64,000 nucleotides of DNA. It comes from Leucoraja ocellata. Its lineage: Eukaryota. The stretch is from assembly GCA_036785375.1 (NCBI GenBank), contig JAWMAR010000134.1, positions 6,014,001 to 6,078,000 on the forward strand, in the 5' to 3' direction. The notes beneath the pieces are model-generated. The model was given only the letters and a program-made list of their open reading frames with translations, made no database searches and was not told where the DNA came from. Every line of letters starts with the position of its first letter. Positions within the stretch are counted from its first letter, which is position 1. Of the stretch, positions 1 through 64,000 are shown one piece after another. The translations under genes and the position numbers were made by a program.

Positions 1-304
1 ACTATAAGAGTGCAAGAGGTAACAAACACAGTCCCTGCATAAATAGCTGTGTACAAGCAGCATATGGACATCAGTGCCCAATGTTAAGAGAACACAGATT
101 TATCACCTCTGTCTCATGTGTGAAAGCTTAAAGAAAAGGAAAGAGGAAAACAACACTTGCCTTTCATTTCCTGGCAACAAGAATTTAATAAATCTAGGAC
201 ACACACTAACATTTTGCATTACAGCAAGTCCAACAAACAGCAATGAAAGTATTCTCCAGAAAACCTATTTTAATTATTGGACAATAGATTAATGTTTTCC
301 ATTT

Positions 305-465
305 CATGGACGTCTTGCTTTAATGCCTCACCTGAAAGACAGCACCTCCAACAACATGACAATTTCTCAGTGCTGCATTGAAGTGTCAGCCGGGATTACA
401 CGCTCATACTTCAGGAGTGGGACAGCTTCTGACTAGAGATGTAAGGGCTAAGCAATAAGCTATGG
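305..465 (-). mobile_element. Old DeuSINE (SacSINE1/AmnSINE-like) fragment
   Basis: tttaatgcctcacctgaaagacagcacctccaaca...tcagtgctgcattgaagtgtcagcc...ggagtggga resembles the reverse complement of the Deu core and tRNA head as recalled. Confidence 0.65.
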
Positions 466-1229
466 CCTTTTCAGTGAGGAGGTTCTACAATGACCCAATT
501 CTCCAACCGAAAAAAAAAATACCTGGAGTAGTCAAAATGCAGAATAGTCTAATACAGAAATCTTAGCCAAGGACAAAATATCTGCATGATAAAATATGTT
601 TGTGTTATTGCATGAAAATCGTTAAATTAAATTAGTGCACAAGAAAAGCTCTAATCAAAACTCCCTGGATAAATAACAAAAAAAAACTCTTCCCCTTCTA
701 CCTCCTAGCCCTGAGTTTGATGGTACTCTATTTTGTTTTTTTTGAGAAAAGCTTCCTTCAAATGTAAGCAAAAATAGATAAATACTAAAATGTTTTTAAA
801 GAAAAACAGGCAGCCAAAACCAGGATTACTAAATTATACACTGCAAGGTGAGATCACATTTCCACTGGCAGTCAGAGTAATAATTTGGCCAATGCACTCG
901 TTTAAAGTAAGGACTATCTACAATAAATGCATGACATCTGGCCAGAGGATAATACATTATGCACATCTTGTCACTAAACACACAAAACACAATTACTTGC
1001 AAAAACAATCTCTCGTGTCTGTCATACAAAGTTCAGAAATATACGCACCAACAAAGTGAAAGTAGCTTTGACAAACAAATTAGGCGATAAACCCCGAGCA
1101 AATAACTACCACGTTAATGAATGAAGTTGTGACTCAAGGTTTGAGATAACATAGAATAGTCCCGACATCTGTTATCACAATGAATAACACTATGAATAAT
1201 TAACACTGTGTATATATAAAAACACACTC

Positions 1230-1505
1230 ACACCTTTCACAAATTCAGGAAGTCCCAAAGTAGTTCCACGACCAATAAATGCGACGATGACACCAATTTC
1301 AAATATTATGAAGGAAAAACAGTCAATTTTTACTCAGCAAGATCCAAATCAGACAGTAACTCAGCATTGTGTTTCTGAGATGTTGGAGGTGGAATAAATA
1401 TTACTCTTGATAATAACTGCACTCTCCTCCTTTGAACGTGCACAGCCAGTCAGAAGAACAAACAGGGCCGGCAAGCGTTTAACCATTCATCCAAAAATAA
1501 TGGCA
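1230..1505 (-). mobile_element. Degraded DeuSINE 3' part
   Basis: cagcaagatcc...gatgttggaggtggaataaatatt...gtttaaccattcatcc resembles the same family but is heavily diverged. Confidence 0.45.
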
Positions 1506-1744
1506 TGGTCATTAGAACCTATATTCTCGACGAGACCTGCACCGAGGTAGAAAATTGCTGCTGGAGTAAACACGAGCTGTAAATTGATGAACCCACACCA
1601 CTTATTTTCAGAAAGCCACTTTGGTTTCTTCAGACAAAAGCGAGGGACTAAATAGAGATCGTTCAAAGGGGCAATGCAGCATGCTTCTCAGGTTGTACCT
1701 GAGAATATAGTTTAAAAACACACATAATCAACATCCTCTTCCTG

Positions 1745-2165
1745 ATCTTTCTTCGCAGCAGTCACTCAGAATAGAGAATGACTTGTTTCCGCACCGGTTT
1801 GTGAGTACTGAGGTGACTGGTGAGGCCAAAGTGGCGCAGTTTTTCCACAGATACCCGCCTGAAGAAGGATCTCGACCCGAAACGTCACGCATTCCTTCTC
1901 TCCAGAGATGCTGCCTGTCCCGCTGAGTTACTCCAGCTTTTTGTGTCTATCTTCGGTGTAAACCAGCATCTGCAGTTCCTTCTTACACAAGGTTCTTGCA
2001 CAGAAGGCAGATGGTCAATGGAATAAATGGTCAGTTGGCTTTTTTTAGTTGGTGTGATCCTTCAAATACCTACAAAGGGTTTCTGCGTGCACCTGATGCA
2101 CAGCCTCGAGGTTCTCAAAATCATCTCAAATGCTCCTCCACTCCGTAACAGTCACAGGCCAGAGG
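1745..2165 (-). mobile_element. RTE-like LINE/SINE 3' relic interrupted by a hammerhead element
   Basis: The start (cttcgcagcagtcactcagaatagagaatgact) resembles the RTE 3' end at 3060-3100 (catcggcagtcacttgaaatgagtatgact). Confidence 0.45.
1859..1989 (+). mobile_element. Penelope-like pLTR-derived short element with a minimal hammerhead core
   Basis: CTGAAGA-AGGATCTCGACCC-GAAA-CG-TC at 1859-1886, then the family body gatgctgcctgtcccgctgagttactccagc...ccagcatctgcagttccttcttacac. Confidence 0.8.
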
Positions 2166-3055
2166 TTCAGAGGTTGCCGCTTTGGATCATTGAAAACACG
2201 ACAGAGAAACAGACCATTTGCCCTACCATGTTTGTGCTGGTTGAAAAAGTGCTAACCAAACTAATCGCATATTCCAGCATTTGCTCCAGTGTCTGCAGGT
2301 TATGGTTCTTCAAATACATATTCAACAACTATTTTAAATGTGACAAGGGCTGTTTGTAGTGGCCATTTGCGTGTCATTAATGATGGCATGTGACTTTAAA
2401 TTTTAGACAGCCCGTTATATTGTGGGTGGGGTTTATGGCGTATTTTTGGGCATATTTGGAGCTATGTACCTTGTGCAGAAGCTTAGTTTTTAGTTTAGTT
2501 TGGAACCAGCATGGAGAAGGTTTACCCTTCGACCATGCGAAGTGTAACAGAGACACAAAGAGGTTTCTAATGTCTACAGCAATAAGCTGGAGTTTGATGA
2601 AGATTATAGTAAGGATGTTTTGTATATAGTAAGGAAGTAAGTATAGTTTGGATGTACCTTATTGTTTTCATCAAAAATAAAGAATGTATTCATCAAAAGA
2701 CTGTGTTTTTGAAGACTTATCTGTGAAGAAGCTCTGAAGGTCTCTGACGGTGAGCTTGCACGCGTACGGACATTCAACTTAACCATGCTGTCCATTTAGC
2801 GGCTAGAGGGAGTAATCTCTTGAACGATATAAAAATCTGCAGCTACAGCTATCTCTACTACTCAATCAAAGATTCATCCTCATTTCCCCTCTAATTATTT
2901 TACTAATCACTTTAATGATCAACCCTGGTTTTTGGACCACTGTGTTAAGGAAAATGAGTCATTCCAATTTACTAAATTAAGCTCCCTTAAAATGTATACA
3001 CTTCCAATACGACTCTACTGTATGGTTCAAGCATAACCTCCTGGCTCTTACATTC

Positions 3056-3765
3056 TCATCATCATCGGCAGTCACTTGAAATGAGTATGACTGTCCTCTC
3101 CACTCCATAGGGTCGTCTACTTGTGGGTCTGCAGATGTCTGTAGAGGCCAATCCGCGATCCACACACCTTGGTGCAACGTGGGCAGTGGAGACTGGCGGT
3201 GGTTGGTAGTCGTCGAGCCCCCTTCACTCTCTCATTACGGTACTGTCACTTTGTCTCTGCAATGCGGCGTAGTTCCATTTCCTGAAGTGCAGTTCCTTCC
3301 TGCATGGATTTTCTCCAGGAGCACCTGTCTAGTGCAATTTGCTCCCAGTTGTTTGATACGTTGTGCAATCTCTTCAGACTGTTCTTGATGTTGTCCTTGA
3401 AGCATTTCTTTGGCCCGCCGGAGGCTCGCCGACCTTCCTTCAATTGAAAGAACAGGATATGTTTAGGGACACGTGTGTTGGACATGCGGATGACATGGCC
3501 AGTCCATCGAAGTTGGTGCTGCATTATTGTGGTGGTGATGCCGGCCATGTTGGCTTCCTCCAAAACGCTGATGTTGGAGCGGTTGTCCTCCCAGCTGATC
3601 CTCAGAATCTTTCGTAAGGATCTTTGATGGTATTGTTCCAGGGCTCTCAGGAACCTGCTGTAGGTGGTCCATGACTCAGCTCCATACAACAGGGTGGAGA
3701 GAACAACGGCTCTGTAGACCAGCGGTTTTGTTTGAGCCTTTAGGTCTCGGTCTTCAAAGACTCCT
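3056..3765 (-). mobile_element. RTE-clade LINE 3' fragment (end of ORF plus 3' UTR)
   Basis: ORF 3246-3689 has LYGAESWT...LRKILRISWED...QLRWTGHVIRM...RVPKHIL, typical of the RTE C-terminus; (GAT)n tail at 3056-3066. Confidence 0.9.
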
Positions 3766-3917
3766 ATGCCTCAGCTAATGCAGGAAAGCGTCTCAAATCC
3801 TTTATCAATCACCTCATTACCTTGTCCTGTTAACTTTGAGGATCTCTTGTTATACATGCCAAGATCCTCCCCAACTACATCCATTTGGCAATTTTCAGGG
3901 CAACTGACCAAATCACC

Positions 3918-4015
3918 GGTAGATACAAAATGCTGGAGTAACTCAGCAGGACACGCAGCATCTCTGGAGAGAAAGAATGGGTGAATATTTCGGGTCGAGA
4001 CCCTTCTTCAGACTC
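3918..4015 (-). mobile_element. Hammerhead/Penelope-like short element
   Basis: Reverse complement AGT-CTGAAGAAGGGTCTCGACCCGAAA...; flanked by direct repeat accaaatcacc (3907-3917, 4016-4026). Confidence 0.8.
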
Positions 4016-4839
4016 ACCAAATCACCTCTACCGTACAGCGTTAAAATAAAAAAACCTCAGCTGAATAAATAGGAAATGTAGGGAACACTCAGTAGGCCAG
4101 GCTGCACCTGCGAAAAAGGAAGCAGGTAACTTTTTAGGTTTGAGAATCTTCATCAGAATACATGCTGAACCATGGACTTCCATCTGAAATGTTAACCAAC
4201 TTTTTATTTCATCTGCAGTTTAATACTTTCCACTCCGCTGTCAACCATTTGCTTATTTTGCAAACTTCATTATCATTTTTTTACTGACAGCTTTTTTTAA
4301 TCTTCTGCTTAATCAGTATTTCTCTTTCTCTTACCACAGATGCTGTCTGACGTGCTGAATATTTCTCACATTTTCTGTTTTTACATCAGCCAAATATCAG
4401 TCCATTAACACTTGCGTCAATTAACAGATTTGTTTTCCTGGTGCGAAGTTAAGTGTGAAGAAGTCTCTGTGAATGCTACGCATGGGAAAGAGACTCGAGG
4501 TTAACGTGGGCAACAACTATGATCTTTTAATAAATATTTAGCATGGAATAATCTCAAAGGACAGATTTACTTATTGTAAACTACAGGTTCTATCATGAGA
4601 TACAACTGTTTTTTTTTTACTTTTACTTTATTAATTTAATCTTCAATGCACTTTGTATTCAAGGAACAAAGTAAAAAGGATTTTGAATGTAAGAAACATT
4701 GCATTATTGCACCACTATTAGTAATTGCTAGTCACCCACATTTTAGAGTCTATGGGCACATAAACAGATAAAATCGGCAAATTTCGTACAGTTAAAGGAT
4801 TCAGATCTTGAATTCACCTTAAACTGCCCGACTTTTATA

Positions 4840-5105
4840 AACATCTATCAGGACTTCTCTGAGCTTCAAACGCTCCAGAAAAGCAATCCAAGTTTGTCCA
4901 ACCTTTCCTTATAGCTAATGCAGGCAGCATCCTCCTCTGCAGCCTCTCCAAAGCCTACACATTCTTCCTGTAACAGAACAACCAGAACAGCACACAATAT
5001 TCCAAATACAGCCTAAACAAATGTTTCTAAAGCTACAACATGACTTCAATGCCCTTACCAATGAAAACAGGCATACTTTACACCACCTTTATCTCTCTAT
5101 CTAAA
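4840..5105 (-). mobile_element. Degraded CR1 LINE fragment
   Basis: accagaacagcacacaatattccaaa is the reverse of the LEYCVxFW motif also seen in the younger CR1 copies in this window. Confidence 0.65.
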
Positions 5106-5174
5106 GGTATGGAATTGGAACCTAAAATCCACCTGTACATCAATGCTGTTAAGGGTCCTGCCATTGACAATATA

Positions 5175-5608
5175 AAGGTCAACCACCAATTTTCCAGCAA
5201 CTGGTGGTCCGGCACCATCTTTAATCCAAAGGAAATTACAAGTGAATACTTGAAATCCCCCCCACTGGAAATGCCCCCGAAAATATGGAGCCTAGGTCGG
5301 GTGATGCGGCCAATCTCAACCAATCTGGCTGGTGCGGTAAATGAGATAATACAGATAATGCCCGTCCCACTTAGGAAACCTGAACGGAAACCTCTGGAGA
5401 CTTTGCGCCCCACCCAAGGTTTCAGTGCGGTTACCGGAGGTTTTTGTCAGTCTCCCTACCTGCTTCCACTACCTGCAACCTCCGAGAATCGCACGGAAAC
5501 CTTGGGTGGGGCGCAAAGTCTCCAGAGGTTTCCGTTCAGGTTTCCTAAGTGGGACAGGGGCATAAAAGGCTCTGGAACCAAGGTGCTAGAAAATCGGCGG
5601 TGGGCCTA
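5175..5608. mobile_element. pogo/Tigger-like MITE hosting a nested Harbinger MITE
   Basis: Imperfect TIRs AAGGTCAACCACCAATTTTCCAGCA / TGCTAGAAAATCGGCGGTGGGCCTA, each flanked by TA (5173-74, 5609-10). Confidence 0.6.
5359..5562. mobile_element. PIF/Harbinger MITE (204 bp, near-palindromic)
   Basis: About 60-70 bp TIRs beginning gtcccacttaggaaacctgaacggaaacctctggagactttgcgccccacccaaggtttc; TAA duplication at 5356-58 and 5563-65. Confidence 0.88.
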
Positions 5609-5678
5609 TACTTTCCCCTTCCAAATCTGCCATTTCTCCACCCATGTCTGTAACTGATCTATATCCTGCTGCAGATGT

Positions 5679-5815
5679 GACACAAATGCTGGAGTAACTC
5701 AGCGGGTGAGGCAGCATCTCATGCGAGAAGGAATGAGCAATGTTTCAGGTCGAGACACTTCTTCAGACTGATGTCAGGGAGGCGGGCGGGACAAAGATAG
5801 AACGTAGGCGGAGAC
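5679..5815 (-). mobile_element. Hammerhead/Penelope-like short element
   Basis: gacacaaatgctggagtaactcagcggg...tttcaggtcgagacacttcttcagact; the core is mutated. Confidence 0.75.
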
Positions 5816-6547
5816 TGTCTCCCACTGAACAAGCAGTCACCGAGTACATTTCTCTTTCGCCAATAAACAACCCCAGGAGTGCAATACCCCAGGCCCCACT
5901 CCAACAGCAATGCAGATTCAATTTGGTAAACTCCTGATCCTGCTGTATTATCCTTCTTCATAAACTGATGATATTCAGAAAAGAAAAATACCTCCAACAT
6001 CCTTGAGTAATGACAAATTTCAACTAAATCAGAAGGACATTTTGAATGCGCATGAAAATCAAATGAATCTTCCATACATTTACTTCAATTCTGTGCAGTC
6101 CATAAACAAACTCCCCAAGAAGACAAGTTCTCATTCTTCATGCATAGTGTAAAAAGAGCTATTACTTTACAAAGTGCCATCTTAGATTGATTTGGAAATT
6201 TATTAGGGCAAGGAAGGATAAAAATCGGTTGAGCAAGGTGGATACACATCAACACTGGGCTTGCAACACATTTGCAAAGTGATTTGTAATGAGCAAAATT
6301 GCAGATGTACTTATACATTAGATCTCAGCAACTTTTGCCCAACAACATATGCAAGCTTCAAGGTTACACCACAACAAAATTTGTGGAAGAAAACACTTTT
6401 CTAGAAGGAGATCCTCTTATAATGAAATACAACCCAGTCACACTTCAGCACTTCACCCTCATCCACAATATCATTGCTTCCATGTACCTCACAGTCATTC
6501 CCAATCTCCTTCGTCTACTAGGGATATGGGGGGGGGGGGGGGGGGGT

Positions 6548-6684
6548 CTACAACCACTACAATCAATCTGAAGAAGGGCCCTGATCCACCTATCCTCACT
6601 TTCCCGAGATGCTGCCTGACCGGTTGAGTTACTCCAGCACTTTGGCTTTTTTTGCAAACCAGCTTCTGCAGTTCCTTGAGTTCT
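6548..6684 (+). mobile_element. Hammerhead/Penelope-like short element (GAAA segment deleted)
   Basis: ctgaagaagggccctgatcc...gagatgctgcctgaccggttgagttactccagcac...tctgcagttcc. Confidence 0.7.
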
Positions 6685-7519
6685 AACTGAGTAACGTAGG
6701 AATAAACACAGACAAATCTAAAAAGTAGAATATTTTCACAAATCTAACAAAAGATCATTGATCCAAATGTTTAATTCTGCTATCTCTCTCTGCTGATGTT
6801 GCCTGGCCTGCTGAGCACTTTTTGCTCTTTCTGGGCTTATTTCATGCAAATCTCCTTTGTGAACACTAATGAAAATGTGTCCAATTAAAATTTAGTTGTT
6901 GATAGGTTGCTTGGTGAGGGATTCTGATCAATATTATTGCCTCCCATACCTGCAACGATGGATAGATTTTATTTAATTTCAGATGAAAAGAGTGGGCAAT
7001 TTTGTAACAGGATAATTCTGTCACTGCAAAAACAGGCCAGAGACCACGTCACAAGAACAAACTGCTTCTCAAGTGGCAATGGCAAATGGTGCAAGTTAAA
7101 TTTGGTTCTAAATACTTTTTTCCCTCATCTCAAACAGGGGAATAATGACAAATGGACTCTTATTTTAATCTCACCAAATAAATCCACTTCAGAACTCTGA
7201 TGCCTTTTCAATTCGGTTAGGTTAAACCAATAGTTATTGCTCCGATTTATAGTTATTGCTCTGATTTTAGTGACAGCTATCATTTTAGTCATGCTTGATC
7301 AATTAAGGTAGCAATGACAAAAGGTGACAATTGCACAGCCATTCCTTGCTTCAAAATTTCTCCAGCAACCCCCCTGACATTACACTTTCTCAGTTTTCAT
7401 ATCCCTCAGGTTTCCCCAATTTCTCTGATTAGTTCGCTGCCTAAACAATGGTGTTGTTTCAAAAAATCTCTTTCACACAGCACAACCAATTATATGTTGC
7501 TTATATACACTTCTCCATG

Positions 7520-7905
7520 GATTGTCACCTTGTCGTGGTGGAGAAGCTTGTGTGGTCCAGAGATCCTGAAAACCATGCCGTCTGGAGCTATGCTCCTGGT
7601 AGGGCCACCCATGGCGGTAAGGTCGTGGTGGAGGTCCCTGTCAAAGAGCAATCCTTAACAGTGGAACAGGTGTTGGATGATGGCTGACTTTAGTGTAGTG
7701 TCACAACGGCTGGGAAGGCGGATGAAGGCTCCAGCAGATAAGGGTCCCCGGTTGACTCGGACTCCATGCCACTGGATCCTGACCCAGATCTGTCAAGGAC
7801 CGTGTGGTGGCTGTCTGTGCACCAGCCTCTCCACATTAACAGTCACACACAGGCGTCCTCCCATAAGGGCAGGCAAACTGGTTTCGAGTGACCGCCGATG
7901 ATGAT
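7520..7905 (+). mobile_element. RTE-derived short element (5' UTR joined to 3' tail)
   Basis: Starts accttgtcgtggtggagaagcttgtgtggtcc...gggccacccatggcggtaaggtc (recalled as RTE/Expander 5' UTR-like); ends gagtgaccgccgatgatgat, matching the RTE tail at 3056-3080. Confidence 0.6.
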
Positions 7906-9178
7906 ATATGGACAGGTCAAAGCTGCTGGCTGAATTATTGTTTTGTCGGCTGATGCTGATACACATCCCCCCCCCCCAATTGTCTGCTTACATAAAACCA
8001 CAACTATTGAATCATTCTTGAGGTACATTAGATCAAAGTGAGCCTGAAAAAAAATAGCTAGAGGCCAGAAATTGAAATTAATGAAAGCAGATTTAAAACC
8101 AGTGCGATTTCTTTCCTAAATCCAAGGATTGATGCCCATAATCTGCCTGCTAGGTAAAAAGTAACAAACACTGAAGTCATTCAAAATGCAGTTGAATAAA
8201 TTGGGGAAAGACAAGCGTCTTATCCTTTGCTTGCTCGTGATTTTTATATTAAATAAGGAACTTTTTTTTTTAAATAAGTGAAGAGCTATTACATTAGCTT
8301 GAATTCATATAGAATTTCGCCAAAGATATTTCAAGGGAAAATTAGACACAGTTATTGACAGCCGACTAAAAATATGGCCAAGAGAAAGCCTATAAAAGCA
8401 GTGAGTAAAAATGTAGAAGGAATAACTGCAGGCAATGTACTGACTCATTTACACTTCAATGTGAGCAAGGCAATATAATTAATAACAATGAGGATAATTA
8501 TCCAAAGGAACAATTTATTGCTATGACTTATATATAGCACAAGAAAGTCTGGGCTGAAAGTTATGGTTTCAATTGTAAAATCAACCACAAAATGAACCAG
8601 AATTCAGCCTCATCTTGTCTTTATCCAGGGCACTTAAAAATTAGTTTTACTGATTTCCAATCATGAGCGGAACAACTAGCAATTTCTCTCTTCTGCTCTT
8701 GAACTGATTAGACCTTAAATCCACTTCAATGGAGTGGCGATCGGTGAGGTAACATTTGCCCCACTTGTATTTGCCATGATTTGTCCCCTACAAGATGAAC
8801 ACAATCACACAAAACCACCACAAAAGCAAACCATAGTCAACATCTGTGTGATAGTCACAAACCTACAGATCTGTTGTAAGGAACCATGAGACAGAACCAA
8901 TGCAGGGAATCTACTTGCCTCAATCTGCTCCAAAGATGGTGAACACCAGAACAAACACATGCTACGATAATGATTGATAACCCAAGAAAATTTGTAGTAC
9001 AAGTTCTAAACCATGGAACAAATCACATCATCATGCCCTCTAAGACATGTTGTGGGAGGTACCACTGGCATCTCATGGTTGACAAATTGGATATCTAGTT
9101 TGAGGATTTTCATGTCATACAATGGAACACATATCTTATAAGTGCCTAGTCTAATCAATGAGGAAATTGATGCCTCTA

Positions 9179-10010
9179 GGGGCGCTGCACTGGCAGCAGC
9201 CTCTACCTACAGCCTGTCTGTTATTTCTATCTTTTTTTATTATTTTTAGTTAGTCTAAAGTCTTGTGTTGGGGGAAACTTTAACTTTTCTATGTGGGGGA
9301 GGGGGGCAGGGTAAGGGGGAAACTGTCTCCTAGTCTCTTCCTGGCGGGGACGCAACTATTTCTCCGAGTCGCGTCCTCGCCCCCCACCTCGCGGCCTACC
9401 AGCTGGATCGAGCGGCCTTTCCTGCCGGGGACCGGGAACTGGACCAGGGCTGCTACAGCGGCGGCGCAGCGCTGGATTCACCACGGAGCGGGCAATGCCT
9501 ACCTGGGTCGCCGTGTGGAGCTCCGAAGCGTTGGGCCGCTGCTCCAACATCGTGGAGCTCTGGTTTGGAAGAGCTTCCAATGCGGGCGGCGCTGATCGCC
9601 AACACGGAGTCCTGGGGCAGCAGTCTCCACCCGGCGCGGCCTGCGGACTTTGGAAGCCGCCGACTCCGGTAGGAGGGGGCCGACTCTGGTGTCCACGCCG
9701 CTGAGGATGTCCCGCAGCCCCGACGTCGGACTTACAACACCCCAGCGAGCGGTCCTGAACATCGGGCTGCCCGTAGCGGCAACTGCGGAGGGCACGGGGA
9801 GGCCCTGACCACGGGGAAAATGGAGGAAGAGACTGACTTTGGTTCCTTCTCACACAGTGGGAAACTCTGATTCTGCTGTGTGGGGATGTTTTATGTCAAA
9901 CTCTATAATGTGTTGTGTCCCTTATTTTTATTGTATGACTGTGTGGGAATTTCATTTCACTGTGCCATCTGGCACATGTGATGAATAAATGTATCTTGTA
10001 TCTTGTATCT
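9179..10010 (+). mobile_element. GC/CpG-rich non-autonomous retroelement with a Rex1/L2-type 3' tail
   Basis: Sharp GC-rich block ending in hairpin tgtgcca-tc-tggcaca, AATAAA and a (GTATCTT)n tail; no credible ORF. Confidence 0.6.
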
Positions 10011-10649
10011 CTTGCCTGATAATATCGCAGTCTTGGATTAGAATTTTTGTTGAAAAGCTTCAGCAAACAGAACACGCAATGAGAGGGCAAAATATAGCAA
10101 ACATTTGCAAATGCTGGAAACATTCTTTGGTCTATCAAAGTCTGACACACAGGTCTGCTGCATAACAAACTGCACCCACACAGTTGGCCGGTGCTAATTG
10201 CATTCTTACATTCCATTTTTATGCAATAGTTCTGTTGAAAATCAGTTTTGTTTTTTTATCTAATTTAACATTTCCAAGCTTGTAGTAGCCGTGATCTCAT
10301 TACTGAGACCCATTGTAAGCTAACATTTAACAACTAAATGGACTAATTAGGATATATTTGTATCCATTTATTAACACAGTGAGTGTTAGTTTGGTATAAT
10401 TCACTGAATTCCAATCTGTGGCAGGATTTCTCAATGGCACAGCATATATTACAGCGTGCAACCATGCACTGCTGAGAACTCCATTGAGATCAGCTGTGCT
10501 GCATATCTGGTTATGCAGTTTTTTCACTCCTCATTTGTTACCAACACCTCCCCCCAAAAATAAATTCATTGCCAAAAGCCCTGTGAAACCGGGCAAATTA
10601 ATCATTTCAAGCACAACAAACATCAACAGAACTGTAGATCTGAAATAAA

Positions 10650-10955
10650 TCTCATGTCTCGCTCATTCTCTCTACTCCACGGACCCATCGGGCAAAAGAT
10701 GCAATGGTTTGAAAGCACGTACCACCAGATTTAAGGGCAGCTTCTTCCTCACTGTTATCAAACTTTTGAACGGACCTATTAAAGCTAAGGACATATTCTT
10801 CATCCCACAATCTATCTCCTTATGGTCCTTGCACTCTGTTTCTTATCTGCACTTACACTGTAGCTGTAACAATATTCTGTCTGATTTAATTGTATGGATA
10901 ATTTACCTAAATAGCACACAAAACAAAAGTCTTTCACTAACAATAATAAACCAAA
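10650..10955 (+). mobile_element. Rex1/Babar-like LINE 3' end
   Basis: Encodes ARTTRFKGSFFLTVIKLLN, a Rex1-type C-terminal motif, followed by a 3' UTR ending acaataataaacc. Confidence 0.65.
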
Positions 10956-12700
10956 ATAAATCTGTTTTCAGAAAAAGATAAGGAAACTAATTTGGATTTT
11001 GGCACATAACACTGGTCCTCCTCTTTCAGTGCTTAAAACAAAGCAACCTCCCATTCATACAGCTAATATTATATCTCTAAATTATGCTTCCTAAATAATG
11101 TCAACTCAAAATTCATCAATGATCATTAAAGACAGCTGCCAGGATGTGAGAGGGGAAATTCAACTTCACTGAATAGAAACATGAATTTAAAACAAATCTG
11201 CTTTATGATAGGCTTTCTCCTCAAATATCATTAGCTGACATCCAATGAGGATTTTAGATTTCAAATATCTATGGTATTATGCTTTTGTTTCAGGTGCTTA
11301 ATTCAACACCACCTTGAAGAACTGTCACAAATAAGTTTCGCATTTCAACTTTTTTTCCCCGATAAAAAGCACCACTCGCTGACGGCTTTCTGCTCTAATC
11401 AAATTTACTAACTGTTTTTCTCTCCACCAAACCTGCTGTCCACTTTCCTGAAAATGTTGGTTTTAATTGAGGATTTAACTTTATTTTGCATATCAACTAA
11501 AGCCTTAGTAAAATAATTTAAATAGCCTGAAATGGCAGTGATGCCAAGTAAAAACATGAACGAAAATGAAAATAATAGCATAATTATCACTAAAAACTGC
11601 ATTTAAACTACATCAATCTTTGCCATTATTGTAGCTTCTTCTTCTTCCAGCACCAAGGGGATTCTGTCATCATTTCCTCTCTTTGATATGACATTTAAAC
11701 AGTCTATTAATAAAACAGTCGCATTAACGAAGTAGGCTAAAATGGCAGATCAATAATTTAACAAAATATAATCCTACAACAGTTTGTTTTGTCAGGCACA
11801 TATCACAAGATTCCCCAAAGTCATTATCTAAATATGAACAAGATTGGTTTACACTCCTGAGATTCCATTTATCATAAAACAGCCAGTACTGCAAGATCGA
11901 GGAGCCTGGGACCTCTACCCTGCCATCATCCATATGAAAGGTTGGATACAACAGATCTGACAATTAAATATATTGCGGTTTTGCCTCCGCCTTGCCATTT
12001 TTCTTGATGTCACTTTGATCAATAGAGAGAAAGGCAAGAAAGTATTAATTCAACAGCAAGCATCAGGAACAAAATGCTAAGCAAAATTACAAGCCATCAC
12101 ACAATGTTCTTATTTCCCGCACACACATAACTTAAAAGTAACATTGTGACATTGATGCCACAAGACCTTTGGAGGGCGAAAAGTCTGCTTGAAGCATTCA
12201 ACAAGTATTGCACCAAGAAGCCATTCAGTTGGACTAAATGGGGATAATGGGGTGGTGTGAATTGCATGTACACAATTTCAGGTGGTGCAGGCAAGAACAT
12301 CGATGTCAGGAAATGGTCCTGGTTTTGTTGTGTTCAGCTGCTTCATTAATGGCTGTCCTTGTAATTGGCCACAAGTCAGTTGAACAGCGAATAAATCCAC
12401 AGAATTCAAAACCTACAAGCAACATTCACACGTCCCTGTGATAATGGAAATCTTGGATGCAAAAGTGTAGGTTTTCCTTGTCCCCAAAGGTATAATCACC
12501 AGAAAGTCCTATCCAGATAACCAGAAGTTTAATTGGACCAGCAAAGCCAAAAAGCAAAAATATCATCAGATGCCAGATATCTGAAATAAAAACAATGCTG
12601 AGTTTATTCAATAGTTCAGACAACAATTATGGCGAGAAAAATCAGGAATGTTTCAGATTGGCAATCTTTCTTCAGAAATGGCCAGTTCTGATATAAATTC

Positions 12701-12825
12701 TCGGAGAAAACCTACATGGTCACGGGGAGAACGTACAAACAGTGGCCGTATTCGGGATCGAAGCCGGATCTCCGGCGTTGCAAGAGCTGTAAGGCAGCAA
12801 CTCTACCGCTGCGCCACCGTGCCGC
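12701..12825 (-). mobile_element. V-SINE (HE1-like) 5' part
   Basis: Reverse complement gives tRNA head ggcacggtggcgcagcggtagagttgctgccttacagc, a B-box-like ttcgatccc and the start of the V-core. Confidence 0.85.
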
Positions 12826-13669
12826 ATTAATTTAGGTTTTACTGGAGCAGTCTGAGAGGCCAATGATAGAGGTCAGAATGGGAGTGGATGGAGAGCTTTC
12901 AGTTGCCTGTCACCTTAATTCACAAGTAAATCTCTTTTATACCTTCTCAAAGGTCTTCCACATCTTTAAAGTGTGAGGGCCAGATTTGGACTCAATATTT
13001 CAGTAATCATATTTTCCTTGCGCTTTATGCCTCTGTATGTAAAGCACAAACACTTGTAGATTCTGTTACAGAAACAAATCACTTACATAATCTGCCCTGC
13101 CATTTTGAATGAATTATGCACGCAATCTAAATCACTGATTCTGAATCCCTTTTAAAATCGTGTCTGTGGTTTCATTGCCATCTCTTGTTCATCCTACTGA
13201 AATATAACACGTTGACATTTTGCTGCATCAAATTTAATTTGTACCAACAACGCAACATTTGAAACAGTAGAATTGAGAACATGGTGGAAGCTCGTTACCC
13301 ACAAAAGGAGAGTGAATAATTACACGGAAAGGAATGGGAAAAGGACAATATGCAAACAAAGCATATCTTGCAAATTAGTAACTCTTTGAAAGAGCCAGGT
13401 TAGACACAAGATAATTTTTTTAAGTACAGCTTTAGAGCAGAGACAACAAGCCGTGGGCTTATATCAAAAGAGTGGCACATAAGCCAATAATGCCAAATTT
13501 ATTCATGCAACGGAACACAATATAGTACACATCATTTTATAAAGTTTTCAGATTTGCAAGTGTCTTCTAGCTATAAATAGTTTCTATGTTTGGGGTGAGA
13601 TCCTGCAGAATTTTTCGATTGAGATGCAATTTATTTAAATGTGAACTGTAACCTCCAACCCAACGTCCT

Positions 13670-13900
13670 GAACATGAGTGGTGAATCTGTGCAATTCATT
13701 GCCGCAGATGGCTGTAGAGGCCAAGTCAATCAATATTTTTAAGGCGGAGATAGACTCTTGATTAGTACAGGTGTCAGTGGTTATGGGGAGAAGGCAGGAG
13801 AATGGGGTTAGAAGGGAGAGACAGATCACCCATGATTGAAAGGTGGAATAGACTTGATGGGCCAAATGGCCTAATTCTGCTCCTATCACATGACCTTCTG
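13670..13900 (+). mobile_element. CR1 LINE 3' end
   Basis: gtggtgaatctgtgcaattcattgcc (VVNLxNSLP)...ggttatggggagaaggcaggagaatggggt. Confidence 0.8.
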
Positions 13901-14744
13901 ACACTATAAACATAAAAGCATTAAATGATTGATTTGTCAGATCAACCGCTAAATCTCAGAATGTACTTTCTGAATGTGTTTCTGGTTACCCGATTGATCA
14001 ATTGAATATAGTTTATTCTATACTAGATAAAGACAAAAAAGACAAAAACATTTATCGGAACTCTGTTAAATTTCACTAAGCACTTATTATTTTTTTATGT
14101 TTCTGTTACTGGTTTGAAGTCCAATTGGATGTGGGCCTGATCTGTAATCACACTTCGGACTGAAAAATGATAAAACCAACTTGATTTGGTTGCAAACCCA
14201 TGCAAAATAAAATGATCTCACTTCTGAATTACTGCCGTATGTATGAAATACACCCCAAGACCTTTTTTAAAATTTCTTTGCTCTTTTTCCCTTACGATGC
14301 ATCCCTCCATGATGCATTTTTCTTTTTCTCTATGCTATTGGAGAGGGTACGTGAAAAGGTAAGATTAATGATGTTTCGATTTACTTATACAACCTGACAT
14401 ACATCTTCTGAGCAGCTTAACTACGATCGAACATTATAACATTTTCTTCAATTCAAACCAAACTTATTTGCCTGCATGAGTTATAGAGTGCTCCGAGTAC
14501 TGAGTTAATGAAATGCTCCCTGGGAATGAAAGTTGCTTCTTGGTCTCTCATGTCATTACTTTTAGATACCTGTAATAATCTGACAATCTCAACCTGTGTT
14601 ACTTGGCCATTTAACATTTTTGTGAAGACATTTTATAATGTTGGTGACAATCTCCATGTCATTAATGGATGAAAGGCGGTAAAATCTCTCATCATGAGAA
14701 TGTTCTTTATTCAATATTAACAAGATAATCTGTTCTAGATATCT

Positions 14745-15728
14745 GTGAGGCACAGAGGTTGAGTTGCTACCTAACAACGCCAGAGACCCAGGTTTGATCC
14801 TGACTATGGGTTTTAGAAACATAGAAATTAGGTGCAGGAGTAGGCCATTCGGCCCTTCGAGCCTGCACCGCCATTCAACATGATCATGGCTGATCATCCA
14901 ACTCAGTATCCCGTACCTGCCTTCTCTCCATACCCCCTGATCCCCTTAGCCACAAGGGCCACATCTAACTCCCTCTTAAATATAGCCAATGAACTGGCCT
15001 CAACGACCCTCTGTGGCAGAGAGTTCCAGAGATTCACCACTCTCTGCGTGAAAAAAGTTCTTCTCATCTCGGTTTTAAAGGATTTCCCCTTTATCCTTAA
15101 GCTGTGACCCCTTGTCCTGGACTTCCCTAACATCGGGAACAATCTTCCTGCATCTAGCCTGTCCAACCCCTTAAGAATTTTGTAAGTTTCTATAAGATCC
15201 CCTCTCAATCTTCTAAATTCTAGAGAGTATAAACCAAGTCTATCCAGTCTTTCTTCATAAGACAGTCCTGACATCCCAGGAATCAGTCTGGTGAACCGTC
15301 TCTGCACTCCCTCTATGGCAATAATGTCCTTCCTCAGATTTGGAGACCAAAACTGTACGCAATACTCCAGGTGTGGTCTCACCAAGACCCTGTACAACTG
15401 CAGTAGAACCTCTCTGCTCCTATACTCAAATCCTTTTGCAATGAAAGCTAACATACCATTCGCTTTCTTTACTGCCTGCTGCACCTGCATGCCTACCTTC
15501 AATGACTGGTGTACCATGACACCCAGGTCTCGCTGTATCTCCCCCTTTCCCAATCGGCCACCATTTTGTCTTTATGGAGTTTGTATGTTTTCCCTGTAAC
15601 CGCTAGGTTTTCTCCGGATGCTCTTCCCACATTTTCTCCCACATTCCAAAGACTTGCAGGTCACTTCCATAAACCGTCCCTAGTGTGTACGATAGAACGA
15701 TAGATGTGCAAGTGATTGCTGGTCGACG
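14745..15728 (+). mobile_element. V-SINE split by a CR1 insertion
   Basis: Head at 14745-14811; V-core resumes at 15567 (tgtctttatggagtttgtatgttttccctg). Confidence 0.8.
14814..15566 (-). mobile_element. Young CR1 (HER1-like) LINE 3' fragment
   Basis: Open 216-aa ORF with RPHLEYCVQFWSP, RRLRGDLIETYKI and FFTQRVVNLWNSLP; tail tagaaacatagaaa. Confidence 0.95.
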
Positions 15729-15739
15729 ATCATATACTT

Positions 15740-16105
15740 ACTGCACATCGTGAACAGCCCCATCCCAGTCAGTCTTGACCCACTGAAATTAACCTACCAC
15801 CACAACAGATCCACCCCAGATGCCATCCTACTAGCCCTACGCACATCCCTGCAATATCTGGATAACAAGCACATCTACTCCAGACTCCTATTTATTGACA
15901 ATAGATCTACCTTCAACAACATTATTCCAACTTAAGTCAATTCAAAACTCCTGGACCAAGTACTCCAGCACCCACCCCTTTGCAATTGAATTCTTCACTT
16001 CCTGACCCATAGACGATAATAAGCAAGTAGAGGCGACAAAGTATTCTCCAAAATATTCTTAACACTGGTGTCCCTCAATGCCGTGCCCTCAGTCCCTTAC
16101 TCTAC
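15740..16105 (+). mobile_element. Rex1/Babar-like RT fragment
   Basis: SLDPLKLTYHHNRSTPDAILLALRTSLQYLD...RLLFID...FNNIIP is a decayed RT motif region. Confidence 0.75.
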
Positions 16106-18289
16106 TTACAGCTGGTCTAGTTGAGTTTCCTCCCAACTACTACCTCCACAATGTTAATGCTGATGCCACTGAACGCAAAGAGGAGTTGGTTAGGCTCTTT
16201 TTTGTACAATACGTCATAGCCTTGCAATTTTGCTACTTGAATATTCTTTGCAGGATACAAGCCTGTGGCTGAATGTCAATTAGCTCTTGCTGAATAAAGT
16301 CAAGGGATGCTATATTTGCTGAGGAATTGCAAAATGAATTGAACATGTGTCCTCATCAGCAAAACATCCCCACTTCTGACCTTATGATGGAAAGATGTGC
16401 ATTGGTGATGAGCCAAAGATAATTAGGTCCCTAAGAATCCCTAAGAAAATCAAACATATCATGGCATTCAGAGCTAATATTGCACAGAGCAAAATATTTA
16501 AGCAAAGCTGAATGTTAATATCCCATTCATTCATCCCTCTCATCCTCACATCACCCCCCCTCCCCAGCCAGCGAGGAGGGGAGGTGCCGGCCCCAGCTCG
16601 ACTATGCTTGTCCCGCCGGCGGGACGGGACACTCGGGAGGGAACGGGGACGGCCCAGCGGCGGGTAGTTAGGGACAAGACGCGGGTCTGCATCCATGCAG
16701 CGACATGGCCGCCAAAAGTGTTTATCCTGAGCGACCCATGACCTGTGCATGCGCAGTCGGAATACCGAACTGGCTTATTGTGTTATACAGCTGTTAATAT
16801 AGTATAAATATTTAATTAATTACAAACGAGCTCAGAAATAGCATTGTTTTGCATGTGGACTGATCATAAAACATTATATAAAGCCACAGGTAGAAGTAAG
16901 TATTTCTGTGGTTGGGGTGATGGGTCATCATTAAAAATGCAGTATCGATGAACTTATTTTTGTTTTATTGCAAGTATTGAATTGGAGTTTCAGTGCATTT
17001 ATTATGTGTTATTGACAAGAATTTTTAAACTTGAAAACCTGTGAATGATCTCAGCACATATGTCAGAGAAAGGGAAAGGGCACAGCAGAAACAAGCAGTG
17101 TACAGGGTACAAGTAAACAGGAAGGTGAAGTGGAGAAAGGACAGATAGGATTGAAGAGTTGAATGAATGGGATATTAACAGTCTGTGCAACACTACCAAA
17201 TTAAGAATTCAACCAGCATGAAATTAAACAATCAATTGGTAGATGAAATCCTTAGACATTGAATCAAAATCTAATTCCTTTAAATTCAATCTTAAAAAAA
17301 CAAGGTTCAAGCTGTATGCAAAAATATCTGGTGCTCAATGAATTTGAAGTAGCCACCATGGACAATGAGTCAATTTATCAGACTGTCTTTGTCAGCAACT
17401 GAAACCACATGATGACTTCCACCTTTATTTTTAGTGCTCAGACTCTTCAGTTGCCATTGCTCAATGCTCATTGACACTTCAGAATAATTCCACCAAATAC
17501 TGCAGCTACATATGTTTCTTTTCTTCTTTTACCTTAAGGAGTGCAGAAAATCAATTTAAGCTTTCAAATGGTAAAAATAACTCAATATGTACAAACACTG
17601 CCTTCATTAATAACATGCACCCTTTTTGACAGCATGATTCTTATTTTTCTGTTTGTTCTGACCTGAAGTCCACTGTTTAAAATCCCTGTTGCTGCTGGTT
17701 CATAAATCAATAAGCAACAGACGATCTGTTCCAATATTTCTCAAATCACCCTTTGATTCAGCTTGTGGCAAACATATCACATTATCTTTCTCTCGCTCTA
17801 CCCTTTGGCTTGTTTCATCATGCAACAACTTTCCTAGAAAGAGTATTCACTGGATAAATTGTCCAGGATTGAACATTCACTCAGAAGATTGCCCAATCAG
17901 TCAACCTAAAAGCACGCATTATTAGAGAACAATTTTAAAGACAAATATGTCTTGGTCCATCTCCAGAGAGAATTTGTTTCTGCACTTCAGGCATATAACC
18001 TTCAAAAACCAAGTATTTTAGCAAGTGGGAGGAGCATGTGAGCATTCAGCAACAAAGTACAAGCGAAATAAAGACTTGAAGTTTGATTCACCTTCGGACT
18101 GTCAGAGTCAATTATTATTGAGGGTGTGTGCATCACCTAAATACAAGTCTAACTTTTCAATCCCCCTTACCAGATGGTTCCTCACAACACCTAAAACAAT
18201 CACGGTAGGGGTCAACATCACACACTTAAACTCACCGTGGATCCAAAGCTATGAGTTTACAAATCTATGCTGAAACACCAGTATAACTG

Positions 18290-18510
18290 TGAGAGACTCC
18301 TACACTGCTGAAGGTGCTATCTTTTGGCTGAAGCTTGTCCTCCTATATGGCATTAGTTTGAATAAACAGAAAATATCCAAGAGATCTGCTAGATAATTAT
18401 ATGTCAGTCAAAATCCCCAGAAAATATTTGCTCATCATCTTATTTGATAATGTAGAAATTGATGTTGTGTTTCTTCCTTTTTTCAAAAGAAGTTACACTG
18501 CAAAGTTGTA
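18290..18510 (+). mobile_element. Highly degraded DeuSINE relic
   Basis: tacactgctgaaggtgctatcttttggctga resembles the Deu core (gcactgtcggaggtgccgtctttcggatga). Confidence 0.4.
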
Positions 18511-19299
18511 ATGAGGAGGGGTGGAAGAGGAGGAGGGGTGGAAGAGGGGCCGGGTGGGGGCTGAAAGGGACAGAATGATAAAGCTGCATTAAATTAGTTT
18601 GAACGAGAGGAACCAATGGTTTCGCACTTGCAGCTCTTAAGATTTGCAAATGGCTTTGCCTTTAATGAGTGTATACAATGAACTATTAAGAGAGAATTAA
18701 TTAAATCAGCACTGCAAAACCATTAGAAGCTTCCCTTAAAATATATTTATATTATAAACCCGTTAAGGTGGCTTGAGATCCCGTGGAACTTTAATTCTAA
18801 TAAATAGTGGAGTTAAATCATAATGCAGCACATTAAAGTTAGCCAATTTCTCCTCAAGGCAATGTAGAAAACGCCTTGTTGCAAGATCACGTTGAAATAC
18901 AAAAGACTGTCAAGGATTTAATATATTCCACAATTCATTAACCTGCATACAGATTTCTCAACTCTCTATTGAGTATCATCGCCCCCTGTCTCACTTTGTA
19001 GCCACCTCCATGATTAAATGCACAGCTGCGCAATGTTATATTGAACTTCTATCCCATGCATATCCAATTCATTTTCAACTGTTACAAATATGCTGAGCAG
19101 ACACTTTGTTCAGACAGATTAGACAGGTACATCCTTTGTCAATGAGAAATGTTACTCTTAAGTATATCTCAGTGGTTTACAGGCACCAGATTCAATTATT
19201 TCCCTCTCCTGAAAATTATTTATTCACTTCTCTTCTCAAAGCATCAAGTACCTTGATAAATTAAATTATAAATAGGGAATCAATAATAAAGGCACATAT

Positions 19300-19836
19300 G
19301 ACAGCAGATGTGAGGGAACTCAGCAAATCAGACCGCATCTATGGAGGCACAGGGGAGTCGTGTTTTGGATAGAGACCCTGCATCAGGACTGCCTATAAAA
19401 AGTAATGACTATGATTTCTATGAGCCTAAATTTTGAGTTGGTGATAGGAGAGCTTGAGGCAGGAGCACCAAGGTGAAAATGGGGAGATGGTGAAGGTTGC
19501 TGAGGTGAGGCAACGGGCTGGGCTGTGGTGTGGGAGACAGAAATGCTAAGTGGGAGAAAAAGTATCAAGCCCATCTCTTTCCGCAAATAATGGCTTCTCA
19601 TGCATTTCCCAGGGAGTCATGAGGGAAAGATCAGGTTGGCAAATCTTAGGTGCACATTAGATGATACACAGCTACTACATCATGACTACAGTTACCCAGG
19701 GTTGACTGTGGCCTAGTGATACAAATGAACAGCAGATACAGAAAACTAGAGGAGAAAAAATAAACTGCTGGTGGGTCGAGCAGCATCTATGGAGAAAAAG
19801 GTTGACGTTTTGGGTCAAGACCCTGCATCACGACTG
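19300..19836 (-). mobile_element. Two older hammerhead/Penelope-like short elements (about 19300-19391 and 19763-19836)
   Basis: gcatctatggag...tttggatagagaccctgcatcaggact and gacgttttgggtcaagaccctgcatcacgact are diverged variants. Confidence 0.6.
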
Positions 19837-20527
19837 TCGTTGAACAGTGTAGCTTTTTTCAAATAAATGAAAAGATTGTTCCTGATACCTTAAATAATAC
19901 TTGCACTGATGCCTGCATCTATTTTCATAAATCCCAAGCTTTAGCAGTCCCACAAATGTTCTCATTTAAACAGCATTCAAGCCAAAGTAATGAGAATATA
20001 TTCAACCAATTTGGTATGTGATGTGGTTCAGTTGTTTTAGAAAGGAAATAAATGAGTTAGTCCACATTTTCATGCGTTTTTGAACCAAATCCATCCTATT
20101 CTCTTTTCAAATCAAGACAAAACAGAATTCAAGACTTGCTTCAATACCTTCAAGCCCTGCAACAAGTCTGCACCATTTTAAACATCAATGAGTAACGCTT
20201 CCAAAGGCAAGAATCACGGCCAATTATTGTGATTACCATATCAATTATTTTTTGTTCAAATTGTAAGGCCAAAATCTGCACTGATGGTTAATTGGTCAGT
20301 TGTTAATGAATAAGGTTGTTTAAAAAGATATAACGTCCATACACCTGCATTTCCCAAAGCTACATGAGGGCAAAATAGGTAGTTAAGATTGGAATGATAA
20401 ACTTCAATTGAAATTGCAGCTCTTTTCACTGAGGTTAAGAGATCAGATATGAGGCCATAATCAAAAAGGAATTTCAACAGGTGAAATGGAAAAAAACTCA
20501 GTGGTTTGAGAATGAGGCAGTTAAGTG

Positions 20528-20803
20528 TAGGGGTAGAGTTGCTGCCTTACAGCACCAGAGTTCGATCCCGACTAGGGATGATGGTTGTACGGACTTTGTA
20601 CCTTATCTTTGTGATCATGTGGGTTTTCTCCGGGTGCTCCGATTTCCTCTCACCTTCCAAAGATGTGCAGGTTTGTAGGTTAATTGGCTTCTGTAAATTG
20701 ACCCTAGTGAGTAGGATAGAACTAGTGCATGGGTGATCATTGGTCAGAGAGGACTTGGTGGGCCAAATGGCCCGTTTCCATGCTGTATCTCTAAACTAAA
20801 AAC
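20528..20803 (+). mobile_element. V-SINE (HE1-like)
   Basis: ggtagagttgctgccttacagc, gttcgatccc, V-core gggttttctccgggtgctccgatttcctc, tail ctaaactaaa. Confidence 0.9.
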
Positions 20804-22075
20804 TCAATGGAAGGTCACACAAAACAGTAAGGCTGGCTAGCAGAATGTCTTTTCTTTGGGTTTAGAGTTTATAAAATATATATTTTTTTAATTTATTTTT
20901 TGTCACTTAAATTCTCAATGCCAGAATTTTTTTGTTTTTGTTTTTTTGTTTATAAAAGATAAAACCCTCAGGTGCGCTGGTGGCCAGTATTTTTCAAATA
21001 GATCAAGGTCCTTCCATAAGCAATTTCTGCAGTGAGAATAGTGGATGTTGCTGGTGGCCAATGACGATGGCACACTGTAGCAATCAAATTATGTGGGGAA
21101 GAAAAAGAAAGAAGCTGGGTTATTGTACATCCATTCAACTCAACTCCCAAAAAGATTCTAAAGAAGAAAACTTTAGATTTAAGGTTGAAAACTCCACGAG
21201 AATTCATACAATGACGCAATTGTCCAAGAATCATTTCAATCAATATCTGAAGGGACAGTATCAGCAAACCTTGCATGTGAAATTGGCAGACTATCAAATG
21301 GGAACATATCACAATCAAATAAGTATCACTACCCATGGAGACTTCAGCACAACCAGAAATGTCAAGCTAACGACAAGATCGCAACGTGAGAAGACCACTG
21401 GCATAACCCATGTGAATACGTGTGTGTTCTTTCCAAATATCCTGCAACTCTTCACAACATTTCAAAGCCCAACCGATGTAGGATACAAGTTGACTCACCG
21501 TTCTCTCACACCTCCAGTCGCCAAACGCAGAGAATGTATTGTAACATTATTGAACGATGACCCTATAACTATGGCTGTGCCGTTCACAAGTGCTTGATAT
21601 CCCTTATAAAGCCTGCATAAAACAGTCCTGTATTTTTCACAACATTGACTGCATTTATAAAGCAAACATTGCAAATTGGAATTAGAGAGGGCATTTTAAA
21701 ATGACATTTTGCAGCACAGCAGACAAATGTAGGATCAGGGATCCCCAAGTCACATAAAATGTGTGTGCAGGGTTGATGGAGGTAGCGCTGCAAACTTTAT
21801 AGGATTTTCTTGTGAATAGAGGCAGGGAAGGGGGCTATGACATTGAAATAAAAGAGCAGTTGTAATGTTCTCAAACAACATGAATCGGTTCATCACGTTC
21901 AACGCCAACGCTGTGCAGCACAGGAAAACAAAGTCTCACAACTGAACGCCACCAGACACGACTGTGAAATTCAATTATCAAGCAAACACAAACCATTTCA
22001 ATACAATCTCCAGTACCATTACAAGTGAGAGATTTGGAGAAAAAACCTGCAGACTTATGTAAGTCATTCACATAC

Positions 22076-22185
22076 CTCACGCTGCAGAACCAGCTCTTTG
22101 GTGAATTGTGTAGCATCTTCACTAAATGGTTCTCCTTCCTGGATTCCTGCAGGTGTGTTCCGGGACCCACGAGGGCACTCGATAC
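22076..22185 (-). CDS. SND1: Internal coding exon of SND1 (Tudor-SN/p100), fourth staphylococcal-nuclease domain; equivalent to human exon 16
   Basis: Minus strand reads ttatttattgtttcag|GT ATC GAG TGC...CAG CGT GAG|gtatgt: 110 bp, phase 1 to phase 0, canonical AG/GT. Translation (G)[36 protein letters not shown] matches recalled human [37 protein letters not shown]. The ORF track shows only another frame here. Confidence 0.96.
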
Positions 22186-22729
22186 CTGAAACAATAAATA
22201 AAGAAATTAAGATTTAAAAAAATTCTGCCAATGTTTGAAAATAATTATTTATTCAACAGGTTCTGATATCATGAAGGCCAAATGACAGACCAGTGGTATT
22301 AAACAGGATGTTTCAATGCCTCAAACTGTCACAGGCAGCAAATGCCAAAAAGTACTATTAAATAACAATATTCAGAATCAATTAGACATGAGAAGTGAGC
22401 ATTGAGAAAGTTCACGTAAGAAGTCTATCGGCTTGAACCAACAATACAGCATCAAATACCAAAAATCTTTACAGGGGCCAATTTCCTTTCTCCAATACAT
22501 TGGGAACTAATGACTCAAAATGTATAGGATCCAATAGATCCAGCCGTGGATAACCTTCCTCACCGTTCACCAGTTTTAGTGCCATCTGCAAACATACTAA
22601 CCATGCTAACAATGTTCACATTCAAATCATTCAAACAATAGTAGATCTAGTACCGACCCCTGTAGTACACCACTTGTAACAGGCCTTCTGTCTGAAAAAT
22701 AATCCTCTACCATCACTCTAACAATGTTG

Positions 22730-22972
22730 TCCTGGTGAGTTCCATTGTCTGTAACTCATTTTCACCTAGCCCACAACTAACAATGGCCAGTTTCATTTAT
22801 CATCGTTAATATTTTGCATATTTCATTTTTTTGTTCTGTGTTCCTCTAGATCACCATCTATAACTCTCATTTCCCTTTCCTCTCACGCTCAGTTTGAAGG
22901 GACTCGACACGAAACATCACCTATTCCTTTTCTCTAGAGATGCTGTCTGACCGGCTGAGTTACACCAGCTCC
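22730..22972 (+). mobile_element. Longer Penelope-like 3' fragment ending in a degenerate hammerhead pLTR, inserted among CR1 relics
   Basis: Pyrimidine-rich leader, then cagtttgaagggactcgacacgaaacatcacctattcc...gatgctgtctgaccggctgagttac. Confidence 0.65.
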
Positions 22973-22984
22973 TTCCTACACATT

Positions 22985-23770
22985 TCATCTACTACCACCC
23001 TCTGTTTCTCGCCTCTCAGCCAATTTTGTATACAAGTTGGTAGCTCGCTCTGGTTGCCATGTGATCTAACCTCCCGGACCAGCCCACCACACGGTACCTC
23101 CTCATAAGCTTTGCAAAAGTACATGTACTGCATTACCCTCGTCAACTTCTTGGTCAACTCTTCATAAATTCAAACAAATTGGAGAGACACAATTTCCCAC
23201 AAGATTTAATAAGAACCCGAGAGGTCAAATTTCCACACCGAGGACGGTGGGTATGTGGAACGAACTGCCAGAGGAGATAGTTGTGGCAGGTATTATAACA
23301 ACATTTAAAAGGCATTTTGACAGGTTCATGGAAAGGAACGTTTTAGAGAGATATGGGCCTAACGCCGGCAGATGGGACCATTGCAGATGGGGCATCTTGG
23401 GCAAGTTGGGGGGAAGGGCATTATGACTATGACTTTAAATCCATGATGACTATCCCATTCCAAATGAATATCAATCCTATCTCTCCGAATCCCCTCCAAT
23501 AACGATGCAAACACTGATGCAAGTCTGGTTTTGCAGATTTTTGGCTTGCAGCCTTTCTTAATATGCCATATTTCAGTCTGCTGGCACCTACTGTGACTAT
23601 AGTTGATGCAAGTATTTCTACTCTAGCAAATACTTGAACAGGTCTTGGGGATTTATCTTCCTTAATGCATTTTAAGACCTCCAACACCTCCTCTTCTGTC
23701 ATGTGGACTCTGCAAAATATTGCTCTGACCTTCTGCAAGTTCACTAGCGCCCGTATCTTTCCCCACAGTT
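22985..23770. mobile_element. Cluster of degraded CR1 fragments on both strands
   Basis: Minus-strand YMYFCKAYEEVP...NWLRGEKQRVVVD (RT) and EEEVLEVLKCIKEDKSP; plus-strand 3' end at 23205-23425. Confidence 0.75.
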
Positions 23771-23894
23771 GACGATGTTGAGGGAGTAGTAATTTCAAAA
23801 TAAGATGTCCCCTGTCAGATGAAATGCAAAACCAAGGCTTTTCCTGCCCCCTCAGATGAACATAAAACATCCTATGGTGCTTTGCAGTCCCAAT

Positions 23895-24055
23895 GAGTAG
23901 CCCTGAATTTCCATTTGCCTGTCACTTAAATCTTCAATCCCAATTTAGCCTCCCTGCTTTTGACTCCTATTCTGCTCCAATATAAGCTGATGGCTCGCCA
24001 CATTGGAATATTTTCGATTTCAAACATTGATTCCAACAATTTTACACAACCACCC
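23895..24055 (+). mobile_element. Decayed Penelope-like GIY-YIG endonuclease C-terminus
   Basis: Fragments translate PEFPFACHLN, LLFCSN and NIDSNNF, resembling the recalled PVACHFN...LLHCSN...NIEFNNF end of vertebrate Penelope-like ORFs. Confidence 0.5.
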
Positions 24056-24799
24056 CATTCTAAGCCTTGAATCTCACGTTTCCAGCATTCATTCTTCTCC
24101 TCCCTCTGCTTGTAATTTTACACTTAATTTGTCTCCACCAAAGAGCATCACTCTCTCTCTTCTGGTCTCCCTATCACAAATCTTCCCATAACCATTTCAG
24201 AATGTATCCCCACATTACCCCTTTGTCTTCCTCAGTGACACAATCCCAGGTACAGATGCTTTTTTTTCTCGTGCCACAGCCCCTGCTCCTTCCCAACCTC
24301 CAAACCAGTCTCAATCCCATTGCTTTCAGTAGAATCTGAGTCCATTGTTGCAATGAAAGTTGAAACTGGGAATGTAGGATTACCACAATATAAATTGTTA
24401 ACAACACCCCAGTCTAGCATTAGTCAATGAATTTTATGGAAGCACCAGGATTTCTAAGCCAACATGTCATTGGATTCCATCTGTAATAAGGGTGTCAGGA
24501 ATTCTATACAACAAATGTCTGAGACATAAGTGGGCAGGTGAATATTCAGCAGCAAAGCCTATCAAATGGTGTAAATAACAGCAATTACCATGGAGTAGCA
24601 GACGACTGTGCGATCGGCACTAACATATGAATAAGAATACAAGGAACCAATAATAAACACGGCAATGATGTCTGGTGCTATAACTCCACTACTATACAGC
24701 TCTGTAAAATTCAATATGAAAAACAATCTGTTATTGGTTACAATTGAAGTTGGGAGCAGATTAATGGGAAAATCTGTAAGAGAAACAAAAAGCTAGGTC

Positions 24800-25180
24800 T
24801 AATGACAACACAAACAGACTGTTAGATCCAACTCGTTCATACTGACAAAGGTTCCTACCTGAGGGAATCCCACTTTGCCTGCATTTAGCCTACATCTTAC
24901 TAAACCTTTCCTATCGATGTACCCGGCCAACTGTCTTTTAAACATCGTAATTATACCCGCATCTACCACTTCCTCTCGTAACATGACATCTAATGATGTC
25001 ATAGAGTTATACAACACAGAAGCAGACTATTTAATCCAACATCCATACCTACCTGAGTGAATCCCATTCATCTACATTTGGCCTATATCTCATTAAACCT
25101 TTCTTATCCATGTACCCACCAATATGTATTTTATACATTGTAATCATACCCACATCTACTACTTCCTCCGGTAACTCATA
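24800..25180 (-). repeat. Two tandem degenerate CR1 3'-end copies
   Basis: cctacctgag.gaatccca...taaacctttc...acttcctc..gtaac occurs at about 24854-24982 and 25047-25175. Confidence 0.7.
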
Positions 25181-25628
25181 CACCCCTCAGGGCAAAATTC
25201 TATTGGGAATACACCCTGCTACACAGTATTCTTTAATGCGGGAATGTCTAAAGGAAGGAATGGTGATAGTTGGATCTTCCTGGCCTAGCTGTACAAATGA
25301 AAACCAACGAAAAAGCTTCCATGTATTAAACTTTGCTTATTTGAAATAATAAATGGAGGAGGCTGAATAACAGTCTTTACCACTGGATATTTCATATTTA
25401 TGAATAAAGACACAAAACAAATTGAACAAAAACAGGTATTACCCTTGCCAGTAATTGATTCACTGACAGTCTAAATAATATAATTAATATGATAGTCAAC
25501 CGTGTGTTGCTCACTCGTGCTGTCCTTACAATTTACAATGTGCTGCACCAGCTTACACTCTGTGTGTTCATTTGTGCATGCATGTGTGCGAGATGGATGG
25601 GGATTAGAAACCGAGATGGATATATGTA

Positions 25629-25912
25629 GGTGACACAGTTGCGCAGCTAGTAGAGGTGGTGCCTCACAGGGCTAGAGACCCAGATTGAATCTTGAGTTCA
25701 GGTGCTGTGTGTGTAGAGTTTGCATGTTATCCCTGTAACCACCTTGATTTCCTCTTGATGCTCTAGTTTCCTCCCGCAACCCAAAGAAATGCAGGTTTGT
25801 AGGTTAACAGGCCTCTGTAAATTGCCACTAGTGTGTAGGGAGTGGATGAGAAAGTGGGATAGAACAAATGTGACTGGGTGATCGATGGTCAACGTAGACT
25901 TGCTGGGCCAAA
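25629..25912 (+). mobile_element. V-SINE (HE1-like)
   Basis: tRNA-like head, core gtagagtttgcatgtt, gtttcctccc, gcaggtttgtaggttaa. Confidence 0.85.
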
Positions 25913-25954
25913 CAGGAAGAAAACATGAGGAAGGGGCAGATGAAAGCAGGATAA

Positions 25955-26050
25955 AAGGGAGGGAGAGAGGGAGAGAAAGAGAGGGGGAGAGAGAGGGAGA
26001 GGGAGGGGCAGGGAGGGGGGCAGAGGGGGATTGGGGGAGGGAGGGGGGCA
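25955..26050. repeat. GA-rich low-complexity tract abutting the gap
   Basis: (GA/GGA)-rich purine run. Confidence 0.9.
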
Positions 26051-26192
26051 NNNNNNNNNNNNNNNNNNNNNNNNNNNNNNNNNNNNNNNNNNNNNNNNNN
26101 NNNNNNNNNNNNNNNNNNNNNNNNNNNNNNNNNNNNNNNNNNNNNNNNNNNNNNNNNNNNNNNNNNNNNNNNNNNNNNNNNNNNNNNNNNNN
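26051..26192. other. Assembly gap
   Basis: Run of N. Confidence 1.
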
Positions 26193-26494
26193 AGGAAATA
26201 CGATAACTATTTATATTCGTGACAGCATTGTTATCGTGATCTGGATGGTCTCTCCAAATACATGAGGCAATGAATGACTTTTGGAAGTAGGCATACTGGG
26301 AGTACTGGATGTAAGCTTTCTTTCTTTAAAAGAAAAGCAGATGGTTGAACCTTTCAGTTATGTTAATCAAGACACCAACGTCACTTTCAATATCGGATCA
26401 AATAGCACCTCTGGGTCTTGCTATTTCACTTAAAAGATGGAATACATTTAACTATACATTTCTATTTCTTTTATATTTTCTTAGGACAAATACT

Positions 26495-26760
26495 AGAGAG
26501 CAGAGCTTTAAGGTGTGAGGTGCAAAGTTTAAAGGATTTGTGCGGTGCAACTTTTTTTTTTAAACGGAGGGGAGCGAGTGCCTGGAACGCACTGCCGGAG
26601 TCGGTGGTTGTGACAGATACAATAGTGGCATTTAAGAGATTTTGGATAGGCATATGGATTAGCAGGGAATGGAGGGATGTGGGTTATGTACAAGTAGATC
26701 TGGGCGTCATGTTTGGCACGGACATTGTGCGCCGAAGGGCCTATTCTTATGCTTCATTGT
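26495..26760 (+). mobile_element. CR1 3' fragment
   Basis: FFKRRGASAWNALPESVV...FKRF motif and terminal gccgaagggcct. Confidence 0.7.
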
Positions 26761-26899
26761 TGCACGACATGGAGGTGCCGAGTCACCCCCTCAACTCCAT
26801 CCTCATTTTCATTTCCATTTTTTTTTTTTCAAATATCCTATTCTCTCACACATATCCATCAACCTCACTTTGATTGACCAATTCTCAGCTACATTAGGA

Positions 26900-27050
26900 G
26901 CCCACTTAACTTACCAACTCAAGTTTATGGGAAGCGGGAGGAAATCAAAGCACCCAGGGAAAATCCATAGTTGCAGGGTGATTGTGCAAACTTCACACAG
27001 ATGACACCAAATGTCAGTATCAAACCCATGTTGTTAGAGGTGCGAGCGTG
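26900..27050 (-). mobile_element. Degenerate V-SINE
   Basis: gggaggaaatcaaagcacccagggaaaatcca...tgcaaacttcacacaga is the reverse V-core. Confidence 0.65.
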
Positions 27051-27492
27051 TACTGTCATCATGTCTGAATGGATCAGATACTAATGAACACACTCTTAAT
27101 TCAGGAATTCAGGAATTAGTTAATCTTTTTACTTAAAAACTGCTCGGGTCTGCATGTTTGATGTTTGAAAGCAAATCAGGCCATATCAATGACTTTCAGT
27201 GTACCAGCAGAAAATAACTCAAATGGCAAGGATTCTGTTCTGTTCCATTTTCAAAATGTATTTGATTAAAAGCTAGGAGGCAAATTTGATTACAGCTAAC
27301 AGACATATTTTAAAATGCTTTGTGAGAATCTGTACCAATGATGTGCTTGTTGCAACTTGAAATATTTACATTTCAGAACATACAATGAAAGTCCTAAGAG
27401 GATGGCATGCCTGTTTCTCAGGATAGGTTGAATGAGCAAGAGACAGAGGGTGGGCCTAAGGCAAGGATGGGTGAGAGATGTACATGTGCAGC

Positions 27493-28034
27493 TAGGGTTG
27501 TCAACTTTCTCACTCCCAAATAAGGAACGAAAGGTCAAAATAAGGGACAAATTCCCGACGGCAATTCATTGACCGACACGGCCATGGCTGGGTGAATGAT
27601 GAGTTGGTCCGGGTGCTGGACTGCACACAAAGCCCAGCCAGACTTTACGCCTCCTTAAAACTCCTCAGCTGGCCCGCCGGCTGGGCTTTGTGCTCTGCAG
27701 CACGCGAAGTTCAGGACCCCATCCAACTCATGAACCGATGATCAGTCATGAGAAGGAGGGGTGGTGGCATCGGCGGTAAGCGAAGGTCGAAGGTCGGACA
27801 GCTGGCCGGACTGCCGACCGACGGAGCCACTGGCGAGGCGCTGCTGCTGAGCTCCATGGCCTGCACTACGTCGGGACAGGTAAGGCGGGGCCGGACTCGG
27901 CGCTCCAACCCGACAGTCCCCTCGACCCGAGTAGTAGCAGTCAAATACGGGACAAGGGCAATCCCGTATGGGACAAACCAATTTAGCCCAATATACGGGA
28001 TGTCCCGGCTAATACGGGACAGTTGGCAACCCTA
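27493..28034. mobile_element. Non-autonomous hAT element (Tip100-like TIR TAGGGTTGCCAAC)
   Basis: TIRs tagggttgtcaact / agttggcaacccta; 8-bp TSD tgtgcagc / tgtgtagc; repeated gggaca subterminal motifs. Confidence 0.85.
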
Positions 28035-28526
28035 TGTGTAGCATAAGAGTAGATGGTGCAGAGATGGAGGTTCAAGAGGGCTTTGAATAAGAAGCAAAGA
28101 TGGAGGATGAGACAAAATACTGCAAGATGCCAGATAAATCACAATCCTAAGGTTAAGTATGCAACAGAGATAAATGTTTACCTTTTGGTAAATGAGCGCT
28201 TTAAACAAAACCTACATCTCCCAGCACTGTCAGTTTTTCTCACGCTCATGTTCAGTTATTTTCCTACCAGTAATTAGTTATTACAGACTGCCTGCAGCTA
28301 CGTTAATATTCTACAATGACACCCATTGTACGCCTCCTCCTCTATATCTCCCAATTTCAGCAATTAGCTCCTAACCTCTTTATCTATATATAAAACAGTG
28401 GCATTTTCATTATATACATCTTTGTAAGGTGGTTCATGACAAATCATGTTTTACCAATTACCAAGAAAAAGATATAAAAGCAGGAAAACCCCAGAGTTAT
28501 TCAAATTCAAAATAGTGATTTATGTT

Positions 28527-28646
28527 GAGTCTGAAGAAGGGACCTGACCACAAATAGCCTTGGTCCAATGCCGCCTGACCCACTGAGTTCCACCAGCACT
28601 TCGCTTTTTGCACAAGATTCCAGCATCCGCAATGTTTTGCATCTCA
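28527..28646 (+). mobile_element. Hammerhead/Penelope-like short element
   Basis: gagtctgaagaagggacctgacc...ctgagttccaccagcac...ccagcatccgca; flanking repeat gatttatgtt (28517-26, 28647-56). Confidence 0.75.
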
Positions 28647-30420
28647 GATTTATGTTCAATGCCCTCAGTCCATCAAGAGCAACATTAATATTAATTCAAT
28701 TGTTTGATTCACATTCGCCCTATTCCTCTTCACAGTTGGTGGTATTAGTGAACAAATAATTAATTTTGTGTTATTGTTACACATGGTTTTTGCACTGAAG
28801 AAATAGTTCTATTACTTTTGCTAGTGCCACAGTACACAGTGGGTCCATTCAGCCCCAACACTGCTTATATCCTGCCTGGTCTCTTCTATACTATTTGTAG
28901 ATTCATCAACAAAGCAGGTAATCTCCAGAATGGTTCCAATTCACTAAAGGAGCAGCCAGTGATGACATGAGGTCAGGCGCATGGAGATTAAGGTAGAGGC
29001 TGAAAAACCAAGAAAGAACTCAATTCCTCTCAATATATGTCTGCTCCCCCCCATCCACACAAATCCCTCCCAATGGCTGGACCAAGACCATGGACTCGCT
29101 GGAGGCTGGAAATCCGGCTTCATTGGTTCACTTGACAAGGGGCCATTATCAGAAGGAGAAGAGAGGCAGGAATTGCGTCCAGACCCTGGTTCATAGCCAG
29201 ATCTATACTCAGGTGAACTGTACCAGTGGGCACATGATTAGCAGGTTGGAAAGGAGCACCAGAAATAATTAATAATATAGCAGCAGACAAGACAGAAAAA
29301 AGTGAAACAGGTAGAGTTATGCAACTTGTACCTTTGAGCATGTGAAAATATCAATCAATATGGTTATTGTAAAATGTGTTTCTTGTGACAATGATATGGT
29401 TATGAATAACTTTTAAGGTGTTTCTGCAGAAAATAATTTTCCTTTCAGCATATAATTATCAGACAGCTGTGGAATTATAATTATAACTTTCAAAAATATT
29501 TTTAAAAAACGCAGATTTACAATTCAAATTCTAACAGATATTATGGATGCTGCGATCCAATTATCGCCCTGTGTTAGGTTTTCAGCAAATAAAACAGTGA
29601 AGCAAAATGCTCACTCGTTGAGACAGTCAAAATTTACAAAGAGCAACACTAACGTTATATCTTGCAACAAGAATCAATACATAATAAAAGCTAAATACAA
29701 TCTAGACATTTTCAAGTAGGTAAATCACTGACGTTCAATTTTATTCATATTCAACTCCTCAGAAATTGAATCAGTCCACATCTGCATGGAGCATGTCCTC
29801 AACAATATCCAGGTATGAGGTGATTAGTGGCTGGTAACATTTGTGCCTCAGAGAATGCAGGCAATGACCGTTTCCAATGAGACGAAAGCCTGACCAACTA
29901 CCCCACTTTAAACACAAAATCTACCCCATAAATGCAACTGGACAGGACATCAAACTACCGTTACCCAAATAACAGCCCAAAAACAGAGCATCAGGTTGTA
30001 AGCAGCTCACATCCAAATGACCATTACCAACTTGTGCAATGCACACAATTTGCTTGGATACAGTTCCAACATTCAAGAATACTAGTCCAGGCTTCTGTAA
30101 CTCTCAAATCCTGCACCAGTCAAGGGAGCAGCAATTCCACCCGCTACAGGTTCCACTGCAAGTCACACAGCATCAAATATACTGCCGCTGCTTATTGTCA
30201 CTGTTTATGAGTCCTGGAACTTCTATCTCACAGCTCTTGAAGTTCCTTTACCAAACACAGTGTAATAATTCTACAGCATGCCTCACACCATCTAAAGAGC
30301 AATGAGTGAGATACAATAAATATTAACTTTGTCAGTGACACTCATCGCGCAAAGTAATAACAATAATGTTGTAAATGAATGAGTCAGGGGCTGCACCCAC
30401 TTAGATATGCAATAACGTAA

Positions 30421-31004
30421 AGGGCCTGTCCCACTTAGGCGATTGTTTTGGCGACTGTCACAGTCATAGCAGGTAGCCCAAAAAGCAGCAAATGGACCCC
30501 CCTCCCCCACGACAATGTCTACGACAAGCTACGACAACCTACTACTTAGTCGATGTCAAGCTACGGCAAGTTACCGACAACCATCGACCCATTAGGGCGT
30601 CCACCTACAACACAGGCGACAACCTACGACAACCTATGTCCACTTGCGACAAACTACGACAAGCAACGACCCTGTCGGCGACAACTGAAAACAACTGAAG
30701 ACAATCGTCGTCAGTACCCGTCACCGGTTGACGTAGGTAGTCGCTAATGGAATTCACCGCAGTCAGCACCAACCAACGTTGCCTGGCGACAACCTGCGTC
30801 CTCCTGGCGACAACCTGCAACAGCACCTACGACAGGAGAAGACAAGCTACGTCAAGCCCACAGTCGCCGAAAAGCTTTGAACGTTCTATAATCCAGTGGC
30901 GACCAGAAAAACGTTACGACTCTTTAGGCGACTTGAGGAGACTACTCATGACAGCCTAATCGCCTGTAGTCGTTGAAAAAAAACGCCTAAGTGGGACAGG
31001 GGCT
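30421..31004. mobile_element. PIF/Harbinger MITE with a CGACAA-rich interior
   Basis: TIRs agggcctgtcccacttaggcg / cgcctaagtgggacaggggct; TAA TSD at 30418-20 and 31005-07. Confidence 0.88.
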
Positions 31005-32499
31005 TAAGACACAGAAATCATTTTGCAGGAGGGAGGGAGGCATCGCACAGAATAGCAACAAGGGAGAATTTGAGGAGGGGGAGAGCAGGAGAGGGGGAAC
31101 AGGAGAGAGAGAGGGCAATTACTGGGAGGCAATTAAATCTGACCAAATTTTTTACAGAAACATATTAGTCAGGTTAGATCAGTTTTGGATTCCTATGTTC
31201 ATTTCTGATTAAAAAAGCAAGCAATTGCCTGGATTATAATGACACAACAAATGAAAAAGGCTAGGAAGATATCAAGAATCTTATTTGGGATTTAAAATAT
31301 TAACTGGCATCAATTAAGTTATAGCCAGATTATGCTAAAGGCAGAAAAATGTTGAAGAGCCAAGACAGGAACAACATGTTTATTGAAAACACTGTTTCAG
31401 CTGTGGTGGAGTGGAATAGAACCTAGAATTGTACAGCACAGGAATGTGGCCTTCACCCCACAATGTTTATGCCGAACATGATGCTGTTAAACACATCTCA
31501 TCTGCCTGTATATGATCCATATATCGCGATTCCCTGTACTTCCATGTGGCTGTTTCAAAAGCCTCTTAAACGCCACTATCATATCTGCCTCCGCCACCAC
31601 ACCTCGCAATACACAATAGACAATGCTACAATAGACAATACTGGTATTGCTATTCGATGAACAGTATGACTCCAAAAGTCACTTTATGTAGAAAAATAGA
31701 CCATTAAAAGAGCAGAATCAACAGGAAATACGGATATGTCTCCAAATAAAAGCAGGCTACTTTTTTTTAGAAAAATCCAACGAGCAAAGGACTGTTAGAT
31801 TTAAGGTTGTGACCATCAAACTTGATAGGCAGTGCTGTTACCCAATTAACTTCACACTGTCTGGTTACAGCATTATCATTTCATGCACCAGAGGACAGAT
31901 TCCACGCAAAATGCACAATTTAGTGTGGATAAATACATGACAATTTGGACATTAATGTGGAAAAAGAAAAGCATTGGACTCGAACATATAGTAACGACAG
32001 GAAGGTGAATTAATTGGCATAAAATCCTTCTCTGATCCAACTTTATATGATAAGCAAAGATTTGCACTGACATAGCAATTCAGCAAGTTTCTTGAATGTA
32101 GCATACTCAATCAAAGATTTTGATGTGTTGCTGCACACTGATAGGAAAAAAAAAATCAGCCATCACTGTGCATAAAAGAAACAAATTGACATTTGTTATC
32201 AAATCCGGAACATGGATTACAATGTTGTTGAATGCAAGAGACCTTCTATATCCAATTTGTGTGATAGGCATATAGAATAAATTCACACTATTAGACAACA
32301 ATACCTTAAAATAAGGGATATGTACCTTCCCCACAACAATACCATTATCATTGTCCCCCAACTTCAAGCATCACTAGTCCTGTGCCCAAAGCTGAGATTG
32401 AGCCATACCCCAAAAAACAGATTGTCCCATTTGGCCCAAGCAGAGCTTCTAGCCCAATTTTCTTTGGAAATGTAAATAACATCCCTTTTCTTTATCTCA

Positions 32500-33250
32500 A
32501 AATCACATCATAATACTGCTTTAAATTCTATTTGCCATTTGTTCCCACTTTCAAAATTGATCAATATCCTGTCGTATTCTTAGATAACCTTTCTATCTGT
32601 CCACAACATTACGAATTTACAGATCAAGCCATCTATCTATATTATTCTCCATGTAATTAATATATATGCTAAACAGAGGGACCAGCATCAATTCCTAAGG
32701 TACACCACTGGTCACAAGCCACCAAATATTTAAGCCAGATATATTTAAGGTGGAAATATTTAAGGCAGAGATAGATAGATTCGTAATTAAAATGTGTGTC
32801 AGGGATTATGGGGAGACAGCAGGAGAATGGGGTTAGGATGGAGTGATAGATCAGCCATGATTGAATGGCAGTAGATTTCAGGGGCTGAATGGCCTAATTC
32901 TGCTCCTATCACATGATCTTATGAACCTTCCACTATCACCAAAAATATTTGAAATCCAATTAGCAAACTCTGGATCCCACTTGTTCAAACATTCTGGAGT
33001 TTGAATATTCTGAATATTCAAGGACTATATCCTCCGCATCACTCATGTTGGTTGCCACTTCAAAAACTTGTGAGCTATGATTTGCCAGGCACAAAGTGAT
33101 CCTGGCTATCCATCACCTGGCTCTGCTTTTCTAAATGCAAATAAGCCCTGTCTCTCAGAATATTCTCCAATAAATTTCCCACCACAGATGCAAGGCTCAC
33201 CAGCCTTTAGTTGCTTATATTAGTTTAGAGCTCTCCTTCTGGAATAAAGG
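32500..33250. mobile_element. Old minus-strand CR1 RT relic with a plus-strand CR1 3' end (about 32740-32925) inserted
   Basis: gattatggggagacagcaggagaatgggg...gaatggcctaattctgctcct lies inside decayed RT sequence (ggtacaccactggtcac). Confidence 0.6.
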
Positions 33251-36200
33251 CACATTAACTCAAACCTACATCATTACTGGATGGAATTAAACAAATGTGA
33301 AAACTAAAATCAAGATTTTCATTAGGTTAATTCTAAGAAATATAAGCAAACAAAAGTCTGGGAACTGAAATAATTATTCAGACCAATGTATCTATAGCTT
33401 TCAGAAAGAATTTTGATAGTGATATTTTTCTACATCTTTTCTAATCTCTAAGTGGTAAACAATAACCAAGATAGAGATTTCCATTCCAAAGATAATAAAA
33501 GTATACTTTAATGCCCCAGAACTGTAGCATTATAAAGACCCAACCAATTAAATTCCCCAAATCACTGTTGGGCTAGAAACATCACGACCTATTGCCACCT
33601 GCCATACATATCTGCATTTGGAAAATTAGACTGAATATGAATTATTGAGAATGAAATCATGCGACAAGTCAAAGTATATTCATTTATTACATGGCTTCTA
33701 AAGCGTGATAAAATAATGGGGAAGTTGCATAATTCAGGATTTCCAGGATAGTGGGAAGGTCATTCGCTCTTCTTTCACCCTAAAGATTTGCAATCACCAA
33801 TTCACTCCCCCTCCCATCAATAATTTTGTGGTATGAAATGAAGCATTTCTGCTGGATTCTGTGCATTAAGCAAGGGCTGGCAGACAAGAAACAAATTAAA
33901 CGTCCTCTACTATATCTTAGCAACATCTGCAAATCACAATTTTTGCAAAGCACCTCGACTGCATCAATGTCAATTTAATTTTAGACCAATTTATTTTGGT
34001 AAAATTAGTCAGAACTATCACACAAGAACCTTAAAATGAATAGTGAAATATTTTCGAACAAATATTGATCTTAATTATTTGGTGTGGATTTAGTTTCATT
34101 AACAAAAGACCCTCTGCCGTATCATCTGTATCATCAACTCTCAATTATGATTAGGATTCTCTGCAGGTCAATGATTTAATTCCAAGCACCTGGACATTAG
34201 ATGATATTTCAGTATTTGGTCTGTGCTTAACAAAGCAGGAACACATCATCATGTCTCTGGGTTAAGATCAAGATATCAAGGCCCTTGTTCCTGGTTATCA
34301 ACCAGTCATCCTTGTTGAAAGTGCATGTGAATACAATGTTCCCAGTGGACACTCAGCCAAGTGTTCTGTCCAAATATTGGACAGAATCAGCACCATGTTT
34401 TGGATGATTAAGCTAAGACCCTGTCTGGTTTCGGGTGGCTACAATATATCCTAAAGCACTATTCATACAAAACATGGGTTTTGGCCTAGTGACATGGCCA
34501 TTTCCTTTTCAACATCAGTAATCAGACCTGTCAAATAAGAATACTCACATTTAGTGCAGCAACACAAAGAGTTTTATTTCTTTAAGCTTTCTACAATAGA
34601 AACACATTTGCTTTTTAATAGCGCGTCATTTGCAGTACAGTTTGCTATGTCCTAAGTGTGAGGCAGGCACTGAATAAATGCAAATCTGTCTTTAATTTGT
34701 TCTTTAAAAAGCCCTTGTTGGCATTTATTCAGATGTAACTGAAAAACAAAGCAGTGAAAATAAAACTTCTATTATTGTCCTCCACATAATTTTAAGTGCA
34801 GAAGCATCAAATTTACATCTTAAAACAATGCCTGTTATGGTATAATTAGGTTTCCTAATAAAGATACTTCTTTTAAAGTAACATCGACTGTACAGATAGA
34901 CACTGTAATTAATTTACAAATTATATGCAAGAAGTTGTTCAGGACAGGAAGCAACAGTGCACTGTCCAAATCATTCCTGATTAGATTATATGGCTGTAGC
35001 CCATAGATAAATAGTTGAAATAGCCATAATAGTAATAATAAAACTAAATGGCAGCACCTGGCTTTGAGTAGCATGTATTGCAGCTGAATATCATACTTTT
35101 CTTTTCTAGCAATGACCAAATTGAACATCCAGTCAGATCAATTACCTGACATGGCATTGGGCCCAACTTAATGCCAAGATATATTTTAAGAGGTGCAAGT
35201 GAACCTATGCATAATATACATTGTTACCATTAAAATAACTTACCACGCATCTTAAATGACACGTTCTTTTGAAAGTGCAATATCTGCAGTTAAATATCTC
35301 AAACATCACAACAAGTCTTCCTGGATTACAAAAATTCCATTCCTGTGAACGGAAGCCTTTGAAATTGAGATTTAATATTGAAACACAGAAAATATTGGTC
35401 CTTTTTGGCTACTTCACCTCAGTCAAGGGAATCATCCGCCAAGCATCCAGTCTGGCTAGCTCTGTCGAAATTTTTAATGTTTCAATTAGAACACCTCACA
35501 TTCTTCAAAACTCTGGTCAATATGAACCTTGTAAAACTAATCAATTCTTATACTGCATTCCCATGTTCCCCCTATACCAAATATATCGTTTTTAAATAGT
35601 ACACTCTTTCTGGGTTTTCTACCAACATGGATAACTCCACATCTATCCACATTAGCCTGCATCTCCATGGTCCGATCCACTTGCTCAATATTTTAAAGTC
35701 ATTTGTAGCCTCGATATATTCTCCCTAGAATTCACAATCTTACCCTGTTTTGTGTTGCTGACAAACTTGGAACTATCACATTTCAGTCCTACATCTAAAT
35801 TATTTATATGTATTATTAGTAGCTGAACCACAAGGTCTGCAAGCAGTGATAGCTCACCAGCCTGCTACTTGAAAATGATCTATTTACTCCTACCCTCTTA
35901 TTTTCCATGTTTCTATGTAACAAAGCTGAGTAGTGAGCTAACAAAGAGTAGCAGCTGGAGATGTGACACGCAGCAATGAGCCAAAGGATAGTTTTAAGAA
36001 ATAAACTTAAAAGTATTTATTATATTCTACAGAAAAAATATTACTAATATTTTTGCAATGACATGATTAATTTTATATGTCAGAAGAATTACAATTGAAG
36101 TTGGTTCATCAAAACTATAATAAAGAAAATGACTTAGGAAATTAAGACAGTGCGTGGGATTATGTATGTTTAGAGGAAACTTCTAAATTCAAAAAAGCAA

Positions 36201-36326
36201 ATCACTTGCAAATAAAGCCATTAAAAAGATGAATGTATATAACAACATTTCCATTTATATACTTTCAATCTCATACATTTCAGAAAATGCTAATTAACTT
36301 GATAATCTATTTTTCATAGTTTATAT

Positions 36327-36940
36327 GGGCAGCGCAGTAGCACAGCGGTAGAGTTGCTGTCTCAAGGGCCTGTCCCACTTTCCCGAGTTATTCACAAATT
36401 CTCCCGAGCTTTCAAACTCGCAGATTGTTCGTAACGTGTTTGTAGGAGGCCGTGGATATATCGTAGTGGCTCGTTATGCCAGCCGTAGGTACTCAGGGCT
36501 ATTTTTTTACTCGTGGCCATTTTTCAACATGCTGAAAAAACGTCCCGACTTACCTGATGCCCCGAGTACCTACTGCTGGCATAACGAGCCGCTACGATAT
36601 ATCCACAGACTCCTACGGACTCATTATGGCCATTCTGTGAGTTTGAAAACTCGGGAGAATTTGTGAATAACTGGGGAAAATGGGGCAGACCCTTTACAGT
36701 GCCAGAGCTCTGGGTTCGATCTTGACTACGGGTGCTGTCTCTGCGGAGTTTGTATATCCACGTGTTCTCCCTGTGACCACGTGGATTTTCTCCGGGTGTT
36801 CCGATTTCCTCCCACATTCTAAAGACATACAGGTTTGTCGGTTAATTGGCTTCTGTAAATTGTCCCTAGAGTGTCGGATAGAACTAATGTATGGGTGTTC
36901 GTTGGTCAGCGCGGACTCATTGGGCCACTATATCTCTGAA
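36327..36940 (+). mobile_element. V-SINE interrupted by a Harbinger MITE
   Basis: Head ggcagcgcagtagcacagcggtagagttgctg; resumes ttacagtgccagag...gggttcgatc at 36694. Confidence 0.85.
36365..36693. mobile_element. PIF/Harbinger MITE
   Basis: About 55-bp TIRs beginning agggcctgtcccactttcccgagttattcacaaattctcccgag; TCA/TTA flanks. Confidence 0.88.
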
Positions 36941-37783
36941 CTAATACTTCAAAGTGCAGCCATGATTGTAATGTGGAGACTCTGAAGTCAATTTGTGCAT
37001 GGCAAGCTCCCACAAAAAAAAAAATTATGGTGATTGACAAGTGTGTTTTGGAATTACTGATAAAGGAATAAACACTGGTCAGGGTAAAAATTGGCACAAA
37101 GTGAGGCAACATTCTTAGGAGGACTATCAGTTTGATCAACAATTGTCATAAGCACCTGCAAGACAAAGTTGAAAGTCGTGCGTAGGTGATCATTGCCTAT
37201 CATTGTGTTCTAAGATTAGGTCCGCAAGACCCCAGCTAAAAATACAAGAACTTTCTGTCATTTGCCAGGTGCGATATTGGGAAAACTGCTAGATTGCACC
37301 AGAAACAGATACAGCGCCTCCATGGGCTGGCTGCGTCTTCATCAAACTCAGTTAGTACCAGACTCACGTGGACCAGCTACAAGTTTATGAGCACCTAATG
37401 ACAGATTCCAGAGCATCTGGCATTTTGTTTCATCTCTGGACTTATAAGGATCCCAATTGGGCAGAGACTCCCCAACTTTACTCCAGTGAATATGCTTCTG
37501 CCATCCCATACCAGTCAAACTGTGGACTAGTTATCATAATCTGGAAAGGGGATTCCTAGCCATATAAATGATATATAAAAATATATATTTGAAATAATTT
37601 CACGAAAATGGATTTAACAGTTTGTTGTCTAGTATTTTAAATTTTAAAAGTGAACTTTTAACATTAACTTAAAAGTTGTTTAATGCTATCAATAAAGCAT
37701 TCAAGTTGTTTGATAGCTGGTTTAATCTGGCAATTGAAGTCAGGCAAAGGGGATAAACTTCAAGCTGACTTATTTGAAGAGGT

Positions 37784-37937
37784 GTAGAATGGAACTGCAG
37801 ATGCTGATATATACCGAAAATAGACAAAGTGCTGGAGCAACTCAGCCAGCCAGGCAGCATCTCTGGAGGAAAAAATGGGTGACATTTCGGGTTGGGACCT
37901 TTCTTCAGATTTATACTTGTTCAGACTGTGTCTATCC
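37784..37937 (-). mobile_element. Hammerhead/Penelope-like element with a tiny inverted arm
   Basis: Full arm plus inverted tgtgtctatc; perfect 13-bp TSD tatttgaagaggt (37771-83, 37938-50). Confidence 0.85.
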
Positions 37938-40221
37938 TATTTGAAGAGGTTCTTGCCGGAAGATTCACTAAAGTAAAACCAGATTAAATACATAGGTTGA
38001 GATTACGGACTAGCTCTCCAAATATTACCAATTAAATGGCAAAAACGTTTAGCCTGAATTTTTACTTGTGGAAAGGATAGTCGAGAAAAGGCTCTGGGTG
38101 AGTGTTAAAACTTCTTGAATGACGAATAAAATACATTTGTTACAAAAATTCAGTTCAAGTTTGGTGCAACCAAAGGGTGGAGTAGGATATACTTGGCTCC
38201 ATATAATGCCATCTTTATGTGGGGTATCCAACCCAGTGGCAACATGGACAACATTATTTGAGGAATACTTCCATTGGTGATTGGCAAGTTGATGAAATTC
38301 TGTCAGGAGAGGCTATTTTCAGTCATTTACACAGTAATCAAGTACATGAGGGATTTGAGTTCAACATATGTATTGCATGGCAACATTCTGATTGAGTCAA
38401 TAGAATAGAGGTGTTCGACTTGAACGAAAGACTTACTTACAGAGTACCTCATCAATCACAGAATCAAAGGCTGCAGGAGGAGGCACCATGACAATATCGG
38501 CTTTCTGAAATAGCTAACCACTTAGTTCAAAGCTCATCATATTTAATTAAAAATCTAATGCAGCATCCAAACTGCACACCGCAAGGCCTGACAAATGAGA
38601 TGAATTTGTTATTTTCTTAATATACTGCTTAACTGAAACAGTCTGTGGTTGGACACACATATAGTTGGTGTTTACTGAAACGACAGACCTCAGAACAAGT
38701 ACTTTCTCAACTGTAACATTTCCTCTGACATTAACTGCTGGAAAAAGCAGACTGCCTTGATTATATTGGACTGAGAGATTACCAGGTTATGTTGTCAAAG
38801 ACTGAAATGAAACTATGACTCAAAAAGCAAGTTAATTAAGCAGATAATCCTGATTTATAATCAATAGACAAGATTTTTGTGCAATAAATGGTTTAAACTT
38901 CAGATTAGTGCTCAGTAGCACTAAATTTCTACATGTATAGTGGACTCAATAATGACCCAGAACCATGACATTTAAAACTACTGCTACAATTACATTTAGG
39001 ACAAGGAAATGTAATCATTAAAGGATGATTATAGGGAATTGTGTATGGCTGGAGACATACAGAAATAAAATCTAATTTAAAATAAAATCTAGATGACTTA
39101 AAATACAAAGCCAATACTCTGGCTGCCTCAATCAAGTGCATGTAATAGGACCTAGCTTTAAACTGATGAAAGCCTTCTAATCACAAGCAAAGTTCCATTG
39201 CTGGGAACTCTATAATTCGGCATAAAGTGCACAATAGGAAAGAAAACTCATGCAAAATCCAACTTTAAATGCAACTTCAAAATATCCCCAAACCATATGT
39301 TTGATTTTAGAATATTCCTTTCCCAATAATGCATTGATTAGTATCTATGTTAATCTTTAACCAAACTTCAAATTCAAGGTTCACAAAAATCTAAAATCAC
39401 CCCGACAACATGTGTGAAAATTATTTTGTACAATAAACCTACAAAGATTCTCTTTTCAAATAGACAATTAATATCTTACAGCTATTTTCTCCAAAGCAAT
39501 AATCAGTAAGATTGAAGCTGAAGATATTCAGAATGTGAAAATTTCAGTCGAGATTATATCAGACTACCATTCCTTATCTAACGTTAAATCTCACAATCAA
39601 ATATGCAAATTAAATCATTAACATAATTATAGGTTTTCTTCAGCTATATGATGATTATATTTAGAAATCTTATAATGATGCTCTTCCTGTCTAATTTCTT
39701 GGGGAAATCACTTTTTCCTAATTAACCGGATTCGCCACAAACTAAGTCAGATCTAATCATCATAGCTCATTAGAGGTGTCCCTATTAACATTAAGGACCC
39801 TTAAATTTGAACCAAGTTTAGTTGCAGCACAAGTTTAGAGCAATGCTACTTTGTTAGTTTACCACAAATTATCATCCAAGTCCTGAAGAGGATGCTAAAG
39901 TGTTGGTCATGCATGTTGCAACCATCACATTGATTGCAATTGGCAGTCTTGCCACTCGAAACAACTCCACTTGTGGCCTACTTAATTAGAACTGGGTGTA
40001 ACGTGGTTCCTTTCCCCTGCCAACAAAGGTGGGACAATTCAGCAAACATAAATCGATCTCTCGCTGCTCAACATGGAATTTATTTATTTAATTTATGGCC
40101 CAGCACGATATAGCATTTCTTAAATCAAATGAGCAATAATAAATGCTGGTGTATAACATGGAATCCCCAGAAAAAAATTAATTTCAACAAATGTTTGTGG
40201 TGAATGAAGAACAGGCACTTC

Positions 40222-41890
40222 CTTTTTTTTCATTTAAATTTTTATTGATTTTTAAGAGATATTTTCAAAACAATGCAACACCATCACCATAAATAAAACA
40301 AAGTAAGAAAAACAGCAATCAAAATAACAAAATAGTAGATGGGGGGGGGGGGGGGGAAAGTAAATAAATTAAAAAATTGGAATAAGACCGTGTGGTTCAT
40401 TTACCAAATAAAAAAAAAAAAACATTACATTGATTAGTTATCTGGAGATAATTCAACATTCATACAAACATACCATCTAGTTCTATATAACACAATCTTC
40501 CCATATCTAGCTCGGCATTTATCTAATTGGTGTCATGGCTCAAATAAACAGTCCATTTTTCCCAGATCTTCTCAAATGAATTCTCCTTGACTCTCAAGGA
40601 ATATGTCAATTTCTCCATATTAAAGATGTCTCACACAATTTCTAACCACTGTTCCTGTTTTGGACTTTTTTCATTAAGCCACTGCCTGGTAATGGCCTTC
40701 TTCTTGCTGCAAGCAAAACTTTAATCAAATATGTATCTTCTATTTTTACACTATCTTTAATACGCCCCAGATACATCACAGGGCAGGTATTTGGGATTTT
40801 ATAACCCAAGATATTATTTACAGCTGCATTAACATTTTCCCAGTATGGCCTTATCTTTACACAGTTACAGAAAATATGCGAGTGGTCTGCCTCCGTACTC
40901 CCACACAGCCTCCAATAGTGTTGTTGGACAGCAAGTTGTCTGCTTTTTATTTTGGGTGTTATAAAAAAGCGAGATAGATTCTTCCAGCAAAATTCTCTCC
41001 ATACTAGTGAGCTTGTGGATGAACATTGTGTTTCACACATTTGATACCATTCTTCTTCTGTTATTTGAATCTTTAATTCTGCTTCCCATTTTGTTTTTAT
41101 GTAGAGCGTTGATTCTCCCCCGCTTTCCACCAGAGCTTGGTAGAAAGCAGAGATGACCCGAGACCCCTTCTGATTGTATGCATCCACAATCACCTTGATC
41201 ACATTATTTGAAGTTTCATCTAGTTCTGGCCTTATCTCTTTTATAAAGTAGTCTCTTAATTGCAAGTATCTAAAAAAATCTTTGTTTTCGAGACCATACT
41301 TATAAGCTCATAAACTGGCCATTTTCTGAAACTGTATACATTGCCGTTATGCCTTTTTGTGCCCATTCTTTGAATTTTGAATATACGCCCCTGGCTTAAA
41401 CTTTGAGTCATATGTGAACCACTTCAATGCGTGAACCCCTCTTTTTAATTTGTATTTTTCCACTATAACATTCCATATTTCTAACGTAAATGCTACTATT
41501 GGATCCATAGCATGTCTCAAAGCCCCTCTCAGATATTTGTCTCCCACCAAAATCTGGGTCTGGTAACCCTGTAACTCCCTTTCCATTTCTTTCCATCGAG
41601 ATTCATAATCAGGTCTACACCAACAAGCCAGAGGTCTGAGTTGAGCTGCATAAAAGTATTTCTTCAGCTTTGGTAAAGCCATTCCACCCTTGCTTTTCGG
41701 CAGTTGAAGTGTTATTAATTTTATTCTTGGTTTTTTGCTATTCCAAATGAATCTAGAGATCATTTTATCCCAGGCTATGAATTTATCTCGGGGAACATTA
41801 ATTGGGAGAGATTGGAATAAATATAGTAGTTTAGGTAGGATATTCATTTTTACCGTTTGTATTCTGGCACTGAAGTCTAGAGGAAGGGTC
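40222..41890 (-). mobile_element. L1-clade LINE 3' fragment (ORF2 C-terminus, 3' UTR, A-rich tail)
   Basis: RIQTVKMNILPKLLYLFQSLP, SKGGMALP and zinc-knuckle relic WRLCG...ADHSHIF; frameshifted; T-rich tail at about 40222-40250. Confidence 0.9.
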
Positions 41891-42064
41891 GACCGGGCAA
41901 AGAGCAAACACATAAACGAGGGTTGATCAAAGTATCGATTTAAAGCTGGCATCAGAGAAAGCAATTAGTCTAATAAACGAAGGTTCTGTGGAGGATGAGT
42001 AGTGAAAGGGAGGCAGAGGTGGTGGAGGCATTGGTAAGGGGAAAGTGATTAGGGAAATTATTGT

Positions 42065-42284
42065 GTCGGAAGGAACAGCAGATGCTGGTTTAAACCGAAG
42101 ATAGACACAATGCTGGAGTTACTCAGCGGGATAGACAGCATCTCTGGAGAGAAGGAATGGGTGATGTTTCTGGTTGAGACCCTGATCTGTTTGAAGAGGG
42201 GTCTCGGCCCAGAATGTCACCTATTCCTTCTCTCCAAAGATGCTGCCTGTCCCGCTGAGTTACACTGGCATTTTGTGTCTATCG
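42065..42284. mobile_element. Inverted-pair hammerhead/Penelope-like element
   Basis: Two oppositely oriented arms; TSD agggaaattattgt / agggaaatgattgt (42051-64, 42285-98). Confidence 0.85.
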
Positions 42285-42775
42285 AGGGAAATGATTGTTA
42301 CTGGTTCATTAATTTCTCCCTATTTTAGAAATTTGACTGGCTGTATCATGTTGGTTGCGTCTGACTGTTCCGAAGGGAACAAGAGCTTTCCGCATCATTC
42401 CCACATAGTTGAGTCCCAGCTGTATATGCTGACTGACGTGCCATTGATGCAGAACTCCACATGGAATCCAACAACTGTGCTCTGTTTTACAGGGATTTCT
42501 CAGCATTATGCAAGGAAATTGGCTTCTCCAATCTTACATCTATGCAGCCTGGCTTAAGATCAGAAATCATATTCATTTGAATGGAGATTCTTGGTCTGGT
42601 TAAAGGAACATTTTTATTTTTATTTTTTGATTATTTTTTCATGATTTCAATGAGTTTTTGATTTGGTAAATTTTCCAAATTATTATAACAATCCTAATCC
42701 ATCAATATCATGCACAATTAACAACAATAAAGTAATGTCACGGCCTCAGTGTGGTTTCTTGTCTAACACTGTCAG

Positions 42776-43296
42776 TAGGGTTGCCAACTTTCTCACTCCC
42801 AAATAAGAGACAAAGGGTCAAAATAAGGGACAAATTCCCAACGGCAATTCATTGACTGACTCAGCCATGGCTGAGTGAATGATGAGTTGGCCCGGGTGCT
42901 GGACTGCACACAAAGCCCAGCCGGCGGGCCAGCTGAGGAGTTCTGGCCTGGGCACCAGACTTTGCGTGAGACCTCATGCGCAAAGCCCGGCACCCCATCC
43001 AACTCATGAACCAATGATCGGCCATGAGAAGGAGAGGTGGTAGTGTCAGCGGTAAACGAAGGTCCGAAATTCAGACAACTGGCCAGGCTGCCGACTGACG
43101 GGGCCACAGGCGAGGTGCTGCTGCTGCACTCCATGGGCTGCACTATGTCGGGATGGGTGCGGCGCTCCGACCCGACAGTCCCCTCGATCCGAGTAGTAGC
43201 AGTCAAATATGGGACAAGGGCAGTCCTGAATGGGACAAACCAATTTAGCCCAATATACAGGATGTCCCGACTGATACAGGACATTTGGCAACCCTA
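42776..43296. mobile_element. Non-autonomous hAT element, same family as 27493-28034
   Basis: TIRs tagggttgccaa / ttggcaacccta; TSD actgtcag / accgtctg; colinear with the first copy. Confidence 0.85.
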
Positions 43297-43994
43297 ACCG
43301 TCTGGGTTTTCTGCGGTGGCAACCCTAACTGCACCACCCGAGGCCTAATCAGACGCAAGGCCTTACTATAGCTCTCTATCCATCTCTAGGGTACAGAGAG
43401 TCAACTTGGTTATCCACGGCATCTGGCCCAGATTAGCGTATACAGGCAGCAATTGCAAGCCCTGGTCAGAATGATCTGGTCAAAATCTGCTCAAAATACT
43501 CCTCCTACTTTGGGGTTTTACAGCAGCAATGTTAAGCAGACTGTTTTAGAAATCAAACATCACCTAGAAATCCAAAATGCATAGCAAATAATATTTAATT
43601 ATTCTTGTCTTCCACCTTGGCAGTCTCTTCGGGTCTTTATGGAATGCTACTTTATTCACCTGTTTATCTGAGTCTATGCTTGCTTCAAAATGTATATCTA
43701 ATTTTGTCAGTTAGACGGTTGCATTCTTCATATTTGCTCACTGCCTTGCAGATTGCTTTAATTTATTTTTGCTTTCATTTCACATTTCTTGCATCCACAA
43801 TATTTTGTTTTCGTATTCTTAAGTATTAGCAGTAAATCTAGCTTTAAATATGATAAGGTGAAATGTTATCAAATCTCTCTCTGCAAGGTTACCCTACTAC
43901 AAATGCTGCTATACACGTGGCAATACAACTTTTCCAGGTCAACATCTTCCCAACAAAATAATTAAAAGGCATATTCTTGCCTCAGTTAAAGTTA

Positions 43995-44729
43995 TTGGTC
44001 TGTCCTACTTAGGCGACTTTTTAGGCGACTGCAGGAGACTATGCAGTCGCCACATGTTCGCAGGTGGTTGCCGGGGTGTCACCTTCATGGTCGTGAGGAG
44101 TGTTGAAAAATTAGCAGCAACCAGAATGAAGCCGCCATGGAGAGTAGCGAGAATTCTCGAGCCGTAGGTGGGTTGCCAGGAGATCGAAGTTTCTCATAGA
44201 TTCTCGTAAGTTGTAGCCGGTGCTGACCAGTGAATTTCATTGGCTCGTTGGGGAAAAAAAAAAAGTAAGGAACAGTAGTTTTCAGAAACAAGGATAACCG
44301 ACTGGTAATGTTAAATGTCCGCCGAGCTTCACAGCCGTGTATCTCTGGCTTCTTAAAAGTTGTCTCCACTCCTTCTCTCTCTTTCACCCCCCCCCCTCTC
44401 TCTCCCCCCTCTTTTAAAGGACTTAACGTAGTCGTCTTAATTACAGCGCTAACCTTCCTGTTCATCGCAGTGTTTGTCTGTATCACCTTGGCTTTGCACC
44501 GTGTGAATTTCACTCAGACAGCACCCCCCCCCCCCCCCGCTTGCCCTGTCCCCCACCTGCATAACAGGCTGGTGAAGGAAGCGATGTGTGCGCACGTGTG
44601 TGTGCGTGTGCGTGTGTGTGTGTTCCACTCTGACAGTCGCCGTTCCAGTTGCCGGTTTTTCAGGCGACTGCCGGCAACTCGACAGTCGCCAACATTCGCC
44701 TGAAAAATCGCCTAAGTGGGACAGGCCCA
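43995..44729. mobile_element. PIF/Harbinger MITE (735 bp)
   Basis: TIRs ttggtctgtcctacttaggcga / tcgcctaagtgggacaggccca; TTA TSD at 43992-94 and 44730-32. Confidence 0.85.
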
Positions 44730-45099
44730 TTAAGATCTGAAATATTTCCCAGCATGCAGGAATACTTCTTGCAACACAAGCGTTTTGTAACATGAGCATA
44801 CTAATACAAAGGTTATTGCCTTTTAAAATAATATTCTTAACTGGTTCAAGGGCAGGCTAATTGTGCCAGAATATACTTTTTTTTAAGGAAAAAAGTAAAT
44901 TATTCATTCATTCTTCCCGTGCACTTCATTTGAAGTGAAAGTAAATTAAAATCAGATGCATGAATATAATTTTAGAGGACACGGAAAACCAACTGTTAAT
45001 TACTGTAAGAAAGTACCAAATTCTCCAATGAACCAGCTGTCCCCATGGGTCGTGAAAGACAGTCTCCTATTTCTCAAGGACAGTAACAGCTAAGATCAA

Positions 45100-45324
45100 A
45101 GACAAAAAGAAAAAGCTGGAGTAACCCAGCGGTTCAGACAGCATCTTTGGTGAAAAGGAATAGGTGACGTTTCGGGTCGCGACCCTTCTTCAGGTCTAAA
45201 GAATGGTCTCGACCTGAAACGTCACCTATTCCTTTTCTCCAGAGATGCTGTCTGACCTGCTGAGTTATTCAAGCTTTTTGTGCCTATCTTCGGTTTAAAC
45301 CAGCATCTGCAATTCCTTCCTAAG
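45100..45324. mobile_element. Inverted-pair hammerhead/Penelope-like element
   Basis: Minus arm has an intact core (45166-45193), plus arm has the tail; TSD cagctaagatcaa / cagttgagatcaa. Confidence 0.85.
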
Positions 45325-45505
45325 CAGTTGAGATCAACTGAGAAACACATCTTCTCCAAAAGCAGCTTACTTAGTCAAGGTCCTTTATATAACAGCCTAT
45401 GGATAAAGTACAATGAGCACTGACTGTTGCCCTGTAGCTTGAATATCAACCATATGAAGTGCTTTGAAAGGCTGATAATGGTCCACATCCGGGCCAGTCT
45501 CCACA

Positions 45506-45716
45506 ATAGACACAAAATGCTGGAGTAACTCAGCAGGACAGGCAGCATTTCTGGATAGAAGGAATGAGTGACATTTCGGGTCAAGACCCTTCTTCAGACT
45601 TGACCGAAACGTCGCCCATTCCTTCTATCCAGAGATGCTGACTGGCCCGCTGAGTTACTCCTGCATTTTGTGTTCATCTGCTGTGCATGCCAGCACCTGC
45701 AGTTCTTTCCCACACA
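45506..45716. mobile_element. Inverted-pair hammerhead/Penelope-like element
   Basis: Two opposed arms; degenerate flanking repeat ccagtctccacaata / ccagttcccaaaata. Confidence 0.82.
45567..45600 (-). ncRNA. Minimal type I hammerhead ribozyme motif
   Basis: AGT-CTGAAGA-A-GGGTC-TT-GACCC-GAAA-TG-TC-ACT: all core nucleotides present, stem II and a 3-bp stem I; activity untested. Confidence 0.6.
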
Positions 45717-46164
45717 CCAGTTCCCAAAATAATCCAGACCCCTTACAACAAAAATAGGTCTACAGACGACACCATCTTCCTTGCACCATCACATTCATCT
45801 CTGGATCACCTTGACTATAAGAACACCCACGCCAGGATGTTATTCAGCGCAGCCTTAAAACACCAACATTAAAATGCAACTGGTATCTGGACCCCTGACC
45901 AGCAAGTTTCAATCATTTGTCATCACATTTCCACCACACTAACCCTCAATACTCCTTGCACCTCAGGGTGTGCTCAGCCCCCTGCACTATTCCCTGTACA
46001 GCCATAACCGGGTAACAAATACAGTGCCAACTCAATCTTTAAGTCCGCTAATGATACCACCGCTGTGATCAACAATGATGAGACAAATTACAGGAAAGAA
46101 ATAGGGAGCCTTGTGTCCTGATGTCAGAACAACAACCTAGAGTCTCAGCATGTCAATAGTGATG

Positions 46165-46670
46165 TTTGTTGATCTGAGTACATTGGAGGGACAGAATTGG
46201 CAGCTTAATGTTCCACGGCACATGCGCTACATGCAGGATAGAGGTGGGGATAAAAGAAGAGGAGTTGCATTGTTTATTACGGAGAACATTATGGCAGTAG
46301 TCCGAGATAACATTACTCAGGGGTTGTTAAGTGATAGAGCTGAGCAATAAAAAGGGGACGATCATTTTATTAGGATTGTATCATCGCCCCCCAAATATGG
46401 AAACTAGAGGAACAAATATGCCAGGAGATTGCAGACAGCTGCAAGACTAATAGAGTTGTCATGGATGGAGATTTCCCAATATCGACTGGGACTGCCATTA
46501 TGCCAAGAGGTTAGATACAGTGGCATCTGTCAAGTGAAAATTTCCTCTGGCAATTTGTAGAGGGCGCTGCACAGGAGGAGACAGAGCATGACCTACTCTT
46601 CAGAAATTGGGATGAGCAAGTGACTGAAGTGTCAGTGAAGCCTCTTGGGACCAGCGACCACAGTTCCATA
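46165..46670 (+). mobile_element. CR1 ORF2 endonuclease-region relic
   Basis: WQLNVP...DRGGDKRRGVALFITENI, YHRPP and cttgggaccagcgaccac (LGTSDH). Confidence 0.75.
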
Positions 46671-46789
46671 AATTCCACAGGGCGCAGCAAATTGGCCTGG
46701 CATGGAGTGCAGCATTTAATGCAGTTATGTGATGGAAAATCTTGTAGTTTGCTATCAGGAGCTTTATCAGAAGAAGAGAGTAACTAACC

Positions 46790-47136
46790 TCTTAAAGAAG
46801 ACATTAACATTACCGGTCGGTTATCCTTGGTTCTGAAAACTACTGTTTACGTTTTTTTCCCCAATGAGCCAATGAAATTCACCGGTCTTCAGTGGCAAAA
46901 AACCTACGACAACCTATGACAACCTACGACCTCCTGGCAACCCACTACCACTGCACCTACGTCACGAGAATTCTCGCTACTCTCCATGGCGTCAAATGCT
47001 GGTCGACCAGAATGAAGAACCACTCACCACCATGCAGGCGACACCCCGGCAACCTTTGGCGAACATGTGGTGACCTTGTGGCGATCTTATAGTCTCCTGT
47101 AGTCGCCTAAAAAGTCGCATAAGTGGGGCAGGCCCA
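46790..47136. mobile_element. Partial Harbinger MITE, family of 43995-44729, opposite orientation
   Basis: Reverse-complement match to about 43995-44320; ends taagtggggcaggccca|taa. Confidence 0.8.
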
Positions 47137-48155
47137 TAAAGCGCTTAAATGTTTGTTTTATAATTACAGACTTCCCCAGACATCAAGTTCCTATATATCA
47201 AAAAAGAATTGTGCTACATCAATTCTAAGCAAGATATTTTGTATCATCAGCAAATTTAGTGGCTCTGACTTGTTCATTTGTCAAGGTTATTAATAAACGG
47301 CACAAGTCTTTGCATATTTCCCTATGGGAATCCCAATAGTCACGCCTACTCAACTCTAATAATTACCCTTTACAACCACATTCTGCTGCCTATTGTCAGG
47401 CCAATTTTCTGTTCAACTTACAGATTTTGCGCGAATCCCCAAATGAGCTTTCACTTCAGATATCTTTTGTAAGGGACCTTGTCAAATGAATTTTGAAAGT
47501 CAGGTTACTTGGTATCTGCTGATTTTCTAGCTGAATCATCTCTTTTAAAAAGAACAATTCTTTTCTTATAAACTCACATTAACTTTTGGTGACAGCAATC
47601 TAAAAATCTGCAAAATTTATTCTTTTGTAACAGGGAGACAATTTTCTAATGGCCGACATGAAACAATTTAATCAACTATCCAGAATTATCCTGTGCCAAA
47701 TTCCAAAAATTAATTCCCCACACTTCCTCATTTTTATCCATTCATGCTTATTCCCCCTTCCTCCATATCACATCTTCCATTAACACCTTGAAGAACAGCA
47801 ATCTATTGAATTATGTCAAGTGGAAATCTCAAAATTGTTAAGATCGTCAAAGCAAAACATATGGGCCTGCTCAAAAAAGAAAAATAGAGGGGAAAATTTA
47901 CAGCATCAGCCTTACATATTGTAGAGCAGATTTAGAAGTAGTAACAGAAGAGGGAGGCAAAAGACAGAAGATTGGCAAATAAACCACTCTGCCCAGTCAT
48001 GTGATCAAGCACACATGTAAGTTTCCATGCACAGAAAAATCAGAAGTTTAAATACGACATCACAGAAATTCATTCTTGTATTATTTTTCCTTTGCAACGA
48101 TACATGATTAAAAAAACAATAAGCTAACCCTAAAAAGACACAAAGTGCTAGAGTA

Positions 48156-48522
48156 GGGCAGCACAGTGGTAGTATTGCTGCCTTGTAGAGCCACAGACCC
48201 AGGTTCGATCCTGACTAAGGGTGCAGTCAGTACAGAGTTTCCCTGTGGGTTTTCTTGGGGTCCTCTGGATTCCTCCCACATTCCAAAGACGTGCAGCTTC
48301 CAGTCTGAAGAAGGGTCTCCACCCAAAACATCACCCATTCCTTCTCTCCAGAGATGCTGCCTGTTCAGCTGTTACTCCAGTAGTTTATGTCTATCTTCGG
48401 CATAAACCAGCATCTACTGTTCCTTCCTACAGTTTTGTAGGTTAATTGACTTCTGTAAATTGTCCCTAGTGTGTAGGACTAGAACTAGTGTCCGGTTGGG
48501 CTGAAAGGCCTGTTTCCACACT
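48156..48522 (+). mobile_element. V-SINE interrupted by a hammerhead element (about 48298-48431)
   Basis: The SINE reads ...ccaaagacgtgcag [cagtctgaagaagggtctccacccaaaacatcacc...ttccttcctac] agttttgtaggttaatt... Confidence 0.85.
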
Positions 48523-49377
48523 TGGTAAATGTTAAAAAATGCTGTGATGCTCAGGGGGTCAGGCAGCGTGTCTGGAGAACGTGGCTAGGTGACATTTCAG
48601 GTCAGAACGCTTTACCTCGTGTCTCCAAGCTAACCTTAACATTAGTTTGCTTCAATAATTCCCGTTACATTGCCTCTATTCTTTTGGCATCTCCTTTCAT
48701 TGGAAACAGATAGAAAAATAAGGTAGAAAATCAACCACTATTTGAAAATGACTCCCTGAAATTGAATGGTATGATAAGGTTCAAATACAGGACATCGATT
48801 CATTTAAATCAAACAAGGCAACCCACTGATGTGGGGAATTATAACCTGTCATGTTATATCCAAATGGCAACTATATTGATTGAACTGTTGCAGTCAAAGA
48901 GGCAGCCATCACAAAATAGAAGCATGAATATTGTGTGCAACCTTAATAGACATTTGAAGGTTACCACCTCGATGGTTTATGGAGTTCTCTGAGAATGTTA
49001 ATAAAAATTCAGCAATGAGATTGATAATGACAACTCAAGGAGTGAAGTGAATCATCATTAATGAATGATTGCAGGATTTCAAATCAGAAAGTGTTTTAGT
49101 AAACGACCAAAGGTAATCATGATTCTGAAATAAACACAGCTACATGATGACCTAAACTGGCATGAGATAAGAGAAATTATCCCAAAAAACATTATTAAAA
49201 AGCTTCACTAAGTAACAGCTGTAATTTGGGAAGTTCATTGCGTCATAAGAATACACAGTCTCAAAGGCTAATAAATAGGGAGCAACAAGTCGATAGTCAT
49301 CGTCTTTTAGTGATATCTTGAATGGCATAGATGGCCAGGGCATCAGGCAGAAACACAGGTTGTTACTATGATAATAA

Positions 49378-50215
49378 GATGAGAGGGGAAAGATTTAATA
49401 GGGACCAAAGGGGAAAATTTTTTCACACAGGAGGCGAGTATATGCAATGGGCTGGCAACTGTAGTTGAGGCAGGCAGGCACAATAACAATACCTGAAAGA
49501 CATTTGGACAAGTACATAGATCGGGAAGGATTAGAAGGTTTTGGGTCAGTCATGGACAAATGGGACTGGCTTGGAGCATCGTGGTTGTCATGGATAAATC
49601 GGGCCGAAGGGCCTGTTTCCTTGCTTTAAAATACTATGTCTCTCAGAGGGCGGTGGAGGCTGGTTCTCTGGATGCTTTCAAAAGAGAGCTAGACAGAGCT
49701 CTTAAATATAGTGGAGTCAAGGGATATGGGGAGAAGGCAGGAATGGGGTACTGACTGTGGATAATCAGCCACGATCACATTGCTGGCTCGAGGGGCCCAC
49801 ATTTTAGTTTCATCCGCAAACTTATTAACCACGGTGACTACATTCACATCCAAATCATAAACAATGAATTACAGTGGAATCAGCATCGAATCCTGCAATA
49901 CACCGCTTGTTACAGGTGTCCTGTGTGAAAAAAAAACAAATCTCTATCACCACCCTCTGTCTCCTAACTTTAAACAAATTATCTATGCAATTGGGTAACT
50001 TGCCCTGGATCCCATGCAATCCTAGCTTCCAGATCAGCCTTGCGGTTCATTGTCAGAGGCCTTACTAAAGTCCATGAGGACAACGTCTATCGCACTCTCC
50101 TTGTCAATATCCTCAGTCACCTGTTCAAAAAACTAAAATTGTTGAGTGATTTCCCACACACAAAGTTATGCTGACTACCCAGAATGTTGCCTGTCCAAAT
50201 TCTTGAAGTTCCCCC
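49378..50215. mobile_element. Stack of CR1 fragments
   Basis: Plus-strand 3' ends (SQRAVEAGSLDAFKRELDRAL...GYGEKAG) followed by a minus-strand RT relic. Confidence 0.75.
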
Positions 50216-51041
50216 AGCCACTACCACAAGAAAACCTGCTTGACCTCAACAGATTTCCCAATAATTAAAATAAACCAAGTTTACTAAACTGGTGAATATT
50301 AGATTATTCTCAAGAGCACTCCCAGTGGAACTTATTATAAAGATAATAAGGATGAAGAATAATAGGTGGGGAAATAATTAGTAGACAAGAGTAGTACAAT
50401 ACCAAGACAGAAGATCAGACGCCCAAAAACATTAAATGTTTCCGTCCATAGTGCTTGCGTCATTTCGCAGAATGAACCAATCCAATTCTCTTCCCAGTCA
50501 TATTTTTCTAGTACTTTATCCAATTCCCCTTTATAAGTTCATTGAATCTGCATCAATAATTTCATTTCATATAACTGGAATGGTGCAAAACCAAACTTTA
50601 ACCTCTCTATTCTCCTACTTTTTGTAAGAGAATATCTATCACTGGTACCATTCTATAAATCTCATCTTTAGACTCTCTAGTGATTTGATAACTTTCCTGA
50701 AGTGTGGTGCTATAATCTGAACACTCCATCTGTGATCTAATTAACATCTTGGTAAATTTTAGCATAACTTTCTTGCGTCTATATCCAAAGCCTCAAAGTA
50801 TACCAATAAGATTAACCTATACCTCAACTTGCAAAACTATTTTGTCACATTGATAATTGTGGGAGGCACATTCCCCACAGATATTTTCTGCTTCGAAATC
50901 TAAGTAAATATGGCAATAAGTAATAAAAACCTCTCCTCATGCATCATTTTACCAGAATATATCATCATGCATCGTGCATGATCTCTTCAGGAAATGGAAG
51001 ATCGTACATTTCATTAAACAAACCAACAAGCCAACTAAAAT

Positions 51042-51203
51042 GTTTAAGAAAGAACTGCAGATGCTGGAAAAATCGAAGGTAGACAAAAATGCTGGAGAAA
51101 CTCAGCGGGTGAGGCAGCATCTATGGAGCAACGGAATAGGCGACGTTTCGGGTCGAATCCTTCTTCAGAAACCCGCTGAGTTTCTCCAGCATTTTTGTCT
51201 ACC
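51042..51203 (-). mobile_element. Hammerhead/Penelope-like element with a short inverted arm
   Basis: Minus-strand core CTGAAGAAGGATTCGACCCGAAACGTC; perfect 13-bp TSD agccaactaaaat (51029-41, 51204-16). Confidence 0.88.
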
Positions 51204-52559
51204 AGCCAACTAAAATTAGTACTTTTTGAGAAATAATAATAAAGCACAGTTTTAATTAAAATCTTTGCAATTCTCCAACAACACAACAAAATATCTCTTT
51301 TGATGCATAACTATAATAGAATGACCTTCTGAAACATGATCACTGCTAAATATACCACAGAACCATTTGATTAGTGACGTATCTGATATTCTCAGGCTGA
51401 TTGAGGCTTTGGTGTAATGTAATGAACTGTTCTTAGTCTTTTAACATATCTAAGCCACATTAAACAAATCTGTTGTGCCAGGACACTTAATGTGCTTTTG
51501 AAATGGATACGAGATTCTAAATAGCATAAATACAGCCCAATGTATACTGTAAATAGATCTACCGAATACTTAATTGAATGAGCTGACTTGACTCAGTGAA
51601 GTGGGTGCGTCAGTCAGTCTGGGATGCACTTTTTCTGTTGCTTGATAAATACCAATCAGGTCATAATAATAGGCTGCATCGGGAGAACATTGCTACAGCC
51701 AGCCAGAGTAGACCAGACTGGGTAATTCACCTGTCAGTCAACCACAGAAACCGAACAACTGATTTTTTTTCATGTAATTTATACCCTTCACCTCTACATT
51801 TCTTTGAAAACATTAACCTACTTTTACTGGCAAAAGCAGCTGTAATTTTGTTCACTCTCTTTAAATAGATTGATAGTTAGTCATGAACCTGACGTGTCTA
51901 CTGCATAATGGAAGAACACTGCGAGTCAAAACTCTCTGCCCCACCTTCAACTCACTGTCTGACAATGCTGACAATAAATGTTCTGATATGATGATAATAA
52001 GTCAGAGAACATCCGAAAAGTGGAAAAACGAAAAACTGGAAAGAGTAGCAGTCTCCAGATAATTAAAGATCTGCAGATCTTTAAAATTACATAGACCATG
52101 CAGTATAGAAAGAAGCCATTCAGCTAACCAATCTATTCTCCCATTAATGCTCCTTTCAAGAATTTGTCCTAATCAGATAAAATGACCTTGGGTAGCCTTC
52201 TGGAGGTCTTGTCAGGCTTTCTGCAAACAATTCAAGAATCATTGATTTTACATTCTGACAATGAACAAAGTAATTTCTCCCAAATCCCCTATTTTATTTC
52301 TTATAACCTGATGTAGAAGCCTGCAGTTTTGCTCTTCTCCAAAGACTGAAGCATTCTTTACTTCCATCAATATCCAATAGATCACCCTTCAGCTTGCATC
52401 ATTCAATAAAACGACAAACTGACATTAGACATGCAAAGACACAATACGGGTCAAACATTATTCAAACCAAAAAATGTCATACTCAAAGCAGTACAAATGT
52501 TATAGTCCTTTACTGAAAGGGATGCTTAGTCTGGTATTATTCTTGAGGTCATCAATTAA

Positions 52560-53050
52560 GGGACGCACAGTGGTAGAGTTGCTGCCTTACAGCACCAGAG
52601 TGTTTAAGAAGGAACTGCAGATGCTGGAATCGAAGGTAGACAAAAGTGCTGGAGAAACTCAGCGGGTGCAGCAGCATCCATGGAGCGAAGGAAATAGGCA
52701 ACGTTTCGGGACGAAACCCGAATCTGAAGAAGAGTCTGAAGAAGGGTTTTGGCCCGAAACGTTGCCTGTTTCCTTCGCTCCATAGATGCTGCCGCACCCG
52801 CTGAGTTTCTCCAGCACTTTTGTTTACTTATAGCACCAGAGACCGGGTTCGATCCGTACTACGGGTGCTGTCTGTACAGAGTTTGCACATTCTTCCTGTG
52901 ACCATGTACTCTCTACAAAGACATGCAGGTTTATAGTTTAATCAGCTTCCGTAAATTGTCCCTAATGTGTAGGATAGAACTAGTGTCCGGGTGATCATTG
53001 GTCAAGGCAGACTCAGTGGATGGCCTGTTTCCACAGTGTATCTCTAAATA
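52560..53050 (+). mobile_element. V-SINE interrupted by a hammerhead element
   Basis: Head at 52560-52600; resumes at 52842 with accgggttcgatcc. Confidence 0.85.
52601..52826. mobile_element. Inverted-pair hammerhead/Penelope-like element
   Basis: Plus-strand core CTGAAGA-AGGGTTTTGGCCC-GAAA-CG-TT (52736-52763); 15-bp TSD cttacagcaccagag / cttatagcaccagag. Confidence 0.88.
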
Positions 53051-54248
53051 CATCCTCCTTGCTTTGTTATCAACTTTAATGATCAAAAGTAAATAAAGCA
53101 GGTAAGCACTTCAGGTAAGTACAATAAAAAAATTATCATATTTAGCATTACATTTTTCTTTTCTATGCCATCTAGAAATAAACCATTTGCTTGGTTTATT
53201 TTTATATGGTTTTAATAACCTTCATAATCTCTGATTTGTACCTATATGTACTTTCAGATCTCTTTATTCCATTAACCAATTTTGATTATTTTCCTAATGA
53301 TTTTTTTTTCAATTGTTTTCTCATAACAATACTATCCCCTCATCTTTGCACCAAACCATTTGTCATTTCATGCCATTTGGAAGTTCATCTTGTAATTAGC
53401 AGTCCCTAACACTTTTCCCAGGTCTGTATCATATGCAAATTGAATACCTGTTCTTGCTTGGTTCCAATATCAAAATCATTAATATAGCTTGTGGACTGTT
53501 GTTTCAACAGCCATTCCTCTGGTAGCCCACCTGCCGTTGAAAGCGTTCTATCAGGATCCTTCACAGCTTGGTTTGGCAACAACTTTATCCAAGACTGCAA
53601 GAAATTTCAGTTACAAGCAAGCCTTATGCACACCTGCATTTCTGTAATTGTAATGCCATAATGTTGGCCTGGAACTCTGGTATTTTTCTCTTTGCACTAC
53701 CTGTTGTACTTGTTTATGGCAAGCTTGTTCTCATGTATAGTATGATTTGATAGGAAAGCGCAAAATTATGTATTTCACCCTATATCTCAATACATGTGAC
53801 AATAATAAACCAATCCCAATATTTCCGCTATTCTAAGTAATTCTTCTCACCCAGAACTATTCTTCACTTCTTTTGTCTTAAAAGTTATCTTTTTGTTACT
53901 TTACCACATTGCATGTTTGCTGCCAAACCTTGATCGTAAATCAAGATAGAACAAACACTGATCAAGCTTCATATCTCTGTGTACCTTAAGGAACAGAGGG
54001 ATTTATACTGAACTTTTCAAACAGACTGTGAGTCAAAGGAAATACCAAAGACACTGTTCGTGCAAATGTCAAACAGAACTACATTTTCCCTTAATATGGG
54101 AGCAATTAATATGGACTAAGCAGGAATCACAGAAGGATGCTCAACAGCTGTGGCAGGGCTTGCATGCCATCACCTCCCACAATGCAGAATCGGGTAGAAT
54201 CAGAGTGTGTTCTGATCCATCCTGATGTTGGAGTTTAGATCTACATAT

Positions 54249-54483
54249 NNNNNNNNNNNNNNNNNNNNNNNNNNNNNNNNNNNNNNNNNNNNNNNNNNNN
54301 NNNNNNNNNNNNNNNNNNNNNNNNNNNNNNNNNNNNNNNNNNNNNNNNNNNNNNNNNNNNNNNNNNNNNNNNNNNNNNNNNNNNNNNNNNNNNNNNNNNN
54401 NNNNNNNNNNNNNNNNNNNNNNNNNNNNNNNNNNNNNNNNNNNNNNNNNNNNNNNNNNNNNNNNNNNNNNNNNNNNNNNNNNN
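54249..54483. other. Assembly gap
   Basis: Run of N. Confidence 1.
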
Positions 54484-54944
54484 TACTAGTATTAGTAGTA
54501 CACCTGCCCTATGCACAACAACTTTTTTAAAATAATTATTCCATCCATCCTCTCTCGCTTCTCCGAAATGCGAATGTCACTTGTTTAAATTTGTGCATTT
54601 ATCCTCAGTTTATTACATTTGTTGATTTAATGTCAACTTTTTTTAATTTAAACGCTGTTCCGGTCATTTTTTATTTTATAATTTAATGTAATATGTATTT
54701 GATGTGTAAATTTCACACCGGTAAATTCTGAATCAAATAATGATTTAATATTAGACTCATAGAGTGATACAGTGTGGAAACAGGCCCTATGGCCCAACTT
54801 GCCCACACCAGCCAACATGTCCCAGCTACACTACGCCCTACTCCGATGGATCTTCTGCCGGTGCTCGCAGGTCCCAATCCCTTCTTTAAAAAAAACCCAC
54901 GATACCAGAAAAATATTTTAATGTTTTATTTCTCTGGTATAAAA

Positions 54945-55261
54945 TGGTGACACAGCAGTAGAGTTGCTGCCTTACAGCGAATGCAGCAGCAGAGACCCAG
55001 GTTCGATCCCGACTACGGGTGCTGTCTGTACAGAGTTTATAAGTTTTCCCCGTGACCTGCGTGGGGTTTCTCCGAGATCTTCGGTTTTCTCCCGCACTCC
55101 AAAGATGTACAGGTTTGTAGGTTAATTGGCTTGGTAAATGTAAAAATTGTCCCTAATGGGTATAGGATAGTGTTAATATGCGGGGATCGCTGGTCGGCAT
55201 GGACCCGGTGGGTCGAAGGGCCTGTTTCCTCGCTGTATCTCTAAACGAAACTAAACTAAAA
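54945..55261 (+). mobile_element. Near full-length V-SINE (HE1-like)
   Basis: tRNA head with B-box ggttcgatccc, V-core, CR1-like end gaagggcctgtttcc and (CTAAA)n tail. Confidence 0.92.
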
Positions 55262-55909
55262 GAACACAACCATACATTGTTATCCATGAGGTCTTATCCT
55301 TAATGGTTATCTCTGATATTTCCTTGGTGCCATGACCTGGCACGTACTAATCAAAAAGGCAACTGCAATGCTGGCCTTAAGGTCTCAAGGACTGAAGCAG
55401 TTGATAATGTGGAGTGGGTAGAAGGTGAAACGGGGCAAGCTACAAGTAATACTGCAGCTATTCAAAGCAAATTACAGGTTGTGTGTTTAGTTCTAGGCAT
55501 CACAACCTATGATAGAGACATTGCCCTTGGAGTGTTCATTGTAAATTTCCCAGATTAATGTTGAAACAATGGTTAAAATAACAAACAAAAAAAAGCTTGA
55601 ATTCTCTAGAATGTATCTGTTATGGAATGTCTTAATTGACACAAAGAACTGATAGTGTACATGGAAATAAACTATTTCTGCAGCTCTGGAGTCTAGGACT
55701 AAGAGACTTAGTTATAAAAAAATGATGTCAAGTCTTTCAGGAGTGAAATTATGGAATTGTTTTTACAGTCACACTCACTGAGATTACAAGATTATATTGC
55801 AAACAGCCATTGATGTTGCTTAATGTCAAATCTAAGCAATAGACTTGTTTAACTATTAAGGCACATGTACATGGAGTAAGATCGGATTAAATGGCTCAAG
55901 GGACTAAAC

Positions 55910-56357
55910 CAGGAGTCAGCAACCAACGGTCCCCAGGCTGAATGCGCCCCGTAACCCGAAATCATCCGGCCCACAGGCGGATTTTTTCCCCCTTATTCAT
56001 CAGGCCCGCCGAGCGCCCCGAGCAGCGGCCGAGCTCTGTCTGTACCGCATCCTCCGCGAAGCCGCCGGCATGGCCGCGCACCTTCTGTGAACACGTTTAA
56101 GAACGAACTGCAGGTGCTGGAAAAATCGAAGGTAGACAAAAATGCTGGAGAAACTCAGCGGGTGACACATGCAAGGATTGCATGAGGCTACATCACCCCC
56201 TGAGTTTCCCTAACATTTTTGTCTACCTTCTGTGAACATTTGATTTGATGCCCGCCTTCCGGGGCAGGGTCAATGTGTTCATGTGATAGATGTGGCCCGC
56301 CATCCGCTCACAGACATGCGTCCTGGCCCATATGCAGAACAAGGTTGTCGACCCCTG
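55910..56357. mobile_element. hAT-Charlie-like MITE
   Basis: TIRs caggagtcagcaacc / ggttgtcgacccctg; perfect 8-bp TSD gactaaac (55902-09, 56358-65). Confidence 0.9.
56094..56224. mobile_element. Penelope-like inverted-arm element lacking the hammerhead core, nested in the MITE
   Basis: Both arm ends are present around an unrelated spacer; flanking repeat accttctgtgaaca (56080-93, 56225-38). Confidence 0.8.
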
Positions 56358-56669
56358 GACTAAACGGTCGACACCTATCCTGAGTTCCTTATGAAAAGAT
56401 TCAAAACAGATTTTGTATTGATGCCAAATAGTAAGTTTCCAAATTATGTTGATATCTTGACTGATTGAAGTTAGTGCAGATTTCTCAGTAGCTCAAAAAA
56501 TACTAATCAATATATAATTGTAATCTAATGCATAATGGCCAGCAAAAGAGGGTTGACAGAATGTTGTAGTCTGAGTTAACCGAAGTCTGCGATGTGGTTG
56601 CATCTGTTGAGGACATGCTTGACCAGATTTATGACTTCAGTGCAATTGCACATTCAGTACATTCAGTGC

Positions 56670-58238
56670 ACATCGGTGGTGGGGAAGATGTTGGAGTCAA
56701 TTATAAAGGATGAGATAGCCGATCATTTGGATACCAGTAACAGGATCGGTCCGAGTCAGCATGGATTTATGAAGGGGAAATCATTCTTGACTAATCTTCT
56801 GGAATTTTTTGAAGATGTAACTAGGAAAATGGACAAAGGAGAGCCAGTGGATGCAGTGTACCTGGACTTTCAGAAAGCATTTGATAAGGTCCCACACAGG
56901 AGATTAGTGGGCAAAATTAGGGCACATGGTATTGGGGGTACAGTGCTGACATGGATAGAGAAGTGGTTGGCAGGCAGGAAACAAAGAGTAGGGATTAACG
57001 GGTCCCTTTCAGAACGGCAGGCAGTGACTAGTGAAGTACCGCAAGGCTCGGTGCTGGGACCGCAGCTATTTACAATATACATCAATGATTTGGATGAAGG
57101 GATTCAAAGTAATATTAGCAAATTTTCAGATGTTACAAAGCTGGGTGGCAGTGTGAACTGTGAGGAGGATGCTATGAGAATGCAGGGCGACTTGGACAAG
57201 TTGGGGGAGTGGGCAGATGCATGGCAGATGAAGTTTAATGCAGATAAATGTGAGGTTATCCACTTTGGTAGCAAAAACAGGAAGGCCGATTAATATCTAA
57301 ATGGCGTCGTGGGAAAAGGGGAAGTACAACGGGATCTGGGGGTCCTTGTACATTAGTCTATGAAAGTAAGCATGCAGGTACAGCAGGCAGTGAAAAAAGC
57401 GAATGGCATGTTGGCCTTTATAACAAGAGGAATCGAATATAGGAGCAAATAGGTCCTTCTGCAGTTGTACAGAGCCCTAGTGAGACCACACCTGGAGTAT
57501 TGTGTGCAGTTTTGGTCCCCTAATTTGAGGAAGGACATTCTTGCTATTGAGGGAGTTCAGCAAAGATTTACAAGGTTAATTCCCGGGATGGCGTGCCTGC
57601 CATATGTTGAGAGAATGGAGCAGCTGGGCTTGTACCCTCTGGAGTTTCAGATTCAGATTCAGATTCAACTTGAATTGTCATTGTCAGTGTACAGTACAGA
57701 GACAACAAAATGCAGTTAGCATCTCCCTTGAAGAGCGACATAGAATATGATTTTAATAAAGAAATCTATTTACATATATACAGACATAGTGTTTTTCCCG
57801 TGGGAGGAGTGTCCGGGGGGGGGGGTGATTGGCAGTCACCGAGGTACATTGTTGAGCAGTTTAGAAGGATGAGAGGGAATCTCATTGAAACATATAAGAT
57901 TGTTAAGGGTTTGGACACGCTAGAGACAGGAAACTCCAGAACCAGGGGCCACAGTTTAAGAATAAGGAGTAAGCTATTTAGAACGGAGACGAGGAAACAT
58001 TTTTTCTCACAGAGAGTGGTGAGTCTGTGGAATTCTCTGCCTCAGAGGGCGGTGGAGGCGGGTTCTCTGGATACTTTCAAGAGAGAGCTAGATAGGGCTC
58101 TTACAAATAGTGGAGTCAGGGGATATGGGGAAAAGACAGGAAGGGGGTACTGAATGGGGATGATCAGCCATGATCATATTGAATGGCGGTGCTGGATCGA
58201 AGGGCCGAATGGCCTACCCCTGCAACTATTGTCTATTG
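56670..58238 (+). mobile_element. CR1 LINE 3' half (RT through 3' UTR), with stops and an insertion
   Basis: QHGFMKGKS, YLDFQKAFDKVPH, VPQGSVLGP, SKFSD, RPHLEYCVQFW; tail tattgtctattg. Confidence 0.95.
57646..57857 (-). mobile_element. Rex1/L2-type 3' end inserted into the CR1
   Basis: Interrupts ctggagttt|agaagg; (CTGAAT)n tail on the minus strand; short agttt duplication. Confidence 0.7.
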
Positions 58239-58534
58239 TGTGGCACAAATGGAATACAAACTTTTGAATGCCAACAAAGTTGAGAAAGATTCTCCACAGC
58301 ACCATTAGGTCGAAGCGGTGAAGGTTTGTGTTTGGTCAAGAAAACCTCAAATATGCTGCCTTCTGCATTTTTCTTGGCGGTCAGGCAAGGCAAAAAAACA
58401 TCAGCTGAGCTTCTGAATGGATGGAATATATACTGCAATTTGGGGAAACTTCAGCAACTGCAAGGATTGCAAGGAGGCAGATGAGGCAAACTCTCGGGAT
58501 TTCATTCCCCGCAGGAAGATGCCTTTGTCGTTTT

Positions 58535-59154
58535 CATAGAAAACATAGAAAATAGGTGCAGGAGTAGGCCATTCGGCCCTTCGAGCCTGCACCGCCATTC
58601 AATATGATCATGGCTGATCATCCAACTCAGTATCCTGTACCTGCCTTCTCTCCATACCCCCTGATCCCTTTAGCCACAAGGGCCACATCTAACTCCCTCT
58701 TAAATATAGCCAATGAACTGGCCTCAACTACCTTCTGTGGCAGAGAATTCCACAGATTCACCACTCTCTGTGTGAAAAATGTTTTTCTCATCTCGGTCCT
58801 AAAAGATTTCCCCCTTATCCTTAAACTGTGACCCCTTGTTCTGGACTTCCCCAACATCGGGAACAATCTTCCTGCATCTAGCCTGTCCAACCCCTTAAGA
58901 ATTTTGTAAGTTTCTATAAGATCCCCCCTCAATCTTCTAAATTCTAGCGAGTACAAGCCGAGTCTATCCAGTCTTTCTTCATATGAAAGTCCTGCCATCC
59001 CAGGAATCAGTCTGGTGAACGTTCTCTGTACTCCCTCTATGGCAAGAATGTCTTTCCTCAGACTTGGAGACCAAAACTGTACACAATACTCCAGGTGTGG
59101 TCTCACCAAACCCTGTACAAATGCAGTAGAACCTCCCTGCTCCAATACTCAAAT
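58535..59154 (-). mobile_element. Young CR1 LINE 3' fragment, closely similar to 14814-15430
   Basis: 172-aa ORF almost identical to the 14903-15553 ORF; tail catagaaaacatagaaa. Confidence 0.95.
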
Positions 59155-60006
59155 TTTCGCATGATTACAGGATCCACTGAGGTCCTTTATTTCCAATGAG
59201 TCTACAAATGTGGCAGTAGCAACTCTCCACCTTATTGCAGAACTTTTGAACACATATCAGATGCCTTGTTTTTCATCTGCACCATAAAACTCAAACTGGG
59301 AAAAGAGTGAGCTATTCAGTCCTCTTGGTCACTTCTGCCCAGGCTTCCTGAGGGGAGATGAAGCTTAAAACCCAAGAATACCATGAGTTTGTGGTTAGAT
59401 ACTGGATCTCCTGGTCATTTCTCAAGCCAGTCCTCGTGTAATTAACGGTTTCTTTCGAGATGTGAATTCTGGTGAACTGAAGGGCAATCCAGCCACTGTG
59501 TACTCTTAATAACTCATTTTGGATGGGAGTTGTCATGCTGTCTGAGAAAAAGATCGTTGAGTCATTTAAAAAATCTTGGAGGGGCAAGTTTACTAGGCTA
59601 ATGCGAACAATGAGCAGAAATCCTAGTTATCACTGCGGCACCAATCTACCTCCACCACCGGGGCAGTGACAATGAACTTTGCCTCAGGAGAGAACAAATA
59701 ATGGTCTCAACTTTTTGGTATTTCCCCAAGCAGAAGTTAAACACAGATTGAGGAATATTCAAAAATCCTGAAGAAAATTGACAAAATTAAACCGTGTTCT
59801 GAAGCGTTGATCGGCAAAGTTTGTGATGCATCAAGCCAGAGCACTTAAACAATGCCTATTAGAATATAAATTCCCAAATTAACATCAGCAGCAGGTATGG
59901 CTTCATGACAAATCTCCAAGATTCAGTCAAACAAAACCTTCCCTTAATTGTTACGTGTTGTCTAGAGAGATTTAACTTTAATTTATAGCAACAATTTAAG
60001 AAAATA

Positions 60007-61515
60007 CAGCGTCCTGCATAATGTTTGGGACAAAGACCCATCAATGATTTATTTAGCTCTGTACTCCACGATTTGAGATTTTTAATAGAAAAAAAAATCA
60101 CATGTGGTTAAAGTGCACATTGTCAGATTGTATTAAAGGCCATTTTTATACATTTTGGTTTCTCCATGTAGAAATTACAGCTGTGTTTATACACAGTCCC
60201 CCAATTTCAGGGCACCATAATGTTTGGGACACAGCAATGTAATGTAAATGAAAGAAGGCATGTTTAGTATTTTGTTGCATATCCTTTGCATGCAAAGACT
60301 GCTTGAAGTCAGCACTGCCAGCCCTGTATTGCACCCATCTTTAGCTTGTGCTTGTTATGGGGACTAGTCCCCTTCAGTTTTCTCTTCAGCATATAAAAGG
60401 CATACTCAATTGGGTTCACATCAGGTGATTGACTTGGCCACTCAAGAATTTATCATTTTTTAGCTTTGAAAAACTCCTTTGTTGCTCTAGCAGTATGTAT
60501 GGGATCATTGTCTTGTTTTAGAATGAACCGCCGGCCAATAAATTTTGAGGCATTTGTTTGAACTTGAGCAGATAGGATGTGTCTATACACTTCAGAATTA
60601 ATTATGCTACTATAATCAGCAGTTGTATTATCAATGAAGATAAGTGAGCCAGTACATTCAACAGCAATACATGCCCAGGCCATAACACCCCCACCACCGT
60701 GTTTCACAGATGAGGTGGTATGCTTTGGATCTTGAGCAGTTCCTTTTCTCTTGGCAAGTACTTCTTGGCAAACTGCAACCTGGCCATCCTATTTTTGCGG
60801 CTAACCAGTGGTTTGCATCTTGCAGTGTCATCTCTGTAGTTCTGTTCATGAAGTCTTCTGCGGACAGTGGTCATTGACAAATCCACACCTGACTCCTGAA
60901 GATTGTTTCTGATCTGTCGGATAGGAGTTTGGGGATTTTTCTTTATTATAGAGAGAATTCGTCTGTCATCAGCTGTGGAGGTCTTCCTTGGCCTGCCAGT
61001 CCCTTTGCGATAAGCTCTTTCTTCTTAATGATGTTCCAAACAGTTGATTTTGGTAAGCCTAAGGTAAGGCTGATGTCTCTAGCAGTTTTATTCTTGTTTC
61101 TCAGTCTCATAATGGCTTATTTGACTTTCATTGGCACAACTTTGGTCCTCATGTTGATAAACAGCAATAAAAGTTTCCAAAGGTGATGGAAAGACTGGAG
61201 GAAAGACGAGGTGCTGAGAGCTCTCTTATACTTACATTAAGGAGGCAAATAAACACACGTGAGCAATTACAAACACCTGTGAAGCCATGTGTCCCAAACA
61301 TTATAGTGCCCTGAAATGGGGGGGGATTATGTATAAACACTGCTGTAATTTCTACATGTTGAAACCAAAATGTATAAAAATGGCCTTTATTAAAATCTGA
61401 CAATGTGCACTTTAACCACATGTGATTTTTTTTCTATTACAAATCTCAAATTTTGGAGTACAGAGGCAAATAAATAAATGATGGGTCTTTGTCCCAAACA
61501 TTATGGAGGGCAACG
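60007..61515 (-). mobile_element. Tc1-family IR/DR transposon with a decayed D34E transposase
   Basis: About 225-bp TIRs, each with two cataatgtttgggaca repeats; left TA; KHGGGGVMAW, QDNDPIHT and WPSQSPDVNPIE with 34 residues between D and E; stops and an internal deletion. Confidence 0.93.
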
Positions 61516-62429
61516 TGAGACCATTAGCAGTGCAATGGATGCAATTTATGATATTTTGTTTACAACTGCACCTTCTGTACAAGAGGGACTGTACAAGGCT
61601 GTCATAATTGGGCAAGCAGAAACCCACTCTTTGCCTTCATTAAACTTCACATATGTACATAAGGAAAAAATATCAAGGTATTTTGCTTTTGATTTAATAA
61701 GCAATCATATGCTGAAATACAATAGATAGGTTTCGAGAGGTAACAATTAAGCTGCATGCAACACTTTAGCATGTTAAGATATTATATAAATAAATAAAAA
61801 ACAAATCCCTATCTACCAATCGAGCCATGGAAATTCAATTTGCAATGCAATATCTTCTAGCTCATCTTTCTTCCCAGCTTTAGATTCTTGCAATATGGTT
61901 ACAATCATCTGCCCCCAAAACCTGAGGTTGAGTAATACCTTCTATTTTAAAAGGCACACACACAAAATCAAAAACCATAAATGTGAGAAAGCTGAAATTA
62001 AAAACAGCTGGAAATGCTCAGTGGGACACGCAGTATATCTGCAAGGAGAAATAGTTGTTCCCAGTTTAAATGAAGAAGCCCATAATATAAACGTTTGCAC
62101 TTTACAAATAAGTTAACAGACCTACTGATAATTTCCAGCAGTTTGTTTTATCACAAAAATAAAAGATTGAGTATCTGTTCCTTATATTTGATGCACTTCC
62201 AGGCAACCTGGAGCATACAAAAGCACAGCAACATGCCATACAGCCCACAAGGGCTGCTGAACATCATGGCAAGACAAAATCTCAACTTCCTGCACATGGT
62301 CGCATATCCATGTGACTATCCTAAAACCTATTTTATTGGATAGACACATGGTCTTTGGGCTTCTTATGATAAAAAAGTATCTACTTGGCATAGTGCTGCA
62401 AGAACTAATATACCAGTTGCAGAGATGGC

Positions 62430-62850
62430 AAGTTGGCCAATTGAGATATCGAGTAAACTCTGCTTGTGTTCTCTCGTACAGAAGAATAAAAGGTCTCATT
62501 GAAACTTACAATATTCCAAGTGTTTAATCGTCAGGTTGTAGAGAGGATGCTTCCCCAGGCTGAGGAAAATCAAACTATAAGTCACTGGCTCAGAGGAATG
62601 CATAGACCATTTTGGAGTGAGATGAGAAACCTCTTCCTGCAGAGTGTGGTGAATCTATGGAAGTCTCTATTCCAGAAGGTTGTGGTGGCACAATAATTTA
62701 ATTTCACTCAAATTAGAGATCAGTGGATTTCTGGATAATAAGAGAATCCAGAGATACACGCAGAAAAAAATGAAGATTAGTCATGAACAAGGGCAGAATA
62801 GTTCAAATCGGCCAAATGGGCAATTCCTACTTTAATTTTTATGTTCTTAT
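62430..62850 (+). mobile_element. Old CR1 3' fragment
   Basis: RRIKGLIETYNI and EMRNLFLQSVVNLWKSL. Confidence 0.7.
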
Positions 62851-63693
62851 AATTTTCATATTTTCTACAGAATACAGTACTAGCGAGTCCCTATGATTGA
62901 CACTAATTTCCTCCTGAGAGAGAATAGAAATCTCATTAATTATGCCAACCTGCTGTCACTGGAGTAAAATTACCTTCTTTCAGACAGGTGCATGCTTCGA
63001 TCCACATATCAATTTGATCACAAAGCTACATTGGCTGAAACCAGGACCCTTAGAGTGAAAGTACAGCAGTCTTTCCACCGACTTTTATTTCCTGGATAGA
63101 ATCTAGGTTTCAGAGCCCGAGAGAGAATGTTAGCCCACTGAACCATTTTATCCCCTTGGGTATTTATTATTTTTTAAATAGGACAAGTTTTCTCAATGAA
63201 AGTTGCCCTAAACGCATGCTTTAGTTTCAAATAAGATGTTCATTATACTTACAATTTTATGAAATCTAAAGTAAATTATACTAAAAGATATTTTAAATCC
63301 ACTTGAACCATCTGACCTCCCCAATTTAACTGTGATATTAAGTGCAAATGTATGTAAATGGCAACATTAAGTTTTATGCCGTGAAAATAAAAAAGGCTAC
63401 AAAAGCTGGAAATGTCCATGTTTTACATTATGAGATCCCACGCCTACAATCCCCTACAATTTATCCAACTTCTTTCGTCTCCTTCCTAATTCCGAAGAGG
63501 GTCTTTGACTAGAAATGTTTAACTTTATTTCCCTTTTTTATAGATGCAGTGCAACCTGTTAGAATTTTATGAGGTATCTGGCCACACACCCATTTCACCC
63601 CTGCCATTGAGAAGAAGGTACAGAAGCCTGAAAATGAACGTCCAGGAACAGCTTCTTCCCTACAGCCATCAGGCTATTAAATACCACAACTTC

Positions 63694-63769
63694 CAATCTC
63701 ATATTGTGGAGTACAGAGGCAAATAAATAAATGATGGATCTTTGTCCCAAACATTATGGAGGGCACTGC
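63694..63769. mobile_element. Solo outer fragment of the Tc1 TIR
   Basis: tggagtacagaggcaaataaataaatgatgg.tctttgtcccaaacattatggagggcactg matches about 61454-61515. Confidence 0.85.
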
Positions 63770-64000
63770 GTTTGCTTTTTCCCTTTATTTCAAACCACCC
63801 AACTCCCGTAGTGTCTACAATGACATTTGTTTTCAGTAAGCAAAACCCAAAACACTTACAATTCACTACGGGTCTAGATCTTCAATAAATTTTGAAAAAT
63901 CAACGCCACTTTTTGTCCACAGCTCCTTAATATAATCCTGCAAATGGTGCCGTTTTGATCTTTTGAGTATTTTTTTAGTTCAATCACACAAGAACTAGCA

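Follow-up and report, generated by a model that had tools for sequence, protein, structure and literature searches.

The window analyzed here, a 64-kb stretch of DNA, harbors one dispersed family of short repeats, with 27 arms at 21 loci that together account for ~4.4% of its length. These repeats are Penelope-like element (PLE)-type stubs of ~90-135 bp, short and mostly decayed, and the family is a further instance of the known PLE minimal-hammerhead type. Very probably, the unit represents the 3' portion of a pseudo-LTR (pLTR) from an endonuclease-bearing PLE, and the stubs arose from priming at two sites on uncleaved RNA.

Extent of the family and its hammerhead region

The family was delineated with a profile built from 13 arms, which returned 35 matches at E≤10 and 27 at E≤0.001 (the 13 training arms included) and no match in the reversed window. 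Additionally, a pattern for the ribozyme region gave nine matches at ≤3 mismatches, compared to none in each of 100 shuffles. By the profile search, all 16 sites listed in the original prediction belong to this one family. The copies of 100-230 bp described there correspond in part to the ~90-135 bp units, while those of 200-230 bp are inverted pairs of that unit and not longer elements; the inverted-pair architecture had not been recognized. Several lineages were distinguished, namely the young lineages A and B and an older lineage C. An origin as a tRNA-derived SINE was rejected, as there was no tRNA call, the 3' end is not a simple repeat, and the unit did not align to LINE-like fragments of the window in a self-comparison. 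The window also contains true palindromic elements, as well as SINE-like repeats that host the insertions at 48298 and 52601.

The unit opens with a minimal type I hammerhead at positions 1-28, continues as a body of ~60 nt and, in some copies, ends in a tail of ~38 nt. The core elements CUGANGA, GAAA and UH are present in type I order in the majority of lineages A and B, together with the extra nucleotide between A9 and G10.1, the G10.1-C11.1 pair and the palindromic positions 15.2-16.2, and the family majority sequence agrees with the PLE minimal-hammerhead consensus of PMC4209133 (Fig. S3). Judged from its sequence, assignment to the minimal type I hammerheads of PLEs, with predicted cleavage, is supported. 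A sequence-independent minimal-hammerhead descriptor was applied from strict to loosest settings, and in its loosest form found four sites in the window, 4/4 of them in this family, compared to one match in 300 order-1 Markov windows. The strict descriptor was passed by one arm only (52736, + strand), or by two when wobble was allowed in the palindrome. This arm (52734..52765, + strand) has a 2-bp stem I, a core from 52736, a 4-bp stem II and an ACGU palindrome, with the cut predicted after 52763.

Most arms are broken as ribozymes, often at CpG sites, and in the 11 family-A arms 22/86 CpG cells differed as opposed to 74/831 other cells. Across 23 arms the core columns were better conserved than the body (0.89 vs 0.78, base-stratified p = 0.002); within the 11 family-A arms this difference was absent (p = 0.20). 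Stem II has 4 bp, and stem I has merely 2-3 bp in the young lineages. Both lineage-C copies, the older arms at 19300..19392 and 19721..19837 (both - strand), carry a C at core position A9; by eye, lineage C retains stem I with a shifted register (longer in the 19300 copy), and lineage B has U-G in place of U-A. The hammerhead consensus of the original prediction was thereby upheld for the majority sequence, which fits the minimal type I PLE hammerhead, and not copy by copy, given the single strict arm and the absence of a ribozyme region from the pair at 56094. Coding constraint on the conserved ATG block was rejected by eye, the variable columns being first and second codon positions.

An Rfam scan of the window gave five matches at E≤1, all under gathering scores and none of them to hammerhead models; these were to four microRNA models and one plastid model, and were located on the inverted pairs. 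If read through, such pairs would yield ~90-bp RNA hairpins that could be mistaken for microRNA precursors. Stems I and II showed no two-sided pair changes among 18 arms and paired no better than shuffles, in a test that used decaying copies of few sources, which show covariation poorly. Covariation was likewise not found for the helix between body and tail, in which the tail can pair back onto the body over 8 bp with 95% of cells paired. None of the folding z-scores for eight segments was significant, leaving the ribozyme fold unsupported, and for the intact arm a double hammerhead, at -7.1 kcal/mol, lies far above the co-fold minimum (-20.6 kcal/mol).

Inverted pairs, tails and target-site duplications

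Seven loci are head-to-head inverted pairs of the unit, and in 7/7 of them one arm carries the ~38-nt 3' tail and its partner does not, an outcome with a chance of 0.5^7 = 0.008 under independent choice. The two 3' end classes can be read directly from the copies. The pair at 37784..37937 consists of a tail arm (- strand), whose 5' end is locally duplicated, and a ~11-nt stub of the tail-less arm, flanked by the duplication 37771-37783/37938-37950. At 42065..42284 a tail arm (-) and a tail-less arm (+) lie between 42051-42064 and 42285-42298. The opposite order, tail-less (-) then tail (+), is found at 45100..45330, with a 7-bp duplication in the null range, and at 45506..45717, where a duplication was not established and the tail-less arm has a near-intact ribozyme (C3 at 45597). 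The other three pairs belong to lineage B. The one at 51042..51203 joins a tail arm (-) to a short tail-less arm (+) (duplication 51029-51041/51204-51216), the one at 52601..52826 has 9 nt of the core duplicated at its junction and is flanked by the duplication 52586-52600/52827-52841, and the one at 56094..56224 is bounded by an exact 14-bp duplication (56080-56093/56225-56238), with both arms ending ~60 nt into the unit around a 29-nt foreign spacer. A very old copy at 62000..62150 is probably another inverted pair; its left arm matches the profile at E 1e-4, whereas the match of its right arm (E 2.4) is below significance.

Single arms were found on both strands. On the + strand, the arm at 1859..1989 runs from the core to the tail end (tail at about 1951-1989, 39 nt as delimited in this copy), has one stem II mismatch, lacks the 5' strand of stem I, and is accompanied by a candidate 13-bp duplication with two mismatches (1839-1851/1992-2004). 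Older tail arms lie at 6548..6680, with GAAA and the cleavage site deleted, and at 28527..28646 (duplication 28517-28528/28647-28658), and the arm at 22860..22985, internally deleted ahead of its tail end, is extended 5' by pyrimidine-rich sequence whose boundary was set by eye. The tail arm at 48298..48432 is a filled site in its SINE-like repeat when compared to unfilled paralogues. On the - strand are the tail-less arms at 3918..4011 (duplication 3903-3917/4012-4026) and at 5679..5815; ahead of its ribozyme the latter has another ~50 nt, rich in pyrimidines and with no fixed 5' boundary, which we read as more pLTR. Old decayed copies, all on the - strand unless stated, are an arm at 4064..4156 (profile E 7e-6), a body fragment at 4330..4382 (+ strand, E 2e-5) that is possibly its partner, a tail arm at 12565..12676 (E 1e-5) and an arm at 48533..48612 (E 4e-10).

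Target-site duplications of 12-16 bp with ≤1 mismatch were present at 7/20 loci. A duplication score ≥10 was reached at 7/20 loci compared to 1/380 mismatched-flank controls, the sole such control being the same stretch compared with itself, and at 13/20 loci there was no duplication above the null. The duplications are 62% AT against about 60% for the window, with no AT bias seen. Empty-site paralogues confirmed the insertions at 52601 and 48298. Junctions differ between pairs; deletions occur there, as do short 5'-end duplications and the one foreign spacer. Altogether, the inverted pairs, the one-sided tail and the duplications are the published signature of PLE insertion, and support the earlier proposal of PLE-type mobilization. 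Abortive products of an autonomous PLE RNA fit these data at least as well as a separate non-autonomous parasite.

A protein partner was sought in the 146 frames of ≥75 aa in the window, and a Pfam scan identified neither a PLE reverse transcriptase (RT) nor a GIY-YIG domain among them, so that the RT and GIY-YIG partner anticipated by the original prediction was not recovered there; absence of a PLE open reading frame from the window is expected of stubs. The Pfam matches were one RVT_1 at 56580, which we take to be CR1-like, one Tc1-type transposase and one below the cutoff. The translated unit had 12 protein matches of 54-175 aa, none of them a full-length PLE protein. In an unnamed protein containing the translated unit, the sequence beyond the unit fits, in its +2 frame, 8/9 positions of a GIY-YIG C-terminal signature, a weak match equaled by 5/300 shuffles and made to a signature chosen after the sequence had been seen. 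The C-terminal part of protein P0004 had no relative among longer proteins and only itself near its own length, and its Atlas matches at 0.85 were uninformative. Bacterial and archaeal genomes, scanned twice for stray host contigs, gave 0 matches each time.

Source RNA and alternative explanations

Among the 18 arms with a fixed 5' boundary, 10 begin at -4 to +1, within 5 nt just ahead of the ribozyme. Three of these clustered ends (3918, 28527 and the right arm of 52601) bear a possible cap-derived G; in the 3918 and 28527 arms this G is at -4 and the other copy of the duplication has C. Because no arm (0/27) starts at the cleavage site, the copies would have been made from uncleaved RNA, and an origin from cleaved RNA was rejected. 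The arms at 5679, 6548 and 22890 extend further 5', and the right arm of 42065 may do so.

In the mechanism that we propose, an RT/GIY-YIG protein, probably a dimer, would cut both target strands 12-16 bp apart, and reverse transcription of the uncleaved element RNA would be primed at either of two fixed positions, one at the end of the tail and one ~38 nt further in. Extension of one target end would give a single arm; if both ends were extended, one per site, the short cDNAs could join head to head into a pair with one tail. Copying would usually stop immediately ahead of the ribozyme, for which a transcript start at that point is the simplest explanation. Inserted copies would then decay neutrally, mostly with dead ribozymes, and the motif would be kept only in successive source elements.

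A more specific, strong-stop reading, in which the stubs are a genomic record of how PLEs insert, with a capped start and ordered priming, is rather doubtful. The mRNA would start at the initiator-like TCAGT, which doubles as the 5' strand of stem I; cleavage by the ribozyme, about 31 nt downstream, would take off the cap, and the cap would be copied as the extra G noted above. The dimer would regularly, and not randomly, use the tail start for one target end and the inner start for the other, with the tail-body pairing marking the inner start. If this is true, thousands of genomic pairs would make the formation of PLE tails and inverted ends testable by counting. A splice acceptor is a further reading of the 5' clustering that should be kept in mind, given the CAG that follows a pyrimidine tract in the 5679 and 22890 arms and the precedent in D. 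virilis; no shared upstream exon was seen.

The view taken in the original prediction, that of a self-propagating non-autonomous PLE (SINE-like, ~135 nt, with an internal promoter) mobilized in trans, involves the insertion chemistry already outlined and departs from the mechanism above only in the source RNA. The fixed 5' boundaries, the high density and the several lineages would suit such an element, as would the internal promoter of D. virilis Penelope (PMC2377424) and the ability of pLTRs alone to be moved in trans (PMC3846280). However, four arms run or may run past the boundary, the differing junctions show that none of the pairs served as a template in its own right, and priming in the first pLTR of an ordinary autonomous transcript yields an equally sharp end, so that we regard this view as possible and somewhat improbable. 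We consider it unlikely that, in place of priming at both ends, a single cDNA folded back and primed itself to form the pairs, or that they formed on antisense RNA (PMC3846280). Arms share lineage variants in 2/3 family-A pairs and in 52601, as fold-back would predict, and palindromic junctions are described for rotifer PLEs (PMC3846280), but the deletions, 5'-end duplications and foreign spacer at the junctions look like end joining, and extension of both strands has been observed in vitro for the anole PLE protein (PMC11167929).

A non-LTR retrozyme, in which tandem repeats are cut by dimeric hammerheads and circular RNAs are reinserted, is highly improbable. The type I hammerhead and the non-coding 100-230 bp copies agree with it, and a 2026 preprint reports retrozymes in one chondrichthyan and derives them from pLTRs, with two consecutive units as the criterion (bioRxiv 10.64898/2026.07.22.740005). 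Against it, the window holds no tandem repeat with a period >32 bp and no head-to-tail units each with a hammerhead, the inverted orientation of the pairs never places two ribozymes on one strand, arms do not begin at the cut site, and the hammerhead is minimal, not the canonical type I form with a 6-bp helix I and loop contacts. With neither tandem arrays nor a canonical helix I or III, the "retrozyme-type" label was abandoned. Least probable, to the point of being nearly negligible, is a MITE or other palindromic DNA element with an incidental hammerhead match. The pairs do resemble ~200-bp palindromes, of which the window has true examples, and neither an Rfam hammerhead nor covariation was found; yet the duplications vary over 12-16 bp, the ends are asymmetric, the center is different in every pair, single arms bear their own duplications, and the descriptor matched once per 300 null windows.

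Comparison with known systems

A literature search, with Dfam and Repbase outside its scope, gave no paper describing this repeat family in cartilaginous fish, and these fish are absent from Table S1 and Fig. S3 of PMC4209133. PLE-end minimal hammerheads are known from dozens of animals, so that a further host lineage closes a gap without being surprising. The value of the family is mechanistic and concerns the formation of PLE inverted ends and one-sided tails and the role of the ribozyme; being dense and short with clean duplications, it would allow two-ended priming, and a capped 5' end at the ribozyme, to be tested across the genome.

The PLE minimal hammerheads of Cervera and de la Pena (2014, PMC4209133) share with the unit the core CUGANGAH, the extra base before stem II, the G-C closing pair, a palindrome instead of helix III and a short helix I, and likewise occur as many single dispersed copies, some close together on opposite strands. 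The stem II of 4 bp and stem I of 2-3 bp are at the short end of the published range, with a 2-bp stem I listed for Drosophila virilis, Culex and Oikopleura. Non-LTR retrozymes (PMC7229834; bioRxiv 10.64898/2026.07.22.740005) resemble the unit as short non-coding repeats with a type I hammerhead and kinship to PLE ends, but occur as tandems in head-to-tail order, for which the 2020 paper describes canonical hammerheads and circular RNAs, whereas the copies here are single or inverted.

A further parallel is Poseidon PAc of Anolis (Frangieh et al. 2024, PMC11167929), whose protein cuts and extends both strands using uncleaved RNA and starts at two sites bounding the tail; as in the unit, the ribozyme lies ~90-130 nt upstream of these RT start sites. 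Unlike PAc, whose open reading frame starts at an AUG inside the ribozyme and which favors AT-rich targets, the core here has no AUG in the young lineages and the duplications show no AT bias. Partial tandems forming direct pLTRs were not found within the 64 kb. A described signature of PLEs is the inverted, 5'-truncated copy in which only one end bears a tail of 30-40 bp (PMC8557442, PMC3846280), and the complex PLE insertions of those reports match the pairs in their head-to-head inverted copy, one-end tail and duplications of ~8-16 bp; in contrast to them, nearly all copies here are cut down to the pLTR end, and their 5' ends pile up at one point.

Extent of the family and its paired copies

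A profile built from 13 arms (an arm being one copy of a ~90-135 bp unit) gave 35 matches in the window at E<=10 and 27 at E<=0.001, 13 of them the training arms, at 21 loci amounting to 2817 bp (4.4% of the window). The same profile found no match in the reversed window, and a pattern for the ribozyme region, allowing <=3 mismatches, gave nine matches in the window versus none in 100 shuffles. All 16 sites listed in the original prediction proved to be members, in line with its claim of one dispersed family. The unit, numbered with C3 of the hammerhead core as position 1, comprises a 28-nt hammerhead region, then a body of ~60 nt and, in some copies, a tail that ends at about position 131. 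Being so common, the family is probably already in a repeat library.

The long copies, starting at 37784, 42065, 45100, 45506, 51042, 52601 and 56094, are head-to-head inverted pairs of arms, an architecture that had been overlooked. In all seven, one arm reaches the tail end and the other stops ~38 nt short of it, a result with a probability of at most 0.008 under independent choice. The arms of one pair belong to one lineage, with five variants in common at 45100, one at 45506 and none at 42065, and those of 52601 show five differences from each other versus ten from 51042; pair centres are unlike in every case. Target-site duplications of 12-16 bp with <=1 mismatch were found at 7 of the 20 loci searched, while the best of 380 mismatched-flank controls (one self-comparison set aside) scored 9; the other 13 loci, the pairs 45100 and 45506 among them, had no duplication above the null. 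Two insertions lie inside a SINE-like repeat, and their boundaries were confirmed by unfilled paralogues.

In the 56094 pair, the 29-nt spacer (56165-56193) matches 58459-58478, a stretch between two LINE-like fragments, over 13 identical bases and slightly beyond, which may reflect a template jump or chance. Read-through RNA of 42065-42284, 45100-45330, 45506-45717 and 52601-52826 is predicted to form ~90-bp hairpins (-124 to -162 kcal/mol), which bury the ribozyme and are the source of weak microRNA-model matches.

The window also holds seven copies of the ~300-bp SINE-like family (12699-12818, 20529-20800, 25666-25912, 36700-36927, 48161-48500, 52569-53048 and 54946-55250), two of them broken by Penelope stubs; palindromic MITE-like elements with similar termini (5358-5563, 36364-36694); and a Tc1-type transposon remnant (59998-61512) whose ~220-bp inverted ends are 91% identical. 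LINE fragments at 14817-15571 and 56580-59154, which we take to be CR1-like, include an RVT_1 frame (56580-57290) and two 615-bp pieces that are 94% identical. Minus-strand open frames at 3246-3770 and 40642-41964, without a Pfam match, resemble the C-terminal portions of other LINE proteins, presumably RTE-like and L1-like. Two further repeat pairs (27493-28034 with 42776-43296; 43992-44319 with 46800-47139) and two assembly gaps (26051-26192, 54249-54483) are also present. The repeats around the stubs give the impression of a cartilaginous fish.

The hammerhead motif and its conservation

The claim of a minimal hammerhead of the Penelope-like element (PLE) type was supported by the young lineages, A and B, whose majority sequence (2-bp stem I, CUGAAGA, an additional A, a stem II of 4 bp with a closing G-C pair, GAAA, CG, U and C/U) agrees with the consensus and listed examples in the available text of PMC4209133. 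An Rfam scan of the window gave no model matching the ribozyme region. A descriptor free of family sequence found one strict site (52736, plus strand), two with wobble and four in its most relaxed form, every one of them in a family member, with a null of one match in 300 windows.

Conservation was assessed in 23 arms: a sub-threshold arm at 63491 together with the 27 significant ones after removal of five without the ribozyme region. Conservation was higher in non-CpG core columns than in body columns (0.89 versus 0.78, base-stratified p = 0.002; p = 0.0016 with one arm per locus), a signal that rests on eight old arms, difficult to align, among non-independent arms, and that was absent in the 11 arms of lineage A (p = 0.20) and in the 15 of A and B (p = 0.20). 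From these alignments we read it as probable selection on source elements, then neutral decay of copies.

Across a set of 18 arms drawn from the 27, no two-sided changes were found in the pairs of stems I and II or of the body-tail helix, and pairing there was not higher than in shuffles (86.6% versus 88.0%). RNAalifold did not recover the hammerhead stems from nine tail arms, folding z-scores were flat in 8 of 8 segments, and the intact arm gave -7.1 kcal/mol as a double hammerhead versus -20.6 for the best co-fold. These results count against function but do not refute the motif, because published minimal hammerheads cleave weakly or only with protein (PMC4209133, PMC11167929; available text). 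The 8-bp body-tail helix (1906-1913 with 1964-1971, and in other tail arms) joins a strongly conserved body block to the tail, with 95% of cells paired and no compensatory changes; the tail end is also predicted to be able to pair with the ribozyme core. The older lineage C (19300-19392 and 19721-19837) has a longer stem I and, in both copies, C at core position A9, which likewise counts against function. Lineage C is either a naturally occurring variant of the core or a lineage that went on moving although dead.

Source RNA and proposed origin

No arm among the 27 begins at the predicted cut (position 29), and therefore the copies came from uncleaved RNA; two eroded old arms align from positions 33 and 35. 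The 5' end was fixed in 18 arms by a duplication, junction or empty site, read by eye. It lies at -4 to +1 in ten, at about -6 to -13 in the right arm of 42065, and further in for seven (about +8, +9, +13, +60 in three, and +84); arms 5679, 6548 and 22890 extend further upstream, without a fixed boundary. The upstream bases are TCAGT, which fits the consensus of the polymerase II initiator. A rotifer pseudo-LTR (pLTR) carries an initiator-like TCACT (PMC3846280, accessible part). Three arms have G at -4, the other duplication copy having C there in two of them; C is also the base in at least three more of the fixed arms. In full-length L1 insertions, an additional G is the trace of a copied cap (PMC11702581, partial text), and the three cases here hint at the same in the stubs but do not prove it. 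The CAG of TCAGT is preceded by a pyrimidine tract at 5679 and 22890 and might serve as a splice acceptor; the D. virilis intron ends at helix I (PMC4209133, available text).

A Pfam scan of the 146 frames of at least 75 aa in the window revealed no PLE domain. The translated unit gave matches to 3 proteins in one library and to 12 in a second. These proteins, all unnamed and 54-175 aa long, resemble spurious translations of this repeat at other places. In P0004, one of these short proteins, the residues beyond the tail agree in frame +2 with 8 of the 9 positions of a GIY-YIG C-terminal signature, a score reached by 5 of 300 shuffles, with the other 12 proteins at <=7. This sequence match lends weak, after-the-fact support to a partial-tandem PLE; further searches from P0004 added nothing on the protein partner, and two scans of prokaryotic genomes gave no match.

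The stubs work like a PLE end in their anatomy, and very probably they are the pLTR ends of a PLE that carries an endonuclease. The duplication would result from a staggered double cut of the target, the two 3' end classes from priming at two fixed sites on the RNA, and the inverted pairs from extension of both target ends; fold-back synthesis, the main rival for the pairs, seems unlikely. The 5' clustering would mark the 5' end of the RNA, or a strong stop. That RNA might, rather doubtfully, have been a separate short element instead of an autonomous mRNA on which priming took place in the first pLTR.

Comparison with known systems

The retrozyme-type label of the original prediction was rejected, because retrozymes are defined by tandem units (bioRxiv 10.64898/2026.07.22.740005, available text), which are absent from the window. 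The same source places retrozymes in one chondrichthyan, which may bear on the novelty of the stub family, and Penelope is present in the whale shark (PMC8455134, in part). Among the matches listed in a search of mostly open-access literature, no paper described the family's ribozyme from cartilaginous fish or proposed two-ended priming as the source of PLE pairs.

The standard hallmark of PLE insertions is an inverted, 5'-truncated copy, with a tail of 30-40 bp on one end (PMC8557442, PMC3846280; accessible text). For PAc, the Poseidon PLE protein of Anolis, the tail lies between its two RT start sites, and the anole PLE uses uncleaved RNA in vitro too, as inferred for the stubs (PMC11167929, available part). 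The original prediction rated the interest of the family too high, because thousands of such hammerhead motifs per genome were already reported in coelacanth and Xenopus (PMC4209133, available text); what remains of interest beside these systems is the tail asymmetry of all seven pairs and a sharply defined 5' end that may be capped.
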